From assembly GCA_011046145.1 (NCBI GenBank), contig DSBA01000020.1, positions 1 through 37,607 of the forward strand: a stretch of 37,607 bases of DNA, given 5' to 3'. The translations under genes were made by a program, and so were the position numbers. The stretch comes from Candidatus Uhrbacteria bacterium. GTDB lineage: Bacteria; Patescibacteriota; Patescibacteriia; CAIXNZ01. This document shows positions 1 through 37,607 of the stretch, in pieces (positions within the stretch are counted from its first letter, which is position 1; each line of letters opens with the position of its first letter). A model generated the notes under the pieces. That model ran no database searches, was not told where the DNA came from, and saw nothing but the letters and a program-made list of their open reading frames with translations.

Positions 1-96
1 ATTTATCTAGGAGAATACGTCTGGAGATATAATAACAGAAATTTAAATTTAAAAGAACAGGAAAAACGCTTATATAAGCTAATTATTAACGATTAA
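1..96 (+). mobile_element. 3' end of a DDE transposase gene (IS1595/ISXO2-like C-terminus), truncated by the window edge
   Basis: Frame 1 reads IYLGEYVWRYNNRNLNLKEQEKRLYKLIIND*. The E-x-x-W/F-R-Y/F-N-N-R tail is the usual C-terminal signature of IS1595-type transposases. Only 31 codons are visible. Confidence 0.45.
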
Positions 97-319
97 TTGG
101 TCCGAAAATCGGACTTTACCCTTATTTTATATTTTTTTATGAAGTTAAATTTTGAGAAGCAGTTGGGAATTTGGAAGTTTGAATTCATTTATCCACAGGT
201 TTTAGGGCCAAAAAACATAAAAAAAGTATTTATATTTTTTTACGACACTTTTAAAATCCTTTGTTTTAGCAGGCAAATTTGATTTTGGGCCGGGATTAAC
301 TTGTTTGAACAGCCGACTC

Positions 320-350
320 TTGACAGGATTTTACAGCCACTAGATATAGT
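320..350 (+). promoter_or_regulatory. Candidate sigma70-type promoter of the nrdR-nrdD unit
   Basis: TTGACA at 320-325 is followed by an A/T-rich -10 candidate region, TAGATATAGT (341-350). The exact -10 hexamer is ambiguous, with 15-19 nt spacing options. Confidence 0.4.
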
Positions 351-385
351 GTTAAAATAAAAACAGGAAATACTATATATAGTAT
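337..385. promoter_or_regulatory. Two tandem NrdR boxes (operators)
   Basis: Box 1 is CCACTAGATATAGTGT (337-352). Box 2 is ATACTATATATAGTAT (370-385), a perfect 16-bp palindrome. Both fit the published NrdR-box consensus acaCwAtATaTwGtgt. They lie 33 bp start-to-start, and box 1 overlaps the -10 region. Confidence 0.7.
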
Positions 386-446
386 TATTAAAAATCAAGC
401 AAAATGGCTTATTTTGCAGAGTTGTTTTTGCTTCTTAATAAAAGCT

Positions 447-941
447 ATGAAATGCCCTGTTTGCAATTATAAAGAAACAAAGGTTGTTGATTCCCGGGTG
501 GCTTCAGATGAAATTACAATCAGACGGCGCCGGGAATGCTTAAAATGCGGTTTTCGTTTCAGCACATATGAGCAAGTTGAATTGCTAGAATTAATGGTTA
601 TAAAGCGCGATGGCCGCAAGGAAAGTTATAGCCGGGAAAAATTAGCGCAGGGTTTAAAAAAAGCTTTTGAAAAAAGGCCTATTGGCTCGGAATCATTTAG
701 AATTTTGGTCAATAAAATTGAAAAAAATATCCAGACCATAAAAAGAAACGAAATTAAGAGCCAGGAAATCGGAGAAATGGCCATGAAAGAGCTGAAGAAA
801 AAAGATCCGGTGGCGTATATAAGATTTGCTTCTGTTTACCGCGCTTTTAAAGATTTGGCAACGTTTCAAAAAGAAATTAATGATGTTTTTAAAAAGAAAA
901 GGAAAAACATTAAAAAGATTCAGAAAGGGAAAAACGGTTAA
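447..941 (+). CDS. nrdR: Transcriptional repressor NrdR (zinc ribbon + ATP-cone)
   Basis: The ORF track gives 414..941. I start it at the ATG at 447 (MKCPVCNYKETKVVDSRV...ECLKCGFRF), which gives the canonical NrdR CxxC...CxxC N-terminus followed by an ATP-cone. The 414 start adds 11 non-conserved residues. Confidence 0.9.
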   Translation: MKCPVCNYKETKVVDSRVASDEITIRRRRECLKCGFRFSTYEQVELLELMVIKRDGRKESYSREKLAQGLKKAFEKRPIGSESFRILVNKIEKNIQTIKRNEIKSQEIGEMAMKELKKKDPVAYIRFASVYRAFKDLATFQKEINDVFKKKRKNIKKIQKGKNG

Positions 942-981
942 AATTTTTAATTTAACATATTAATTAAATTAGTCAATAAAG

Positions 982-3030
982 ATGGGTAAGATTTCTAAAA
1001 TAAAAAAAAGAGACGATCGGATAGTTGATTATGATTTAAGCAAAATTGAAACTGCCATTTATAAGGCCATGGAAGCTGTTGGCGATCCTAACAAGAAAAA
1101 AGCTCAAAAACTGGCTTTGGCCGTAGAAAAAGAATTAAATAAGAGGTTTCATGAAAGAAGCATTCCCGCGGTGGAGGAAATACAAGATATAGTAGAAGTT
1201 GTTTTGATTAAAAATAATCAGATTCAGCCGGCAAAGGCTTATATTTTGTATCGCGATCAGCATGCCAGGATTAGAGATTTTCAGTCATTGATTGACTCTG
1301 ACTCATTGATGGAAGGCTATTTAGTGCAAAGCGACTGGCGGGTCAAAGAAAATTCCAATATGGCTTACTCTTTGCAAGGCCTGAATAATCATGTCGCTTC
1401 TTCTGTTTCAGCTCATTATTGGCTTAATAAAGTTTATCCGCAAGAAGTTAGAGACGCTCATTCTAATGCTGATATGCATATCCATGATTTGCAGACATTA
1501 GCGGCTTATTGTTGCGGTTGGGATTTACGTGATTTGCTGATGAAAGGATTCGGAGGCGTTATGGGAAAAGTCAGTTCCAAACCACCCAAGCATTTTAGGA
1601 CAGCCTTGGGGCAGATTGTTAATTTTTTTTATACTTTGCAGGGCGAGACAGCAGGCGCCCAGGCTTTTTCCAGTTTTGATTCTTATTTAGCCCCTTTTAT
1701 TGCTTATGATAATTTAGAATATAAAGATGTTAAGCAATGCATTCAGGAATTTTTGTTTAATATGAATGTGCCTACCCGGGTTGGATTCCAGACTCCGTTT
1801 ACAAATATTACAATGGATTTGGTTATTCCTGAAATGATGAAAGCAGAACCGGTTATAATCGGCGGCAAATTTCAGGACAAAACTTATAAAGAATTTCAAA
1901 AAGAAATGGATATGCTTAACCTGGCTTTTACTGAAGTCATGGCAGCTGGTGATGCGAGCGGCAGGGTATTTACCTTTCCTATACCGACTTATAATATTAC
2001 TAAAGATTTTAATTGGCAAAGCGAAGTAGTTGATAAGATTATGGAAATGACAGCAAAATACGGCATCCCTTATTTTTCCAATTTTGTCAATTCTGATATG
2101 AAGCCAGAAGACGCTCGCAGCATGTGTTGTCGCTTAAGATTGGATAACAGAGAATTAAGAAAAAGAGGCGGCGGTCTTTTTGCTGCCAATCCATTGACAG
2201 GCTCGATTGGCGTGGTGACTATTAATTTGCCTCGTTTGGGCTACTTGGCCAAAGATAAAGAAGAATTTTTTGAAAAATTGGAAAAGATTATGCAGATAGC
2301 TAAATCCAGCCTGGAAATTAAAAGAAAAGTCATAGAAAAATTTACAGATGAAGGGCTTTATCCTTACTCCCGCTATTATTTGGAAGATATAAAATCTAAA
2401 TTTGGCGAATATTGGAAAAATCATTTTAATACAATTGGCATTAATGGCATGAATGAAGCGGTTTTAAATTTATTGGGTGAAGAAATTACCCAGCCTGAAG
2501 GCCATAAATTTGCCATAGAAGTTCTTGATTTTATGAGAGAAACATTGATGAATTACCAAAACGAAACCAATAATTTATATAATTTGGAAGCTACTCCGGC
2601 AGAAGGTACTGCTTACCGTTTTGCTAAAGCTGATAAGCAAAAATTCCCTGATATTATTGTGGCAAATGAAAAAGCTTATCGGGAGCAAGGAGCTGATCCT
2701 TTTTATACTAATTCTTCGCAGCTGCCGGTTAATTATACTGATGATATTTTTGAAGCGCTTGACTTGCAGGATGACTTGCAGACGCGCTATACTGGAGGTA
2801 CGGTTATGCACGGCTTTATTGGCGAAAAAATGCCTTCTGCAAAATCAACTAAAAAGCTGATTAAAAAAATAGCTGAAAATTATCATTTGCCTTATTTTAC
2901 CATTACACCGACTTTTTCTGTTTGTCCTGTTCATGGCTACATTGAAGGCGAACATTTTTTCTGCCCTAAATGCGACGAGGAAATAGGTTATTCTGAAAAA
3001 GCCCAGCAAGCACAATTTCAAAACAGCTAA
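982..3030 (+). CDS. nrdD: Anaerobic (class III) ribonucleoside-triphosphate reductase NrdD, large fragment lacking the glycyl-radical segment
   Basis: It has an N-terminal ATP-cone (IKKRDDRIVDYDLSKIETAI), the thiyl-radical loop SMCCRLRLD and a C-terminal zinc site (CPVHG...FFCPKC). The ORF ends directly after the zinc ribbon. Confidence 0.9.
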   Translation: MGKISKIKKRDDRIVDYDLSKIETAIYKAMEAVGDPNKKKAQKLALAVEKELNKRFHERSIPAVEEIQDIVEVVLIKNNQIQPAKAYILYRDQHARIRDFQSLIDSDSLMEGYLVQSDWRVKENSNMAYSLQGLNNHVASSVSAHYWLNKVYPQEVRDAHSNADMHIHDLQTLAAYCCGWDLRDLLMKGFGGVMGKVSSKPPKHFRTALGQIVNFFYTLQGETAGAQAFSSFDSYLAPFIAYDNLEYKDVKQCIQEFLFNMNVPTRVGFQTPFTNITMDLVIPEMMKAEPVIIGGKFQDKTYKEFQKEMDMLNLAFTEVMAAGDASGRVFTFPIPTYNITKDFNWQSEVVDKIMEMTAKYGIPYFSNFVNSDMKPEDARSMCCRLRLDNRELRKRGGGLFAANPLTGSIGVVTINLPRLGYLAKDKEEFFEKLEKIMQIAKSSLEIKRKVIEKFTDEGLYPYSRYYLEDIKSKFGEYWKNHFNTIGINGMNEAVLNLLGEEITQPEGHKFAIEVLDFMRETLMNYQNETNNLYNLEATPAEGTAYRFAKADKQKFPDIIVANEKAYREQGADPFYTNSSQLPVNYTDDIFEALDLQDDLQTRYTGGTVMHGFIGEKMPSAKSTKKLIKKIAENYHLPYFTITPTFSVCPVHGYIEGEHFFCPKCDEEIGYSEKAQQAQFQNS

Positions 3031-3090
3031 TAAATTATTTTTATATAAAGCTATCTATTTTTTTACAAATAGATAAGCGCAGGGAGGAGT

Positions 3091-3231
3091 ATGAATACAA
3101 AAATGCAAAGGACACCTTGTGAGGTGTATTCCCGGATAGTCGGCTATATCCGCCCTGTTAGCCAGTGGAATAAAGGCAAGAGAGCTGAATTTTCAGAAAG
3201 GAAAGAGTTTAACAAACAGTTAGCCGAGTAA
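3091..3231 (+). CDS. Free-standing NrdD C-terminal glycyl-radical peptide (46 aa)
   Basis: It translates to MNTKMQRTPCEVYSRIVGYIRPVSQWNKGKRAEFSERKEFNKQLAE*. This carries the NrdD radical-loop signature (YSR-x-x-GY-x-RPV..WN.GK..E). It is in the same frame as nrdD but behind four in-frame stops (3028, 3031, 3046, 3070). GGGAGGAG lies at 3082-3089, with tight spacing to the ATG; an alternative ATG is at 3103. The ORF is below the ORF-track size cut-off. Confidence 0.7.
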   Translation: MNTKMQRTPCEVYSRIVGYIRPVSQWNKGKRAEFSERKEFNKQLAE

Positions 3232-3324
3232 TGTTCTTTAAAGATCTCATCTTGAAGCATTTTTTGCCAAGTATTTTAAAAAGTTTCAAGGAGAAAAAAA
3301 ATGAGTAAATAGTTCTTTAAAATC

Positions 3325-3437
3325 AAACCAGTCTCCGAGCTATTTTTTAAAGGTTATAGTTAGTCCATAAGTTCGTCATTTTTTGGGCGGATTTACGGGC
3401 TAACTATATTTGGATAGTTTGCAGAGACTGGTTTTTT
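3325..3437 (+). terminator. Extended imperfect hairpin (~110 nt) with a 3' U-tract; candidate intrinsic terminator of the nrdR-nrdD unit or a structured RNA
   Basis: There are three nested helices: 3325-3335/3424-3434 (11 bp), 3337-3343/3414-3420 (7 bp, 2 G.U) and 3355-3366/3397-3408 (12 bp, 1 G.U). A T-run ending at 3437 follows. Confidence 0.45.
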
Positions 3438-3554
3438 AATCTACAATTAATAATACGAATCTGCGAATATAAACATCCAAAGATAATATTTTAGATTTTT
3501 ATTGGCCTTATATAGAAGCTTTTATCAGAGAGTATAAGATTTTTTTTATTTTTT

Positions 3555-3563
3555 TGATATAAT
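3555..3563 (+). promoter_or_regulatory. Extended -10 promoter candidate for nrdG
   Basis: TGATATAAT lies at 3555-3563, and the same 9-mer recurs at 12384-12392 upstream of the 12409 gene. AT-rich background makes chance hits likely. Confidence 0.3.
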
Positions 3564-3590
3564 AACATTAGTATATTAGTAATTAATTAG

Positions 3591-3625
3591 TTCCGCCGAA
3601 GGCGGAATGCCGCCACAAGCGGCAT
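3591..3625. repeat. Two abutting GC-rich hairpins immediately upstream of the nrdG start
   Basis: The hairpins are TTCCGCC-GAA-GGCGGAA (3591-3607) and ATGCCGC-CACAA-GCGGCAT (3607-3625). They form a GC island in an AT-rich spacer, 14 nt before the ATG at 3639. Confidence 0.6.
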
Positions 3626-3638
3626 AAATTAGTATCCT

Positions 3639-4334
3639 ATGATTCGCATTGGCGGTTTGCAAAAAATAACCCTGCTTGATTTCCCTGATGCTTTGGCAGC
3701 TATTGTTTTTGTTGCTGGCTGTAATTTTCGCTGCGGTTATTGCCACAATCCTGATCTAGTTGAAATTAAAACAGGAAAAAAACTTATCAGTGAAAAAGAG
3801 GTTTTAGATTTTTTAGCCAACAGAAAAAAATTGTTGGAAGGGGTTTGCATTAGCGGCGGCGAGCCCTTGATTTATAAGGATTTAGATAAGTTTTTGGTTA
3901 AGATTAAAAATTTAGGATATTTAATAAAATTAGACACTAATGGCTACGAGCCTTTGGCTTTAAAAAAATTATTGGCAAGGAATTTGCTTGATTATATGGC
4001 CATGGATATTAAAGGTTCTTTGGACAAATATTCTTTGATTGCCGGAGTTAAAGTTGATGTTAATAAAATAAAACAGAGCCTTGGTTTGGTTATGTCCAGC
4101 GGCTTGCCATATGAATTCAGGACAACGGTTTTGCCCAAATTTCATGATTTGGCAGAAATAGAAAAAATTGCTAAAATGATAAAAGGTGCGGAGAATTATT
4201 ATTTGCAGCAATTTAGCAGCCAAAAAACTTACAAATCTGATTTTCAAACTGAAAAAAAATTTACTCGGCAGGAATTGGAAACAATGCGTCAGCTCGCTTT
4301 AAAATACGTTAATAAATGCCAAATAAGGGGGTGA
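3639..4334 (+). CDS. nrdG: Anaerobic RNR activating enzyme NrdG (radical SAM)
   Basis: It has the CNFRCGYCHNP radical-SAM cluster motif near the N-terminus. Size (231 aa) and position next to nrdD also fit. It ends with TGA. Confidence 0.85.
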   Translation: MIRIGGLQKITLLDFPDALAAIVFVAGCNFRCGYCHNPDLVEIKTGKKLISEKEVLDFLANRKKLLEGVCISGGEPLIYKDLDKFLVKIKNLGYLIKLDTNGYEPLALKKLLARNLLDYMAMDIKGSLDKYSLIAGVKVDVNKIKQSLGLVMSSGLPYEFRTTVLPKFHDLAEIEKIAKMIKGAENYYLQQFSSQKTYKSDFQTEKKFTRQELETMRQLALKYVNKCQIRG

Positions 4335-4338
4335 AAAA

Positions 4339-4584
4339 ATGTCTCAATCTAAAAAACAAAGCTTGGAAAAATTAGTTGAAAAAAATCTTAAAAAAACCGA
4401 TTTTTTAATTGAAAAAGTGGAAAAACTGGAAAAAGATTTTAAAAGGTTTCAATTAATGAATTTATTGAGGTTTTTGATTATAATTGTCCCTATTTTTTTG
4501 GCTGTTTTATATTTGATACCCTTTTTTAGGCAGATTTTTGAAGCTTATAGCCCTTTTTTAGATTTTTTAAATCAGTTCAGATGA
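4339..4584 (+). CDS. Small tail-anchored membrane protein, unknown function
   Basis: AGGGGGTG sits 6-10 nt upstream of the ATG and overlaps the nrdG stop. The protein has a K/E-rich N-terminal helix followed by one hydrophobic segment (LLRFLIIIVPIFLAVLYLIPFF). Confidence 0.5.
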   Translation: MSQSKKQSLEKLVEKNLKKTDFLIEKVEKLEKDFKRFQLMNLLRFLIIIVPIFLAVLYLIPFFRQIFEAYSPFLDFLNQFR

Positions 4585-4600
4585 GCCGGTTAAATTTAAT

Positions 4601-4903
4601 ATGACTGATTTTGAGCAAAAAGTTTTAAACCTGGTTAGGCGAATTCCACGGGGTAAAATAACCACTTATCAAATTTTGGCTCTAAAATTAGGCAAAAAAA
4701 CACTTTGCCGAGCTGTTGGCAATGCTTTGAATAAAAATCAAAATTTAATTAAAACCCCCTGTCACCGGGTAGTAAAAAGCAATGGGAGAGTCGGGAATTA
4801 TCGCTTGGGGCTTGCCAAAAAAGTTAAATTGCTGCAAAATGAAGGTATAAGCATAAAAGGGGAAAAAATAGCTGATTTTTTCAGCTATCTTTATAAATTT
4901 TAA
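4601..4903 (+). CDS. MGMT/Ogt-family methylated-DNA-protein-cysteine methyltransferase, single-domain form
   Basis: The active-site motif PCHRVV and the helix-turn-helix region (ITTYQILA) are present. At 100 aa it corresponds to the C-terminal catalytic domain only. Confidence 0.8.
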   Translation: MTDFEQKVLNLVRRIPRGKITTYQILALKLGKKTLCRAVGNALNKNQNLIKTPCHRVVKSNGRVGNYRLGLAKKVKLLQNEGISIKGEKIADFFSYLYKF

Positions 4904-4951
4904 TTAATTTTAAAATCCTTGAGATTTTAAAGATTTAAGGAAAAAATTATT

Positions 4952-5245
4952 ATGAAAAAATGTAAAAATTGCGGCGCGCCTTTGGAAGGCTTTTTGTATA
5001 AAACCATTGGCAAATTAATGGGTATTAAGCCGTCTGAAAAAGACCCTGAATTGTGCAATAAATGCGAAGCTATGCCAGCAGAAAAGCAATCATCTGAAGT
5101 CCCAGCAGAGCCAGTAGCAGAGCCAGAAGTTTCTGCTGAGTCAGCAATTGAGCCAGAAGCTGAGCCAGAAGTCCCCAAAACAGAAGAATCTCCAGCGCCT
5201 GAACAATCAGAAGGTGAAGAGAAAAAAGAAAATATAAATATTTAA
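4952..5245 (+). CDS. Zinc-ribbon protein with an acidic Pro/Glu-rich tail
   Basis: It has CKNCGAP...CNKCE cysteine pairs followed by EPxAEPEV-type repeats. The antisense ORF 4927..5178 is its shadow. Confidence 0.55.
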   Translation: MKKCKNCGAPLEGFLYKTIGKLMGIKPSEKDPELCNKCEAMPAEKQSSEVPAEPVAEPEVSAESAIEPEAEPEVPKTEESPAPEQSEGEEKKENINI

Positions 5246-5306
5246 AAATTTTTAGTATTTAATCAAAGACGGGAAAAACAATATTTTTCCTGTTTTTGCT
5301 TAGGAG

Positions 5307-6590
5307 ATGGGTTTGGTTATGATTTTTAAAGGCCAATTTAAAAAAGAAGATAGTTTTCCCCTAAAAGTTTTAATTTTGTCTGTTATTTTAAGTTTGATTT
5401 TCGGCGGAGTGGCCGGTGTTGGCGCAAGTTTTTTGTTTATGCAAAATTTAGACAAGCTGGGTTTTATTACCAGCAATAAAGAAGGGTGGCAATTGCAAAA
5501 AATAGAGACAGAAAAAATTTCTTTGATTGAAGAAGAATCAGCGACAATTGACGTGGTAAAAAAAACCAGCCCTTCTGTGGTAAGCATAATCATTTCTAAG
5601 CAGTTAAAGGATATTTACAGTTCAACAGACCCTAATATTTTTGATGATCCGTTTTTTGAATTTGGCTGGCCTTTTAATTATAGGTTTAATCAGCCAGATC
5701 TGACTCCTGAAGAAGGTTTGCAAAAAAAGCAGGTCGGAGGCGGCACAGGCTTTATTATTTCAGAAGACGGCTTGATTTTGACTAATAAACACGTGGTTTC
5801 AGATGAAAAAGCAGAATATACAGTAATAACTTATGACGGTCAAAAATATGAGGCGGAAGTTTTAGCCAAAGACCCGATTAATGACCTGGCAGTTATTAAG
5901 ATTGCAGCAAGTGATTTAAAGCCTTTGCTATTGGGAGATTCAGACCAAATTCAAATCGGCCAGACAGTTATTGCCATTGGCAATACCCTTTCAGAATTTA
6001 GCAATACTGTTACCAGGGGTGTGATCAGCGGTATTGGGCGCAGAATTGAAGCTGGCGGGTATGGTTTTAGCGAGGTTTTAGAGGAGGCAATCCAGACAGA
6101 CGCGGCTATTAATCCAGGCAATTCCGGCGGACCGCTTTTAAATTTAAAGGGCGAAGCCATTGGCATTAATACTGCGATTTCCCGTTCGGGCCAATTAGTT
6201 GGTTTTGCTATTCCTATAAACGAAGCTAAGCAGGTCATAGAAAGCATTCAAAAGTATGGCAGAATTGTAAGGCCGTTTTTAGGCGTGCGCTATATGATTA
6301 TTAATAAGCAAGTTGCTGAGGTTAATAAATTAGATGTTGATTATGGAGCTTTGATAATTAAAGGCAGCAAGCCTGAAGATTTGGCTATTGTGCCTGGTTC
6401 GCCGGCTGACAAGGCAGGTTTGGTTGAAAATGATATTATTCTAGAAGTTAATGGCCGGAAAATAAATGAAAACAATTCATTGGCCAGAATTTTGGCGCGT
6501 TATGCTCCGGGAGACGAGGTTGAATTAAAAATTTTGCATAAGGGAGAGGAAAAAATAGTCAAAGCTATTTTGTCAGAAAGGGATGAGTAA
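5307..6590 (+). CDS. htrA: HtrA/DegP-family serine protease with one PDZ domain
   Basis: The catalytic triad contexts TNKHVV, NDLAVIK and GNSGGPL are present. It also has an N-terminal membrane anchor and a C-terminal PDZ (GSPADKAGL). An alternative start is at 5319. Confidence 0.88.
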   Translation: MGLVMIFKGQFKKEDSFPLKVLILSVILSLIFGGVAGVGASFLFMQNLDKLGFITSNKEGWQLQKIETEKISLIEEESATIDVVKKTSPSVVSIIISKQLKDIYSSTDPNIFDDPFFEFGWPFNYRFNQPDLTPEEGLQKKQVGGGTGFIISEDGLILTNKHVVSDEKAEYTVITYDGQKYEAEVLAKDPINDLAVIKIAASDLKPLLLGDSDQIQIGQTVIAIGNTLSEFSNTVTRGVISGIGRRIEAGGYGFSEVLEEAIQTDAAINPGNSGGPLLNLKGEAIGINTAISRSGQLVGFAIPINEAKQVIESIQKYGRIVRPFLGVRYMIINKQVAEVNKLDVDYGALIIKGSKPEDLAIVPGSPADKAGLVENDIILEVNGRKINENNSLARILARYAPGDEVELKILHKGEEKIVKAILSERDE

Positions 6591-6624
6591 TTCATCTGAT
6601 AGCAAAGGAAGATTTTATTTTAAA

Positions 6625-6660
6625 AACAGCAGGCTGGATGAGCCTGTTGTTTTATTTTTT
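6625..6660 (+). terminator. Intrinsic terminator after htrA
   Basis: The stem AACAGCAGGCT (6625-6635) pairs with AGCCTGTTGTT (6641-6651), with a 5-nt loop and a following T-rich run. Confidence 0.65.
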
Positions 6661-6699
6661 AAGCTGGTAAAATTTTTAATTTTTTGATAAAATTAATCT

Positions 6700-7803
6700 A
6701 TGAAAGAGGCAGAATTAATCGCAAAACTTAAAGAATTGCAGGCAAAAATTAAAAGTTCCTGGGATTTTTTAGAAATTGATAAAAAAACAGAAGAATTGAG
6801 GAATTTGGAAATTTTAATGAATCAGCCTGATTTTTGGCAAGAGCCCAATCAAGCTAAAAAAATCAGCCAAAAAGCCAGTAGTTTAAAAATCGAAATAGAA
6901 ACTTGGCAAGAAATTAAGGCAGAGACCAATGACCTTTTAGAATTGGCGCAAATGGATCAGAAAGATCAAACTATTAATTTGCGCTTAGAAGTGGAAGAAA
7001 AATTTCAAGAATTAGAACAAAAATTTGCTGATTTGGAATTCTACCTCTTATTCAGGAGCAAATATGATCGCAATAATGCTATTTTAGCCATTCATAGCGG
7101 CACGGGCGGTGTTGACGCTCAAGATTGGGCGGAAATTTTATTGCGCATGTATTTGCGTTTTTGCGAAAAAAAAGGATTTCCAGCCCAAATTTTGAATATT
7201 AATTCTGGCTCGGAAGCTGGTATAAAAAGCGCAGTTTTAGAAGTAGCAGGCAATTATGCTTATGGTAATTTAAAATCCGAACACGGTGTGCATCGTTTAG
7301 TGCGGATTTCGCCTTTTGACGCTGAAGCGATGCGCCATACTTCTTTTGCTTTGGTTGAAGTAATCCCGGAATTAGACGATGAGTCTGTTAGCGATATTAA
7401 AATTAAAGCAGAGGATTTGAAAATAGATACTTTTCGCGCTTCAGGCCATGGAGGCCAGTCTGTTAATAAAACAGATTCAGCTGTCAGAATTACCCATTTG
7501 CCGACAAAAATTGTTGTTTCCTGCCAATCAGAACGTTCCCAGTTGCAAAACAAGGAGAGGGCTTTGAAAATTTTAAAGTCCAAATTGCAAAAATTAGCCG
7601 AAGCTGAAAAAGAAGAAGAAAAAAAACAATTGCGGGGCGAATTTTCAGAAGCTGTTTGGGGAAATCAGATCAGATCTTATGTTATGCAGCCTTATCAATT
7701 AGTTAAAGACCATAGGACAAAATATGAGGAAAAAGATATTCAGTCTGTTTTGGACGGAAATTTAGATGGCTTTATTGAAGCGTATTTAAAATCAAAATCC
7801 TAA
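6700..7803 (+). CDS. prfB: Peptide chain release factor 2, contiguous ORF (no programmed +1 frameshift)
   Basis: It has the SPF tripeptide (RISPFDA) and GGQ (SGHGGQSVNKTDSAVR). The N-terminal region SSWDFLEIDKKTEEL has no in-frame UGA. Confidence 0.9.
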   Translation: MKEAELIAKLKELQAKIKSSWDFLEIDKKTEELRNLEILMNQPDFWQEPNQAKKISQKASSLKIEIETWQEIKAETNDLLELAQMDQKDQTINLRLEVEEKFQELEQKFADLEFYLLFRSKYDRNNAILAIHSGTGGVDAQDWAEILLRMYLRFCEKKGFPAQILNINSGSEAGIKSAVLEVAGNYAYGNLKSEHGVHRLVRISPFDAEAMRHTSFALVEVIPELDDESVSDIKIKAEDLKIDTFRASGHGGQSVNKTDSAVRITHLPTKIVVSCQSERSQLQNKERALKILKSKLQKLAEAEKEEEKKQLRGEFSEAVWGNQIRSYVMQPYQLVKDHRTKYEEKDIQSVLDGNLDGFIEAYLKSKS

Positions 7804-7875
7804 GGGTTAAATTATAAGAAATGTAAATTATAAAATTAATATCTAAAGCAAATTCAAATTAGGATTTAAAAACTT

Positions 7876-8550
7876 ATGTTAAATAAAAACTCCTGGGTAG
7901 TTGTTCCTGCCCATAATGAACAAGAAAATATTTTCGGCGTGCTAAAAAGCCTGTTGGAGCTGACGCCTAACATTGTAATTGTTGATGACGCTTCAAAAGA
8001 CAATACTAAAAATATTGTAAAATCTTCAAAAATTTTTTTGCTGGAACATTTAGTCAATAGAGGACAGGGAGCGGCTTTGCAGACCGGCACTGAATTTGCT
8101 TTAAAACAGGGAGCGGAAATTATTGTGCATTTTGACGCTGACGGCCAGATGCAGGCCAAAGATATTTACCGCGTGATTGCGCCGCTTATTAATCGGGAAG
8201 CGGATATTGTTTTTGGCTCTCGCTTTTTGGATAAAAAATCAAAAATTCCTGCTTTTAAAAAATACTTTATTTTAAAACCAGCCACTTGGTTTAATTGGTT
8301 TTTTACCGGCATTAAATTAAGCGACGCGCATAACGGTTTTAGGGCATTGTCAAGAAAAGCTGCTCAGGCTATTAAAATACGCCAGGATGGCATGGCGCAT
8401 GCTACTGAAATTTTGGAGCAGGTTCGCTTGCATGATTTAAAATATCAAGAAGTGCCGGTGGAAATTGTTTATAACCAATACGGCCAAAGGTTTGCCAGCG
8501 GCTTTAAAATATTAAGCGATTTGTTTTTTGCTAAAATTTTCAAAAGATAA
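7876..8550 (+). CDS. Family 2 glycosyltransferase (polyprenol-phosphate sugar transferase-like)
   Basis: It carries the motifs VVVPAHNEQENI, IVDDASKDNT and FDADGQ, at 224 aa. Confidence 0.8.
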   Translation: MLNKNSWVVVPAHNEQENIFGVLKSLLELTPNIVIVDDASKDNTKNIVKSSKIFLLEHLVNRGQGAALQTGTEFALKQGAEIIVHFDADGQMQAKDIYRVIAPLINREADIVFGSRFLDKKSKIPAFKKYFILKPATWFNWFFTGIKLSDAHNGFRALSRKAAQAIKIRQDGMAHATEILEQVRLHDLKYQEVPVEIVYNQYGQRFASGFKILSDLFFAKIFKR

Positions 8551-10187
8551 TGTCTTTAAAAACTTTAAAAACTAAAAAAGAATTAAAATGGTCGGCTAAT
8601 GACATTGTTTATCAAATTTATCCCCGCAGTTTTAAAGATACAACAGGCAATGGCATTGGTGATTTGCAGGGAATTATTGAAAAATTAGATTATTTGCACA
8701 AAATTTTAAAAGTTGATGCTATTTGGCTGTGTCCGATATACAAATCGCCGATGAAAGATTTTGGCTATGATATAGCTGATTATTGCCAAATTGATCCTCT
8801 ATTTGGCAATTTTAAACTTTTTGATAATTTAGTTAAAAAAGCCCATGGGCGCGGCCTGAAAATTTTAATGGATTTTGTGCCTAATCATACTTCTGACCAG
8901 CACCCTTGGTTTATTGAGTCTCGCTCTGCTTTAAAAAATCCTAAGCGGGATTGGTATATTTGGCAGAAGCCAAAACCAGATGGTTCCCCGCCTAATAATT
9001 GGCTAAGCAGGTTTGGCGGTTCTGCCTGGACATTTGATCCCAAAACAAAACAGTATTATTTACATTCTTTTTTGCCTTGCCAGCCAGATCTTAATTGGCG
9101 CAACCCTCAAGTGCAAAAAGAAATGAGAAAAATTTTAGAATTTTGGCTGGTCAAAGGAGTTGATGGCTTTCGTTTGGATGCCCTTTACCATATTATAAAA
9201 GATGATAAATTTCGCGATAATCCAATAAATCCAAGGTATATTCCTGGCCATGACGATCCTTACCGCCAATTTTTAAACGTATATGACAGGGGCAGGCCAG
9301 CCACCTTGGAAATTTTAAATAAATTTTGCGGCGTTATTGGCCAGCATAAGAATAAATTCTTGGTTAGCGAAGTTTTTTATCAGACCAAGGTTGCTGAACT
9401 AAAAACCTATTATAAGCTTTGCCAAGCTGGTTTGCACGCGCCTTTTAATTTTAATTTTATAAGGTTGCCATGGAGCGCTTGGGCTTATCGCAGTTTTTTG
9501 GATAATTATGAAGAAAATTTGAGTGAAGGAGACTGCCCTAATTATGTTTTAGGCAATCATGATCGCTCCCGAGTCGCTTCCCGCTTGGAAAGCAGAAAAA
9601 AGGCCAGGTTGCTTGCGATGTTAGTTTTTACTTTAAAAGGCATGCCTTTTATATATTATGGAGAAGAAATTGGCATGTCCAATGTGCCAGTAAAAAATAA
9701 TGAACAATTAGATCCTTGGGGGAAAAATGTTCCTGGTTTTGGCTTGGGCCGCGACGCCTATCGTACGCCCATGCAATGGTCGGCCCAGAAATACGCGGGT
9801 TTTTCCAAAACAAAGCCATGGCTGCCTGTCGCTAGAAATTATTTATTTTTTAATGTTAAAAAAGAATTAGCGGATAAAAAATCATTTTTAAGCCTTTATA
9901 GAAATTTGATTAGCTTTAGAAAAAAATCAAAAGCTATTTTAGAGGGTAATTATTACCCTTTGAATATCCGTTCCCAAAATGTTTTTGCTTATGTCAGAGA
10001 ATCAGAAACTGAAAAAGTTTTAGTTTTATTAAATTTCGCTTCTAAGACGCAAAAAATTTCCTTGCCTTTTGCTATGGCGGAATTAGTCTGCAATACTTTT
10101 TTATCCAGGAAAAAGGGTCAAAAAATCAATCTTAACAAGCTTTATTTAAAAGCTTTTGAAGGATATTTATTTAAGCTTAAAAAATAA
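8550..10187 (+). CDS. GH13 alpha-glucosidase / oligo-1,6-glucosidase-like
   Basis: It has IYQIYPRSFKD..GDLQGI, DFVPNHTS, GVDGFRLDA (nucleophile), SEVF and LGNHD. The start overlaps the upstream stop (TAATG at 8548-8552). Confidence 0.85.
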   Translation: MSLKTLKTKKELKWSANDIVYQIYPRSFKDTTGNGIGDLQGIIEKLDYLHKILKVDAIWLCPIYKSPMKDFGYDIADYCQIDPLFGNFKLFDNLVKKAHGRGLKILMDFVPNHTSDQHPWFIESRSALKNPKRDWYIWQKPKPDGSPPNNWLSRFGGSAWTFDPKTKQYYLHSFLPCQPDLNWRNPQVQKEMRKILEFWLVKGVDGFRLDALYHIIKDDKFRDNPINPRYIPGHDDPYRQFLNVYDRGRPATLEILNKFCGVIGQHKNKFLVSEVFYQTKVAELKTYYKLCQAGLHAPFNFNFIRLPWSAWAYRSFLDNYEENLSEGDCPNYVLGNHDRSRVASRLESRKKARLLAMLVFTLKGMPFIYYGEEIGMSNVPVKNNEQLDPWGKNVPGFGLGRDAYRTPMQWSAQKYAGFSKTKPWLPVARNYLFFNVKKELADKKSFLSLYRNLISFRKKSKAILEGNYYPLNIRSQNVFAYVRESETEKVLVLLNFASKTQKISLPFAMAELVCNTFLSRKKGQKINLNKLYLKAFEGYLFKLKK

Positions 10188-10193
10188 ATTTTT

Positions 10194-11015
10194 ATGTATC
10201 TGCTTTTTGATATTGGCGGCAGCAAAACTCGTTTGGCTGTGTCAAAAGACAAGAAAAATTTATCCCAAGTGGAAATTGTTCCTACCCCGCAAGATTTTAA
10301 AAAAGGCATTAAGTTTTTGGTTGATTCGGGCAAAAGGATAACAGGAGGCAAAAAAATTAAAATGGTTGCCGGAGGCATAGCAGGGCCGTTAAATAAAAAC
10401 AAGACCAAATTGGCAAATTCGCCTAATTTGCCTCAATGGGCAAACCAGCCCTTATTTTCTTTGTTAAAAAAAGAATTCAAATCTCCGGTTTTTTTGGAAA
10501 ATGACGCTGCTTTAGCCGGCTTAGGCGAAGTTTATTATGGCGCTGGAAAAGGCGGTAAAATTGTTGCTTATTTAACTATTAGTACAGGAGTTGGCGGCGC
10601 TAGGCTGGTTGAGGGACAAATTGATCAGAATTATTTCGGTTTTGAACCGGGACAACAAATTATTAATTATGACGCTTTAATTAATTTTCAGACACTTGAA
10701 GCAAATATTTCAGGCACGGGCTTGTTTAAAAAATACAAAAAGCCAGCCGCTGAATTGTCAGCCAAAAAAATTTGGGAAAGAGAGGCTAAATTATTAGCAT
10801 ATGGTCTGAACAACATAACTGTTTTGTGGTCGCCGGAAATAATTATTTTAGGCGGGTCGGTTATGAAAAAAATTTCTTTAAAAGAAGTTAGAAAATACTT
10901 CAAACAAACATTAAAAATATTTCCTGGCTTGCCAAAGATCAAAAGATCAAAATTGGGCGATTTGTCAGGAATTTATGGCGCTTTGGCAATTTTAAACACA
11001 AAAAATAAACGCTAA
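10194..11015 (+). CDS. ROK-family sugar kinase (glucokinase-like)
   Basis: It has the LFDIGGSKTRLAV phosphate-1 motif, ENDAALAGLGE and TISTGVGG. Confidence 0.75.
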   Translation: MYLLFDIGGSKTRLAVSKDKKNLSQVEIVPTPQDFKKGIKFLVDSGKRITGGKKIKMVAGGIAGPLNKNKTKLANSPNLPQWANQPLFSLLKKEFKSPVFLENDAALAGLGEVYYGAGKGGKIVAYLTISTGVGGARLVEGQIDQNYFGFEPGQQIINYDALINFQTLEANISGTGLFKKYKKPAAELSAKKIWEREAKLLAYGLNNITVLWSPEIIILGGSVMKKISLKEVRKYFKQTLKIFPGLPKIKRSKLGDLSGIYGALAILNTKNKR

Positions 11016-11066
11016 AAACTTCTTATTTATAATTTTAATAAATATTTTTAAAATTTTTTTAATCCT

Positions 11067-11408
11067 ATGCTTATTCAAGTTATTTTGCTTATCTTCATAA
11101 TTTACGCTGTTTTAAAGGTGGCTTTGCGCTATAAAGACAAAGTGATCTCTTTGCAGGAATTTTTAGTTTGGACACTTTTTTGGTTTATGGTCGCTTTTGT
11201 GGTTATTCTGCCGGAAACAACTTCCTGGTTTGCCAATTTTGTCGGCGTGGGCAGGGGCGTTGATCTGGTCATTTACATTTCAATTTTAATTTTATTTTAT
11301 TTGGCTTTTAGGATTTTGGTGCGTTTGGATAAAATCGAAAAAGATGTGACAAAAATTGTGCGCGAAATCGCTTTGGACAAAGAGGAAACAAAAAATAAAC
11401 AATCTTAA
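11067..11408 (+). CDS. DUF2304-type small membrane protein (usual partner of GT2 genes)
   Basis: At 113 aa it has three hydrophobic segments and the typical LRYKDKVISLQEFLVW...GVGRGVDLVIY pattern. Confidence 0.6.
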   Translation: MLIQVILLIFIIYAVLKVALRYKDKVISLQEFLVWTLFWFMVAFVVILPETTSWFANFVGVGRGVDLVIYISILILFYLAFRILVRLDKIEKDVTKIVREIALDKEETKNKQS

Positions 11409-11481
11409 AATTCAAAAGACAAATGACAAAAAACAAAATAAACTTAAATTTTGAATTTTGCCATTTGATTTTAAATAAAAA

Positions 11482-12348
11482 ATGTTATCTAGCGAAATAA
11501 AATTTTTATTGCAACAGTATGGCATCAGGCCCAGTAAAGCCAAAGGGCAAAATTTTTTAATTAATCAGGGCGTTTTGCAAAAAATAATCAAGGCCGCGGA
11601 CTTGAGCCAAAATGATTGTGTTTTGGAAATCGGACCAGGACTTGGTGTTTTGACCGAAGGATTGATAAAAAAATCTAAAAAGGTTTTAAGCGTTGAGCTG
11701 GACAAGCGTTTGGCTTATTTTCTGAAACAAAAATTTAAAGGCGTTAAAAATTTAAAAATTTTGGAAACAGATATTTTGCAAATTAGAAATGATCAAATTG
11801 TTAAATTGTTAAATTGTTATGAATTAGGCTATAAAGTGGTAGCTAATTTGCCCTATAATATTACCAAACCGGTTTTGCAGAAATTTTTAACAGCCGAGCC
11901 CAAGCCAAAAGAAATAGTTGTTTTAGTCCAAAAAGAAGTGGCGCAAAAAATAGTTGCCAAGCCCGGCCAAATGAGCCTTTTAAGCCTTTCAGTCCAGTTT
12001 TACGGCCAGCCAGAAATTATAGATTATGTGGCCCAAGAAAATTTTTATCCCAAGCCGCAGGTTGAAAGCGCTATTTTAAAAATAAAATTAAATTTAGGAA
12101 AAATGCCGTTGGAGTTATCAACAGCCTTTTTAAAAATTGAGTTTGAAGAAAAAAAATTTTGGCGATTAATAAAAATAGGATTTAGTTCGCCCAGAAAACA
12201 ATTGCAGAATAATTTGGCTGCTGGTTTTCAAATATCCAAAGAAAAAGCCAAAAAAAAGCTAAAATTAGCTAATTTGCAAGAAAAAATCAGGCCCCAGGAT
12301 TTAAGCCTGGCAGATTGGGCAAATCTTTATTTGCAATTTATGGCTTGA
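11482..12348 (+). CDS. rsmA: 16S rRNA (adenine1518/1519-N6)-dimethyltransferase RsmA/KsgA
   Basis: It has KGQNFL, the EIGPGLGVLT SAM-binding loop and the NLPYNI motif. Confidence 0.88.
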   Translation: MLSSEIKFLLQQYGIRPSKAKGQNFLINQGVLQKIIKAADLSQNDCVLEIGPGLGVLTEGLIKKSKKVLSVELDKRLAYFLKQKFKGVKNLKILETDILQIRNDQIVKLLNCYELGYKVVANLPYNITKPVLQKFLTAEPKPKEIVVLVQKEVAQKIVAKPGQMSLLSLSVQFYGQPEIIDYVAQENFYPKPQVESAILKIKLNLGKMPLELSTAFLKIEFEEKKFWRLIKIGFSSPRKQLQNNLAAGFQISKEKAKKKLKLANLQEKIRPQDLSLADWANLYLQFMA

Positions 12349-12408
12349 ACTTGAATTTTATGGTATAATTATTAAAGAATTTGTGATATAATTTTAATAT
12401 ATAATTTA

Positions 12409-13242
12409 ATGTCAGCAGCCCCTGAAAAAATCAAAGAATTTTTTGAAGAAAAAGGCGAAGCAATTACAGAGAAAATAGAAAAAACTCCCATGGAAAAGTT
12501 TTTTGTTTTCTTTTTGGTTTTAATTACAATTTCAGCTTTGGTTTTAGGTTATCTGCAATTTAAAAAAAATATAGAACAGCCTCTTTATTCCAGTTATTTG
12601 CGGGAAATAAGGGGAGAAACCAGGCAAAAATATCAGGCAGAAACTTTAAATCAATCAGCTTTGAATGCTGCTGAAATGCTCGGGCTTCAGCAACTGGATA
12701 GTGATCTGGATGGTTTAAGCGATTATGAAGAAATTTATATTTATGGCACCAGCCCTTATTTGGAAGACACTGACGGCGATGGAATTTTGGACAAACAGGA
12801 AATTTTGGCTGGGACAGATCCGAATTGTCCTGAAGGCCAGGATTGTTCGATTTTGCCTTTTAATGAAACTGGCAGCCAAAGTTCCAGCTATCCGGCTAAT
12901 CTTAACCAAGGAATGATTGAACCGCCGCTTATGGGCTTGGATTTTAATGATTTGTTAGAGATTGAAGATTTGCTTTTAAGGGGAGAAATTACTTTGGAGG
13001 ATTTGGGCATTAATGATCCGCAGATGCAGGCTATGTTTGACCAGCTATCCAGCGGCCAGTTGCGCAATATAGAACAAATATCTCCAGAAGAAAAAGAATT
13101 GATCATTGAATCGTTGCAAGATTTAACTCCGGCGCAAATCAGGCAGGAATTGGCAGCCAGGGGAATTGATGAGAATCTTTTAAATCAGGTTGATGATGAC
13201 ACTCTTAAGCAGATGTTTTTACAGACCCTTGATTTGTATTAA
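12409..13242 (+). CDS. Membrane-anchored protein with thrombospondin type-3-like Ca-binding repeats
   Basis: It has one TM segment (FFVFFLVLITISALVLGYL), then DSDLDGLSDYEE...EDTDGDGILDKQEILAGTDPN. It is the first gene of the co-directional block. Confidence 0.6.
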   Translation: MSAAPEKIKEFFEEKGEAITEKIEKTPMEKFFVFFLVLITISALVLGYLQFKKNIEQPLYSSYLREIRGETRQKYQAETLNQSALNAAEMLGLQQLDSDLDGLSDYEEIYIYGTSPYLEDTDGDGILDKQEILAGTDPNCPEGQDCSILPFNETGSQSSSYPANLNQGMIEPPLMGLDFNDLLEIEDLLLRGEITLEDLGINDPQMQAMFDQLSSGQLRNIEQISPEEKELIIESLQDLTPAQIRQELAARGIDENLLNQVDDDTLKQMFLQTLDLY

Positions 13243-13296
13243 ATTAAAAAAAATCAATTTGTTATTAGTTGGTTATAAATAAATTAAATATTTTTT

Positions 13297-16200
13297 ATGT
13301 TTAAGCCTGATAAAACAAAATTACAGAAAGCGGTAATTTTTCTTATGGCTGTAATTTTTGTTGGCAGTAATTTTTATTTTTTATTATTGGCAGGTTTAAA
13401 GCCAGTACAGGCAACTTTTCCAGTAGTTGATGTGCCGCAGGCGACTTTACAATCAATGTGGTATGCTGGCGATAAAGCTGAAAGCATTTTGCAAAAGGTT
13501 TGGGATGAAGTAGTGGCTATTTTTTTCAAAAATATTTTAGGCACAATGGCTAATATGATTGCCCAGCAATCAGCCAAATGGGTTGCCAGCGGAGGCAAAG
13601 GCGGCGCTCCGCAATTTATCAGCGACCCTAATTTTTGGCAGGATTTTGCTGATAAAGCAGTAGGGGATTTTATCCAGACAACAATGAAAAATTTAACAGG
13701 ACTTGATGTTTGTACTTTGGATCCGCAATTGGCTATAAATTTAGCCATAAATATTCCCTTTTTTCCGGATTGGTCAGGCGTTTATGAGCCGGATTGCAGC
13801 TGGACCCAGTTAAGGAGCCACTGGGAAGAGATTGGCCAAAGAAGGTTTGAAGATTTTATTTCTTTTGATTATGGCATTGGCGCTGGCGGGACTTTTGATG
13901 AAAATGTCGGACGTTTAAATACAGCTGTTGCTCAAGATATTAGTTTAAGAAGATGGCCTATTGAATTGGTAGGACATGGTTATATAATAGGTTGTGACAC
14001 GACTGCAATAAGCGGTGGTTTGGCTACTTGCACTGAACCGCCTGTACAAACGGACCTTTTGAGTTCAGCCAGGGCATTAGATTCTTATACTGCTACTTTG
14101 CGGGCTGATGTTGAGAAAATTTTAACCCATAAAGTGGCTGATACCCCGGCTGATTTAAGTGTTGGGCGTTATCCCATAACACCAGAAAACATGCCGATTA
14201 TCAGAGAAGCTTGGTTAAAGAATATTAATCCTTATATTAGTGATTTGCACCAGATAGCTGATTTATACAGCCGCTGTACAGGCAAAACAGCCTGCGCTTT
14301 AATGCAAATGCCGCCAGATCCACCATTTTGCAAGGCTGCTTTAGACAAGATTAATCTTAAGTCGTTTCTTTGCCCGATTGATGACGGCACAGATGATGAC
14401 GGCACAGATGATGACGGCACAGAAAGCCGTAATCAGGCAACAGCTTTAATTTACCAGACAGAGTTTAATCAAAAAGCCGGGCAAGTCGCAAATATCGCCA
14501 ATGCTATCAAAGGCGGCTTTGAATATTTAAAAACCCAAATAGAACAAAATTTCAAGCCAGAATTATTAGAAGGCAGCGTGGCTTATAATGCGCAACTGGC
14601 AGCCGGCCTTTTTGATCCCAGCGCTAATGAATTTAATGCTTATGAAACACTTGTCAGGCAAATGGCGGATATAAGCTGGAGTGAAGCAATGAATGCTCGC
14701 TTGCAAGCAATGATTGATCAGGGCTGGCAATCAACCACAGACCGCATTGCAGGCTATATTAGGACGCCTTCAAACTTGATCAGGGCCAGGGCAGAAAAAC
14801 AATTGGCTGAAGGCACTGACAGCATTTATGCTTACCACACCAAAAATATCGCGGCTGATGCTTTGGGTGTTTTTTTGCAGACGCTATGGAATGAATTAGC
14901 TTTGCAATTATTAGATATGCTTAATCCTGGCTATTCTGCAGAGACCAGAAGGCATTTATTGACTGTTCCAGGAGGCAAAGAAGCTTTGGAAAGTTTTAGC
15001 GTGATGTCATGGAATCCTTTTGAAGAGCTGATTGTTTCTGAAGAAGGAATTGACAGATATATTCAAAGAGTTGCCCAAAAATTTACAGTTAATTTGTCTT
15101 TTAAGGATGTAAATTTGCTGGCTGATTTCCAATTAAATATCAAAGGCGAGGCCAATCCTAATCTTTATAATAATGTTATTGACCAAAATTTTGCCATTGC
15201 CATTAATGATAAATTGACTATCAAGCAAGCGCTTGATTCTGGCAAATTAGTAGGCGATTATACTTTTTCCTATTCTCCTGCCCGCCCCGGCACATATAAT
15301 TTGGCTAATATCAGAAAGTTAAGAAAAGCCCGGGTAGTGCCTCTGGGTTTGGAACTGGCTGTCCAGTTAATCAGGGATTGCAATCACCGCAAAACTTTTA
15401 ATAATGGTCAGTATGCTGGTTTTCAAGATATTAATGACGTAAATCCGTATGGATACGACAATGTAAGCGATCCTTTTAATTCCCAAAGATTGCAAAATTG
15501 TTTGTTTAAGCCTTATTCAGCTGGCCAGGAGTTAAAAGATGTGAGAGATTATAATACCAGAAAAATGAATGAAGTGGCAGGGGCAACTTTAGCTGATGTG
15601 GTTGATGGTTTTGATAAGGCTGGTTCTGGTATTTGCGGCGATTTTGACGAAAATGAATCGCCTTTTTGCAATTTAGTTAATCCTAATTGGGTTTTAAAAA
15701 TACCGACTACTTTTTGCGCTTTGCAGACAACAAACGAGCCATTTGGCGAACTTTTAACCACCAATAGCAATAGCCAAAGGCAATCGCGCTGCCCTGATTT
15801 TGCTAGTTGTTTAAATGAAGATGGTAAAGGCAGCTGTATAAATGAAGATTATGGCTTTTGCGTCAAAGAAAAAAATGTCTGGCAGTTTGCGACTGATTCT
15901 TGTCCAGAAGAATTTAACAGCTGCCGCACTTATAGTTTGACAAGGTCAGGAGAAAGGACCTCGGTTTCCTATTTAAAAAATACTTTAAGCGGTAGCGATA
16001 TCTGCGGTCCTTATAATGCAGGCTGCAGCTGGTATTCTACGCAGACAGATTTAGCTGGTTTTTGGCAAAACGATGCCAGGATTTATTTTAACCGTTATGT
16101 TGAAGCTTGCGACAGGCAAAATGAAGGTTGCAGTGAATTTGTTTTATATCGCAATCCTGCCAATAACTTAGTCTTTGACTCAAGTTTTGAATATACTCCG

Positions 16201-19200
16201 GAAGGCAATTTTCCAGCTGGCTGGGATTTAAGATTAAAGCAGCGCGTTGATTTGCCGGCTGATTGCCAAGGGACTTTGACTGAAATTTGCAATTATTATC
16301 CTTATGATAATCAATCAGAATGTTTGATTAATAATGGGACTTGGTACGGCTATTGCGATGACGGCGAAAGCTGGAGCCAGGCAGAATGCTTGGACAAGGG
16401 ACAAAATTGGGAATTTGTTTGCCTTAATGCGATTAATAATCAAGCTGATAAAGCAGATTGCGAGGCTGGGGGAGGCGAGTATGAGTATTTTTGCACCAAC
16501 AGCATTTTAAAATATAATCTTTGCCAGAATCCCCAATTTACAGGCGATGACGCGCAAGAACAATGCTTGGCTAATGGCGGTACTTGGCAGCAAGAGTGTG
16601 AAATAGGCGGCAGCGCCAGCAGCGAACTGACCACTTTAGAAGATTGCATGGCTAATGATGGCAGTTGGCGCGAATTTTGCCAAGGGGCCAGATTATATGA
16701 TTTTACCAAACAAAGCTGCAATAATCTTTTGGGTGAATGGCGCGGCGAAGGGCCTTTTAGTGATTTGGCTTTTGTTTCCAAAGACGCAACCAATGTTTAT
16801 CAGGGGTTAAGCAAGCTCCAGGTTAATATAGGAGCTGTGCCTTTTGGCGAGGAATTAGTTTTAGTTTATAAAAGCCATTTTAATGATGAAACAAAAACTT
16901 TAACCAAAGCTGGCGATGCTTATACTGCCACAGCTTATTTTAAATCTAATCAGGTATTGAGCCAGCCCATTACGTTTAATTTGGCAAAAATGAGACAGAC
17001 GCAAAGTGAGCTGAATAGCAAGAGGTTTTTTATTGACCAAAATTATACCAGGGCAGACAGCACTATAATTACTGGAGCTGGAGGCACAGAGCTTGATATT
17101 AGGATTTATTTGCCGGGTGGCGAAGAAGGAGCCTTGGTTTATCTGGATGCAATTGGCTTATCCATTAATTCTTTGAATCAAGTCAGGAATTTTGATTTTA
17201 TTACGCCTTATGCTGATTATGAAGCTAATAATAAATTGTATTATAAAAATCCGCCTGAAAGGCTGAATTGCCATGGTTATGGCCCAGGTGATCCGGCTCC
17301 TCGGCTTGATATTGCGCCTTTAACCAAAGAAGCTTGTGAAGGCGTTGGCGGTTATTGGGATGAAGGTTTAATTTACAGAAATACGGTTGACTGCTATAAA
17401 TATGAACCCGATGATCCTATCTGCAATAATTTTATGAAAGTTTGCGAAGCAGAAGAAGTCGGCTGCCAGCTTTTTACGCCCTTAAACGGCGATCCTCAAG
17501 TGCCGGGCGTGGTAAGCATTACTGATTATTGCCCGGCAGAATGCGTGGGTTATGAAACTTATAAACAAGAGCCGGCTTTATATGAGCCAGAGCCTGATCC
17601 TTTATTCCATTATTTTATACCTGAAACAGCCCGTTCTTGTTCCTTGGCAGAAGTCGGTTGCGCCCAGTTTACTAATTTAGATGAAGTGGCTCGGGGCGGT
17701 GAGGGTATTGGCTATTATACTTATTTAAGGCAATGCATCAAGCCTAATCTTGGCTTGGGTGAAAAGACTTTTTTTACCTGGCAAGGTTCAGCAACAGGCT
17801 CTCCGCAATTGCTTAAATATGAATTTCAGCAAGATCCGGTTACTGGCGCGCCCAAAACAATTGACGGTTCAGGCGATTGCCGTTTGACTTTGAGCGAATA
17901 TGATTTAAACTGCGTTAATTTTTTTGACAGCGCTGGCATTAATTATCACCGCGATATCCGCAAAATCGTTTCAGTTTCAGATGATTGTTCGCCGTTCAGG
18001 AAAACAGAGTCAACCCAGGCAAATTGTCTGGCAACCAATGGCCGTTGGCAGGAAGATCTTCAGGCTTGCATTTATGATGCTATTCCAGCTGAAGCTATTT
18101 CTTGTTCTGCGGAAGCTAATGGCTGCAGAACTTTTATAGGCAATCGGGGCAATAATGTTTATGTGCAGATTTTTGACACTTTTGAAGGTATTGAAGGCAC
18201 TTGGGGATGGTATGCTGGCTCTGACGGCACTAGCGCAGAAGGACTGGCCAGAGTAGGAGAGTCAGTGCAAGTCGGCGGAAATTCTTTATTTGTTTCCTCT
18301 CCAGTTTCAGCTATTCATAAACCTGTAAACATTCAGAAAAATAATTTGTATACCCTTTCTTTTTGGGCCAAGACAAATGATCCAGCTGGCGAAGTCATTA
18401 CTGCAAAATTCAGCACAGCTGTGCCTGATGCCCAGGCTTCTACCCTGGAAGAATTTGCTACTTTAGAAAACAATCTGCAACTGACAAACGAATGGCGCAA
18501 TTATACCTTGGGTCCGGTTTTGGTCAGTTGGGATAATGTGGAAAATAACAGCCTGGTTTTTGATTCATTGGATAGCGAGGTTTATTTTGACAATATTTTA
18601 TTAAGGGTAGTGAGAGACAATGTCTATGTGGTTAAAAACAGCTGGTTTACGCCGGATAGCTGCGACCGCAACATTTTTGGCCAGACAGAAGAAGGCGCCA
18701 TGCTTGGCTGCCAAGCTTATCAGGATTTGCTGGGCCAGACTCACAACCTTAAATCTTTTACCAATTTGTGCCGTGAAAGCGCAATAGGCTGCCAGATTTT
18801 AATTGACACTAAAAATTCAACTAATGCCAATAAACAAATATTCAATGATGACAATCCATCGCCTTTGGATGATTATATTGTGCTGCGAGACGAATTAGTC
18901 ACTTTGGTGGTCAGTGATAATTTTATTTGTTCCAAAACAGATAAAGGCTGTCAAAAATTTGGAAAACCGGTTTACCAAGCTGTTTTGCCCACGTTTGATG
19001 ACGTATACTTGAAAAATGATCCGGATAAATATATTAATGTGCCTAATGCCATAATGTGCAATGAGGAATCTTTGGGCTGTTTGGAATTAATTAATGATGA
19101 GGGCAATGCTGAACATTTTAAAATTGATCCGACCAAGCTTTGCCAGTTTAAAACCAGCACAGTAAGCGGTGAAAATATTAATGGCTGGTTTAAAAAAGGC

Positions 19201-21246
19201 AGTTTGGATTTGGGCTGTACAGCCTTGGATTTTAATACGCCTGCGCCTTGCGAAGCTGGCGGCGGCGGCTGGAGCGCAAAATATAACCAATGCGTCTTGA
19301 TTTTGCATGAAATTAAAGATCAGGCAAATTGCAATCTTAAAAAAGGAGAATGGCTGGCAGCTGATCTGGCAGCTGATTCTGTCTGTTTGGCTTATCCTTT
19401 TACTATTTATAAAGTTGAAGAAGCTAATAAATATAAGGGTTTTGTAGGCGAATGCGACAGCCGATGGAGCGGCTGCACAGAATTTGTTGATATTAATCCA
19501 AACTTTGTTTTTAATGGCAGTTTTGAATCAATTGATCCAACAGGCATGCTTTCCAGTTGGCAGACAAAAGCAGCCAGTTCTGGCAGGCAGAGAATAGACA
19601 CTGATAATTCTAAATTAGGCAATCAGGCTGTCAAGCTGATTAAAACAACAAGCCAAAATTGCCCTAGTACTTATTTATATCCTAATTCGGGCTGCAGCCT
19701 GGATGAGTCTATTGTGCCAAGCTATGCTATTTCCCAAAATATTGTCAGGCTGGAAAAAGGCAGGACTTATAAAATATCTTTTTATTATCGCGTGCCAGAA
19801 GAGGCTAAAGGCAGAGGCGATAATTGCCCATTACCAGAAGTTGTTTTTGAATTTAATTCCCTTGTTGCTGGAGCAGAAAAAGGCCCGCTTTATGTTTTTG
19901 CCCCGGAAAGCGAGTGGAAAAAAGTTGAAGTTTTATATACTGTGCCGGCTGATTCAGCAGAATTTTTACAGGATTTTGAATTGGTTTTATACGCGCCGCT
20001 TAATAAAAATATTGCGGCTGACATAGGCAATTGTCCTGATTCTTTTGTGCTTTATGACCAGGTTGAAATTAAAGACAATACTGAAGACAGTTATTTTGTG
20101 ATTGACCAGGGCTCTAATCTGGACAGGAGCAGTTGTACTTCTGTAAATTGGCAGGCTGGCTGTGTTCAGTTTATTAATACTGACAGAGGCAGGGTAGAAT
20201 TATTAAAAGTTAAAGCTGACAGGAATTGCGCGGAATGGGCAATGTGCACCAGTTATTGCAGTAATCCGATTCATAAAACAGAAGGTGATTGCATAGCAGA
20301 TCTAGCCGGGGAGACATGGAATCTTGATGCTTGTACGGAAATCAGCTTGTGTTCGGAGAAAAAAGCCGGAGAATGCGTTAAATTCACAGAGCCTAAAGAT
20401 AATGTGCGCTATGATTTGAATAACGAGCCTTTAATAGTAAAAAGAATTAGCAATTATGGCGATCAGACAGGCTATATTTACCGCTTTGGGGCTGGTCCTT
20501 TAAGCGCCCTTACCCAATGGCGGGCAGGTGATTATTCTGGTTATACTATTCCAGAAAGGTTCCCGCTAGAAGTTGAACTGGAAAAAGGATTTGAAATTTA
20601 CCAAAGAGAAAATAATCTGGGGGATTCAGATGATATGCGTTTTGTGGCGCCGGTTTGCAAGGTTTTTCCTGCCCAGGATTCACCCATGCCATATGATTTA
20701 ATTTTATCGCCTGATTATAATAATCTTTTAAGCCTTTATAGCCAAAATATGTCTTTGAGCGATTTAGGCAACCTTTGTAATTATGAAGAAGCCCAGGCTT
20801 ATGGGACAAAAACTTATTTTCCAAGAGGCGCTGTTGGTGTTGACAAAATAGATAAAATCTGCACTTCGCCTCAAGACATGAAAGGAAAAGTTTGCAGCAC
20901 AGACGAGGAATGTAAAGGAAAGGTCAGGGGCATTACTGGAGCTGATGGCGAATGCAGGCCGATTGAGGAAGTAAAAGAGTTTTTGGGTTTAGAAGGCATG
21001 TGTTTGGAATTTGATACTTTAAATCCGATTTATGACGGTATTTATAAGGATGTTGGCAAAGATTGCATACCTGATCCAGACAGCGGAATAGAAATTTGTA
21101 CTGGCCCTGATTACCAGCCTTATGCTTGTCTGACTTATTTTCCTTTTATGATAGATTTATGCCCGCTTTATAAAAATGAAACAAGTTGCAAGCTGAATGC
21201 AAATTGCAATTGGCTAGGCGGGGACGGACCATGCATTAGAAAATAA
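13297..21246 (+). CDS. Giant (2649 aa) secreted or N-terminally anchored Cys-rich surface protein with three CBM-like beta-sandwich segments
   Basis: The ORF is uninterrupted. It has an N-terminal hydrophobic segment with an AxA-like site (KPVQA/TF). A [small]-C-x-x-[F/Y/L] motif recurs 12 times, alongside arrays of C-x4-G-x-W mini-modules and three segments with CBM4/9-like edges. There is no C-terminal anchor. Confidence 0.8.
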   Translation: MFKPDKTKLQKAVIFLMAVIFVGSNFYFLLLAGLKPVQATFPVVDVPQATLQSMWYAGDKAESILQKVWDEVVAIFFKNILGTMANMIAQQSAKWVASGGKGGAPQFISDPNFWQDFADKAVGDFIQTTMKNLTGLDVCTLDPQLAINLAINIPFFPDWSGVYEPDCSWTQLRSHWEEIGQRRFEDFISFDYGIGAGGTFDENVGRLNTAVAQDISLRRWPIELVGHGYIIGCDTTAISGGLATCTEPPVQTDLLSSARALDSYTATLRADVEKILTHKVADTPADLSVGRYPITPENMPIIREAWLKNINPYISDLHQIADLYSRCTGKTACALMQMPPDPPFCKAALDKINLKSFLCPIDDGTDDDGTDDDGTESRNQATALIYQTEFNQKAGQVANIANAIKGGFEYLKTQIEQNFKPELLEGSVAYNAQLAAGLFDPSANEFNAYETLVRQMADISWSEAMNARLQAMIDQGWQSTTDRIAGYIRTPSNLIRARAEKQLAEGTDSIYAYHTKNIAADALGVFLQTLWNELALQLLDMLNPGYSAETRRHLLTVPGGKEALESFSVMSWNPFEELIVSEEGIDRYIQRVAQKFTVNLSFKDVNLLADFQLNIKGEANPNLYNNVIDQNFAIAINDKLTIKQALDSGKLVGDYTFSYSPARPGTYNLANIRKLRKARVVPLGLELAVQLIRDCNHRKTFNNGQYAGFQDINDVNPYGYDNVSDPFNSQRLQNCLFKPYSAGQELKDVRDYNTRKMNEVAGATLADVVDGFDKAGSGICGDFDENESPFCNLVNPNWVLKIPTTFCALQTTNEPFGELLTTNSNSQRQSRCPDFASCLNEDGKGSCINEDYGFCVKEKNVWQFATDSCPEEFNSCRTYSLTRSGERTSVSYLKNTLSGSDICGPYNAGCSWYSTQTDLAGFWQNDARIYFNRYVEACDRQNEGCSEFVLYRNPANNLVFDSSFEYTPEGNFPAGWDLRLKQRVDLPADCQGTLTEICNYYPYDNQSECLINNGTWYGYCDDGESWSQAECLDKGQNWEFVCLNAINNQADKADCEAGGGEYEYFCTNSILKYNLCQNPQFTGDDAQEQCLANGGTWQQECEIGGSASSELTTLEDCMANDGSWREFCQGARLYDFTKQSCNNLLGEWRGEGPFSDLAFVSKDATNVYQGLSKLQVNIGAVPFGEELVLVYKSHFNDETKTLTKAGDAYTATAYFKSNQVLSQPITFNLAKMRQTQSELNSKRFFIDQNYTRADSTIITGAGGTELDIRIYLPGGEEGALVYLDAIGLSINSLNQVRNFDFITPYADYEANNKLYYKNPPERLNCHGYGPGDPAPRLDIAPLTKEACEGVGGYWDEGLIYRNTVDCYKYEPDDPICNNFMKVCEAEEVGCQLFTPLNGDPQVPGVVSITDYCPAECVGYETYKQEPALYEPEPDPLFHYFIPETARSCSLAEVGCAQFTNLDEVARGGEGIGYYTYLRQCIKPNLGLGEKTFFTWQGSATGSPQLLKYEFQQDPVTGAPKTIDGSGDCRLTLSEYDLNCVNFFDSAGINYHRDIRKIVSVSDDCSPFRKTESTQANCLATNGRWQEDLQACIYDAIPAEAISCSAEANGCRTFIGNRGNNVYVQIFDTFEGIEGTWGWYAGSDGTSAEGLARVGESVQVGGNSLFVSSPVSAIHKPVNIQKNNLYTLSFWAKTNDPAGEVITAKFSTAVPDAQASTLEEFATLENNLQLTNEWRNYTLGPVLVSWDNVENNSLVFDSLDSEVYFDNILLRVVRDNVYVVKNSWFTPDSCDRNIFGQTEEGAMLGCQAYQDLLGQTHNLKSFTNLCRESAIGCQILIDTKNSTNANKQIFNDDNPSPLDDYIVLRDELVTLVVSDNFICSKTDKGCQKFGKPVYQAVLPTFDDVYLKNDPDKYINVPNAIMCNEESLGCLELINDEGNAEHFKIDPTKLCQFKTSTVSGENINGWFKKGSLDLGCTALDFNTPAPCEAGGGGWSAKYNQCVLILHEIKDQANCNLKKGEWLAADLAADSVCLAYPFTIYKVEEANKYKGFVGECDSRWSGCTEFVDINPNFVFNGSFESIDPTGMLSSWQTKAASSGRQRIDTDNSKLGNQAVKLIKTTSQNCPSTYLYPNSGCSLDESIVPSYAISQNIVRLEKGRTYKISFYYRVPEEAKGRGDNCPLPEVVFEFNSLVAGAEKGPLYVFAPESEWKKVEVLYTVPADSAEFLQDFELVLYAPLNKNIAADIGNCPDSFVLYDQVEIKDNTEDSYFVIDQGSNLDRSSCTSVNWQAGCVQFINTDRGRVELLKVKADRNCAEWAMCTSYCSNPIHKTEGDCIADLAGETWNLDACTEISLCSEKKAGECVKFTEPKDNVRYDLNNEPLIVKRISNYGDQTGYIYRFGAGPLSALTQWRAGDYSGYTIPERFPLEVELEKGFEIYQRENNLGDSDDMRFVAPVCKVFPAQDSPMPYDLILSPDYNNLLSLYSQNMSLSDLGNLCNYEEAQAYGTKTYFPRGAVGVDKIDKICTSPQDMKGKVCSTDEECKGKVRGITGADGECRPIEEVKEFLGLEGMCLEFDTLNPIYDGIYKDVGKDCIPDPDSGIEICTGPDYQPYACLTYFPFMIDLCPLYKNETSCKLNANCNWLGGDGPCIRK
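14380..14424 (+). repeat. In-frame tandem repeat, 3 x 15 nt (DDGTD)3
   Basis: The unit gatgacggcacagat appears twice, then gatgacggcacagaa. The first two copies are identical. Confidence 0.9.
16264..16752 (+). other. Array of ~6 short disulfide-loop modules (C-x4-G-x-W...C) nested inside the first CBM-like segment
   Basis: The modules are SECLINNGTWYGYC, AECLDKGQNWEFVC, ADCEAGGGEYEYFC, EQCLANGGTWQQEC, EDCMANDGSWREFC and QSCNNLLGEWRGEG. The flanks (16162-16260 and 16756-17160) look like the two halves of one beta-sandwich. Confidence 0.5.
18160..18612 (+). other. CBM4/9-like (galactose-binding-like) beta-sandwich segment 2
   Basis: It starts FDTFEGIEGTWGWYAG, includes NNLYTLSFWAKT and NEWRNYTL, and ends VYFDNILL. 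These are typical edge strands of CBM-type jelly rolls. Confidence 0.5.
19495..20078 (+). other. CBM4/9-like beta-sandwich segment 3
   Basis: It runs NFVFNGSFESIDPTGMLSSWQT, GRTYKISFYYRV, EWKKVEVLYTV and VLYDQVEI. Confidence 0.5.
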
Positions 21247-21262
21247 TTTTTCAGATAAATAA

Positions 21263-24151
21263 ATGCTCAAACAAATAAAAAACAAAAAACTTATTGCCCC
21301 AATTTTGCTATTGGCGGTTTTTGTTGTTTTCTTTTCTTTTTGGCCGGCTGATGCGGTTTTTGCCAGTGGTGCTATGGACAAAATTTTTACCACAGCTAAG
21401 AACGTAGGCATATCTATAATTCTTTTCATTGTTAATGTTTTAATTAGTTTAGTGGGTAAAATTTTAGTTTTGCTTATAAAAATATTAGTTATGCTCGCTT
21501 TGTACAATGATTTTATTTATAATCCCTATGTGCAAAAAGGCTGGGTAGTTATCCGCGATATTGTTAATATGTTTTTTATTTTGGGCTTGCTTTTGATTGC
21601 TTTTGCCACGGTTTTAAAAATAGAGAAATTTTCTTATAATAAACTTTTGGGCAGGTTGCTGATTATGGCGATTATAGTTAATTTTAGCCGGACTATTTGC
21701 GGCATTATAATAGATTTTTTCCAGGTGATAATGATAACTTTTGTTAAGTCTTTTAAAGATATTACTGGCGGTAATTTAATGAAAGGCTTTGGAACAGAAA
21801 GTTTATGGCAGGCTGACACAAGCGGCGGCGCAGCTACAAGCACTGTTGATCAAGGGATCCAGGCTGTGGTAGGTTCTATTTTCGGTTTGATTTTTGTTAT
21901 AATTGCGACTATTGTGGTAGCGATTTTTTGCATGATGCTGGCTATTAGAATTGTGGCTTTATGGATTTTAATTGTATTTTCGCCTTTGGCTTTTTTTTCC
22001 TGGGTTTTTGAGCCGGCTGGCGGAAAGATCGCTTCATTATCCCAGCAGTGGTTTGGACAATTTTTTAAATATTGCATGGTAGGCCCTTTTATAGCTTTTT
22101 TCCTTTGGATGGCGCTTATTAGCATGTCAACTGTTTCAGCCCAAATGACTACTAGCGCTGTTCAGGGTGGCATGAAAGCAGACGAGCTGAATAAGCCGGT
22201 TGAAGGTCTTTCGGCTGTGGGCAATGCAGGAAGCACGATTGGCTTTGTTATGGGTATTGCAATGTTGGTGGGAGGCTTATATTTCACTGGTCAAATGGGA
22301 GTGGTTGGTTCTAATTATGCTAGGGGAGGCGTTAATGCTATAAGAAATCAGACAGCGGGCAGAATGGAAAGCATGGCCAGAAGGACTGGCGCGGCAGCCA
22401 AAGGTGTAGCCATGGCGCCGGCCAGGGGAGGGGTTAAACTTGCCAAGATCGGAGGAAAACTTGGCGCTGAAAGAATGCAGATGAGAGGAGGCAAACTGGG
22501 CAGGCTTGCTTACGAAGCGCAATTAGCAACTTCCAAGGAAGGAAGGCAAGTTTTAAAAGATAGAGGCATGGCTATGGCAAGAGCGAAATTAGGCGGACAA
22601 CCAGGCGCGCGAGCTGAACAATTACAAAAAGAGTTAAAATCAAGAGAGGGGCTTTTGCGCAAGGCTGGCGCTGATAAAGATCCTAATGTGATGAAAAAAT
22701 TAGAAAAGCAATATAAAAAGTCTGGAGATAAAGACAATTATATGGCTTTAATGAATATTAAGGCGGCAGAGGGTAAAATTGAACAGTCAGATTTTCAAGA
22801 CGCGGTTAAAATGGGAGCATTTGACAGATTTGGCCATGTTGAGCATCTAAAAGATAAGAATGGGAAAAGAACAGGAAAAATTGATACTAAAAAAACAAGC
22901 GGGGCGGCTTTAATTGCCATGGAGCAGGTAGGGAAAGAATGGGAGAAATCTTTTGAAGATCAAAAGGGATTTAGAGCGTCTTTTTCGCCTATTGTTAGGG
23001 ATCCGATAACAAATGATTGGGAGGTCGTGGAAGGTCAAAAGGGCCAGGAGCTGAAAGCCAAGGATAGTGAATCTAGCATCTCAAGAGGCCGAGGAGAAAA
23101 ATTAGGCAAGGCAGCTAATAGCGGCCAGGTTGCTAATTTGGAGTCATCTACAGCAATGGAAGCATTTTCTCATTTGGTTGGGTTTGGCAAAAACGATGCC
23201 CATTTTCGCATGGTTGGAGATACTGGTCTTGCCAATGTCAAAAAGAGAAATGATGAATTCACTCAAGTTTTAACCAGTAATTTAGATGATAAAAGCAGCG
23301 AAGGCTACAAAGTATTGGAAAAGGCGGCTGATAAAAAGAAATTAACAGGCCAAGAAAAAGTTGATTTTATTGATAAAAGGAAACAAGAAATAAACGATTT
23401 AAAGCAATCTAAGTACTTTAAAGATAATGCCCAACATTTGGTTACTGTATCAAAAACTTCTTCTGGCAAATACGAAGCAGGAACAGGTAAAGAAATAACA
23501 GCTGGGCAGGAAAATCAAAATTTAAAGAATTATCTTCAAGGGCAGGGTATTATACCGACACCACCGCCGCCGCCAACGCCGCCCCCACCGCCTAAATATA
23601 AAGCTGAAATAGATAATTTTGTAGATAAGCGGATGTCGCAGGCGCCTTCTTTAGTCAAAAGCGCTGCCAAAGATTTTGTTACTGAAAAGGCCGGAGATAT
23701 TCTTCATGAAACCGAAGGCCTTGATCAAGCATCCCGGCAAAATAAAATTGCTAAAGAAATAGAAACAAAGACTAGATTGCGCGGACAGGATGCTAAAGAT
23801 ATGGCTGATATAATAATAAAAATGGAAACTCCGATGAAAGAAACGCGCGATAAAGTTTCGCCGAACCTTGACCAAATTGTTAAAAAAGTTAAGGATGAGT
23901 GGGATGCCGGCAGTAAAGATGCTGGGAAAGTTGAGATGAGATTTAATGTGTTCATACAACAATTAAAAAATGAAGCAAAATCCCATGGCTTGACAGAAGA
24001 TAGTTATCAGGCGCGGCAATTAAAAAAAGCCAAAGATGATCTGCTTAAGGAATTAACTAATCTAAATGCTACGGATGCCAGCATAAATAAAGCTATAGAT
24101 AAATTTCAAGCGAATGCCAGAAATTTGGGTTATAATGTCGGGAAAAAATAA
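21263..24151 (+). CDS. Polytopic membrane protein, VirB6/TrbL-like by architecture and position, with a ~600-aa hydrophilic C-terminal extension
   Basis: It has a signal-like N-terminus and at least 6 long hydrophobic segments in the first ~350 aa. A K/E-rich tail follows, containing PTPPPPPTPPPPP (nt 23555-23593). It lies upstream of the PrgI-like and VirB4 genes (a 474-aa ORF intervenes), much as prgH/virB6 do. There is no motif-level proof. Confidence 0.45.
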   Translation: MLKQIKNKKLIAPILLLAVFVVFFSFWPADAVFASGAMDKIFTTAKNVGISIILFIVNVLISLVGKILVLLIKILVMLALYNDFIYNPYVQKGWVVIRDIVNMFFILGLLLIAFATVLKIEKFSYNKLLGRLLIMAIIVNFSRTICGIIIDFFQVIMITFVKSFKDITGGNLMKGFGTESLWQADTSGGAATSTVDQGIQAVVGSIFGLIFVIIATIVVAIFCMMLAIRIVALWILIVFSPLAFFSWVFEPAGGKIASLSQQWFGQFFKYCMVGPFIAFFLWMALISMSTVSAQMTTSAVQGGMKADELNKPVEGLSAVGNAGSTIGFVMGIAMLVGGLYFTGQMGVVGSNYARGGVNAIRNQTAGRMESMARRTGAAAKGVAMAPARGGVKLAKIGGKLGAERMQMRGGKLGRLAYEAQLATSKEGRQVLKDRGMAMARAKLGGQPGARAEQLQKELKSREGLLRKAGADKDPNVMKKLEKQYKKSGDKDNYMALMNIKAAEGKIEQSDFQDAVKMGAFDRFGHVEHLKDKNGKRTGKIDTKKTSGAALIAMEQVGKEWEKSFEDQKGFRASFSPIVRDPITNDWEVVEGQKGQELKAKDSESSISRGRGEKLGKAANSGQVANLESSTAMEAFSHLVGFGKNDAHFRMVGDTGLANVKKRNDEFTQVLTSNLDDKSSEGYKVLEKAADKKKLTGQEKVDFIDKRKQEINDLKQSKYFKDNAQHLVTVSKTSSGKYEAGTGKEITAGQENQNLKNYLQGQGIIPTPPPPPTPPPPPKYKAEIDNFVDKRMSQAPSLVKSAAKDFVTEKAGDILHETEGLDQASRQNKIAKEIETKTRLRGQDAKDMADIIIKMETPMKETRDKVSPNLDQIVKKVKDEWDAGSKDAGKVEMRFNVFIQQLKNEAKSHGLTEDSYQARQLKKAKDDLLKELTNLNATDASINKAIDKFQANARNLGYNVGKK

Positions 24152-24160
24152 GCGTTAATT

Positions 24161-25585
24161 ATGAATAATCAAAAAATAAAAAGTTCAGATTTTGGGAGTT
24201 TTGAGCCGGATTTTTTGGCATTAATCAGCCGATATAAACTGGAAGAAAAAAAAGAAGATATTCTTAAATATGCGGCAGAGGCAATTTTAGGAAAAACTGA
24301 TGAGGTTGCAATGGCTGAGAAACTGATCAGCGATCTAAAGCTTGATTTTGGGGTTGCGGCTGATTTTGCTTATGATTTGCGGGTTGATATATTGGAAAAA
24401 ATTAAAAAAGAAGAAATTGAGGCGATTAAAAAAAATATTAAAGATCGAGAAGCGCAAGAATATTCCCCGCTTGCTATCAGCGATGAACTGATTAAAAAAA
24501 TAGGGTATAAGCCAAAAGATAAGGTTTTTCGCAAAAGATTTGATGACGCGATTTTTAGTTATTTAAAAGACATTAGGGATATGGAAGAATTGGAAGATAT
24601 TTTAACCCGTTCCACTAAAATCGGAGGGGTTGGGCTTTCAAAAGATGCTTTTTATGATTTGGAGAATTTATTAATTGATAAAAAAAAGGAAATTTCAGAA
24701 AAAGGCGTTGATATGGCTAAAATCATAAGCGATTACGAATCCCAATTTAAAAGCGGAGAATTTAAAGATGTAAAAGAGGAAGAAATTGATGTGGCTGCCA
24801 AGCCAGAAAGATTGTCGTCTGAAGAAGGAAGAACTGTTAGCGAAGATGTAACCATTGACAAGCTTTTGCAAGCCAAAGGCATTGAATTTGAAAAATTAAG
24901 CCGTAAAGAAGAGATAAAAAAAGATCTTTTAGAAAAAGAGGATTCCTTTGCGCCGCAAGCCAGGGCTTGGGAGGATAAAGCCAAAGAAGGCCAAAGTCTT
25001 TTAGCCAGGGAAATTGAGGAGAAAGAAGATTTTTTGGAAAGCAAAGAAGAAATTGCGCCGCCGCCGGTTATTAAAGAAGAGATAAAAAAAGAGACAGAGC
25101 CAAAAGAGCAAGAAGCGGTTAAAGAAACAGGCGCGGTTTTGCCGGCAGCAATGCCCCAGCCCCAAACTCCGCCATCTCAAACAAAGCCATTAGAACCAGA
25201 AGAAAAACAGCCCTTTTTAAAAAAATCTTTTCCAGCAGCGCGGCCCAGGGTTGAAGATGTTAAATTTGCCTCTAAATTATACGGGCCCATAGATGAATTA
25301 GCTGCTTTTAAAATAGAAGATCTGCGCCGCCTTTCCAAAAATCCCCAAGAAGCTGTGAATAAGATAAAAGACAAATTGGAGCTTTTAGAAGAGGAATCTT
25401 TAATTAAAAGGATTGAAGGCATTAAGGCTTTAAAAGCCAGCCCGCTTTATAAAATTTACGCTGATATTATGAATAAAGCGATTAAGGAAGGCAAGCCATT
25501 TGATCAGGTTTTGCAAGAAAATCCGGTTTTAAGCCCCGAAGAATTCAAGGCGATTATGGAGTTAAATAAAAGCTTAAAATATTAA
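24161..25585 (+). CDS. K/E-rich hypothetical protein with a Pro-rich linker
   Basis: The ORF is 474 aa with no TM segment and no recognisable catalytic motif. It has a Pro-rich stretch (APPPVIKEE...QPQTPPSQTKPLEPEE). The gap to the upstream gene is 9 nt. Confidence 0.5.
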   Translation: MNNQKIKSSDFGSFEPDFLALISRYKLEEKKEDILKYAAEAILGKTDEVAMAEKLISDLKLDFGVAADFAYDLRVDILEKIKKEEIEAIKKNIKDREAQEYSPLAISDELIKKIGYKPKDKVFRKRFDDAIFSYLKDIRDMEELEDILTRSTKIGGVGLSKDAFYDLENLLIDKKKEISEKGVDMAKIISDYESQFKSGEFKDVKEEEIDVAAKPERLSSEEGRTVSEDVTIDKLLQAKGIEFEKLSRKEEIKKDLLEKEDSFAPQARAWEDKAKEGQSLLAREIEEKEDFLESKEEIAPPPVIKEEIKKETEPKEQEAVKETGAVLPAAMPQPQTPPSQTKPLEPEEKQPFLKKSFPAARPRVEDVKFASKLYGPIDELAAFKIEDLRRLSKNPQEAVNKIKDKLELLEEESLIKRIEGIKALKASPLYKIYADIMNKAIKEGKPFDQVLQENPVLSPEEFKAIMELNKSLKY

Positions 25586-25596
25586 AATAAGAGATT

Positions 25597-26010
25597 ATGG
25601 AGCAATTTATGGTTCCGCAATTTATTGATGTGGAATCAAAAATAATAGGTCCGATTACAACCAGGCAATTTTTGATTTTAATGGTTGCTGGCATGCTGGA
25701 TTTTATTTTTTATAAGGTGTTTTATTTTAATACTTTTGTTGTAGTTGCCTTAATAGTTACCGGGATTTTTGGCGTGATAGCTTTTGTCAAGGTTAATGGC
25801 ATGCCTTTTCATTATTTTTTTCTGAACTTGGTCCAGACCTTGAATAGGCCGAGATTAAGAATTTGGTGCAAAGAGGAAGTTGCGGCTTTGCCGTCGGAAG
25901 AAAAAGCAGAAGTTAAAAAAGAATTTATTGCCAAGCCTTTTATTCCCCAATCAAGGCTGACTTCTTTGTCATTGATAGTTAATACCGGTGGAGTTTATCG
26001 GGAGGAATAA
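25597..26010 (+). CDS. PrgI-family / VirB3-like small T4SS membrane protein
   Basis: The N-terminus VPQFIDVESKIIGPITTRQFLIL is followed by two TM segments. This is the PrgI-family pattern (PF12666, from memory), and the gene sits upstream of the VirB4 gene with one 219-aa ORF between. Confidence 0.7.
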   Translation: MEQFMVPQFIDVESKIIGPITTRQFLILMVAGMLDFIFYKVFYFNTFVVVALIVTGIFGVIAFVKVNGMPFHYFFLNLVQTLNRPRLRIWCKEEVAALPSEEKAEVKKEFIAKPFIPQSRLTSLSLIVNTGGVYREE

Positions 26011-26084
26011 AATCTTTTTGTTATTAGTTATTGGCAAAATATTTTTTAGATTATTAATTCAAGTTTAAATAATAATTAATATTT

Positions 26085-26744
26085 ATGGCGATTAGCAAAC
26101 AGTCAACCCAAAAATATTTAGATATTGCGGAGATTAGGGAAAACACAGTAATTTTAAAAGACGGAACATTAAGGGCTGTTATAATGTGCTCCAGCGTTAA
26201 TTTTGCCTTAAAGTCAGAAGATGAACAAAAAGCTTTGATTTCAGGCTACATGGAATTTATAAATGCTTTAGAGCATCCTTTGCAAATAGTCATTCAGTCA
26301 AGGCGCCTGGATATTGAAAACTATATAAGGAGGTTAAGGGAGGCCCAGAAAAAACAGACTAATGAATTATTAAAAATGCAGATAATAGGCTATATGGATT
26401 ATATTAATGAATTGATTGAAATGGGAGAAATAATGACCAAAAGATTTTTTATTGTTGTGCCTTTTAATCCTTTGGGCGCTAAAGGTAAAAATTTTTGGAA
26501 CAGGCTGAAAGAGACTTTTACCGCCGGCAAGGCGATTAAAATGAAAAGAGAGAAGTTTTTAGACTACAAAAAAGACCTGGATTTGTTGGTTTCCAATATA
26601 GAATCTAATTTAGGCGGCATGGGGCTGGAAGCTGTTGTCTTGGATACACAAGGGCTAATAGAATTATTTTATAACACTTATAACCCAAAAACTTCCGAGA
26701 ATCAAAAATTAAAAGATATTAGCCAATTAGGCATAGAAAAATAA
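26085..26744 (+). CDS. Hypothetical protein resembling the non-ATPase N-terminal domain of Gram-positive VirB4-type ATPases
   Basis: The pattern IAEIRENTVILKDGTLRAVIMCSSVNFALKSEDEQKALISGYMEFINALEHPLQIVIQSRRLD recalls the N-domain of Tn916 Orf16/TcpF-like ATPases. It has no Walker motifs. This is an inference from memory. Confidence 0.3.
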   Translation: MAISKQSTQKYLDIAEIRENTVILKDGTLRAVIMCSSVNFALKSEDEQKALISGYMEFINALEHPLQIVIQSRRLDIENYIRRLREAQKKQTNELLKMQIIGYMDYINELIEMGEIMTKRFFIVVPFNPLGAKGKNFWNRLKETFTAGKAIKMKREKFLDYKKDLDLLVSNIESNLGGMGLEAVVLDTQGLIELFYNTYNPKTSENQKLKDISQLGIEK

Positions 26745-26761
26745 ATAATAATTTTTAATAT

Positions 26762-28708
26762 ATGGCATTGGAAATAACACCCAGCATAAAAGAAACCCAA
26801 AAGACAGAAGAGAAAATAACCCCGGCGCAACAAAAAGCTAAAGAAGCTGCGGCGCTAAAAGAAGAGGCAATTACTCTGGAAGAAGAAAAAATATACCGCA
26901 AAGGAGTTATTGACATAAAAGATTTAATCGCACCGGCGGCTTTTGAGGTCAAGCCAAGTTATCTGGTTTTAGGAGATACTTTTGTCAGGACGCTTTTTGT
27001 TTTGAATTATCCTCGTTATATAAGCATAGGTTGGTTTACGCCGATTGTAAATATGAGCAAGACTTTAGATGTGTCAATGTTTTTTTACCCGGTTAAGTCA
27101 GAAATTATTTTAAAACAGCTAAAAAAGAGAGTCGGGAATTTGCAGGCCCAGTTAATGTCTGATATTGAAAAAGGCGCTCCGCGCGATCCGATTTTAGAGA
27201 CTGCTTTGCGCGATATTGAACAGCTAAGGGACCAATTGACCCAAGGCATTGAAAAATTTTTCCAATTCGCTTTGTACGTGACTATTTATGCTGATAAGCT
27301 GGAAGAATTAGATAAAATGACTTCTGAAATAGAATCAATTTTTGGCGGCAAATTAATTTATACTAAAAAAGTTTTATACCAGGCAGAACAAGGCTTTAAA
27401 TCAACCCTGCCCTTGGGAATAGACGAATTATTGATTTCTTTTAATATGAATTCTTCCCCGGTGGCTTCTTCTTTTCCTTTTATTTCCTCTGAATTGACTT
27501 CTGATAATGGCATCTTATATGGCGTTAACCGGCACAATAATAGTTTGATAATTTTTGATCGTTTTTCTCTGCAGAATGCCAACTTTGTGGTTTTTGCCAC
27601 CTCCGGCGCAGGCAAAAGCTATACTATCAAACTGGAGGTTTTGAGAAGTTTAATGCTGGGAACAGATGTCATTATTATTGACCCTGAAAGAGAATATCTG
27701 CATTTAGCAGAAGCAGTTGGCGGCACTTATGTTGATATTTCTCTTTCTTCAAAAAACAAAATAAATCCTTTTGATTTGCCAAGGGCGATTGGCGACGCTT
27801 CAACTGAAGATATTATCCGCAGCGCGGTTATTACTTTGAAAGGCTTATTGCGCATAATGCTGGGCAAATTGACAGTAGAAGAAGATACTATTTTGGACAG
27901 GGCTTTAATTGAGACCTATGCCAGCAAAGATATTACGGCTGATTCAGATTTATCAACAATAGAGCCGCCTGTTATGCTGGATTTGCAGAATATTTTGGAA
28001 GGCATGGAAGGGGCTGGAAGCCTAGGCTTAAGATTAAGAAAATATACAGACGGAACTTTTTCAGGACTTTTCAACCGGCCGACTAATGTTGATGTTAAAA
28101 ACCAACTAGTTATCTTTTCCGTCAGAGATCTGGAGGACGAGTTGCGGCCGATAGCAATTTACACCATAGTCAATTATATTTGGAATGTTGTGCGTTCAGA
28201 AGTCAAGAAAAGGATTTTGGTAATTGACGAGGCCTGGTGGCTAATGACCCAAGAGGATTCAGCAAAATTTATTTACGCCTTAGTTAAAAGATGCAGGAAA
28301 TATTATTTAGGCGTGACGACAATTACCCAGGATGTCAATGACTTTTTAAACAATCCATACGGCAAAGCCATTGTCACAAATTCAGCGCTCCAAATGCTTT
28401 TGAAGCAATCGCCGGCGGCAATTGACAATATCCAGAAATTATTTCTTTTGACAGAAGGGGAAAAATATTTGCTTTTGGAAGGCGGGGTAGGTGAAGGCAT
28501 ATTTTTTGCCGGCAGAAAACATGCAGCGATTAAAGTGGTGGCTTCTTACAATGAAGACCAGTTAATTACCAGCGATCCAAGGCAGCTTTTGGAAATTGAA
28601 GCAGCCAAGCGTGAATTTGAAGAAGAAACTTCAGGAGAAGAAAATGAAGAGAGTGCCGGCCAAAGCGCGCCGCGCGCTTCTGAGGGGGTTGAAGAAATTG
28701 ATATATAA
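26762..28708 (+). CDS. VirB4-family T4SS ATPase
   Basis: It has Walker A VVFATSGAGKSYT (nt ~27596-27622) and Walker B RILVIDEAWWLM. The N-domain LGDTFVRTLFVLNYPRYISIGWF is typical of VirB4/PrgJ/TraE. Confidence 0.85.
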   Translation: MALEITPSIKETQKTEEKITPAQQKAKEAAALKEEAITLEEEKIYRKGVIDIKDLIAPAAFEVKPSYLVLGDTFVRTLFVLNYPRYISIGWFTPIVNMSKTLDVSMFFYPVKSEIILKQLKKRVGNLQAQLMSDIEKGAPRDPILETALRDIEQLRDQLTQGIEKFFQFALYVTIYADKLEELDKMTSEIESIFGGKLIYTKKVLYQAEQGFKSTLPLGIDELLISFNMNSSPVASSFPFISSELTSDNGILYGVNRHNNSLIIFDRFSLQNANFVVFATSGAGKSYTIKLEVLRSLMLGTDVIIIDPEREYLHLAEAVGGTYVDISLSSKNKINPFDLPRAIGDASTEDIIRSAVITLKGLLRIMLGKLTVEEDTILDRALIETYASKDITADSDLSTIEPPVMLDLQNILEGMEGAGSLGLRLRKYTDGTFSGLFNRPTNVDVKNQLVIFSVRDLEDELRPIAIYTIVNYIWNVVRSEVKKRILVIDEAWWLMTQEDSAKFIYALVKRCRKYYLGVTTITQDVNDFLNNPYGKAIVTNSALQMLLKQSPAAIDNIQKLFLLTEGEKYLLLEGGVGEGIFFAGRKHAAIKVVASYNEDQLITSDPRQLLEIEAAKREFEEETSGEENEESAGQSAPRASEGVEEIDI

Positions 28709-28785
28709 ATAAAAAATGACATTTGTGATTAGCCTTGAATATTGGCTGATTACTGATTTACAATAAATTAATTTTTTAAAATTTT

Positions 28786-29448
28786 ATGGCTGAACCAATC
28801 AAAGATAAATTGACTAAAAATAAAAAAAGGCTCTGGCTGATTATTTTACTTTTGTTGCTTTTAATAATTGTAATTTTAATTTATTTGCTATTAGCTTATT
28901 TTAAGGCGCCTTTGCCCGGGGTGGTTGATTTAAATAACAATATGAATCAGGAGCCAATACCTTTGGAGGAAATTATTATTCCCGATTCTTTTAACCGTCC
29001 GGATGGGGCTGTTTTGGCTGATTTAACGGCTGATGCAGAGAGAGAAGGCACCCAAGAATTATCGCCATCAATCAATCTTTTATTTGTGGCGCAGGCTTTT
29101 GCAGAAAGGTTCGGCAGTTATTCCAACCAGGGCGATTATGCCAATTTTGGAGATTTGAAAATTTTCATGACAGATTCTCTGGATAATTGGGTGCAGCAGA
29201 CTTATATAGATGAATTAAAGAAAAAAAATCCTGATTTTAACATATATTATGCTTTAGAAACAAAGGCGATTTCTACAGAGGTTTTAAGTTTAGACGAATC
29301 TGTTGGCCGGGCGGAAATAATGGTCAAAACACAGCGGCAGGAATTTGACAATGATCTTGTTAATCCTAGGGTTTTTTATCAGGATATACTTTTGAAAATG
29401 GTAAAGCAAAATAATGAATGGAAAGTTGATGGAGCTTTTTGGCAATAA
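28786..29448 (+). CDS. Bitopic membrane protein, VirB8-like in size and topology (possible NTF2-like ectodomain)
   Basis: At 220 aa it has a short basic N-terminus, one TM (LWLIILLLLLLIIVILIYLLLAYF) and a ~170-aa extracytoplasmic domain ending NNEWKVDGAFWQ. Its position after VirB4 fits. There is no sequence-level proof. Confidence 0.3.
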   Translation: MAEPIKDKLTKNKKRLWLIILLLLLLIIVILIYLLLAYFKAPLPGVVDLNNNMNQEPIPLEEIIIPDSFNRPDGAVLADLTADAEREGTQELSPSINLLFVAQAFAERFGSYSNQGDYANFGDLKIFMTDSLDNWVQQTYIDELKKKNPDFNIYYALETKAISTEVLSLDESVGRAEIMVKTQRQEFDNDLVNPRVFYQDILLKMVKQNNEWKVDGAFWQ

Positions 29449-29518
29449 GCTGGCAAATTTTTATCAGATTATTTGCGGGTCAGAATATTTGAAAAATTAA
29501 AAACTATATATTTTTAGG

Positions 29519-30256
29519 ATGAAAAACTTGGTTAATAATCTGTCAAGCGTTAAGGATTTTTTATTAAATTTGATTTTTCCCAAAGAATGTTTGGGTTGCG
29601 GACAAGAAGGCCGCTATTTATGCCAGCTCTGCCAGTCTAAAATTCTTTTGAATCAGAAAAATTATTGCGCCTTTTGCCATAAGGAGAGCTCTTTATCCAA
29701 AATTTGCCAGCTTTGCCAAAAAGAATCGCCGTTATTAAATATCTGGGTGGCTGCTGATTATAATAATGAGATTTTACAGTCCTTAATCCATAATTTAAAA
29801 TATAAATATATTGAGGAAAGCTCTCAGTCTTTAGCGGGTTTAATTATTAGCTATTTGGAAAAAAATAAAATTTTTAGTTTGTTGGCTATAAATAGATCCA
29901 ATGCTGTAATGGTGCCAGTGCCTTTGCATAAAAAGCGCTATTTGGAAAGAGGCTTTAACCAAAGTTTTTTACTTGCCAAGGAAATAAGCGATTTTTATAA
30001 AATAGAAATTGGGCAGTTATTGCGGCGCCGGGTAAATACCATAAGCCAGGTTAATTTGAAGAGAAACGAGCGTCAGGCAAACATTCAAAATGCTTTTGTT
30101 TTTCAGGAAGATAAACTGATAGATAAAAATAAAAAAATCATCTTAATAGATGATGTGATTACGACGGGCAGCACATTAAATGAATGTGCCAAAGTTTTGG
30201 CTAAAAGCGGTTTTAAAGAAATTTATGGTTTGGCGATTGCTCAGAGGGATGATTGA
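29519..30256 (+). CDS. comFC: ComF-family protein (ComFC, phosphoribosyltransferase-like competence protein)
   Basis: It has N-terminal Cys pairs (CLGCGQ...CQLCQ, CAFCH...CQLCQ) and the PRT motif ILIDDVITTGSTL. Confidence 0.85.
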   Translation: MKNLVNNLSSVKDFLLNLIFPKECLGCGQEGRYLCQLCQSKILLNQKNYCAFCHKESSLSKICQLCQKESPLLNIWVAADYNNEILQSLIHNLKYKYIEESSQSLAGLIISYLEKNKIFSLLAINRSNAVMVPVPLHKKRYLERGFNQSFLLAKEISDFYKIEIGQLLRRRVNTISQVNLKRNERQANIQNAFVFQEDKLIDKNKKIILIDDVITTGSTLNECAKVLAKSGFKEIYGLAIAQRDD

Positions 30257-30329
30257 TTGACTATAACCATAGCAAATAAGCAAGCAAAATATTTTTTGAA
30301 GAGATATTATTATAATTGTTATATAAGGA

Positions 30330-30416
30330 CGGAGAGGGTGGGATTCGAACCCACGGCCCCGTTGCCGGGGCTCCGGTTTTCAAGACCGGTGCATTCGACC
30401 GCTCTGCCACCTCTCC
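30330..30416 (-). tRNA. tRNA-Ser (anticodon UGA), no encoded CCA
   Basis: The minus strand reads GGAGAGGTGGCAGAGCGGTCGAATGC...CCGGTCTTGAAAACCGG, with anticodon loop CTTGAAA. It has a long variable arm, the T-arm GTGGGTTCGAATCCCAC and a 7-bp acceptor stem. Confidence 0.9.
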
Positions 30417-30501
30417 AAATAAAGTTTAGGGCATTAAGTATTGGGCAAGAGTTGAAAGATATTGCCTCGTTTAATACCCAATACTCATTGATAGATTTAT
30501 G

Positions 30502-30593
30502 CGGAGAGGGGGGGATTCGAACCCCCGCGCCGGTTAAAACACCGACCTACAGGTTTAGCAAACCCGCCCCTTCAGCCTCTTGGGTACCTCTCC
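30502..30593 (-). tRNA. tRNA-Ser (anticodon GCU), no encoded CCA
   Basis: The minus strand reads GGAGAGGTACCCAAGAGGCTGAAGGGGCGGGTTTGCTAAACCTG, with anticodon loop TTGCTAA. It has a long variable arm and the T-arm GGGGGTTCGAATCCCCC. Confidence 0.9.
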
Positions 30594-30730
30594 AAAAGCC
30601 CTAAACCTTATTTAATATTTTAGCTAAAATATCAATAAAAGTCAATTGTTAATAAAGAGGGCTCCTTTATTGCAGTAATTATTATTTTAATTTATAATAT
30701 AATTAGGCAGATTAATTAAATTATATTTGT

Positions 30731-31240
30731 ATGGAACAAAATCAGACAGAAAAAGAACAAGAAGAAATCGGCGTGGGTGAAATTTATTTTTCCTGGAAAA
30801 TCCCGGAATATGTTTTGCCTCAAAGAAGCAGGCGCTGGTATTTTGTCATGCTTGGCTTGGCGGTTTTTTTGATAATTTATAGCATTTTTACGGCTAATTT
30901 TCTTTTTGCTTTGATTATTATAATCGCTATTTATATTATTTTTTTAAGGATGTATCACCAGCCCAAAGAATTGATTTTCCAAATTGCGGAGGAGGGAATA
31001 CTTGTTGGCAATACTTTTTATGAATATAGCCGGATAAAGAATTTTTACATAATTTATAATCCGCCGGTTGTCAAAAAATTATTTTTCACCTTTAAAGGGT
31101 TGAGCCCGGATATTTCTATACCTTTAGAAGATATGAATCCTTTGGTTATCAGGAAAAAATTATTAGAATATATTGATGAAGACCTTGAAAAAGAATACCA
31201 AAGCATTGATGACCAGTTGGAAACAATTTTAAAGTTGTAA
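30731..31240 (+). CDS. Hypothetical membrane protein (two TM segments plus a C-terminal soluble domain)
   Basis: The ORF is 169 aa with hydrophobic segments YFVMLGLAVFLIIYSIF and FLFALIIIIAIYIIFL. A terminator follows it. Confidence 0.55.
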   Translation: MEQNQTEKEQEEIGVGEIYFSWKIPEYVLPQRSRRWYFVMLGLAVFLIIYSIFTANFLFALIIIIAIYIIFLRMYHQPKELIFQIAEEGILVGNTFYEYSRIKNFYIIYNPPVVKKLFFTFKGLSPDISIPLEDMNPLVIRKKLLEYIDEDLEKEYQSIDDQLETILKL

Positions 31241-31265
31241 AATTATTTTAAATAGTTTATTATTT

Positions 31266-31291
31266 AAGAGGAGATAGTTTTATCTCCTTTT
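31266..31291 (+). terminator. Intrinsic terminator
   Basis: AAGAGGAGATA-GTTT-TATCTCCTTTT forms a stem of 8 Watson-Crick pairs plus extensions, followed by T-rich sequence. Confidence 0.7.
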
Positions 31292-31323
31292 ATTATAAAT
31301 TAAGAGTTTTTTGGTTTTAAATA

Positions 31324-31395
31324 GTCCTCGTAGTTCAAAGGATAGAACGCGAGATTGCGGATCTCGTAATCCAGGTTCGATTCCTGGCGAGGGCA
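31324..31395 (+). tRNA. tRNA-Arg (anticodon GCG), no encoded CCA
   Basis: The cloverleaf has acceptor GTCCTCG/CGAGGGC, D-arm GTTC-AAAGGATA-GAAC, anticodon stem CGAGA/TCTCG with loop TTGCGGA, and T-arm CCAGG-TTCGATT-CCTGG. Total length is 72 nt. Confidence 0.85.
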
Positions 31396-31475
31396 AAATA
31401 TAAAAAGTATAAAAATTATTTTTGAGCGCTCAAAAATAAAAAGGGGGTTGAAAAATTTAAATTTAAAATTATTTT

Positions 31476-33545
31476 ATGTATACGCTTCAGGCGCCAATTA
31501 AAGAATTAACCAGCGTAGGCAGGTCAACGGCTAAACTTTTGCAAAAATTGGGCATAGAAAATGTTTTGGATTTAATTTCTTATTTCCCTTTCAGATACCA
31601 AGATTATAGCCAGGTCGTAAAAATTAAGGATCTTTTTCCTAATTTGGAGGTAACAGTCAAAGGTAAAATAATTTTAATTGATACCAGGCGAAGCTTTAAA
31701 AAAAGAATGTCAATAACCGAGGCTTTGCTTGATGACGGGACAGGCTCAATCAAAGTTGTTTGGTTTAATCAGCCCTATTTAGCCAAAAGTTTAAAGATTG
31801 GAGATGATGTTTTTATTGCCGGCCGCGTTGAATTTGACAAGCTTGGCCTGCAATTTGTTTCACCGGCTTATGAAAAAATTAATGGCCAAGAAATTATTAA
31901 TACAGCTAAAATAGTGCCGGTTTATTCCTTAACAGGCAGGTTAACCCAGAAACAAGTCCGTTTTTTGATTAATATGGCTTTAAAATCAGTTAAATTAATT
32001 CCTGAATGGCTGCCTGAACAAATTATAAAAAATAATAGCTTAACGCCCTTGGCAGAAGCTTTGAAAAAAATTCATTTTCCCGAAGATTTTGCTGATTTAG
32101 AAAAAGCCCGTTATCGCTTAAAGTTTAATGAGCTTTTTTTAATCCAGTTACAGAGCCATTTGCTTAAAAAGTATTTGGCAAGCGCCCGGGCGCCGTTTCT
32201 AAAATTCAGGGAAAAAGAAATCAGGCAGTTTGTTTCTAATTTGCCTTTTGAACTTACCAATGACCAGAAAAAAACCGCCTGGCAGATTCTTCTTGATTTG
32301 GAAAAACACCAGCCAATGAATAGGCTATTGGAAGGAGATGTTGGTTCAGGAAAAACAGCTGTGGCCAGCCTAGCTATTTTAGATACGGTTTTAAACGGTT
32401 ATCAGGCGGTTTTAATGGCGCCGACTGAAATTTTAGCCAAACAGCATTTTAAGAGCTTAAGCAATTTTTTTAGCGGGTTTAATTTTAAAATGGCGCTTTT
32501 AACTGGCAGCGAGCAGCTCTTAAAAAGCGGCGCGGAAACGCAGGCTAAGAAAAATGTTTCGGAAGATATTGAAAAAGGCGGCATTAATTTGATCATTGGC
32601 ACTCACGCCTTAATTCAAGACAAGGTAAAATATAAAAATTTGGGTTTGGTTATTATTGACGAACAGCATCGTTTCGGCGTAGAACAAAGGAAAAAAATTA
32701 AAGAAAAAAATAAAAGCAAGGAAACCCCGCATTTTCTTTCCATGACAGCTACGCCTATTCCGCGTTCTTTAGCCCTGATTTTATACGGAGATTTGGACCT
32801 TTCAATTATTAAAGAAATGCCGAAAGGCAGAAAAAAAATCATAACTAAATTGGTTGAAGAAAAAAACAGGGACAAGGCTTATGATTTTATCAGGGAGGAA
32901 ATTAAAAAAGGGCGGCAGGTTTTTGTCGTCTGTCCTTTAATAGATCCTTCGGATAAATTGGGAGTCAAGTCAGTTAAAGAAGAATTTAAAAAACTTGAGC
33001 AAGATATTTTTCCTGAATTCAAAACTGGCTTTTTGCATGGTAAATTAAAATCCAGCGAAAAAGAAAAAACAATGGCTGAATTTAAGGCTAACAAGATAAA
33101 AATTTTAGTTTCCACTTCTGTTATAGAAGTCGGCATTGATATGCCCAATGCGACTATAATGATGATTGAGGGCGCGGAGCGTTTTGGTTTGGCCCAGCTG
33201 CATCAATTTCGCGGCCGGGTGGGCAGGGGAGAATATCAGTCGTATTGTTTTTTGTTTACAAAAAACGGGTCTGCAAAAACCAGGGAAAGGCTTAATGCTT
33301 TGGTTAAATCAGCTGACGGTTTTGCCTTGGCTGAATATGATTTAAAATTCCGCGGCCCGGGCGAAGTTTATGGCCGGCGACAGTCTGGCTTGCCTGATTT
33401 AAAAATAGCCAGTTTGAATGATTTAGATTTAATTAATCTGGCCCAAAAAGAAGCTTTTAATTTTTTAGCGAATTGCGTTTTGGATAATTTCCCTTTACTT
33501 AAAGCTAAACTGGAAGAAAATAAAATAATTGGCCATTTGGAATAA
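31476..33545 (+). CDS. recG: ATP-dependent DNA helicase RecG
   Basis: It has a wedge/OB N-terminus and the helicase motifs GDVGSGKT, DEQHRFGV, MTATPIPR and QLHQFRGRVGRG. Confidence 0.9.
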   Translation: MYTLQAPIKELTSVGRSTAKLLQKLGIENVLDLISYFPFRYQDYSQVVKIKDLFPNLEVTVKGKIILIDTRRSFKKRMSITEALLDDGTGSIKVVWFNQPYLAKSLKIGDDVFIAGRVEFDKLGLQFVSPAYEKINGQEIINTAKIVPVYSLTGRLTQKQVRFLINMALKSVKLIPEWLPEQIIKNNSLTPLAEALKKIHFPEDFADLEKARYRLKFNELFLIQLQSHLLKKYLASARAPFLKFREKEIRQFVSNLPFELTNDQKKTAWQILLDLEKHQPMNRLLEGDVGSGKTAVASLAILDTVLNGYQAVLMAPTEILAKQHFKSLSNFFSGFNFKMALLTGSEQLLKSGAETQAKKNVSEDIEKGGINLIIGTHALIQDKVKYKNLGLVIIDEQHRFGVEQRKKIKEKNKSKETPHFLSMTATPIPRSLALILYGDLDLSIIKEMPKGRKKIITKLVEEKNRDKAYDFIREEIKKGRQVFVVCPLIDPSDKLGVKSVKEEFKKLEQDIFPEFKTGFLHGKLKSSEKEKTMAEFKANKIKILVSTSVIEVGIDMPNATIMMIEGAERFGLAQLHQFRGRVGRGEYQSYCFLFTKNGSAKTRERLNALVKSADGFALAEYDLKFRGPGEVYGRRQSGLPDLKIASLNDLDLINLAQKEAFNFLANCVLDNFPLLKAKLEENKIIGHLE

Positions 33546-33555
33546 AATTTTCATA

Positions 33556-33584
33556 TTGACAATTAAAGAATTATCCAATATACT
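33556..33584 (+). promoter_or_regulatory. Sigma70-type promoter candidate for the DksA/TraR-like gene
   Basis: TTGACA (33556-33561) and TATACT (33579-33584) are separated by 17 nt. The strong SD AAAGGAGGA precedes the ATG at 33623. Confidence 0.5.
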
Positions 33585-33622
33585 TAAATAAGTGTTTTGA
33601 AAAAAATAAAAGGAGGAAAAAA

Positions 33623-34045
33623 ATGAGCGGCAAAAGAGGCGGAAGCGGCAAAAAAAAATTGCCAAAGAAGCAAATCCGGGCAATTCAGGGGAAGTTGGAA
33701 GAGAGAAAAGCAAAGTTAGTAAAAATTTTGCGCCTTGAAGTGGGCAGCAGCGGAGGAGAGCCGGAATCAATTGACAATTGTCAGAAAGAACTCCAGGTAA
33801 GTTTGTCACTAAGAGACAGGGAGCGATTAGCAATGGAACTCCAAGCAATAGAAGCAGCTTTGAAAAGAATAAACTCCCAAAATTTTGGCATTTGCCATGA
33901 TTGCCAAGAGCCTATTTCTCAGGCAAGGCTGGAATCTTTGCCAACAGCTATCCGTTGCATTGAGTGCCAGGGTGAATTTGAAGAAAAGGCCAGGAAAAAA
34001 GGATTTTCCTATGACCGGATAGCGGTTTTAAAAGCCGGCTCATAA
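33623..34045 (+). CDS. DksA/TraR-family C4 zinc-finger protein
   Basis: It has the C-terminal CHDCQEPISQARLESLPTAIRCIECQ motif preceded by a coiled-coil-like region. Confidence 0.75.
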   Translation: MSGKRGGSGKKKLPKKQIRAIQGKLEERKAKLVKILRLEVGSSGGEPESIDNCQKELQVSLSLRDRERLAMELQAIEAALKRINSQNFGICHDCQEPISQARLESLPTAIRCIECQGEFEEKARKKGFSYDRIAVLKAGS

Positions 34046-34068
34046 CCAATTTAATCTTTTTAAAAAGA

Positions 34069-34098
34069 GCGGATATCGCAGGATATTCGCCTTTTTTT
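34069..34098. terminator. Bidirectional intrinsic terminator between convergent genes
   Basis: GCGGATATC-GCAG-GATATTCGC forms 9 bp with 1 G.U. It is flanked by an A-run upstream and a T-run downstream. Confidence 0.65.
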
Positions 34099-34136
34099 AA
34101 AAAATAATATTTTTATTTATCACCGATTAAAACCAT

Positions 34137-34778
34137 TTATTTTTTGGAGATAAACGGGCTGTTTTTCAGGTAAAAGCGCCAGGGTTTATTTTTATATTTT
34201 CCAGCGTAGTCAATGCCGATTCTTTTTGTTTTAACAATTTGGCTTGGTTTAATTTTTTCTTGAGAATTTTCAGCCAGGTAAAGTTTGGGGCTGGTAATTA
34301 AATTTTCAGCGCTTAAAGTTTTATCAATTTTAAAAGCCTGACAGAGTTTGCCCGGACCATTGGCAATAGAAGTTAAAAGTTTAAAGTTTAAAGTTGAAAG
34401 TTGTTGGTGATTTATTTTTATTTGCCGGTTTTTAGCCATTTGTTGGATGCCGGCGACTGGTTCAATGGCGCGGATTAAAACAGCGGCTGGAAAATCTTTT
34501 TTTTCAGCGCTGATATTAAAGCAATAATACATGCCGTAGATTAAATAGATATAAGCCAAGCCAGGTTCTTTAAACATTATTTCTGTCCTTTTGGTCCTGC
34601 CCCGCGAAGCATGGGAAGCCAAATCATTTGGCCCATAATAAGCTTCTGTTTCGGTAATTTTACCGATTAAAATAGCCCCGCCTTTTTTTCTGACAAGATA
34701 TTTGCCCAAGAGATTTGGGGCTAGTTCCAGGGTTTTTTTATGGAAAAATTTTTTCTTTAGTTTTTTTAAGTTTGACAT
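34137..34778 (-). CDS. DNA-3-methyladenine glycosylase (Mpg/AAG family)
   Basis: It has LLGKYLVRK...GKITETEAYYGPNDLASHA and IYLIYGMYYCFNI, which are typical of the PF02245 family. Confidence 0.8.
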   Translation of the reverse strand: MSNLKKLKKKFFHKKTLELAPNLLGKYLVRKKGGAILIGKITETEAYYGPNDLASHASRGRTKRTEIMFKEPGLAYIYLIYGMYYCFNISAEKKDFPAAVLIRAIEPVAGIQQMAKNRQIKINHQQLSTLNFKLLTSIANGPGKLCQAFKIDKTLSAENLITSPKLYLAENSQEKIKPSQIVKTKRIGIDYAGKYKNKPWRFYLKNSPFISKK

Positions 34779-34841
34779 GGAGATAATTTAAAGTTATAAT
34801 CTTGACAAAGCAGTATTTTAAAAAAATTTTAAAAAAGGAGT

Positions 34842-34973
34842 ATGAAAATGAAATTAAAATTCAATCGGAAAGTGGCAGAAAAAATCGCGGGATTGTTTTT
34901 GGCCAGGCTTAAAAATTTAATCACCTGGCAAGAAATGCTGGATAATGTTGAGTTGGAGCTGATTTTGGCATGA
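34842..34973 (+). CDS. Candidate small protein (43 aa)
   Basis: AAAAGGAG ends 2 nt before the ATG. It translates to MKMKLKFNRKVAEKIAGLFLARLKNLITWQEMLDNVELELILA*. A terminator at 35001-35034 follows. No homology is recognised. Confidence 0.3.
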   Translation: MKMKLKFNRKVAEKIAGLFLARLKNLITWQEMLDNVELELILA

Positions 34974-35000
34974 GCAAAAAAGAGGATAAACAATCCAGCT

Positions 35001-35034
35001 AAAAAGCGCCTAAAAAATATCCAGGGCGCTTTTT
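35001..35034. terminator. Bidirectional terminator-like hairpin
   Basis: AAAAAGCGCC (35001-35010) pairs with GGCGCTTTTT (35025-35034) across a 14-nt loop. It lies between the small ORF (+) and RAYT-like copy A (-). Confidence 0.5.
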
Positions 35035-35042
35035 AATTTTGC

Positions 35043-35546
35043 TTAACCTTCAGGGTAATCTATTTTAAAGATTGAATGATCGCCCAGTTCATAATTGCGC
35101 AGGGAGCAGTATTTATATTTTGCGATATTATCAGTTAGGCCGTGCTTGATAGGATTGTTATGAATGTAATCCAGTTTTTCCCAGAATTTTTTGTCAGTGT
35201 AGATATTAAAATCGTAAAATCCGGGCTGCCAAATGCGATATTTTAAATTCACCCGGTGGTTATGCGGGGTAGCGCAGAGCATCGGCTCTGCGCTGTCATT
35301 TCGCGCCAAGAGCAGATGCTCTTGGCTACCCAGATGTGTATATAAGTCAATAATTCGCCGCGCACTAGACCCTTTTATACTTTGCAGGATCCTGGAAATT
35401 GTAGAGACAGGGTATACCCTGTCTCTACGGAAAAAAAATTCTTCCAGCAAAATCAAACAGCATTTTTCGTCTTTAAAATAAGGGAATTTTTTAAATGTCC
35501 GAAAGGTCGCAAAATGTATATCGCCAGAAGAATTAAATTTTTTCAT
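35043..35546 (-). CDS. RAYT/IS200-like Y1 transposase homologue, copy A: catalytic-Tyr region present, HUH region replaced by a palindrome (probably inactive alone)
   Basis: It has the N-terminus GDIHFATFRTFKKFPYF, the helix ISRILQSIKGSSARRI, IWQPGFYDFNI and the Tyr motif LDYIHNNPIKHGL. No H-U-H motif is present. Two GC-rich palindromic inserts are read through in frame. Confidence 0.6.
   Translation of the reverse strand: MKKFNSSGDIHFATFRTFKKFPYFKDEKCCLILLEEFFFRRDRVYPVSTISRILQSIKGSSARRIIDLYTHLGSQEHLLLARNDSAEPMLCATPHNHRVNLKYRIWQPGFYDFNIYTDKKFWEKLDYIHNNPIKHGLTDNIAKYKYCSLRNYELGDHSIFKIDYPEG
35267..35331. repeat. REPIN/BIME-like doublet inside copy A: GGGTA-hairpin-linker-hairpin-TACCC
   Basis: The element reads GGGTA GCGCAGAGC ATCG GCTCTGCGC TGTCATTTCGC GCCAAGAGC AGAT GCTCTTGGC TACCC. 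Each strand presents a 5' GTAG followed by a 9-bp hairpin. Confidence 0.7.
35401..35428. repeat. Perfect 28-bp palindrome at the position where the HUH segment should be
   Basis: GTAGAGACAGGGTA|TACCCTGTCTCTAC has GTAG...CTAC termini and the same GGGTA/TACCC core as the doublets. Confidence 0.8.
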
Positions 35547-35568
35547 GTTTTTTATTTTTATTTCAATT

Positions 35569-35615
35569 GCCCTCTCGGGCAGGCAGGGCTTTTATGCCTT
35601 GCCGCGTCCTTTCTC
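35569..35615. repeat. 47-nt repeat R1 (imperfect hairpin with CTTTTATG loop)
   Basis: It matches R2 (35771-35817) at 41 of 47 positions by my manual alignment. The hairpin is GGCAGGG-CTTTTATG-CCTTGCC with a bulge. Confidence 0.7.
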
Positions 35616-35770
35616 CCGCCGAAGCATAAAAGTTTCGTCTATCCCAATGGGAAAAAATATATTTTAAACCCAATGTGGTTCATGGGGGGGTGATAATTGT
35701 CCCCTCAAACCCTGTTTCCACCTCCTTAGACAAGGAGCAGATCTTTTATGCTTTGCCACGAAAATTCTTC

Positions 35771-35817
35771 GCCCGCTCGGGTAGGCAAGGCTTTTATGAC
35801 CTGCCGCGTCCCTTCTC
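35771..35817. repeat. 47-nt repeat R2 (GGGTAG + imperfect hairpin with CTTTTATG loop)
   Basis: It reads GCCCGCTCGGGTAGGCAAGGCTTTTATGACCTGCCGCGTCCCTTCTC and lies within the 3' end of copy B. Confidence 0.7.
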
Positions 35818-35874
35818 TTTCTCTTGAACTCACGCCTTTTATTTTTTTAACTATATGCGAAATATCCTCCCTTT

Positions 35875-35934
35875 GGGTAGCGACGAATTCATTCGTCGCT
35901 GGATTTTGCGCCGCGAATGAATTCGCGGCTACCC
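35875..35934. repeat. REPIN/BIME-like doublet inside copy B
   Basis: It reads GGGTA GCGACGAAT TC ATTCGTCGC TGGATTTTGC GCCGCGAAT GA ATTCGCGGC TACCC. The architecture, termini and linker match 35267-35331, but the stem sequences differ. Confidence 0.7.
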
Positions 35935-36139
35935 GCGGTTGGATTAACAGATGGAGATGATCAACGATTATGCAAAAACCTAAAATTTTAAATTTTAATT
36001 CATTTCTTAATTTATCTAAGATACTTAAAAATAGTTCATAACAACTTTCATTCTTAAAAAATGGGAATTTTTTAAATGTCCGAAAGGTCACAAAATGTAT
36101 ATCGCCAGGAGAATTAAATTTCTGCATTATAATCTTTTA

Positions 36140-37471
36140 TCAAAAAATTTTTTTGATCGCCTCATTAATATTTTTAACCATAATTAAATCTTTTGAGGTG
36201 TTTTTTAAAACCGGCGTGATTATTTTTCTGAAATTTAATTTTCTGGCTTCTTCAAGCCGTTTTTCAATCCGGTAAACCGGCCGGACTTCGCCGCCTAAGC
36301 CGACTTCGCCTAAAATTAAAGTTTCAGGCGCAATAATTTTATTTTTTAACGAAGAAATAATAGCCAGGCAAACAGCTAAATCAGCGCCTGTTTCATTAAT
36401 TTTCAGGCCGCCAGTGATATTAAGATGGACATCCTGATTAAGCAAGGGCATTTGGGCCCTTTTAATTAAAACCGCAATCAGCATTTGCAAGCGGTTTTGA
36501 TCAAAGCCGGCGGTTTTTCTTTGCGGGTAGCCAAATAAAGTTTTACTGGCCAGGGCCTGGGTTTCAATTAAAAAAGGCCTTGTGCCTTCTATAATGCAGG
36601 TAATGGCTGAACCGGAAATTGGTTCTTGGTTTTGGGGCAGAAAAAGTTCAGAAGGGTTTTTGATTTCTTGAAGCCCTTGGTTAGTCATGTCAAAAATGCC
36701 CAGTTCATTGGTTGAGCCAAAGCGGTTTTTGGCGCAACGCAACAACCGGAAATTATCTTTGGCAGAGCTTTCCAAATACAAAACAGCGTCAACCAGATGT
36801 TCCAGTGATTTTGGGCCCGCGACCTGGCCGTCTTTGGTGACATGGCCGATAATAATGATCGGGATATTGAATTTTTTGGCTATTTCCAAAAGCTTGACAG
36901 TGCAGATGCGGACCTGATTGATTGAGCCGGCTTCTGAAGGCAGTTCTGCTGAATAAAGCGTCTGAATAGAATCAATGATTAATAAACCAGGTTTTTCTGC
37001 CAAGGCAAAAGCCGTGATTTTTTCAATATTATTTTCTCCCAGGAATTTCAAATTGCCAAAATTAATTTTTAAGCGGTCAAGGCGCATTTTTATCTGGCTG
37101 GCTGATTCTTCGCCGGAAATGTAAAGGATAGGGGAATTAATCTGATTGCAGATTTGCAAAATCAAAGTTGATTTGCCAATGCCTGGCTCGCCGCCCAGTA
37201 AAATTAAGCTGCCAATGACAATGCCTCCGCCCAAAACGCGGTCAAATTCGCTGATATTGGTTTTTAGGCGTTCAAAAGCTGGTAGATTTGTTTTTTGAAA
37301 ATCAACTAGTTGGTCCTTGTCAACCTTAATTTTGGTTATTGGTGATTGGCCATTGGTTATTTGTTCAGAGATGGTTCCCCAGGAGCCGCATTCAGTACAG
37401 CGGCCGATCCATTTGGGAAATTGGGTCCCGCATTTTGAGCAGGTGAAAATTGTTTTTGGTTGTTTAGACAT
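36140..37471 (-). CDS. radA: DNA repair protein RadA/Sms
   Basis: It has an N-terminal zinc finger (CSKCGTQFPKWIGRCTECGSWGT), Walker A GGEPGIGKST, the KNRFG motif and a Lon-like C-terminal domain. Confidence 0.9.
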   Translation of the reverse strand: MSKQPKTIFTCSKCGTQFPKWIGRCTECGSWGTISEQITNGQSPITKIKVDKDQLVDFQKTNLPAFERLKTNISEFDRVLGGGIVIGSLILLGGEPGIGKSTLILQICNQINSPILYISGEESASQIKMRLDRLKINFGNLKFLGENNIEKITAFALAEKPGLLIIDSIQTLYSAELPSEAGSINQVRICTVKLLEIAKKFNIPIIIIGHVTKDGQVAGPKSLEHLVDAVLYLESSAKDNFRLLRCAKNRFGSTNELGIFDMTNQGLQEIKNPSELFLPQNQEPISGSAITCIIEGTRPFLIETQALASKTLFGYPQRKTAGFDQNRLQMLIAVLIKRAQMPLLNQDVHLNITGGLKINETGADLAVCLAIISSLKNKIIAPETLILGEVGLGGEVRPVYRIEKRLEEARKLNFRKIITPVLKNTSKDLIMVKNINEAIKKIF

Positions 37472-37513
37472 ATTAATTTATATTAAATTATCAGGATTAT
37501 TTCTGTCATTTTC

Positions 37514-37560
37514 CCAACCTTCGTTGGCCAAAGCCAACTTCGGCCTTCGCCGACCGAAGT
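37514..37560. repeat. Cluster of GC-rich CTTCG-type hairpins upstream of radA
   Basis: The hairpins are CCAAC-CTTC-GTTGG (37514-37527), the alternative TTGGC-CAAA-GCCAA (37524-37537) and ACTTCGG-N10-CCGAAGT (37537-37560). Confidence 0.5.
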
Positions 37561-37607
37561 CATCAACTTTTTTAAAACAAATAATTTATATGCTATGGCC
37601 GACATAG

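Follow-up and report, generated by a model that had tools for sequence, protein, structure and literature searches.

The window analysed here, a stretch of 37,607 nt on the forward strand of Candidatus Uhrbacteria contig DSBA01000020.1 (GCA_011046145.1), very probably encodes a functional class III (anaerobic) ribonucleotide reductase (RNR) that is composed of two chains and carries its radical on a 5-kDa subunit. The larger chain is encoded by an nrdD reading frame of 682 codons and the smaller one by a separate reading frame of 46 codons located directly behind it. The first-pass annotation had described this arrangement as a split nrdD with a stop codon at 3028-3030 and a small open reading frame (ORF) at 3091-3231, and each of these coordinates was confirmed. 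Its proposal that the split is real and that the radical loop acts in trans is supported by the intact two-ORF layout and by purifying selection in related genomes. The assembly of the two chains, their activation by NrdG and catalysis are steps that we infer from the sequence. All features described below are located on the forward (+) strand.

The two nrdD reading frames and their neighbours

The genes nrdR (447-941), nrdD-large (982-3030) and nrdD-small (3091-3231) are neighbours on one strand, and nrdG (3639-4334), which encodes the radical-SAM activase (Pfam Radical_SAM, E 2e-19; Fer4_12), follows downstream of the small ORF, so that the nearby nrdG that is typical of a class III RNR is present; in most relatives, too, an nrdG-like ORF lies downstream of the small ORF. 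The product of nrdR, a repressor of RNR genes, was recognized by the Pfam domains Zn_ribbon_NrdR (E 2e-19) and ATP-cone (E 3e-23). The listed nrdR ORF begins with a TTG at 414 and the Zn_ribbon_NrdR match begins at listed residue 12; the true start is likely the ATG of the sequence MKCPVC. Upstream of nrdR, a consensus scan revealed a candidate sigma-70-like promoter (330-358; TTTACA-17-TAAAAT with a TG element, 10 of 12 consensus positions, judged by consensus only), which overlaps the first of two NrdR-box-like palindromes, CCACTAGATATAGTGT (337-352) and ATACTATATATAGTAT (370-385), whose centres are 33 nt apart. When the entire 37.6-kb window was scanned with the pattern ACACWATATATWGTGT, allowing up to three mismatches, these two sites at 337-385 were the only matches, compared to a chance expectation of 0.39, and two or more matches were reached in 4 of 100 shuffles. 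The consensus and the role of the NrdR box are presumably those known from the NrdR regulon. The three genes nrdR, nrdD-large and nrdD-small would be co-transcribed from an NrdR-controlled promoter.

The large ORF is composed of an ATP-cone (residues 6-95), an NxN-flap-like motif (KENSNM), an alpha/beta barrel, a finger loop of the MCCR type (SMCCRLRL, with C382 and C383 encoded at 2125-2130) and a zinc-binding motif. It covers positions 1-531 of the 562 positions of the Pfam NRDD profile (E 4e-191) and reaches 1081 bits with the NCBIfam model NF006126 (cut-off 548), and by the class III NrdD family models (Pfam PF13597, TIGR02487, NF006126) as well as by its AlphaFold2 (AF2) fold it possesses the barrel and the finger loop of this family. 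The zinc motif, C648-P-V-H651 ... C661-P-K-C664 (2923-2973), was predicted by alignment to solved NrdD proteins and corresponds to the C-x-x-C/H ... C-P-x-C motif of the enzymes from T. maritima (4COI) and P. copri (8P23). It is located entirely inside the large subunit, its four ligands are invariant in the alignments A3 and A4 (50 and 71 sequences, respectively), and a complete structural zinc site is therefore present by sequence, with metal binding being predicted. The glycyl-radical loop, which in NrdD proteins contributes an RxxGY motif to the same polypeptide, is absent from the large ORF. Behind the zinc motif follows an 18-residue tail, DEEIGYSEKAQQAQFQNS (2974-3027), which is seen in split forms; its D-x-E-[IM]-G-Y-x-E part is conserved in the 14 family genomes and in other split lineages, the remainder being variable. 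In one-piece enzymes, only 3-5 residues separate the last zinc cysteine from the strand preceding the glycine loop, and the break is located in this connector of the solved NrdDs. The C-terminal peptide of the large chain would be AQQAQFQNS.

The small ORF, MNTKMQRTPCEVYSRIVGYIRPVSQWNKGKRAEFSERKEFNKQLAE, comprises the RIVGY glycyl-radical loop and the C-terminal helix, the radical glycine G18 being encoded by GGC at 3142-3144. It matches positions 531-562 of the NRDD profile (E 1e-10, above the Pfam cut-off), and thus the two ORFs abut at one profile position, from which it follows that nothing is missing and nothing is duplicated. A Pfam scan of the small ORF at E ≤0.1 returned PF13597 and one weak unrelated match, with Gly_radical (PF01228) not among the hits, and in NCBIfam it was recognized by NrdD models alone. 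Its length of 46 residues and its N-terminus MNT[KR] are conserved (14 of 14 family members for the length), its dN/dS ratio among the family genomes is about 0.05, and at least 209 free-standing homologues of 40-78 residues are present in the protein collection. Predicted tryptic peptides include TPCEVYSR and IVGYIRPVSQWNK. A role of Cys10 as fourth zinc ligand was considered and dropped as a general rule, because the large chain already provides four ligands (C, H, C, C) and because many stand-alone homologues have V, A or T at this position.

The compatibility of the two pieces was assessed by structure prediction on a covalent read-through fusion, using the alignment A4 of one-piece homologues only. 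The model reached a mean pLDDT of 86 and a pTM of 0.81 with a disordered artificial linker, and its best structural matches were the class III RNRs 8P2S, 4COL and 1H7A (TM 0.75-0.76, normalised to target length). The core of the small ORF was predicted with pLDDT values of 79-91 (means of 10-residue blocks) as a canonical pair of beta-hairpin and helix, in which G18 occupies the tip of the hairpin. As the model is that of a fusion, it speaks for the compatibility of docking rather than for free association of two chains. In a first AF2 run with alignment A3, which consists mostly of split homologues, residues 669-749 had pLDDT values below 50; in this alignment, MAFFT had placed the radical loops of one-piece enzymes on the 'IGY' of the tail and the columns of the small ORF were empty. 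From the same MAFFT coincidence comes a weak speculation that the tail 'EIGY' may be a degenerate copy of the radical loop left by fission through tandem duplication, and it is kept at this level since the tail is not conserved after G-Y-x-E.

These features suggest the following mechanism. ATP-cone, complete zinc site and the catalytic barrel including the thiyl-radical finger loop would all be supplied by the large chain. The 46-residue chain, whose translation would start at an ATG served by a separate ribosome-binding site, would dock non-covalently into the barrel in the way the covalent loop does in one-piece enzymes. Docking would set G18 beside C382/C383, after which NrdG would generate the radical on this glycine.

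The search for a class I or class II RNR suggested by the first-pass annotation gave none in the source genome or in the 14 family genomes: the profiles PF02867, TIGR02505 and PF00268 have no match in the source genome, a draft of 100 contigs with 96 % completeness, and PF02867 is absent from all 14 family genomes. When the whole source genome was searched with the NRDD profile, only the two pieces were detected, with no full-length NrdD and no other glycyl-radical loop. Judged by these profile searches, the split class III enzyme is the sole RNR of the source genome. Since the large subunit lacks a loop and a full-length NrdD is absent, the peptide should be obligate and not a spare part. These bacteria probably live as symbionts and may be able to take up deoxynucleosides, which makes the sole-RNR argument weaker evidence for essentiality than in a free-living cell. 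A large chain that functions without the small ORF by means of another radical source, leaving the small ORF a regulatory or spare-part function, could be imagined in view of the existence of stand-alone radical-domain proteins whose genes have no barrel gene in their vicinity, such as the 144-residue protein of the ANMV-1 virus, which consists of a zinc ribbon and a glycine loop. We regard this as highly improbable, as the NRDD profile finds no second glycyl-radical loop in the genome, the finger loop and the neighbouring nrdG are sensible only with a glycyl radical, and the small ORF always adjoins a truncated nrdD.

The intercistronic region

The large ORF is terminated by TAA at 3028, and the 60-nt spacer behind it (3031-3090) contains three further in-frame stop codons (TAA 3031, TAA 3046 and TAG 3070). 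As the four stops are of two kinds, reassignment of a single codon cannot account for them. Within the spacer, a stem-loop (3050-3078) is separated by about 4 nt from the ribosome-binding site that follows downstream; its 9-bp core (3052-3060/3067-3075) can be extended to the full 3050-3078 with one bulge. This stem-loop is present in 14 of 14 family genomes, where 94.5 % of the cells in the alignment of 10 distinct sequences are paired compared to 82 % in shuffled controls (0 of 500 shuffles reached the observed value) and 36-53 % in slid controls, and 7 of the 11 pairs are altered on both sides, as expected for compensatory change. A function of the hairpin as NrdR operator was rejected, because the stem sequence varies freely while pairing is kept and because the NrdR pattern occurs only at 337-385. 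Compared to the first-pass annotation, the two NrdR-box-like sites at the operon promoter and the covariation of the stem-loop in front of the ribosome-binding site are new. In a consensus scan of 3000-3090, no promoter specific to the small ORF was recognized. Several relatives share an AT box (AAAATATTTATATAA-like) in front of the hairpin; this box may represent either a -10 element or an AT-rich spacer.

Between the stem-loop and the start codon of the small ORF lies the Shine-Dalgarno-like purine run GGGAGGAG (3082-3089). The first-pass annotation had regarded its short distance to the ATG as a caveat and had pointed to an alternative ATG at 3103. This concern is removed by the comparison of relatives: every family member has a G-rich element 3-8 nt upstream of the first ATG, and the second Met is absent in the relatives L014, L020, L022 and L023, so that the first ATG represents the conserved start.

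The position of the two ORFs in the same frame, the hairpin inside the gap, the serine codons found both at the end of the large ORF before its stop (AGC) and directly before the small ATG (AGT), and the occurrence of intein-bearing NrdD homologues elsewhere (P0224, P0249, P0310) might be taken as hints that a single chain is produced by bypassing of the type known from T4 gene 60, by read-through, or by RNA or protein splicing. Production of a single chain is nevertheless very unlikely. The spacers of relatives span 18-199 nt and thereby place the small ORF in any of the three frames (offsets 0, 1 and 2), in each case with a separate start Met and a G-rich site before it, so that the shared frame in this window is coincidental. 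In relatives, the putative take-off codon differs from the landing codon (e.g. CAA/GTT in L009, AGC/ATT in L010, AAT/AGT in L011). Introns of group I or group II would not fit into a non-homologous gap of about 130 nt, and Rfam finds none; at the gathering threshold, the Rfam search returned three distant tRNAs and nothing else, and a relaxed search of 2900-3700 gave one snoRNA-like match only, which we attribute to chance. Similarly, extensions of 18 and about 9 residues are far too short to be the halves of a split intein, and the conservation of the MNT[KR] N-terminus together with a ribosome-binding site is that of a translation start. Bypassing, read-through, an intron and a split intein were thus all rejected, the frames, the codons, the Rfam results and the extension lengths offering no joining signal.

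Distribution and evolution of the split

In line with the advice of the first-pass annotation to align nrdD loci of related genomes, the interruption was found to be conserved: the same split is present in 14 of 14 family genomes, which represent 8 genera and whose large subunits form one clade with a support of 100/100. In a sample of 401 genomes from the phylum, in which a split was defined by a profile break at positions 516-534 or by in-frame stops, a hand tally gave about 72 split forms among 114 NrdD-bearing genomes. Of the best 80 genome matches, 25 were flagged for a small ORF, and 22 of these proved on checking to be short ORFs that follow a truncated NrdD; the checked lineages include archaea, Leptospirales, Anaerolineae and Hippea. 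Among these best 80 matches, no cultured organism with the split was found, and the isolates Odoribacter, Gabonibacter and Puteibacter have one-piece enzymes. Most NrdD-bearing Patescibacteria thus seem to have the split form, which recurs in some archaea.

The recurrence of the break also bears on explanations by decay or artefact. Four stops in a row within a gene that is normally a single ORF, in a draft genome made up of many contigs, could point to a decaying pseudogene or to an assembly or sequencing artefact, and gene decay had been named as a possibility by the first-pass annotation. However, the same architecture is shared by dozens of independent assemblies, which excludes a chance event as well as a local sequencing error. 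A contiguous ORF is very unlikely because other assemblies show the same break in all three relative frames. Furthermore, relatives show the intact pair rather than further decay, the dN/dS ratio is about 0.05 on both pieces (0.066 for the large subunit, based on the 300 codons that precede the zinc motif), none of the catalytic motifs is damaged, and all 14 family genomes have this enzyme as their sole RNR. Decay or artefact is therefore an explanation to which we assign next to no probability.

Two views can be taken on the biological role of a two-chain enzyme. Oxygen cleaves glycyl-radical enzymes at the radical glycine. The peptide may accordingly serve as an exchangeable radical cartridge, in which case oxygen would destroy the peptide only and a fresh copy charged by NrdG would re-arm the 682-residue body; we propose this tentatively and consider it rather unlikely at present. 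Alternatively, the gene may have undergone neutral fission at a tolerant surface connector, which brought no benefit, was fixed by drift in small populations and persists solely because neither half can be dispensed with, the small chain being bound tightly in a 1:1 ratio for the lifetime of the enzyme and without exchange. This alternative, to which we give a somewhat better but still less than even chance, competes with exchange only and agrees with the two-chain enzyme as such. It fits with the location of the break in a short connector outside the barrel and, as a matter of general knowledge, with the plausibility of drift in the reduced genomes of Patescibacteria. It also fits with the phylogenetic tree, in which split and one-piece states are interspersed, with at least three changes required by well-supported branches and six by parsimony, and the state therefore flips easily. 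The one-piece form of L005/P0212, CPKCDEDD-M-SPQKLERQKCEVYSR, resembles a re-fusion that kept the Met of the small ORF. On the other hand, the split is the majority state of the phylum and recurs in unrelated lineages, which is above the expectation for a rare accident, and split forms share the D-x-E-[IM]-G-Y-x-E tail, to which the family adds the covarying stem-loop.

Known systems and implications

The closest known systems are the one-piece NrdD enzymes with their activase NrdG, represented by phage T4 (1H79), T. maritima (4COI/4U3E), P. copri (8P23) and S. thermophilus (9D3X), which by sequence and predicted fold are of the same family. ATP-cone, NxN-flap-like motif, barrel, MCCR loop, zinc site, RxxGY motif and an adjacent nrdG are shared. 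In all solved or described enzymes of this type the radical loop is the covalent C-terminus, whereas here it is a separate 46-residue product and the large chain ends in an additional conserved tail.

The first-pass annotation had compared the small ORF to GrcA (YfiD). This protein and Y06I of phage T4 are spare parts of pyruvate formate-lyase (PFL) that insert a radical loop into the large barrel, a function tied to oxygen sensitivity (PMC13450708, PMC8683613). As an analogy the comparison holds, since the 46-residue ORF with its own start likewise encodes a small free-standing protein bearing a radical loop. It does not extend further: GrcA is homologous to the C-terminus of PFL, whereas the small peptide is homologous to NrdD only, and GrcA rescues a PFL that owns a loop, whereas the large subunit described here has none that could be replaced, so that the peptide would be an obligate subunit.

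A natural division of an RNR catalytic subunit into two adjacent ORFs is reportedly found in class II, where a C-terminal functional element is said to reside on the second chain. The enzyme in question, NrdJa/NrdJb, is reportedly B12-dependent, with a large second piece that carries a reducing Cys tail and no radical cofactor. It thus belongs to another RNR class, and in contrast to its large second piece, the 46-residue piece described here carries the radical glycine itself. The split class II RNR NrdJa/NrdJb of Pseudomonas aeruginosa is the subject of Crona et al. 2015 (PMC4520616, cited in PMC9669993). Small polypeptides encoded beside the catalytic gene also occur in benzylsuccinate synthase (beta and gamma) and 4-hydroxyphenylacetate decarboxylase (gamma), which are treated in the review PMC13450708. 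In these enzymes, the small subunits are accessory Fe-S proteins and the radical glycine is located on the large chain. According to this review of June 2026, formate lyases are the only enzymes for which spare-part proteins with a glycyl radical are known (PMC13450708). In the searchable literature, no description of a two-piece class III RNR was found, in agreement with the first-pass annotation, whose author was not aware of one.

In the published descriptions, glycyl-radical enzymes bear the radical at the C-terminal end of their catalytic chain, and GrcA, the spare part of pyruvate formate-lyase, is the only exception known. In the ultra-small bacterium studied here, the only enzyme producing dNTPs would have its radical glycine on a separate protein of 46 residues. 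For annotation this means that pipelines may wrongly call the large gene complete or wrongly call it broken, because in the records the large ORFs are named ordinary ribonucleoside-triphosphate reductases and the small ones are unnamed, hypothetical or given the name of the full enzyme.

If the tentative idea of an exchangeable cartridge were true, many ultra-small bacteria and archaea would have the repair principle of GrcA built as a regular feature into the only enzyme that provides them with dNTPs, the covarying stem-loop would set the output of the small cistron above that of the large chain, and lone viral radical-domain genes such as that of ANMV-1 would supply host enzymes. Independent of exchange, the two-chain enzyme would offer a natural two-piece system for studying exit and re-entry of the radical domain at the barrel, the access of NrdG to the glycine, and the possibility that oxygen damage is repaired by the swapping of a subunit.

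The two nrdD reading frames and the cut between them

The large nrdD ORF (982-3030; 682 aa) matches positions 1-531 of the 562 positions of the Pfam NRDD profile (E 4e-191) and contains an ATP-cone (residues 6-95), the finger loop SMCCRLRL with its double cysteine (C382/C383), and the zinc motif C648-P-V-H651 ... C661-P-K-C664, which is followed by an 18-residue tail and a TAA at 3028. Beyond it lie three more in-frame stops (3031, 3046, and 3070), a 9-bp hairpin (3052-3075), the purine run GGGAGGAG (3082-3089), and the small ORF (3091-3231; 46 codons), which matches NRDD positions 531-562 (E 1e-10, above the family cut-off), so that both pieces meet at the same profile position. This arrangement had been described in the first-pass annotation and was recovered when the sequence was re-read and compared with the profile. 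The gene nrdR (447-941) is located upstream of nrdD, and nrdG (3639-4334) downstream of the small ORF. Elsewhere in the window, a very large ORF (13297-21246; 2649 aa) is followed by one of 962 aa.

In the solved NrdDs of T. maritima (CPVCG-x3-VDEYMRIVGY) and P. copri (CPKCGS-x5-LQRITGY), 3-5 residues separate the last zinc cysteine from the strand entering the buried glycine loop, and by alignment the split point falls inside this connector. Judged from its motif, the zinc site (C, H, C, C) remains complete on the large chain. Split large chains share a conserved D-x-E-[IM]-G-Y-x-E extension, after which the sequence varies. Cys10 of the small peptide was rejected as a required zinc ligand, since stand-alone homologues often carry V, A or T there.

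For structure prediction a read-through fusion was folded, which is usable because both ORFs share a frame in the window. A model from an alignment of mostly split homologues left the fusion C-terminus unplaced, because MAFFT put the radical loops of one-piece enzymes, which carry the loop on the same chain as the barrel, against the tail 'IGY'. With 70 one-piece homologues, the model reached a mean pLDDT of 86 and a pTM of 0.81; the small-ORF core (fusion residues 711-749; pLDDT 79-91 as 10-residue block means) forms a beta-hairpin (714-719 / 722-725), whose tip holds the radical glycine, and then a helix, and the read-through linker is disordered. In a Foldseek search class III ribonucleotide reductases (RNRs) rank first (TM up to 0.76, target-length normalised). 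The predicted fold is thus compatible with canonical docking, the model being a covalent fusion that does not address the association of two free chains.

Conservation and spread of the split

The closest named relatives of the window's NrdD belong to Candidatus Buchananbacteria, Falkowbacteria and other Patescibacteria. Paired NRDD matches (1 to ~530 and ~531-562) occur in all 13 other genomes of the family (eight genera in all), and within the class the profile search found the same pairing in genomes from about ten further families, and a one-piece nrdD in four genomes. The split is therefore shared by all 14 family genomes. At the junctions read directly, spacers of 18-199 nt precede the small ORF, which in every case starts with a Met of its own, 3-8 nt behind a G-rich site; compared with the large ORF its frame is offset by 0, 1 or 2, and the shared frame in the window is thus a coincidence. 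The 14 family genomes all keep the N-terminus MNT[KR] and a length of exactly 46 aa for the small ORF; four of them lack the second Met, which had been put forward earlier as an alternative start. Pairwise comparisons gave a dN/dS of 0.05 in the small ORF; over the final 300 body codons it was 0.066.

The first-pass annotation had also called for a genome-wide search for class I/II RNRs. In the source genome (0.95 Mb, 96% complete, 100 contigs), no match was found to the class I/II large subunit (PF02867), the monomeric class II enzyme (TIGR02505) or the class I small subunit (PF00268), and PF02867 was absent from all 14 family genomes searched. Given the conserved pair, the fixed length of 46 aa, the low dN/dS and the lack of another RNR, gene decay and artefact are excluded to the extent that sequence evidence allows.

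Genuine NrdD was present in 114 of 401 genomes drawn evenly from the phylum; a hand tally of the match table gave about 72 split and 42 one-piece cases, a split being called where the large match ends at NRDD position 516-534 or stops break the frame there. Stand-alone homologues of the small ORF (40-78 aa) number at least 209 in the protein collection, where they are left unnamed, labelled hypothetical or listed under the full enzyme's name. In a scan of species-representative genomes, small ORFs were flagged in 25 of the best 80 matches, and inspection confirmed a short ORF behind a truncated NrdD in 22, which belong to other Patescibacteria, Leptospirales, Anaerolineae, Hippea, and archaeal MAGs labelled Woesearchaeota, Micrarchaeota, Nanobdellota and Thermoplasmatales. 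The remaining three comprise an overlap or possible frameshift (L041), a one-piece gene (L092) and a longer form that brings a zinc ribbon of its own (L085). Among the best 80 matches, cultured isolates account for three, all of them one-piece.

In the large-subunit tree, split and one-piece states are intermixed, at least three state changes being forced by well-supported branches and six by parsimony; the window's family forms a wholly split clade (support 100/100). A one-piece form reading CPKCDEDD-M-SPQKLERQKCEVYSR looks like a re-fusion that retained the small ORF's Met. In L085 (OZ246412.1, labelled Saccharibacteria), an open frame of ~97 aa fuses a zinc-ribbon-like CHDCGKE...CDSC to the glycine loop, which suggests a second cut point ahead of the zinc site; the 1.5 kb preceding it yielded no truncated NrdD tail. 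Other interruptions were also seen: some NrdD homologues of 1000-1070 aa (P0224, P0249, P0310, P0315, P0328) carry intein or homing-endonuclease domains (PF14528, PF14890), in several Patescibacteria genomes (G096, G232, G294, G322, G349) the NRDD profile is broken near positions 157 and 263 within one long open frame, and some of these genes combine inteins with the C-terminal split. In genome G400 a split nrdD adjoins a one-piece nrdD (G400:C1:136203-139666), and in G136 a one-piece nrdD is followed by an extra small match to profile positions 511-562 (G136:C2:30559-30777).

Non-coding elements of the locus

Each of the 14 family genomes carries a stem-loop of 9-12 bp a few nucleotides ahead of the ribosome-binding site for the small ORF. 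Among ten distinct sequences, 94.5% of cells pair compared with 82% after shuffling (0/500), in an alignment anchored on each predicted hairpin, which somewhat favours structure; slid controls gave 36-53%, both sides changed in 7 of 11 pairs, and a count on 13 sequences agrees. The stem sequence is free to drift (CTATCTATTT, GCTGTCGGTTT and TCCGTCC all occur), which makes an RNA structure likelier than a protein-binding operator; such a structure could tune the small cistron's relative stability or its translation. Directly upstream of the hairpin, an AT-rich box (AAAATATTTATATAA-like; 3031-3050) is present in the window and, across several genera, at six further loci (L010, L013, L015, L020, L022, L023), beside the hairpin even where the spacer is ~190 nt (L022, L023); possible roles are a -10-like element or a signal directing processing of the small cistron.

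Two NrdR-box-like palindromes (337-352 and 370-385) lie upstream of nrdR, overlapping a promoter-like site (330-358) from which nrdR and both nrdD pieces are probably transcribed. They are the only matches to the pattern in the whole window (0.39 expected; two or more in 4 of 100 shuffles), none being found ahead of the small ORF or nrdG, and they suggest an autoregulated nrdR-nrdD-small ORF operon. The 400-nt gap that separates nrdG from the small ORF (3229-3645) folds much more stably than shuffled sequence (-113 versus -75 kcal/mol; z -8.4). A large terminator may be formed by a long imperfect hairpin (3325-3437) and the T-run behind it; this hairpin is single-copy in the genome and hence not a repeated element. 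Two GC-rich hairpins (3591-3626) directly precede the nrdG start, for which no clear ribosome-binding site was found. In the closest relative this gap measures 179 nt.

A candidate two-chain class III ribonucleotide reductase

The locus probably encodes a two-chain class III RNR, whose small chain would be translated independently, dock in the barrel and be activated there by NrdG. In P. copri NrdD the radical domain is mobile and becomes invisible by cryo-EM once dATP binds the ATP-cone (PMC11226230), so that a detachable loop is not far-fetched; allosteric inhibition might even release the radical loop. The closest precedents are split class II NrdJa/NrdJb and GrcA/YfiD, the latter in analogy only, as it is neither homologous nor obligate. 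No description of a split NrdD was found in full-text searches on NrdD, on Patescibacteria and the candidate phyla radiation, or on class III RNR with GrcA, nor was one mentioned in reviews on RNR insertions and extensions and on RNR evolution.

A protein search of phage records gave three matches, of which two were opened. Methanobacterium virus PhiF1 has a full-length gene. ANMV-1 virus of uncultured archaea (KP703175.1, L112:2680-3114) encodes a lone 144-aa protein, annotated as full anaerobic RNR, with a zinc ribbon (CHDCG...CPKC) and the NrdD-type loop CEMYSRIVGY, and no barrel gene was found near it.

The split itself, as first noted, is confirmed, and conservation, selection and the status of nrdD as sole RNR support the proposal that the radical loop would be supplied in trans. 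The two-piece class III RNR would represent a widespread, testable and apparently undescribed variant of a known enzyme.

Follow-up and report, generated by a model that had tools for sequence, protein, structure and literature searches.

Is the array of T4SS-like genes found next to a very large Cys-rich protein and a comF gene in a member of the Patescibacteria a new kind of machine, or a local version of one that has already been described? The window, i.e. the whole stretch of DNA analysed here (37.6 kb), is essentially an entire contig of a metagenome-assembled genome of the class ABY1 ('Candidatus Uhrbacteria'). Nine co-directional ORFs occupy positions 12409-30256 of the + strand, between rsmA and tRNA-Ser/recG, and every one of them was recovered where an initial sequence-only reading had placed it, with gaps of 9-77 nt (in order 54, 16, 9, 11, 74, 17, 77 and 70 nt). 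The block and its surroundings comprise:

11482..12348, + strand: rsmA/ksgA, 16S rRNA dimethyltransferase (Pfam RrnaAD, 164 bits)
12409..13242, + strand: TSP3-repeat membrane protein, 277 aa (TSP3_bac, 43.5 bits, cut-off 25)
13297..21246, + strand: giant Cys-rich protein, 2649 aa (CBM_4_9 in two stretches, 45.6 bits, cut-off 25.9)
21263..24151, + strand: candidate 'extended VirB6'-like polytopic protein, 962 aa (ten hydrophobic segments within residues 1-336)
24161..25585, + strand: p474, soluble K/E-rich protein, 474 aa (no TM segment, no family match)
25597..26010, + strand: PrgI/VirB3-like protein with two TM segments (Pfam PrgI PF12666, 37.6 bits, cut-off 27)
26085..26744, + strand: TrsD-like protein, homologous to the N-terminal domain of VirB4 and encoded on its own (NCBIfam TrsD/TraD NF041427, E 1e-8)
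26762..28708, + strand: VirB4 ATPase of the MPF_FATA / CD1110 type, Patescibacteria lineage (NCBIfam NF045971, 358.8 bits, cut-off 325)
28786..29448, + strand: VirB8-like bitopic protein, 220 aa (TM helix, disordered linker, predicted NTF2-like domain)
29519..30256, + strand: ComF/ComFC, double zinc ribbon and PRTase-like domain (TIGR00201, E 4.5e-32; DZR_2, Pribosyltran)
30327..30593, - strand: two tRNA-Ser genes, anticodons TGA and GCT (ARAGORN, Rfam)
30731..31240, + strand: 169-aa protein with two TM segments (syntenic, in the comF-recG interval)
31476..33545, + strand: recG (Pfam RecG_wedge, DEAD, Helicase_C)
36140..37471, - strand: radA (Pfam zinc ribbon, KaiC-type ATPase, ChlI, Lon_C), so called because of this domain combination

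The opposite-strand tRNA-Ser pair terminates the co-directional array and is followed by the gene for the 169-aa membrane protein, which has a homologue in the related locus L084, and then by tRNA-Arg, recG, dksA, a DNA glycosylase gene, an IS200-like Y1 transposase gene and radA. At the other end, rsmA marks the upstream border, where it is conserved, and is presumably no component of the machine.

The PrgI/VirB3 and VirB4 assignments are firm, both proteins scoring above the cut-offs of their models, and VirB4 displays the expected SGAGKS and VIDEAWW motifs. The ORF preceding virB4, which had been likened to a VirB4 N-terminal domain, is TrsD; it also matches the N-terminal regions of VirB4 proteins (E 3e-7), its homologues are annotated with Pfam TraC-like PF26593, and it forms a separate ORF in 80/80 related loci. 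PrgI was found in all 75 of the 75 related loci and p474 in 64 of 68. No Pfam or PDB match and no recognisable domain could be assigned to p474, which is strongly conserved only in its C-terminal ~140 residues and belongs to a family of 2237 cluster representatives (E<=1e-3). The 220-aa protein, present in 70/74 related loci, had been proposed to be VirB8-like, and its AlphaFold2 model (mean pLDDT 85.5, about 97 for residues 100-220) agrees with this: Foldseek retrieved PrgL (7aed), CagV (6iqt), a chain of the R388 machine (8rtd_Y), DotI, TraM and TcpC, while ARC6, Tim44 and CaMKII hub domains matched about as well as VirB8, NTF2 folds being generic. The model therefore supports a predicted bitopic protein with an NTF2/VirB8-like fold.

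The placement of the 962-aa protein in the VirB6 position was upheld in part. Its hydrophobic region is followed by a hydrophilic, K/E/G/P-rich tail of ~620 aa; 4 of 45 family members match Pfam TrbL/VirB6 (best E 7.2e-5), P0157 spans positions 28-210 of 215 in the TrbL profile (E 0.0049), and an hhalign comparison links the 962-aa protein to the ORF that precedes PrgI on a plasmid of C. perfringens (E 0.011). In 43/52 loci a homologue is encoded upstream of VirB4; in 9 VirB4 loci ahcY/metK-type genes take its place. Location and family matches thus speak for a VirB6/TrbL-like protein, an identity which stays weakly supported, as all the matches are sub-threshold. Altogether, p474, PrgI, TrsD, VirB4 and the VirB8-like protein form a near-invariant core, each occurring in 64/68 to 80/80 of the related loci, and the block holds the gene set of a cytoplasmic-membrane translocon, with PrgI/VirB3, a split VirB4 (TrsD plus ATPase), a VirB8-like NTF2 protein and a probable extended VirB6.

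A clade of chromosomal, relaxase-less T4SSs of monoderm conjugation origin has been described in Patescibacteria (Wang 2023 Cell, PMC10633639; Quinonero-Coronel 2025 Microb Genom, PMC12102498). We consider it very probable that the block represents this vertically inherited system in the form it takes in the class ABY1, descended from monoderm MPF_FATA conjugation machinery. Such a machine would be non-conjugative and, by analogy with Southlakia epibionticum, would move macromolecules across the envelope at host-cell contact.

The two genes at the 5' end of the array encode what had been read from the sequence, namely TSP3 repeats and a Cys-rich giant with CBM-like domains, both models scoring above their cut-offs. 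The TSP3 protein is single-pass (TM at residues 26-44) with Ca-binding repeats. The giant protein contains 98 Cys (3.7%) and at least 12 C-x6-(G)C-x2-[FY] motifs, and has one hydrophobic segment at its N terminus, either a signal peptide or a signal anchor; its family comprises 395 metagenome relatives and 22 clustered homologues, which are 2091-4314 aa long and whose Cys columns are invariant. It would be exported by the Sec pathway, and together with the TSP3 protein it would most plausibly constitute a module binding the host surface (glycans). A TSP3 homologue lies directly 5' of the giant gene in 64/66 giant-centred loci, and rsmA lies upstream of the pair in 62/66. In 26 of 36 giant-centred loci (about 70% of lineages) the 3.5 kb downstream include a VirB6-like gene, and a giant-family fragment occurs in 27/49 VirB4-centred loci. 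On these figures the giant is not the obligate partner it had been taken for, and the TSP3-giant pair is a frequent, separable neighbour of the T4SS. Nor can a function be deduced from adjacency, as had been attempted: the giant has a closer linkage to rsmA than to the T4SS, and therefore synteny alone neither establishes a partnership nor proves a shared function.

The question then is whether the pair belongs with the T4SS at all. That it forms a surface adhesin or envelope module of its own, tied to the T4SS by inherited gene order only, comes close to an even call. Besides the tighter linkage to the unrelated rsmA, 10/36 giant loci run on into unrelated housekeeping genes, and in locus L086 a 448-aa ORF and nusA come after the pair and T4SS genes are absent. 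The giant carries its own Sec-type N terminus and therefore would not need the T4SS for export, and large Cys-rich extracellular proteins are known in CPR bacteria with no T4SS link (PMC4736985). The first gene of the T4SS proper would then be the VirB6-like gene or p474. However, same-strand adjacency is kept at about 70% although giant identity falls to 25-30%, and only 16 nt separate the giant gene from the VirB6-like gene here. Moreover, scans of the window and of nine small ORFs lying upstream in related loci revealed no VirB2-like pilin, as against six in the Southlakia cluster, which leaves a host-contact role unfilled. Within the vertically inherited T4SS that we favour, the TSP3-giant pair may act alongside the translocon as a separable module and not as a fixed subunit.

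What the translocon carries is a second matter. Export of protein effectors into a host bacterium, with p474 as substrate, chaperone or stand-in for a coupling protein, is possible and in our judgement unlikely. For the Southlakia system, protein export or another non-DNA role was favoured because coupling and relaxase proteins were not recognisable (PMC10633639), and p474 is suitably soluble and widespread, its very large family sharing a conserved C-terminal domain. The absence of a recognisable domain in p474 tells against such a role, as do the lack of an evident effector-like gene or immunity pair and of the VirD4-type receptor that is usual in protein-secreting T4SSs (PMC12102498), none being seen here.

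ComFC was correctly identified, while the tight coupling claimed for it did not hold: comF is directly 3' of the T4SS genes here, adjoins them in 21/61 related loci and is a variable neighbour. Of 43 loci, 32 have recG and 33 have radA within about 10 kb of VirB4, in arrangements that differ between loci, and one locus (L084) carries dprA about 6 kb upstream. The recurrence of these genes is a weak hint of DNA import, i.e. of a machine that, like Helicobacter ComB or archaeal Ced, brings in DNA from the host or the environment; ComFC, RecG, RadA and DprA would then process the incoming single strand. We regard this as rather improbable, even though import of DNA or other macromolecules has been proposed for the clade (PMC12102498) and T4SS-mediated uptake in H. 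pylori requires ComFC for ssDNA transport and handling (PMC9005727). ComF adjoins the T4SS in a minority of loci, comF, recG and radA are housekeeping genes whose closeness may be inherited order, and the match of VirB4 to CedB (E 2e-11) reaches 43 bits against a cut-off of 700. Neither ComEC nor a DNA receptor is encoded in the window, and in Southlakia deletion of comEC abolished competence but not viability, which therefore disfavours DNA uptake as the essential role there (PMC12857230).

The initial view that the block is not a conjugative element is borne out. No Pfam match to a relaxase, VirD4, integrase, pilin or peptidoglycan hydrolase was obtained among the window ORFs scanned; VirD4, relaxase and MobC gave no match in 1.49 Mb of related loci, and the window and 87 related loci alike lack an integrase, relaxase or T4CP. 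No att-like direct repeats flank the block, which lies between housekeeping genes on both sides, and the array bordered by rsmA and recG recurs in deeply diverged ABY1 genomes, including some in which identity of the giant is down to 28-31%. The window being one contig, a VirD4-like protein, a hydrolase or pilins may be encoded elsewhere in the genome; VirD4 homologues lie far from virB4 in most Patescibacteria (PMC12102498). VirB4 shares 67-87% identity among 80 ABY1 species genomes, and at best 30-36% with plasmid VirB4 proteins among the matches listed. A decayed integrative conjugative element inserted beside tRNA-Ser is thus effectively refuted and deserves almost no credence: two tRNA-Ser genes do adjoin the block, the Y1 transposase lies 5.5 kb downstream and the G+C content is somewhat above that of the flanks, but the same borders (rsmA 5'; comF, recG or radA 3') in distant ABY1 genomes, the absence of flanking repeats and, in the window and the 87 related loci, of integrase, relaxase and T4CP genes, and a VirB4 much nearer to ABY1 than to any plasmid protein speak against it.

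Compared with known systems, the ABY1 locus shares PrgI, a CD1110-model VirB4, a putative PrgL/TcpC-class VirB8-like protein and a probable polytopic VirB6 analogue with the Gram-positive MPF_FATA T4SSs of CD1110/CTn2 and pCF10, and TrsD with pGO1-type systems. Unlike these, it has no relaxase, VirD4/T4CP, SLT/CHAP hydrolase or PrgB-type adhesin, all of which are present in the plasmid locus L085, taken as an example, and it is chromosomal and apparently vertically inherited. Helicobacter ComB is a diderm VirB2-4/6-10 system. Like the ABY1 locus, ComB operates without a relaxase, and ComFC handles incoming ssDNA in that organism (PMC9005727); the ABY1 locus differs in having no VirB7, VirB9 or VirB10, and any resemblance would be functional and is speculative. 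By description, the giant is similar to the Cys-rich proteins of CPR bacteria (Anantharaman et al. 2016, PMC4736985), which are very large, predicted to be extracellular and carry a signal peptide; for those of Peribacteria a role in attachment was proposed, with no T4SS link.

Closer likenesses are found within the Patescibacteria. In Southlakia epibionticum, the only organism for which this has been shown, T4SS genes are essential for epibiotic growth; its chromosomal cluster SEML1_0006-0019 shares with the ABY1 locus VirB4, a TrsD-like ORF, PrgI, a VirB6-like protein of ~1000 aa and an NTF2-like protein, and relaxase and coupling protein are not recognisable in either (PMC10633639). In Southlakia six VirB2-like pilins and a lysozyme/peptidase adjoin virB4 and there is no giant, whereas the ABY1 locus shows the reverse. 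Contrary to the first impression that no described system would account for the locus, the system has been published (PMC12102498, PMC10633639, PMC12857230). As reported for the Patescibacteria clade, the ABY1 machine is chromosomal and relaxase-less with an MPF_FATA-descended VirB4, TrsD and PrgI/VirB3 adjoin virB4, a VirB6-like and, in ABY1, a VirB8-like protein are part of the set, KsgA (abundant near virB4) is encoded nearby, and comF, recG and radA lie beside the T4SS in ABY1 (PMC12102498). It departs from that clade in that no VirB2-like pilin was detected in the window. The same study detected no PrgB-like adhesins and makes no mention of a giant Cys-rich CBM protein, a TSP3 partner or a conserved 474-aa protein, and the giant and TSP3 proteins beside a T4SS were not found in the literature searched. 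The new element is the usual TSP3-giant neighbour, one modest undescribed addition to a known system.

All nine open reading frames (ORFs) that the sequence-only reading had described as co-directional lie on the + strand at the very positions it gave, separated by successive gaps of 54, 16, 9, 11, 74, 17, 77 and 70 nt, and most of the labels proposed for them were upheld by profile searches (TSP3, CBM_4_9, PrgI, TrsD, VirB4 and ComF).

Genes of the array
12409-13242, + strand: 277-aa protein carrying TSP3_bac repeats (profile search)
13297-21246, + strand: 2649-aa giant protein
21263-24151, + strand: 962-aa protein, probably VirB6-like
24161-25585, + strand: p474, a soluble protein of 474 aa
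25597-26010, + strand: PrgI, 137 aa
26085-26744, + strand: TrsD, 219 aa
26762-28708, + strand: VirB4, 648 aa
28786-29448, + strand: 220-aa protein, VirB8-like by its modelled fold
29519-30256, + strand: ComF, 245 aa

The window flanks are ordinary chromosomal genes, with nrdR, nrdD, nrdG, htrA, prfB, a glycosyltransferase, an amylase, a ROK kinase and rsmA upstream of the array, and two tRNA-Ser, tRNA-Arg, recG, dksA, a DNA glycosylase, an IS200-like gene and radA downstream. The three tRNAs are the sole Rfam matches in the window. Promoter and terminator scans of the window gave the same result as shuffled sequence and are thus uninformative on operon structure. The 220-aa protein is identical to the NCBI entry 'hypothetical protein ENN28_00785 [Candidatus Uhrbacteria bacterium]', whose contig measures 37,629 nt, so that the window is essentially one whole MAG contig.

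Three features of the flanks were recorded in passing. The nrdD gene looks split (982-3231): a 682-aa ORF (982-3030) stops after the zinc ribbon, while a separate 46-aa ORF (3091-3231), with a ribosome-binding site of its own (GGGAGGAG), carries a glycyl-radical-type motif, SRIVGY; the stretch between the two contains four stop codons as well as an AT-rich inverted repeat. A 133-aa IS200-like Y1 transposase (35726-36127, - strand) adjoins radA; since a 38%-identical copy stands beside radA in the same relative order in the related locus L005, it may be domesticated or of long standing rather than recently inserted. Finally, p169 (30731-31240), a protein of 169 aa with two transmembrane segments, matches DUF5673 weakly; its gene sits between the tRNA genes and keeps its place between comF and recG in many ABY1 loci (such as L084, at 29073-29681).

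VirB4 belongs to the CD1110 family, scoring 358.8 bits against NF045971 (cut-off 325). Relatives with 67-87% identity were found in 80 species-level genomes labelled Falkowbacteria, Uhrbacteria, Magasanikbacteria, Kerfeldbacteria, Komeilibacteria and Veblenbacteria, labels which we take to belong to class ABY1 in GTDB; the best plasmid VirB4 proteins among the matches listed are 30-36% identical to the window protein. Sequence comparison places it within an MPF_FATA descent, with other Patescibacteria as its probable closest kin. Its neighbours encode TrsD and PrgI/VirB3, in the window and conserved across loci: the 137-aa protein matches PrgI (PF12666) with 37.6 bits against a cut-off of 27, and the 219-aa protein matches TrsD/TraD (E 1e-8) and VirB4 N-terminal regions (E 3e-7). 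Many public assemblies with ABY1-type loci (L001, L005, L008 and others) are TPA_asm MAGs titled 'uncultured Gammaproteobacteria bacterium', and two more go under Planctomycetota or Pirellulales, which looks like mislabelling or contaminated bins.

Gene order around VirB4 in the 80 genomes, each count being taken over loci with enough flank
TrsD in place: 80/80
PrgI in place: 75/75
p474 in place: 64/68
VirB6-like in place: 43/52
VirB8-like in place: 70/74
ComF directly downstream: 21/61
recG within about 10 kb: 32/43
radA within about 10 kb: 33/43

In nine loci without the upstream VirB6-like gene, its place is taken by ahcY, metK, riboflavin genes or a transporter. Two or more arrangements exist for recG and radA. 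Upstream of VirB4, a giant-family fragment was detected in at least 27 of the 49 loci having at least 9 kb of upstream flank, a lower bound owing to the flank limit. In L084, dprA and topA (2610-3707) precede the rsmA-TSP3-giant-T4SS array by about 6 kb, dprA adding one more transformation gene to the neighbourhood.

The 962-, 474- and 220-aa proteins had no direct family match in profile searches, and PDB-sequence profile searches with the three families returned nothing useful, the matches to the 962-aa family being rejected as coiled-coil noise on its tail. For the 220-aa protein, no significant match was obtained with sequence profiles, and hhalign gave no real match between its family and the post-hydrolase ORF of a Clostridium perfringens plasmid. 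An AlphaFold2 model was built from an alignment of 84 homologues (mean pLDDT 85.5, about 97 over residues 100-220); it displays an N-terminal transmembrane helix followed by a disordered linker and an NTF2-like alpha+beta domain, which agrees with the bitopic layout and extracytoplasmic domain of the VirB8 family (PrgL/TcpC/TraM class). When the model was compared with the PDB using Foldseek, the matches were NTF2 domains, several of them T4SS VirB8-class structures, namely PrgL (7aed, E 2.4e-4), CagV (6iqt, TM 0.69 normalised to target), a chain of the R388 machine (8rtd_Y), DotI, TraM and TcpC. Unrelated NTF2 proteins (ARC6/PARC6, Tim44 and the CaMKII hub) match too, and the fold itself is not specific to VirB8; it is together with the topology and the position right after virB4 that the modelled fold makes a VirB8-like role well supported.

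The 962-aa protein is probably, though not provenly, VirB6-like. Ten hydrophobic segments within residues 1-336 precede a hydrophilic tail of about 620 residues, a layout resembling the 'extended VirB6' proteins (PMC12857230), and both topology and locus position fit VirB6. Pfam TrbL/VirB6 was matched below threshold only, by 4 of 45 family members and by one further relative, P0157 (best E 7.2e-5), one of these matches spanning 28-210 of the 215 profile positions; in an hhalign comparison with the ORF that precedes PrgI on a C. perfringens plasmid, one hydrophobic block aligned (E 0.011). A word-indexed protein search with the hydrophobic N-terminus yielded at least 15 relatives. As for p474, which accompanies PrgI-TrsD-VirB4 in 64 of 68 ABY1 loci, it has no match in Pfam or the PDB; its family comprises 2,237 cluster representatives at E<=1e-3 (1,494 at E<=1e-10) and is conserved mainly in the C-terminal ~140 residues.

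The locus is chromosomal, as its housekeeping flanks indicate, and no relaxase was detected in the window or in related loci. Neither integrase nor coupling protein is present in the window, and no oriT was found there or in related loci. With VirD4, relaxase and MobC of a C. perfringens plasmid as queries, tblastn, a low-sensitivity test, found no match in 1.49 Mb from 87 related loci, while VirB4 of the same plasmid matched the window and 83 of them; the Pfam lists of loci L081-L088 likewise hold no relaxase, VirD4 or MobC. An integrative conjugative element was rejected given that no flanking att-like direct repeats surround the block, that the mobility genes are missing from the window and that its borders are conserved across ABY1; signs of a plasmid replicon were not found either. 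The view that this is not a conjugative element, advanced from the sequence, is supported for the window and the related loci.

No VirB1-type cell-wall hydrolase is encoded in the window. In one Uhrbacteria locus (L081, 22060-23874), a 604-aa Peptidase_M23 protein and two small ORFs lie between the giant and VirB6-like genes, and this protein may be a VirB1-like hydrolase. At the same place in one Falkowbacteria genome (L023, 1740-2390) is an ORF6N-domain protein (PF10543) with a weak match to the phage regulatory protein Rha family. Inspection of part of the window for small ORFs revealed no VirB2-like pilin. In related ABY1 loci, nine small ORFs upstream of the VirB6-like gene had no match to PF18895 or PF04956, and the small ORFs between the giant and VirB6-like genes of relatives were rejected as pilins.

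The giant protein contains CBM_4_9 in two stretches, 98 Cys (3.7%), one N-terminal hydrophobic segment and at least 12 copies of a C-x6-(G)C-x2-[FY] motif. Its family (22 clustered proteins, 2,091-4,314 aa, 2.9-5.2% Cys) has a Sec-type N-terminus and many invariant Cys columns; Pfam detected CBM_4_9 and no further domains in two larger relatives. An AlphaFold2 model of residues 1-1150, built from 23 sequences, was of poor quality (mean pLDDT 57), and Foldseek on this model found nothing at E <= 0.001. Neither TSP3 nor CBM_4_9 is mentioned in the text of the supplementary tables of PMC12102498.

Conservation of the array was also assessed around the giant itself. The whole array is kept around three distant giants (28-31% identity), in the order rsmA, TSP3, giant, VirB6-like, p474-like and PrgI, followed by TrsD, VirB4, VirB8-like and ComF where the locus reaches, and by recG at the end of one; the array proposed from the sequence recurs, its borders being kept across deep divergence. 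When metagenomes were scanned with one conserved giant peptide, 395 relatives came up, and gene order was inspected in 80 loci. The giant gene is immediately preceded by a TSP3-like gene in 64 of 66 loci; rsmA lies within 5 kb upstream of it in 62/66, and a VirB6-like gene within 3.5 kb downstream in 26 of 36, the giant being followed by unrelated housekeeping genes in the other 10. In a further locus, L086, the TSP3-giant pair precedes a 448-aa ORF and nusA. The TSP3-giant pair is a tight unit, and the locus is modular: rsmA-TSP3-giant, VirB6-like, the p474-PrgI-TrsD-VirB4-VirB8-like core, and comF-p169-recG.

In ~70% of lineages the pair adjoins the T4SS, a link more persistent than that of comF and less so than that to rsmA. 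Because rsmA, implausible as a working partner of the giant, is linked to it more persistently than the T4SS is, the adjacency of giant and T4SS partly reflects inherited gene order. A real partnership we hold to be somewhat less probable than an even chance. In its favour are the 16-nt gap between the giant and VirB6-like genes, and pilins undetected in the window and the nine ABY1 ORFs scanned, set beside the six pilins and no giant of Southlakia. Against it, the giant bears its own Sec signal, and large Cys-rich surface proteins occur in CPR genomes with no T4SS link noted (PMC4736985).

The tight coupling to comFC claimed earlier was not borne out by the survey of VirB4 loci, and the association, presented as undescribed, had already been published. 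ComF has DZR_2 and Pribosyltran above Pfam cut-offs (a double zinc ribbon and a PRTase-like domain), and matches TIGR00201 (E 4.5e-32) with 111.5 bits, under the trusted cut-off of 233. DNA import is hinted at, speculatively, by the competence and recombination neighbours, but only a third of loci have an adjacent ComF. Deletion of comEC in Southlakia abolished competence and left viability unaffected (PMC12857230). The archaeal Ced DNA-import system does not fit the locus: its VirB4 scores 43 bits against CedB (cut-off 700), and no CedA-like genes were recognised.

The locus encodes a monoderm-type inner-membrane translocon set lacking DNA-processing parts, and by analogy with Southlakia it would sustain epibiotic growth through the transfer of macromolecules where the cell touches its host. 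A bolder reading, which we consider unlikely, is that the ABY1 T4SS swapped VirB2-type pilins for the giant: a disulfide-rich, carbohydrate-binding protein of 2600-4300 aa, kept at the surface by the small TSP3 calcium-repeat membrane protein, would replace the pilin array seen in Saccharibacteria and dock on host glycans, and the combined machine would bring in host DNA or nucleotides for processing by ComFC, RecG and RadA.

The Patescibacteria T4SS belongs to a small set of machines with demonstrated essentiality for epibiotic life, and the survey sharpens the ABY1 parts list while adding no new system. This list holds an invariant five-gene core including the soluble p474, whose family exceeds 2000 cluster representatives; a VirB8-like protein recognisable by fold; and a separable TSP3-giant module, a candidate host-binding element where pilins are undetected. 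The points on p474, the VirB8-like protein and the module are testable leads, not discoveries.

Much of the system is known. Across 3,035 Patescibacteria genomes, Quinonero-Coronel et al. (2025, PMC12102498) found 2,425 VirB4 proteins forming a monophyletic Patescibacteria clade inside MPF_FATA, with TrsD, PrgI/VirB3, VirB6 and VirB2-like pilins near virB4, abundant KsgA (RsmA), chromosomal location, almost no relaxases, and VirB8 homologues almost confined to ABY1. The same paper places comF, recG and radA near the system in ABY1. Using Tn-seq, Wang et al. (2023, PMC10633639) demonstrated that Southlakia epibionticum requires its T4SS cluster, in which neither relaxase nor coupling protein can be recognised, for growth as an epibiont, Southlakia being the only case where this requirement has been shown. 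Both studies are summarised in a 2025 review (PMC12857230). The sequence-only reading of a chromosomal, non-conjugative T4SS, perhaps serving host interaction or DNA import, was thus largely right, but these three papers had already put it in print. Pilins near virB4 are common and not universal in the Patescibacteria clade, whereas the window shows none; the Southlakia cluster has six and no giant, while the window has a giant and no detected pilin. What is new beside the T4SS already described is the recurrent, non-obligate TSP3-giant module that adjoins it in ABY1.

Follow-up and report, generated by a model that had tools for sequence, protein, structure and literature searches.

We analysed a window of 37,607 nucleotides from a Candidatus Uhrbacteria bacterium (GCA_011046145.1 DSBA01000020.1:1-37607). 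An intact open reading frame on the plus strand (13297..21246) encodes a protein of 2,649 aa, referred to below as the giant protein, and adjoins T4SS genes (Table 1). An earlier note, made from the DNA alone, had described this protein as built from undescribed Cys motifs that alternate with three CBM-like jelly rolls. This description was borne out, as the Cys modules had no Pfam, NCBIfam or PDB sequence match and the beta-sandwiches were confirmed.

Table 1. Features of the giant protein and its neighbouring genes. Positions are counted from the first nucleotide of the window, and positions of C-x6-C units are those of the codon for the second Cys.
Feature	Position	Strand	Basis or content
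Small TSP3 protein, 277 aa	12409..13242	+	Pfam TSP3_bac E = 2.7e-11; TM helix
Signal peptide (predicted), aa 1-39	13297..13413	+	K-rich n-region, 23-residue hydrophobic core, V-Q-A / T-F site
N-terminal region, aa 40-760, Cys-poor, mostly helical	13414..15576	+	AlphaFold model B
Cys region 1, aa 761-955	15577..16161	+	12 (nearly) invariant Cys; C-x6-C units 1-3 (15922, 16024, 16129)
Beta-sandwich 1, aa 956-1288, diverged CBM_4_9-type jelly roll	16162..17160	+	AlphaFold, hhalign, orthologues
C-x4-G-x-[WY]-x3-C array, aa ~990-1155	16264..16761	+	Six units; motif count, DSSP pattern
Cys region 2, aa 1289-1621	17161..18159	+	C-x6-C units 4-6 (17464, 17659, 18124); C-x4-G-x-W near 17335, 18025
Beta-sandwich 2, aa 1622-1772, CBM_4_9 domain	18160..18612	+	Pfam, PDB sequence, Foldseek
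Cys region 3, aa 1773-2066	18613..19494	+	C-x6-C units 7-10 (18790, 18949, 19078, 19474); C-x4-G-x-W near 19249, 19330
Beta-sandwich 3, aa 2067-2261, CBM_4_9 domain	19495..20079	+	Pfam
C-terminal Cys-rich region, aa 2262-2649	20080..21246	+	Look-alike units 11-12 (20161, 20374)
Polytopic membrane protein, 962 aa, VirB6-like	21263..24151	+	Topology and position only
Acidic protein, 474 aa, without TM segment, conserved in cluster	24161..25585	+	
PrgI / VirB3-type small membrane protein	25597..26010	+	Pfam PrgI E = 3.2e-9
TrsD-like protein, separate ORF resembling VirB4 N-terminal domain	26085..26744	+	NCBIfam TrsD E = 1e-8
VirB4-type ATPase	26762..28708	+	Pfam P-loop_TraG E = 1e-27, AAA_10
220-aa protein, N-terminal TM helix and globular exported part	28786..29448	+	VirB8-like candidate, layout only

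The N-terminus was called as a Sec signal from its sequence pattern (n-region, 23-residue h-region and VQA/TF) and not with a dedicated predictor. The n-h-AxA layout is conserved across homologues, and a hydrophobic segment was present at the N-terminus of 121/136 family members, with other TM-like segments in just 7/136. The segment and the PVQA/TF site reported earlier, as signal or anchor, do exist, but with its conserved A-x-A the segment looks like a cleavable Sec signal rather than an anchor and is probably cleaved. The giant protein has no C-terminal TM segment and no LPXTG at its C-terminus, which ends ...CNWLGGDGPCIRK; LPXTG was found within the last 60 residues of none of the full-length family members (0/136). 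These results agree with the earlier statement that a C-terminal sorting signal is absent.

The protein contains 98 Cys (3.7%), 10 of them in residues 1-760 and 88 beyond, so that the N-terminal ~700 aa are indeed poor in Cys. The extracytoplasmic Cys had been taken to imply disulfide chemistry. An even number of Cys was counted in 109/136 full-length family members (P = 7e-13), and this bias, together with the invariant Cys pairs described below, supports the predicted disulfide chemistry. No gene for a Dsb- or VKOR-type oxidase was found within the 37.6-kb window.

Cysteine motifs of the giant protein

The earlier note listed 12 occurrences of a motif [small]-C-x-x-[F/Y/L], and every string was found at its exact Cys-codon position. 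Each listed Cys has an upstream partner Cys, at a distance of 7 residues in units 1-10 and of 9 and 8 residues in the last two, and the motif is therefore better written as C-x6-C-x2-[FYL]; we refer to it as the C-x6-C staple. Ten strict matches were observed against 0.62 expected (2,000 shuffles, maximum 5). The 24 Cys of the 12 units were invariant in 22/22 homologues with identities of 27-96%, and also in larger alignments of 34 to 61 sequences. In the AlphaFold model of aa 935-2070 (model A, pLDDT 84.1, pTM 0.72) a helix-turn-strand pattern recurs at each staple, with a one-turn helix predicted within the Cys-Cys loop and a beta-strand starting at the second Cys.

The 12 occurrences do not form a single repeat. 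In hhalign comparisons units 3-10 (eight units) aligned in register as one repeat module (probabilities 40-95%), and unit 1 belonged only partly to this demonstrable repeat family. Units 2, 11 and 12 failed the repeat alignment and were rejected as look-alikes. The internal-repeat check proposed earlier was thus positive for eight units, and no known family was matched.

Strict matches to a second motif, C-x4-G-x-W, numbered 8 against 0.12 expected by shuffling. Among the single sites reported for this motif, those in Cys regions 2 and 3 were strict (Table 1), whereas those near 20285 and 21195 are looser variants. The array noted at about 16264-16752 is a real repeat of 5-6 units with a period of 22-35 aa, each unit being modelled as a helix of 6 residues and then a strand of equal length (DSSP, pLDDT above 90). 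No tandem repeat was detected within it at the DNA level. However, the array is not a family-wide feature. It forms an insertion of ~170 residues inside the first jelly roll, after the third strand, and was found only in the close clade; in distant homologues without it, beta-sandwich 1 spans ~165 aa, compared with 333 aa here. A homologue search with the array alone gave 6 candidates and zero matches and missed even a 96% relative, and so is no gauge of how far the module has spread.

Beta-sandwiches and flanking regions

The three CBM-like segments were all found where the earlier note had placed them. Judged from profiles and models they are CBM_4_9-type beta-sandwiches, beta-sandwich 1 being the third to gain support, through its orthologues and a confident AlphaFold model. 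The gathering score of Pfam CBM_4_9 (PF02018) is 25.9 bits, and both beta-sandwich 2 (26.0 bits) and beta-sandwich 3 (34.7 bits) scored above it; the whole giant protein scored 45.6 bits. Beta-sandwich 1 itself had no Pfam match, even with the array insertion removed. The orthologous, insertion-free segments nevertheless passed the PF02018 threshold in 4/7 distant homologues (30.6-35.2 bits). Beta-sandwich 1 also aligned with beta-sandwich 2 across 108 columns (hhalign, E = 8e-5) and is predicted to have about 12 strands with pLDDT above 90 (AlphaFold model A). PDB sequence matches of beta-sandwich 2 were CBM22 4xup (1.3e-7) and CBM4 1gui (6.8e-5), and Foldseek matched CBM4-2, CBM16, CBM22 and CBM61 structures over about 140 columns with TM 0.52-0.69 and rmsd 2.7-4.7 A (superposable structures 2zew, 3oea, 2zex, 4bj0 and 4xuo). 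The profile and structure checks called for earlier were accordingly positive. By analogy with these modules, the beta-sandwiches may bind sugars.

Each of the three is preceded by one C-x6-C staple. Beta-sandwich 2 was found in every family member; beta-sandwich 3 was missing from many distant homologues and shrunk to 14-18 residues in 8/22. The conserved residues of the beta-sandwiches look like core residues.

Conservation along the protein was compared from the alignment with the 96% relative. Cys region 2 is the most conserved part, with substitutions at only 0.6% against this strain variant. The C-terminal region is the most variable: it had 6.2% substitutions against the same near-identical variant, the highest of all segments, and its equivalent is 543-2,578 aa long in homologues.

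Within the N-terminal region, aa 201-400 and 700-750 are clade-specific insertions, and a 15-nt unit encoding DDGTD is repeated perfectly three times at 14379-14423. AlphaFold model B reached an overall pLDDT of 67.8, with values above 85 in aa ~200-425 and ~610-800. A fold search with this model gave nothing significant, the best E being 0.4 and the matches being generic coiled coils, chemoreceptors and ClyA-type toxins. ClyA-like, VirB5-like and lytic-enzyme readings of the N-terminus were dropped because of this result. The region had no Pfam match and a PDB sequence search of aa 41-960 was empty.

Besides CBM_4_9, no Pfam family matched the whole protein at E <= 0.01. The Cys-rich, N-terminal and C-terminal pieces had no Pfam match at E <= 5, and the CBM pieces gave only chance-level extras. 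No NCBIfam family was found for the giant protein, and an NCBIfam choice-of-anchor C identity was rejected as weak (14.5 bits vs a cut-off of 120).

Linkage to T4SS genes and spread of the family

The small TSP3 protein encoded upstream has a single TM helix (aa 26-52) between a short N-terminus in the cytoplasm and an exported part that carries bacterial TSP3 repeats of the Ca-binding type and one C-x5-C pair. It is a candidate membrane tether for the giant protein. Downstream, the VirB6-like protein has at least seven hydrophobic segments within aa 1-345 and a long, hydrophilic, Pro-rich C-terminal extension; no Pfam, NCBIfam or plasmid BLAST match was obtained for it. The TrsD-like ORF had a weak match to Pfam TraC_F_IV, and VirB4 shares 31-36% identity with the VirB4 of the CD1110 family, found on plasmids of Firmicutes and Actinobacteria. 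The VirB8-like candidate fits by topology and position, and neither profiles (Pfam included) nor BLAST supported it.

The earlier note linked the giant protein to the adjacent T4SS-like genes, and this link was upheld by operon-like synteny retained down to 27% identity. The conserved order is small TSP3 protein, giant protein, VirB6-like polytopic protein, PrgI, TrsD and VirB4, and it is common to the loci of 28-31%-identical homologues. The TSP3 gene lies directly upstream of the giant gene in 67/68 related loci (median gap 9 nt). Where at least 6.5 kb of downstream sequence was available, a VirB6-like gene followed the giant gene in 10/10 loci (median gap 36 nt), and PrgI lay downstream in 8/10 loci with sufficient flank. 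No VirB6-like match was found in 16/53 loci within their 3.6-6 kb of downstream sequence. At least some of these loci carry inserted genes at this place. Synteny is also kept for the unrelated housekeeping gene KsgA (52/61 loci), and for this reason the conserved order alone does not prove a shared function. A scan of 10900-30400 for promoters and terminators gave counts equal to those of shuffles and was uninformative.

The family comprises about 1,190 clusters at 50% identity and occurs in at least 161 species genomes; it is widespread, and the homologue search suggested earlier also confirmed the constancy of the staple Cys. All named genomes that carry it belong to the class ABY1 of the ultra-small Patescibacteria (Falkow-, Uhr-, Buchanan-, Magasanik- and Komeilibacteria). 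In the loci seen, the giant gene occurs once per locus and its core is strongly conserved. No Pfam or NCBIfam model covers the family, and our literature search found no paper describing it. When the core of the giant protein and the N-terminal part of the VirB6-like protein were compared by tblastn with 72,556 plasmids, no match was found.

Possible roles and known systems

Our best explanation, to which as a whole we give slightly better than an even chance, is that the giant protein is a Sec-exported extracellular protein of roughly 290 kDa, made rigid by about 49 predicted disulfides, which would act as a stapled host-contact adhesin or stalk of the ABY1 T4SS, whose chromosomal gene cluster includes its gene. 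The anatomy and the gene linkage are observed, and the function is inferred. As its gene adjoins the ABY1 T4SS genes, the giant protein is well placed as a candidate for the missing host-contact component, and it may be the "business end" of the adjacent T4SS-like genes that the earlier note saw in it. After export and oxidation, the conserved base would be held at the cell surface via non-covalent contacts, either or both of the TSP3 membrane protein and the VirB6-like channel protein being candidate partners. The stapled core would form a stiff spacer across the wall, and the beta-sandwiches and the variable C-terminus could bind glycans or other polymers of the host-cell surface, the VirB3/TrsD/VirB4/VirB6-like translocon thereby being held against its target. 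The giant protein would then fill the job done by LPXTG adhesins such as PrgB in Gram-positive conjugation systems and by VirB2/VirB5 pili in other Patescibacteria.

Few systems have been shown to be indispensable to cultivated Patescibacteria in their epibiotic life, and the T4SS is among them; Saccharibacteria, for example, require it for epibiotic growth (PMC10633639). The giant family provides a concrete, testable host-contact candidate for ABY1, a large uncultivated class. Its core is sufficiently conserved to be a target for antibodies or structural studies, and the variable C-terminus might track host range. Two small predicted disulfide modules absent from databases are also defined here, the C-x6-C staple and the helix-strand C-x4-G-x-W-x3-C unit. 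The family further indicates that minimal ABY1 bacteria would rely heavily on extracytoplasmic disulfide formation.

The giant protein could instead be an extracellular conduit or stalk that replaces the VirB2/VirB5 pilus in ABY1, perhaps as an oligomer on the VirB6-like protein, and that serves for substrate passage or as a needle. The gene order, with the VirB6-like gene directly downstream after a short gap, would fit this reading. No VirB2-like pilin gene was found among the window ORFs scanned, and pilin arrays are reported to be particularly numerous in Microgenomatia and Saccharimonadia, two other classes (PMC12102498). The highly conserved core is predicted as a single rigid body (pTM 0.72), and the long-helix N-terminal region resembles helical-bundle toxins, non-significantly. 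We nevertheless consider a conduit unlikely. There was no fold or sequence likeness to VirB2, VirB5, VirB9, VirB10 or channel proteins, and a monomeric chain of beta-sandwiches and hairpins would have no obvious lumen. Furthermore, the confident helical bundle (aa 200-425) is a clade-specific insertion and thus cannot be the conserved functional core. A wider proposal, that the outer half of the ABY1 T4SS is one ~3,000-residue stapled protein on the VirB6-like channel and the TSP3 tether, a stalk or conduit to the host with neither a VirB2/VirB5 pilus nor an LPXTG adhesin, is a doubtful one. If true, such a single-protein stalk or conduit would be a previously unseen T4SS architecture, made from a new class of C-x6-C stapled mini-modules.

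It also seems improbable that the giant protein is a scaffold of the cell's own envelope, S-layer-like or wall-binding, which binds its own wall glycans, makes no host contact and lies beside the T4SS genes through a shared envelope function. CBM-type modules are able to anchor proteins to cell walls. Such a scaffold would be consistent with the very wide spread, the single occurrence per locus and the strongly conserved core, and with the retention of the housekeeping gene KsgA nearby. Large Cys-rich envelope proteins without a T4SS link have been noted in other Patescibacteria (PMC4736985). However, flanking gaps of 9 and 36 nt held at 27%-identity divergence suggest that the giant protein may be co-translated with T4SS membrane components, and the length-variable, fast-changing C-terminus fits partner recognition better than a self-assembling lattice.

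A surface receptor of an inward DNA-uptake T4SS, like Helicobacter ComB, which would capture extracellular or host DNA or polymers, is a distinctly less probable alternative. Searches of the giant protein detected no DNA-binding domain, and its CBM-type modules indicate glycans rather than DNA. Competence in Saccharibacteria needs ComEC as well as type IV pili, and the T4SS is essential there independently of ComEC (PMC12857230). On the other side, ComF-like, RecG and RadA genes lie just downstream in the window and are common at ABY1 T4SS loci (PMC12102498). No relaxase or coupling protein was found among the window ORFs scanned with Pfam, in agreement with the published picture (PMC12102498), and Patescibacteria are without nucleotide synthesis (PMC10633639).

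A secreted glycan binder for polysaccharide harvesting, non-catalytic or cryptically catalytic, that the cell would release into its medium and that would have nothing to do with cell-cell contact, is very improbable: it would account for the three CBM_4_9 modules, for a cleavable signal without an anchor and for the alpha-amylase, glycosyltransferase and ROK kinase genes a few kb upstream in the window, but these sugar-metabolism genes are outside the conserved neighbourhood of homologous loci, and searches of the 2,649 aa with Pfam, NCBIfam, PDB sequences and folds gave no catalytic domain.

Several known systems can be set beside the proposed host-contact adhesin or stalk. Gram-positive adhesins are typically Cys-poor. 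PrgB-type adhesins (pCF10 and relatives) are also large exported proteins in a monoderm MPF-FATA-type T4SS cluster with a presumed role in cell-cell contact, and the CD1110-family VirB4 described above is the closest relative of the VirB4 in the window. The giant protein differs in being Cys-rich, in lacking LPXTG, in having no PrgB-domain relation by sequence or Pfam and in having no match on the 72,556 plasmids. Helicobacter pylori CagY is likewise a very large surface protein of a T4SS, and its repeat modules bear conserved Cys pairs at regular spacing. CagY belongs to a diderm system, has a VirB10 domain, is based on helical repeats and is without CBM modules; no VirB10 similarity was found in the giant protein by Pfam. 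A 2025 survey of T4SSs in Patescibacteria found no adhesins, PrgB-like ones included (PMC12102498).

Cys-rich proteins of Peregrinibacteria (PMC4736985) are also patescibacterial, have a signal peptide, exceed 1,500 aa and have been proposed to act in attachment. Unlike the giant protein, they contain 7% Cys, form a 14-gene paralogous cluster with weak similarity to Myxococcus Cys-rich repeats and have no reported T4SS link. The giant protein did not match the profiles of described bacterial Cys-rich repeat families, e.g. Myxococcus cysteine-rich repeat, DUF4215 (Pfam E <= 5 on pieces; NCBIfam E <= 0.1). Salmonella SiiE is a giant non-fimbrial adhesin that brings an injectisome within reach via a glycosylated receptor, but it differs in its BIg repeats, its low Cys content, its secretion through a T1SS and the location of its gene on a separate island, and it has no homology to the giant protein (PMC6375660).

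At the level of domains, phage tail-fibre and host-specificity proteins were the top BFVD fold matches of the sandwich type. Phage receptor-binding proteins of this kind with CBM-cenC modules are long and modular and use the same sandwich for bacterial surface glycans; the matches were confined to the level of domains (global TM about 0.1), the giant gene lies in no phage context and Cys staples were unnamed in these matches. Reelin repeats (PDB 2e26), third in the Foldseek list, also have jelly rolls spaced by small disulfide-rich modules, but they are eukaryotic, contain EGF modules and are an analogy only (global TM 0.10-0.15). The three beta-sandwiches match the CBM4/CBM9/CBM16/CBM22/CBM61 superfamily by HMM, PDB sequence and fold. 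In contrast to such modules they are attached to no glycoside hydrolase, each follows a disulfide staple, and the first contains the 170-residue Cys-repeat insertion. Sandwiches of this type also have purely structural roles, for example in Cry protoxins.

An ABY1 family of giant, cysteine-rich exported proteins

The giant gene is a single intact ORF. It encodes a member of a conserved and very large family, specific to ABY1, of exported and modular proteins with even Cys numbers. Its product carries 98 Cys residues (3.7%), 10 in residues 1-760 and 88 in the other 1,889, and the Cys number is even in 109/136 full-length family members (p = 7e-13). A first homology search returned 22 collinear proteins of 2,091-4,314 aa at 27-96% identity, unnamed or 'hypothetical', from Falkowbacteria, Uhrbacteria and the 'Patescibacteria group'. 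An exhaustive search of 1.84 billion cluster representatives with a profile of aa 1290-2070 gave 1,188 proteins (E <= 1e-30). The top 150 of these all score above 630 bits over nearly the full profile length, with typical lengths of about 3,000 aa. Scanning one genome per species with a single peptide pattern, we found relatives in 161 genomes, and the informative names among them are all Falkow-, Buchanan-, Uhr-, Magasanik- or Komeilibacteria, all within the ABY1 class of Patescibacteria. Of the species-representative MAGs with this Patescibacteria-specific locus, many (L004, L008, L011 and others) bear the record title 'uncultured Gammaproteobacteria bacterium' and individual ones are labelled 'Methylomirabilis' or 'Kapaibacterium', names that are clearly erroneous or serve as placeholders. 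PLSDB plasmids encode no relative, and Pfam and NCBIfam hold no model for any part of the protein except the CBM modules. Full-text literature searches found no paper on the family. Two published statements come nearest: a general remark on Peregrinibacteria with large, Cys-rich extracellular proteins (PMC4736985), and a T4SS survey whose locus figure shows genes lacking profile matches in grey, such a gene never being discussed (PMC12102498).

The N-terminus is Lys-rich at its start, followed by a hydrophobic core of 23 residues and a V-Q-A/T-F site, and homologues share this layout with A-x-A, frequently followed by Q. The earlier note had proposed a signal or an anchor; the signal with its VQA/TF site stands, and the segment reads as a putative cleavable Sec signal, with A-x-A kept in homologues, more than as an anchor. 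Further TM-like segments occur in just 7/136 family members, and the claimed lack of a C-terminal sorting signal was borne out by the finding of LPXTG in 0/136. For aa 41-960 AlphaFold gave a mediocre model (pLDDT 67.8, pTM 0.39), whose best-modelled portion, a bundle of long helices (aa ~200-425), is an insertion that distant homologues lack. A fold search with this model gave nothing significant (best E 0.4) and a PDB sequence search of the region no match, so that neither search assigned a fold or function to the conserved blocks at aa ~76-200, 440-700 and 760-830. The C-terminal region ranges from 543 to 2,578 aa in homologues and has the highest substitution level of any segment against the 96%-identical relative P0001 (6.2%, versus 0.6% in Cys region 2). 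A DDGTD repeat coincides with a 10-residue indel relative to P0001; the repeat number therefore differs between strains.

Staples, array and beta-sandwiches

All 12 short Cys motifs listed in the earlier note were found, with their Cys codons at exactly the coordinates it gave. A partner Cys stands 7 residues before each listed one (for the last two, 9 and 8 residues), and the motif is therefore C-x6-C-x2-[FYL], hereafter the staple. Ten copies match it strictly, whereas 2,000 shuffles averaged 0.62 and never exceeded 5. All 24 Cys of the 12 units are invariant in an alignment with the 22 homologues, and those inside tested regions remain so in alignments of 34-61 sequences. We compared the units, numbered from the N-terminus, profile against profile, each as a 37-column family sub-alignment. 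Units 3-10 align with one another in register (probabilities 40-95%), unit 1 aligns to units 5 and 6 only, and units 2, 11 and 12 align to no other unit among the twelve. Thus the proposed twelvefold recurrence reduces to eight or nine true module copies and three look-alikes. In the AlphaFold model of aa 935-2070 (34 sequences; mean pLDDT 84.1, pTM 0.72), confidently modelled staples have a one-turn helix within the Cys-Cys loop and a beta-strand starting at the second Cys. The helix is called at 6/7 confidently covered staples, unit 9 being strand only; unit 10 falls in the low-confidence end of the model. Because this secondary structure implies a suitable geometry, the pairs are invariant and Cys numbers are biased to even, we infer that the paired Cys form disulfides.

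The 8 copies of C-x4-G-x-W (0.12 expected from shuffles) include the single sites near 17335, 18025, 19249 and 19330; two others that had been proposed (near 20285 and 21195) fit the pattern more loosely. The array (aa ~990-1155) follows the third strand of beta-sandwich 1 and is modelled as six units (pLDDT above 90); in each, a 6-residue strand comes after a 6-residue helix, the first Cys lying within the helix and the second where the strand ends. No tandem repeat underlies it at the DNA level, and the units are therefore old and diverged. The array is confined to the close clade, the sandwich of distant homologues having ~165 residues there versus 333; it is thus a lineage-specific elaboration and not a family hallmark. 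An array-only homology search gave no match and missed even the 96%-identical relative, and so says nothing on wider distribution.

One staple precedes each beta-sandwich (...GCSEF...NLVFDSSFE, ...GCRTF...FDTFE, ...GCTEF...NFVFNGSFE). Segments 2 (aa 1622-1772) and 3 (aa 2067-2261) match Pfam CBM_4_9 at 26.0 and 34.7 bits (gathering score 25.9). Segment 1 has no Pfam match with or without its insertion; its orthologous regions exceed the threshold in 4/7 distant homologues, hhalign relates it to segment 2 (E = 8e-5), and its model is a sandwich of ~12 strands, predicted with confidence. In the PDB, the family profile matched the CBM22 of xylanase Xyn10C (4xup, 1.3e-7) and the CBM4 of laminarinase 16A (1gui, 6.8e-5), and the model superposed on CBM4-2, CBM16, CBM22 and CBM61 structures (target TM 0.52-0.69). 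Taken together, these profile and model data support the earlier suggestion of three CBM-like segments, each of which is a CBM4/9-type jelly roll. Sandwich 2 is present in all family members, some of which can do without sandwiches 1 and 3. Three such sandwiches and the recurrent, invariant C-x6-C staple belong to the family anatomy.

A conserved T4SS locus

Together with genes for T4SS membrane proteins and the ATPase, the giant gene forms an operon-like unit. Its adjacency to T4SS-like genes, already remarked on, holds: PrgI, a TrsD-like ORF and VirB4 are nearby, and loci of homologues with only 28-31% identity keep the arrangement KsgA - TSP3 protein - giant - ~1,000-aa membrane protein - ... 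- PrgI - TraC-like - VirB4. Synteny was counted over 83 loci, with denominators limited to those with enough flanking sequence. The TSP3 gene is immediately 5' of the giant gene in 67/68 (median gap 9 nt). Downstream, 37/53 have a VirB6-like match, as do 10/10 that offer 6.5 kb of sequence or more (median gap 36 nt), and PrgI follows in 8/10. The TSP3 membrane protein is undescribed and may serve the giant protein as a tether or chaperone. The VirB6-like protein ends in a ~600-residue hydrophilic, Lys/Glu-rich tail with a PTPPPPPTPPPPP stretch, reminiscent of Rickettsiales 'extended VirB6' proteins. VirB4 function is split between the TrsD-like ORF and the ATPase, a division that most Patescibacteria are reported to share.

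Features of the window
Feature	Position	Strand	Remarks
NrdR, NrdD, NrdG	414-4334	+	NrdR, anaerobic ribonucleotide reductase NrdD and radical-SAM activase, together
HtrA; class I release factor; GT2 glycosyltransferase; GH13 amylase; ROK kinase; KsgA			upstream of giant gene; release factor with PCRF/RF-1 domains
TSP3 protein	12409-13242	+	277 aa, single-pass membrane; bacterial TSP3 repeats (Ca-binding type); one C-x5-C pair
Giant gene	13297-21246	+	2,649 codons
DDGTD x3	14379-14423	+	15 nt x3, perfect tandem; sole perfect DNA repeat in giant gene
VirB6-like	21263-24151	+	962 aa, polytopic; label from topology and position only
CCG-rich repeat	23561-23592		underlies the PTPPPPPTPPPPP stretch
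Acidic protein			474 aa; between VirB6-like and PrgI/VirB3
PrgI/VirB3			between acidic protein and TrsD-like ORF
TrsD-like ORF	26085-26744	+	resembles VirB4 N-terminal domain
VirB4 ATPase	26762-28708	+	31-36% identity to CD1110-family VirB4 of Firmicutes and Actinobacteria plasmids
VirB8-like			220 aa, TM plus globular; after VirB4; label from topology and position only
ComF-like phosphoribosyltransferase	29519-30256	+	downstream of T4SS cluster
115-aa ORF	30257-30604	+	rejected as spurious; overlies both tRNA-Ser genes
tRNA-Ser (two)	30327-30417, 30501-30593	-
tRNA-Arg	31324-31395	+
RecG	31476-33545	+
MPG			between RecG and 133-aa ORF
133-aa ORF	35726-36127	-	IS200-like Y1 transposase domain (E = 1.5e-8)
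RadA	36140-37471	-

A possible role in host contact

We infer that the giant protein is an extracellular host-contact component of the ABY1 T4SS, an adhesin or stalk, synteny being its only link to the T4SS. That functional link is weakened by KsgA, which is unrelated and also syntenic. In this picture the TSP3 protein, the VirB6-like protein or the two together would keep the conserved base on the cell surface. The stapled core would provide a stiff spacer, and recognition would fall to the end formed by the sandwiches and the variable C-terminus. This fits the T4SS requirement for epibiotic growth of cultivated Saccharibacteria (PMC10633639) and the survey statement of 'no adhesins' in Patescibacteria (PMC12102498). 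It also fits the ABY1 loci themselves, which, the window included, show neither a relaxase nor a coupling protein, with no pilin gene among the window ORFs scanned here. The best matches in a viral structure library were phage tail-fibre, host-specificity and receptor-binding proteins with CBM-cenC modules; they show that this module type is in wide use for bacterial-surface recognition and do not give the giant protein's own ligand.

It is unlikely that the protein is a conduit rather than an adhesin, and a scaffold for the cell's own envelope is just as improbable. A receptor for DNA uptake would accord with the comF, recG and radA genes beside the T4SS genes, an arrangement reported as typical of ABY1 T4SS loci (Quinonero-Coronel et al., PMC12102498), and is less probable still. 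We consider a free glycan binder very improbable. A large surface protein on a secretion system with lectin-type modules, as in the host-contact reading, is known in kind; the sequence, module composition, disulfide density and absence of any anchor are new. The family makes the T4SS contact target of Patescibacteria testable for a whole uncultivated class.

Elsewhere in the window, the NrdR, NrdD and activase group is consistent with an anaerobic, nucleotide-salvaging lifestyle, and the 133-aa transposase ORF may be a truncated mobile-element remnant. Some Uhrbacteria have additional genes between the giant and VirB6-like genes, as at the homologous locus L003 (20597-23874; 604-aa M23 peptidase), where this enzyme may serve the T4SS as a VirB1-like wall hydrolase.

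Follow-up and report, generated by a model that had tools for sequence, protein, structure and literature searches.

The locus considered here raises the question of what GTAG-footed hairpins are doing inside coding sequence. Within the window, by which is meant the whole 37.6-kb stretch of DNA that was analysed, two tandem, decayed gene fragments of RAYTs (TnpA_REP), the REP-associated tyrosine transposases of the HUH-Y1 nucleases, carry three such elements, all in frame; the host bacterium is low in GC and probably belongs to the candidate phyla radiation. Element A (35267-35331) reads GGGTA GCGCAGAGC ATCG GCTCTGCGC TGTCATTTCGC GCCAAGAGC AGAT GCTCTTGGC TACCC and consists of two inverted GGGTAG-hairpin REP units, at 35267-35293 on the plus strand and 35305-35331 on the minus strand, which form a REPIN-like doublet; its peptide, GSQEHLLLARNDSAEPMLCAT, falls in the alphaC-beta4 loop of ORF1. 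Element B (35875-35934), GGGTA GCGACGAAT TC ATTCGTCGC TGGATTTTGC GCCGCGAAT GA ATTCGCGGC TACCC, is likewise a REPIN-like doublet (units 35875-35899, plus, and 35910-35934, minus), and its peptide, VAANSFAAQNPATNEFVAT, lies in the loop of ORF2 between beta3, which bears the HUH motif, and alphaC. At 35401-35428 stands the third element, a perfect "double-foot" REP of 28 nt, GTAGAGACAGGGTA followed directly by TACCCTGTCTCTAC, which is translated as RDRVYPVST at the point of ORF1 that is without the HUH-containing segment; the initial annotation had called it a perfect palindrome, and it is one, of 14 + 14 nt, within a repeated block spanning 35387-35440.

Both doublets follow one plan, namely GGGTAG, a perfect hairpin of 9-10 bp, a linker, an inverted hairpin and CTACCC. 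In a repeat search, A and B appeared as inverted repeats of 21-23 nt, 87-90% complementary, with spacers of 18-19 nt; since each was detected as an inverted repeat, each doublet amounts to two inverted copies of one GGGTAG-hairpin unit, which is the form of a REPIN or BIME dimer (two inverted REPs with a short spacer). The sequence and the repeat search therefore bear out the earlier description of GGGTA, two hairpins, a linker and TACCC, and of GTAG-footed hairpins arranged as inverted REPIN/BIME-like doublets; the in-frame peptides had also been translated correctly. GGGTAG and its hairpin stand on their own strand in 4/4 units of A and B, and GTAG is found at both feet of the palindrome.

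The structure of these elements goes well beyond chance. In the window, five perfect hairpins combine a stem of 9 bp or more with a stem GC of at least 0.5, and all five lie within 35271-35929; in 60 dinucleotide shuffles of the whole window, the same class numbered 0.4 on average and never more than 3. The perfect stems of A, B and the palindrome measure 9-14 bp. Folded as single-stranded DNA, the palindrome reaches z = -7.75, and A and B have z = -4.6 to -5.4 whichever strand is taken; 0 of 200 shuffles folded as well as any of the three. GGGTAGC occurs five times in the window, four of them within these elements. The units thus have the features of GTAG-type REPs, that is, a GT[AG]G foot to the stem-loop and a palindromic stem-loop more stable than expected by chance.

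The host genes had been described as RAYT ORFs. Their membership of the RAYT family is supported by the REP_Tyr_transpos profile (NF047646), but they are only fragments. ORF1 (35043-35546, minus strand, 167 aa) keeps alphaC (ISRILQSIKG), WQPGFYDF and the tyrosine motif YIHNNP, lacks HUH, and matches only positions 71-146 of the profile, with 59.8 bits. ORF2 (35726-36127, minus strand, 133 aa) comes from a RAYT of another sub-lineage, of which it represents the N-terminal half. It has the HUH motif DHLH and alphaC and matches only positions 4-68, with 44.4 bits, and its W and Y motifs are missing. The curated cut-off of the profile is 80 bits, and neither ORF has the complete RAYT core of HUH, W and Y...NP with a score above it. 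The gap in ORF1 covers about 30 residues, HUH included, with the palindrome at the junction, and decayed hairpin units stand in place of the C-terminal half of ORF2. These comprise two or three "type 2" units (GGGTAGGCAAGGCTTTTATGACCTGCC and others) at 35737-35823 on the minus strand, where ORF2 has an aberrant 3' end (RQVIKALPTRAGEEFSWQSIKDLLLV before the stop). Another decayed type 2 doublet, containing FYASAGERTRQGIKALPAREG, lies out of frame at 35566-35640 (minus strand); it was recognised from repeat matches and matches the GSRSFYASAG..RQGIKALP inserts of the homologues P0019-P0021. Both type 2 remnants, which have TTTTAT loops, were rejected as intact hairpins, as they fold no better than shuffles.

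An 82-nt direct repeat (35465-35546 and 36046-36127, both on the minus strand, 89% identical) encodes the N-terminus shared by the two ORFs, and its copies flank a 581-bp segment that is missing in a sister strain, in which ORF2 is wholly absent. The locus is a decaying remnant of two tandem paralogous RAYT fragments: the HUH segment of ORF1 has been lost at the double-foot REP, the tyrosine half of ORF2 has been lost among decayed REP units, and strains differ by one fragment, whose loss or gain the direct repeat mediates. It is impossible for ORF1 or ORF2 alone to be an active nuclease, so the window gives no indication of current activity. Active sites put together in trans are known from Y1 transposases; cooperation of ORF2 and ORF1 as a split enzyme is nevertheless unlikely, with core strands missing from each and ORF2 gone in the sister strain.

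Full-length homologues have the complete gene. Four of them (P0002, P0050, P0019 and P0037) score 99-108 bits against the cut-off of 80, and in Patescibacteria, Chloroflexota and other phyla, full-length homologues have GGGTAG-hairpin doublets of unrelated stem sequence in the same two protein loops. Inspection of the DNA found GGGTAG-hairpin...hairpin-CTACCC with differing stems in the alphaC-beta4 site at about 20 loci, drawn from Patescibacteria, Dehalococcoidia, Buchananbacteria, Stahlbacteria and Cloacimonadota, and single hairpins occur in this loop in Acidobacteria. The beta3-alphaC site holds a doublet in L015, and the site of element B, with a similar peptide and DNA doublet, recurs in P0049, P0050 and L015. 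Both insert positions are therefore inherited features of two RAYT sub-lineages. Fresh insertion in the window was rejected because both sites are shared with homologues of other organisms. The further concern that relatives might keep the peptide segments without the palindromic DNA is answered by their RAYT genes, which keep the two together.

The AlphaFold model of P0002 has a pLDDT of 84 overall and below 50 at residues 100-122, between alphaC and beta4, and the encoded peptide is accordingly modelled as a disordered surface loop. A conserved protein domain was considered for the insert and rejected, as the peptide is hypervariable, its pLDDT is below 50 and the DNA covaries. The closest solved structure is 4ER8, a TnpA_REP bound to its REP (E = 2.6e-7 by sequence); it was also the top PDB match of the model in a fold search (E = 1.8e-8, TM 0.65/0.73), which assigns P0002 a predicted TnpA_REP fold.

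A mobile family should have further copies, as the initial annotation proposed, and these were found outside RAYT genes in related contigs. Neither the 37.6-kb window nor the portion of the sister contig covered here showed a unit away from the RAYT locus. A near-identical element A doublet lies both upstream of the P0002 gene and inside it (L082), and an extragenic copy of element A, 87% identical, is present in L185. L170 carries an extragenic doublet and L172 a single extragenic unit; these two matches were dismissed as intragenic cases, their positions being upstream of start codons. In-frame units are also found in four queA genes of related contigs. The sister contig holds a 54-nt block, 94% identical to the palindrome block and in frame, in a third Y1 gene (L134:2499-2551), and palindrome-related copies occur in L001 (two) and L083. 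A pattern scan of metagenomes was dominated by a related doublet family of higher-GC contigs, with more than 100 copies among the matches listed, mostly intergenic, whose second unit is the RAYT-internal unit of L009 and also the unit at the 5' edge of the L005 RAYT ORF. Units are found in either orientation and in non-transcribed contexts. Very probably, then, the elements are GGGTAG-footed REP/REPIN hairpins of a RAYT family, which lie within the genes as well as beside them and are tolerated as in-frame disordered peptide.

The alternative that survives best, although an unlikely one, sees the intragenic doublet as a cis element with a function and not as a passenger, either in autoregulation through its own gene or transcript or as a heritable seed copy linking the specificity of the enzyme to that of its REP; in the latter version, which shares the same low likelihood, the doublet could re-found a REPIN population. 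GGGTAG hairpins at the same loop in very distant lineages, with lineage-specific stems, would suit such a role, and each paralogue of contig L004 carries a different REP type. The internal copies match adjacent ones in L082 and the dispersed family in L009, as does the unit at the edge of the gene in L005, and the stems of A, B and the palindrome are still perfect although their host ORFs are defective. However, the alphaC-beta4 insert is polymorphic: P0050 and L015 have none, a single palindrome is left in P0008, P0012 and P0015, and in L008, P0007 and P0010 the insert is multiplied. Identical units also occur in queA and in extragenic DNA, where there is no such role. It is equally doubtful that the alphaC-beta4 REPIN is a conserved, co-evolving partner of the enzyme, serving as a substrate for self-regulation or as a master copy and kept from Patescibacteria to Chloroflexota and beyond.

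The stems of the elements had been said to differ while staying paired through compensatory changes, and an alignment of 23 units agrees: 8 of 9 pairs show double-sided changes, and 99.5% of cells are paired. The covariation score is 0.842, compared with 0.239 for shuffles (0 of 500 as high) and about 0.12 for slid controls. G-T (G-U) pairs fill 3 of 207 cells, all at the first pair, and their near-absence suits a structure that must form on each DNA strand. Template switching during replication is an established route to perfect inverted repeats, and by quasi-palindrome correction, or by gene conversion, it might have made or kept the palindromes with neither selection on structure nor any part played by RAYT. 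The stems are all Watson-Crick with almost no G-T, and they persist in pseudogenes, as this explanation would expect; it is nonetheless highly improbable, since it leaves unexplained the invariant GGGTAG foot, the identical units at unrelated loci and the fixed geometry of the doublet, whose second loop is the reverse complement of the first at the homologue loci. Nor does it explain the association of foot and hairpin in RAYT genes, where 37 of the 53 GGGTAG occurrences among 106 RAYT-like ORFs lead into a perfect hairpin of 7 bp or more, against 4 of 318 random positions (70% vs 1%). Least probable of all, and barely credible, is that the hairpins act in mRNA as RNase targets, translational pauses or attenuators limiting the transposase, with DNA palindromy as a by-product: all units inside ORFs are transcribed and REPs elsewhere influence mRNA stability and termination (Di Nocera 2013), but sense-strand G-U pairs would then be tolerated, each strand of the symmetric units has its GTAG foot, no Rfam family was matched at a permissive threshold beyond a chance-level hit, and the units also lie in either orientation and outside transcripts.

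If the elements are REP/REPIN hairpins of the RAYT family, as preferred here, the beta3-alphaC and alphaC-beta4 loops at the protein surface would be where the genes carry their cognate REPs. A functional TnpA_REP would, if it works like those of E. coli, S. maltophilia and Marinomonas, bind the folded single-stranded hairpin, recognise its GTAG foot and carry out cleavage and rejoining close by, and so could mobilise the REP units by copying them to new places. Each RAYT sub-lineage would keep its own stem type, and a need for the substrate to fold on either strand may explain why pairing is maintained. For the protein, the inserts are presumably neutral in function. The presence of hairpins in one and the same loop in groups as far apart as Patescibacteria and Cloacimonadota could still reflect more than passive tolerance.

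The window adds a lineage of the candidate-phyla-radiation type to the RAYT genes with their own in-frame REPs. The hairpins keep to two set loops of the protein even between very distant bacteria, and covariation maintains their pairing while the encoded peptide is predicted to be disordered. Other genes, such as queA, have also been entered by the same units in these gene-dense small genomes. Together they form a clean set of natural cases in which to ask whether a REP inside a gene is a regulator or a passenger, and in what way the specificities of RAYT and REP co-evolve. Should the reading as a functional partner prove true, the alphaC-beta4 REPIN would be a built-in substrate or master copy and not a tolerated insertion.

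Among known systems, the closest is TnpA_REP subclass 2.4, which corresponds to Bertels RAYT Group 4. In-frame REP insertions inside its tnpA_REP genes, between HuH and Y, and 28-nt "double-foot" GTAGAGAC...GTCTCTAC REPs (Table S1) are hallmarks of this subclass, along with the motifs NH[IFV]H, WQ and YIxNNP (Quentin et al. 2018, BMC Genomics 19:475). The intragenic arrangement, which the initial annotation considered unusual, was thus already published in 2018 for TnpA_REP genes and is not a new kind of system. The lineage described here shares with subclass 2.4 the in-frame REPs, a variable beta3-alphaC insertion, REPs that also flank the gene, a length of about 190 aa and the motifs WQ and YIxNNP (WQ and YIHNNP in ORF1 and its homologues), and the palindrome at 35401-35428, with its GT[AG]G ... 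C[TC]AC feet, matches the 28-nt entries of the table. It differs in that HUH is mostly DH[VL]H (DHLH in ORF2, DHVH in most homologues, NHIH in L015), in that the ORF1 lineage has its main insertion at alphaC-beta4 and not at beta3-alphaC, and in its short 9-bp GGGTAG inverted doublets, which are missing from the manual REP table of Quentin et al. (2018). The hosts of subclass 2.4 are Cyanobacteria and Bacteroidetes, whereas those here are Patescibacteria and Chloroflexota, and the window copies are defective. Subclass 2.6 has YIH[QN]NP and a 21-aa alphaC-beta4 insertion (Quentin et al. 2018), and, by the published descriptions rather than the authors' profiles, the ORF1 lineage may belong to 2.4 or to 2.6. 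Perfect-palindrome REPs with a GTAG foot are processed by their cognate TnpA_REP (Corneloup et al. 2021).

The doublets resemble the REPINs of Pseudomonas fluorescens in the inverted pair of REPs, the short spacer, the possible folding into one long hairpin and the association with a RAYT. Bertels and Rainey are said to have reported in 2011 that the P. fluorescens REPINs go with a single-copy RAYT. Classical REPINs are extragenic and number in the hundreds, whereas the copies seen here are intragenic or few, and each REP arm here is a perfect palindrome, so that two small hairpins are about as stable as the long one. The GTAG foot 5' of the hairpin is shared with the REP/BIME elements of E. 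coli and the REPtrons of S. maltophilia and Marinomonas, and the predicted fold of the homologues and their W/Q, Y...NP and HUH motifs match those of E. coli TnpA_REP (4ER8); the REPs of E. coli have a bulge, are imperfect and lie outside genes, whereas those of the present lineage are perfect. Rickettsia palindromic elements are longer, lack the GTAG foot and have no known cognate transposase, but they and the intragenic REPs of Di Nocera et al. (2013) share with the hairpins described here the tolerance of an in-frame palindrome as peptide, to which the queA cases may be compared.

Elements A (35267–35331) and B (35875–35934) lie in frame inside the coding sequences of two tandem RAYT gene fragments, and the initial annotation of them as REP/REPIN-like doublets is correct both as an observation and as an interpretation, including the in-frame peptides it quoted. 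Element A reads GGGTA-GCGCAGAGC-ATCG-GCTCTGCGC-TGTCATTTCGC-GCCAAGAGC-AGAT-GCTCTTGGC-TACCC and element B reads GGGTA-GCGACGAAT-TC-ATTCGTCGC-TGGATTTTGC-GCCGCGAAT-GA-ATTCGCGGC-TACCC; this architecture, and the perfect 14+14 palindrome of the third element (35401–35428), are confirmed on the window sequence. In a repeat search, A and B are each also a single long imperfect inverted repeat, 87–90% complementary, and each doublet is thus a "GGGTAG + hairpin" unit present twice in inverted orientation. The window has a GC content of 37%, and the only five perfect hairpins with a stem of at least 9 bp and a stem GC of at least 0.5 all fall in these elements, compared with a mean of 0.4 and a maximum of 3 in whole-window dinucleotide shuffles. 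When folded as single-stranded DNA, either strand of A and of B is far more stable than its shuffles (z = -4.6 to -5.4), and the palindrome reaches z = -7.75; almost no energy difference separates the long REPIN-type hairpin from the form with two small hairpins. The sole other GC-rich perfect hairpin of the window (28663–28679; 8-bp stem, AAGCGCGC-C-GCGCGCTT) has no GTAG foot and lies close to the 3' end of a 648-aa ORF (26762–28708, plus strand).

Loci retrieved by protein similarity were compared at the DNA level. The alphaC-beta4 loop is encoded by GGGTAG-hairpin-linker-hairpin-CTACCC in Patescibacteria, Dehalococcoidia, Buchananbacteria and other Chloroflexota, and by partial or single-hairpin versions in Stahlbacteria and Cloacimonadota. 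The stems differ between lineages (for instance, GGTCGGAGC/GCTCCGACC, ACGAGGTC/GACCTCGT and GGCAAGGC/GCCTTGCC), and the loops of the two hairpins are reverse complements of each other. The alternative that homologous RAYTs carry such peptides without palindromic DNA does not stand, the DNA being palindromic in every lineage. Among 106 RAYT-like ORFs taken without hairpin pre-selection, a perfect stem of at least 7 bp immediately follows GGGTAG at 37 of 53 occurrences, against 4 of 318 random positions in the same ORFs. When 23 distinct 27-nt units were aligned, GGGTAG was invariant and eight of the nine pairs had changed on both sides, which bears out the proposed covariation; 99.5% of cells were paired, a figure biased by the selection of units for having a stem. 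Pair-type diversity is free of this bias, and the covariation score was 0.842 versus 0.239 in shuffles (0/500 as high) and about 0.12 in slid controls. Only three G-T cells occur in the set, and because pairing is near-exclusively Watson–Crick and a GTAG foot stands on each strand, the sequences point to a structure required in DNA, on both strands, rather than in the sense RNA.

The search for relatives of ORF1 found 46 proteins, from Parcubacteria, Buchananbacteria, Dehalococcoidia and metagenome bins, the full-length ones being 180–220 aa. Element A lies between the alphaC helix (IKGxSARxII) and WQPGFYDF, where all close relatives carry extra residues, such as GSQEHLLLARNDSAEQMLCAT, GSREPLLSARIPGTEQGLRAT and GSRSFYASAGHNLRQGIKALP, encoded by one unit in some and several in others. 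Relatives of ORF2 are few (P0049, P0050 and L015); in these, VAANSFAAQ..ATNEFVAT occupies the element B site, directly past the HUH strand, and in P0050 and L015 the alphaC-beta4 site is a short loop. Since homologues have inserts at the same positions, A and B are inherited features of two RAYT sub-lineages, not new insertions in the window. At L015, the beta3-alphaC doublet (6195–6243) is repeated identically 447 nt downstream (6642–6690), outside the called ORF, and may mark a second truncated gene copy. In a Buchananbacteria homologue with a 253-aa ORF, five or more GGGTAG-hairpin units stand in tandem and in frame (L008:6280–6528; ..RQEQRLLSTHHEGSSEPPLRDG.. repeated), and REP units are present at both gene ends. 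In distant homologues from Acidobacteriota (L071, L072, L076, L078 and L079), the alphaC-beta4 site carries a single perfect hairpin (stem 8–12 bp, loop 7 nt) that lacks the GGGTAG foot, e.g., CCCATGTCTCGC-AAAAACG-GCGAGACATGGG and CCCACTCATCGC-GTCCTTT-GCGATGAGTGGG.

The AlphaFold model of P0002, the closest full-length homologue, was built from an alignment of 44 sequences and has the expected Y1 fold (pLDDT 84, pTM 0.80). Its top structural match, 4ER8, E. coli TnpA_REP with bound REP, is also the top sequence match among solved structures. The REP-encoded residues 100–122, between alphaC (71–92) and beta4 (127–136), have pLDDT below 50, and the peptide is predicted not to be a domain. A functional role for the embedded REPIN, as opposed to mere tolerance, is the more interesting possibility; we consider it improbable, and the data give it no support.

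The RAYT copies in the window are decaying. ORF1 (35043–35546, minus strand, 167 aa) and ORF2 (35726–36127, minus strand, 133 aa) match complementary halves of NCBIfam NF047646, "REP-associated tyrosine transposase", with scores under the cut-off: ORF2 covers profile positions 4–68, with the HUH motif as DHLH, and ORF1 covers positions 71–146, with WQPGFYDF and YIHNNP. Aligned to full-length homologues, ORF1 is without about 30 residues including the HUH strand, and the junction is the exact site of the 28-nt palindrome; the 3' end of ORF2 has decayed hairpin units in place of the W/Y half. The two ORFs share an 82-nt direct repeat (35465–35546 and 36046–36127; 89% identical) coding the first 27 residues of each. 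The sister-strain contig L134 (97–99% identical) has one gene only at this locus and is without the 505 bp between the repeats (35541–36045), and thus without the ORF2 body, element B and type-2 remnants; the locus is therefore structurally polymorphic, and the position of the breakpoints within the direct repeats marks the difference as one of deletion or duplication.

A 94% identical copy of the palindrome and its 13-nt flanks (35387–35440) is present in L134. It is read in frame as CRDRVYPVST and falls in the beta3-alphaC loop of a third Y1/RAYT-like gene, on the far side of radA (L134:2211–2783; 190 aa, intact-looking, with NHLH, WQTNYYEHIIRDE and YIALNP). Genes of this kind, with GTAGAGACGCGATATATCGCGTCTCTAC, are found twice in L001. 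Recombination involving this palindromic REP most likely brought the 35387–35440 block into ORF1 and removed the HUH segment of that ORF. Because alignability with L134 ends at 37543, in a hairpin-rich stretch of CCAAC-loop-GTTGG units (37508–37560), the window strain may lack the third Y1 gene or be rearranged there.

Further copies exist in related contigs, but pattern and hairpin searches of the 37,607-nt window found no units outside RAYT genes. At the P0002 locus (L082), the doublet occurs at 9903–9965 and 10280–10342, once 36–98 nt before the RAYT gene, between pheS and RAYT, and once inside the gene. The extragenic doublet of L185 has the same two units as element A (overall identity 87%); in L170 a TrmB-like gene has a doublet upstream of it, and in L172 a ComM-like gene is preceded by one unit alone. 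Four CPR-like contigs of low GC carry GGGTAG-hairpin units in frame at one position of queA (L098:342, L112:4116, L141:490 and L159:7485; Pfam Queuosine_synth, E = 2e-122), adding peptides such as MEQMLHST..GSQEPLLLA; these queA genes also have additional variable segments downstream. A metagenome pattern scan returned at least 119 stretches, and among the matches listed is a large dispersed REPIN family, the doublet GGGTAGCCTAGAGCATCYGCTCTAGGC-n4-ATTGGAGCNGATGCTCCAATCTACCC, with more than 100 copies in varied surroundings that are mostly intergenic (L084–L201). The contigs have a GC mostly of about 0.5–0.55, and the hosts are probably sediment Chloroflexota. The second unit of this doublet equals the one inside the RAYT gene of L009, a Chloroflexota locus, and also stands at the 5' edge of the L005 RAYT ORF; several loci (L008, L019) show the classical layout of REPs flanking the RAYT gene. 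Higher-GC contigs (L105, L108, L115, L125, L151 and L184) contain a second type of 28-nt double-foot palindrome, GTAGGGGC-N12-GCCCCTAC, whose foot is more frequent than any other in the REP table published for subclass 2.4.

The placement of these elements inside RAYT coding sequence, which had been called unusual, is real but is an already described hallmark of a RAYT subclass. In the classification of TnpA_Y1 proteins by Quentin, Siguier, Chandler and Fichant (2018), tnpA_REP genes of subclass 2.4 contain REPs inserted in frame; the insertion is highly variable, built of short repeats and modelled as a peripheral extension, and "double-foot" REPs, GT[AG]G...C[TC]AC, may derive from an inverted dimer through loss of its central part. 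GTAG REPs within other genes have been reported (Di Nocera et al., 2013), and for TnpA_REPs whose REPs are perfect palindromes, recognition of both the GTAG foot and the stem has been shown (Corneloup et al., 2021). Our literature search found no later work tying intragenic REPs to the candidate phyla radiation. The third element belongs to the 28-nt class of Table S1, subclass 2.4, of Quentin et al. (2018), which includes GTAGAGACAAGGCATGCCTTGTCTCTAC and GTAGAGACGCACGGCCGTGCGTCTCTAC. The lineage itself may fall in 2.4, near 2.6, or on an unsampled branch. It differs from the description by Quentin et al. in that most members have DH[VL]H as the HUH motif, alphaC-beta4 is the dominant insertion site, the short GGGTAG doublets are not among the manual REP table entries, and the hosts are Patescibacteria and Chloroflexota.
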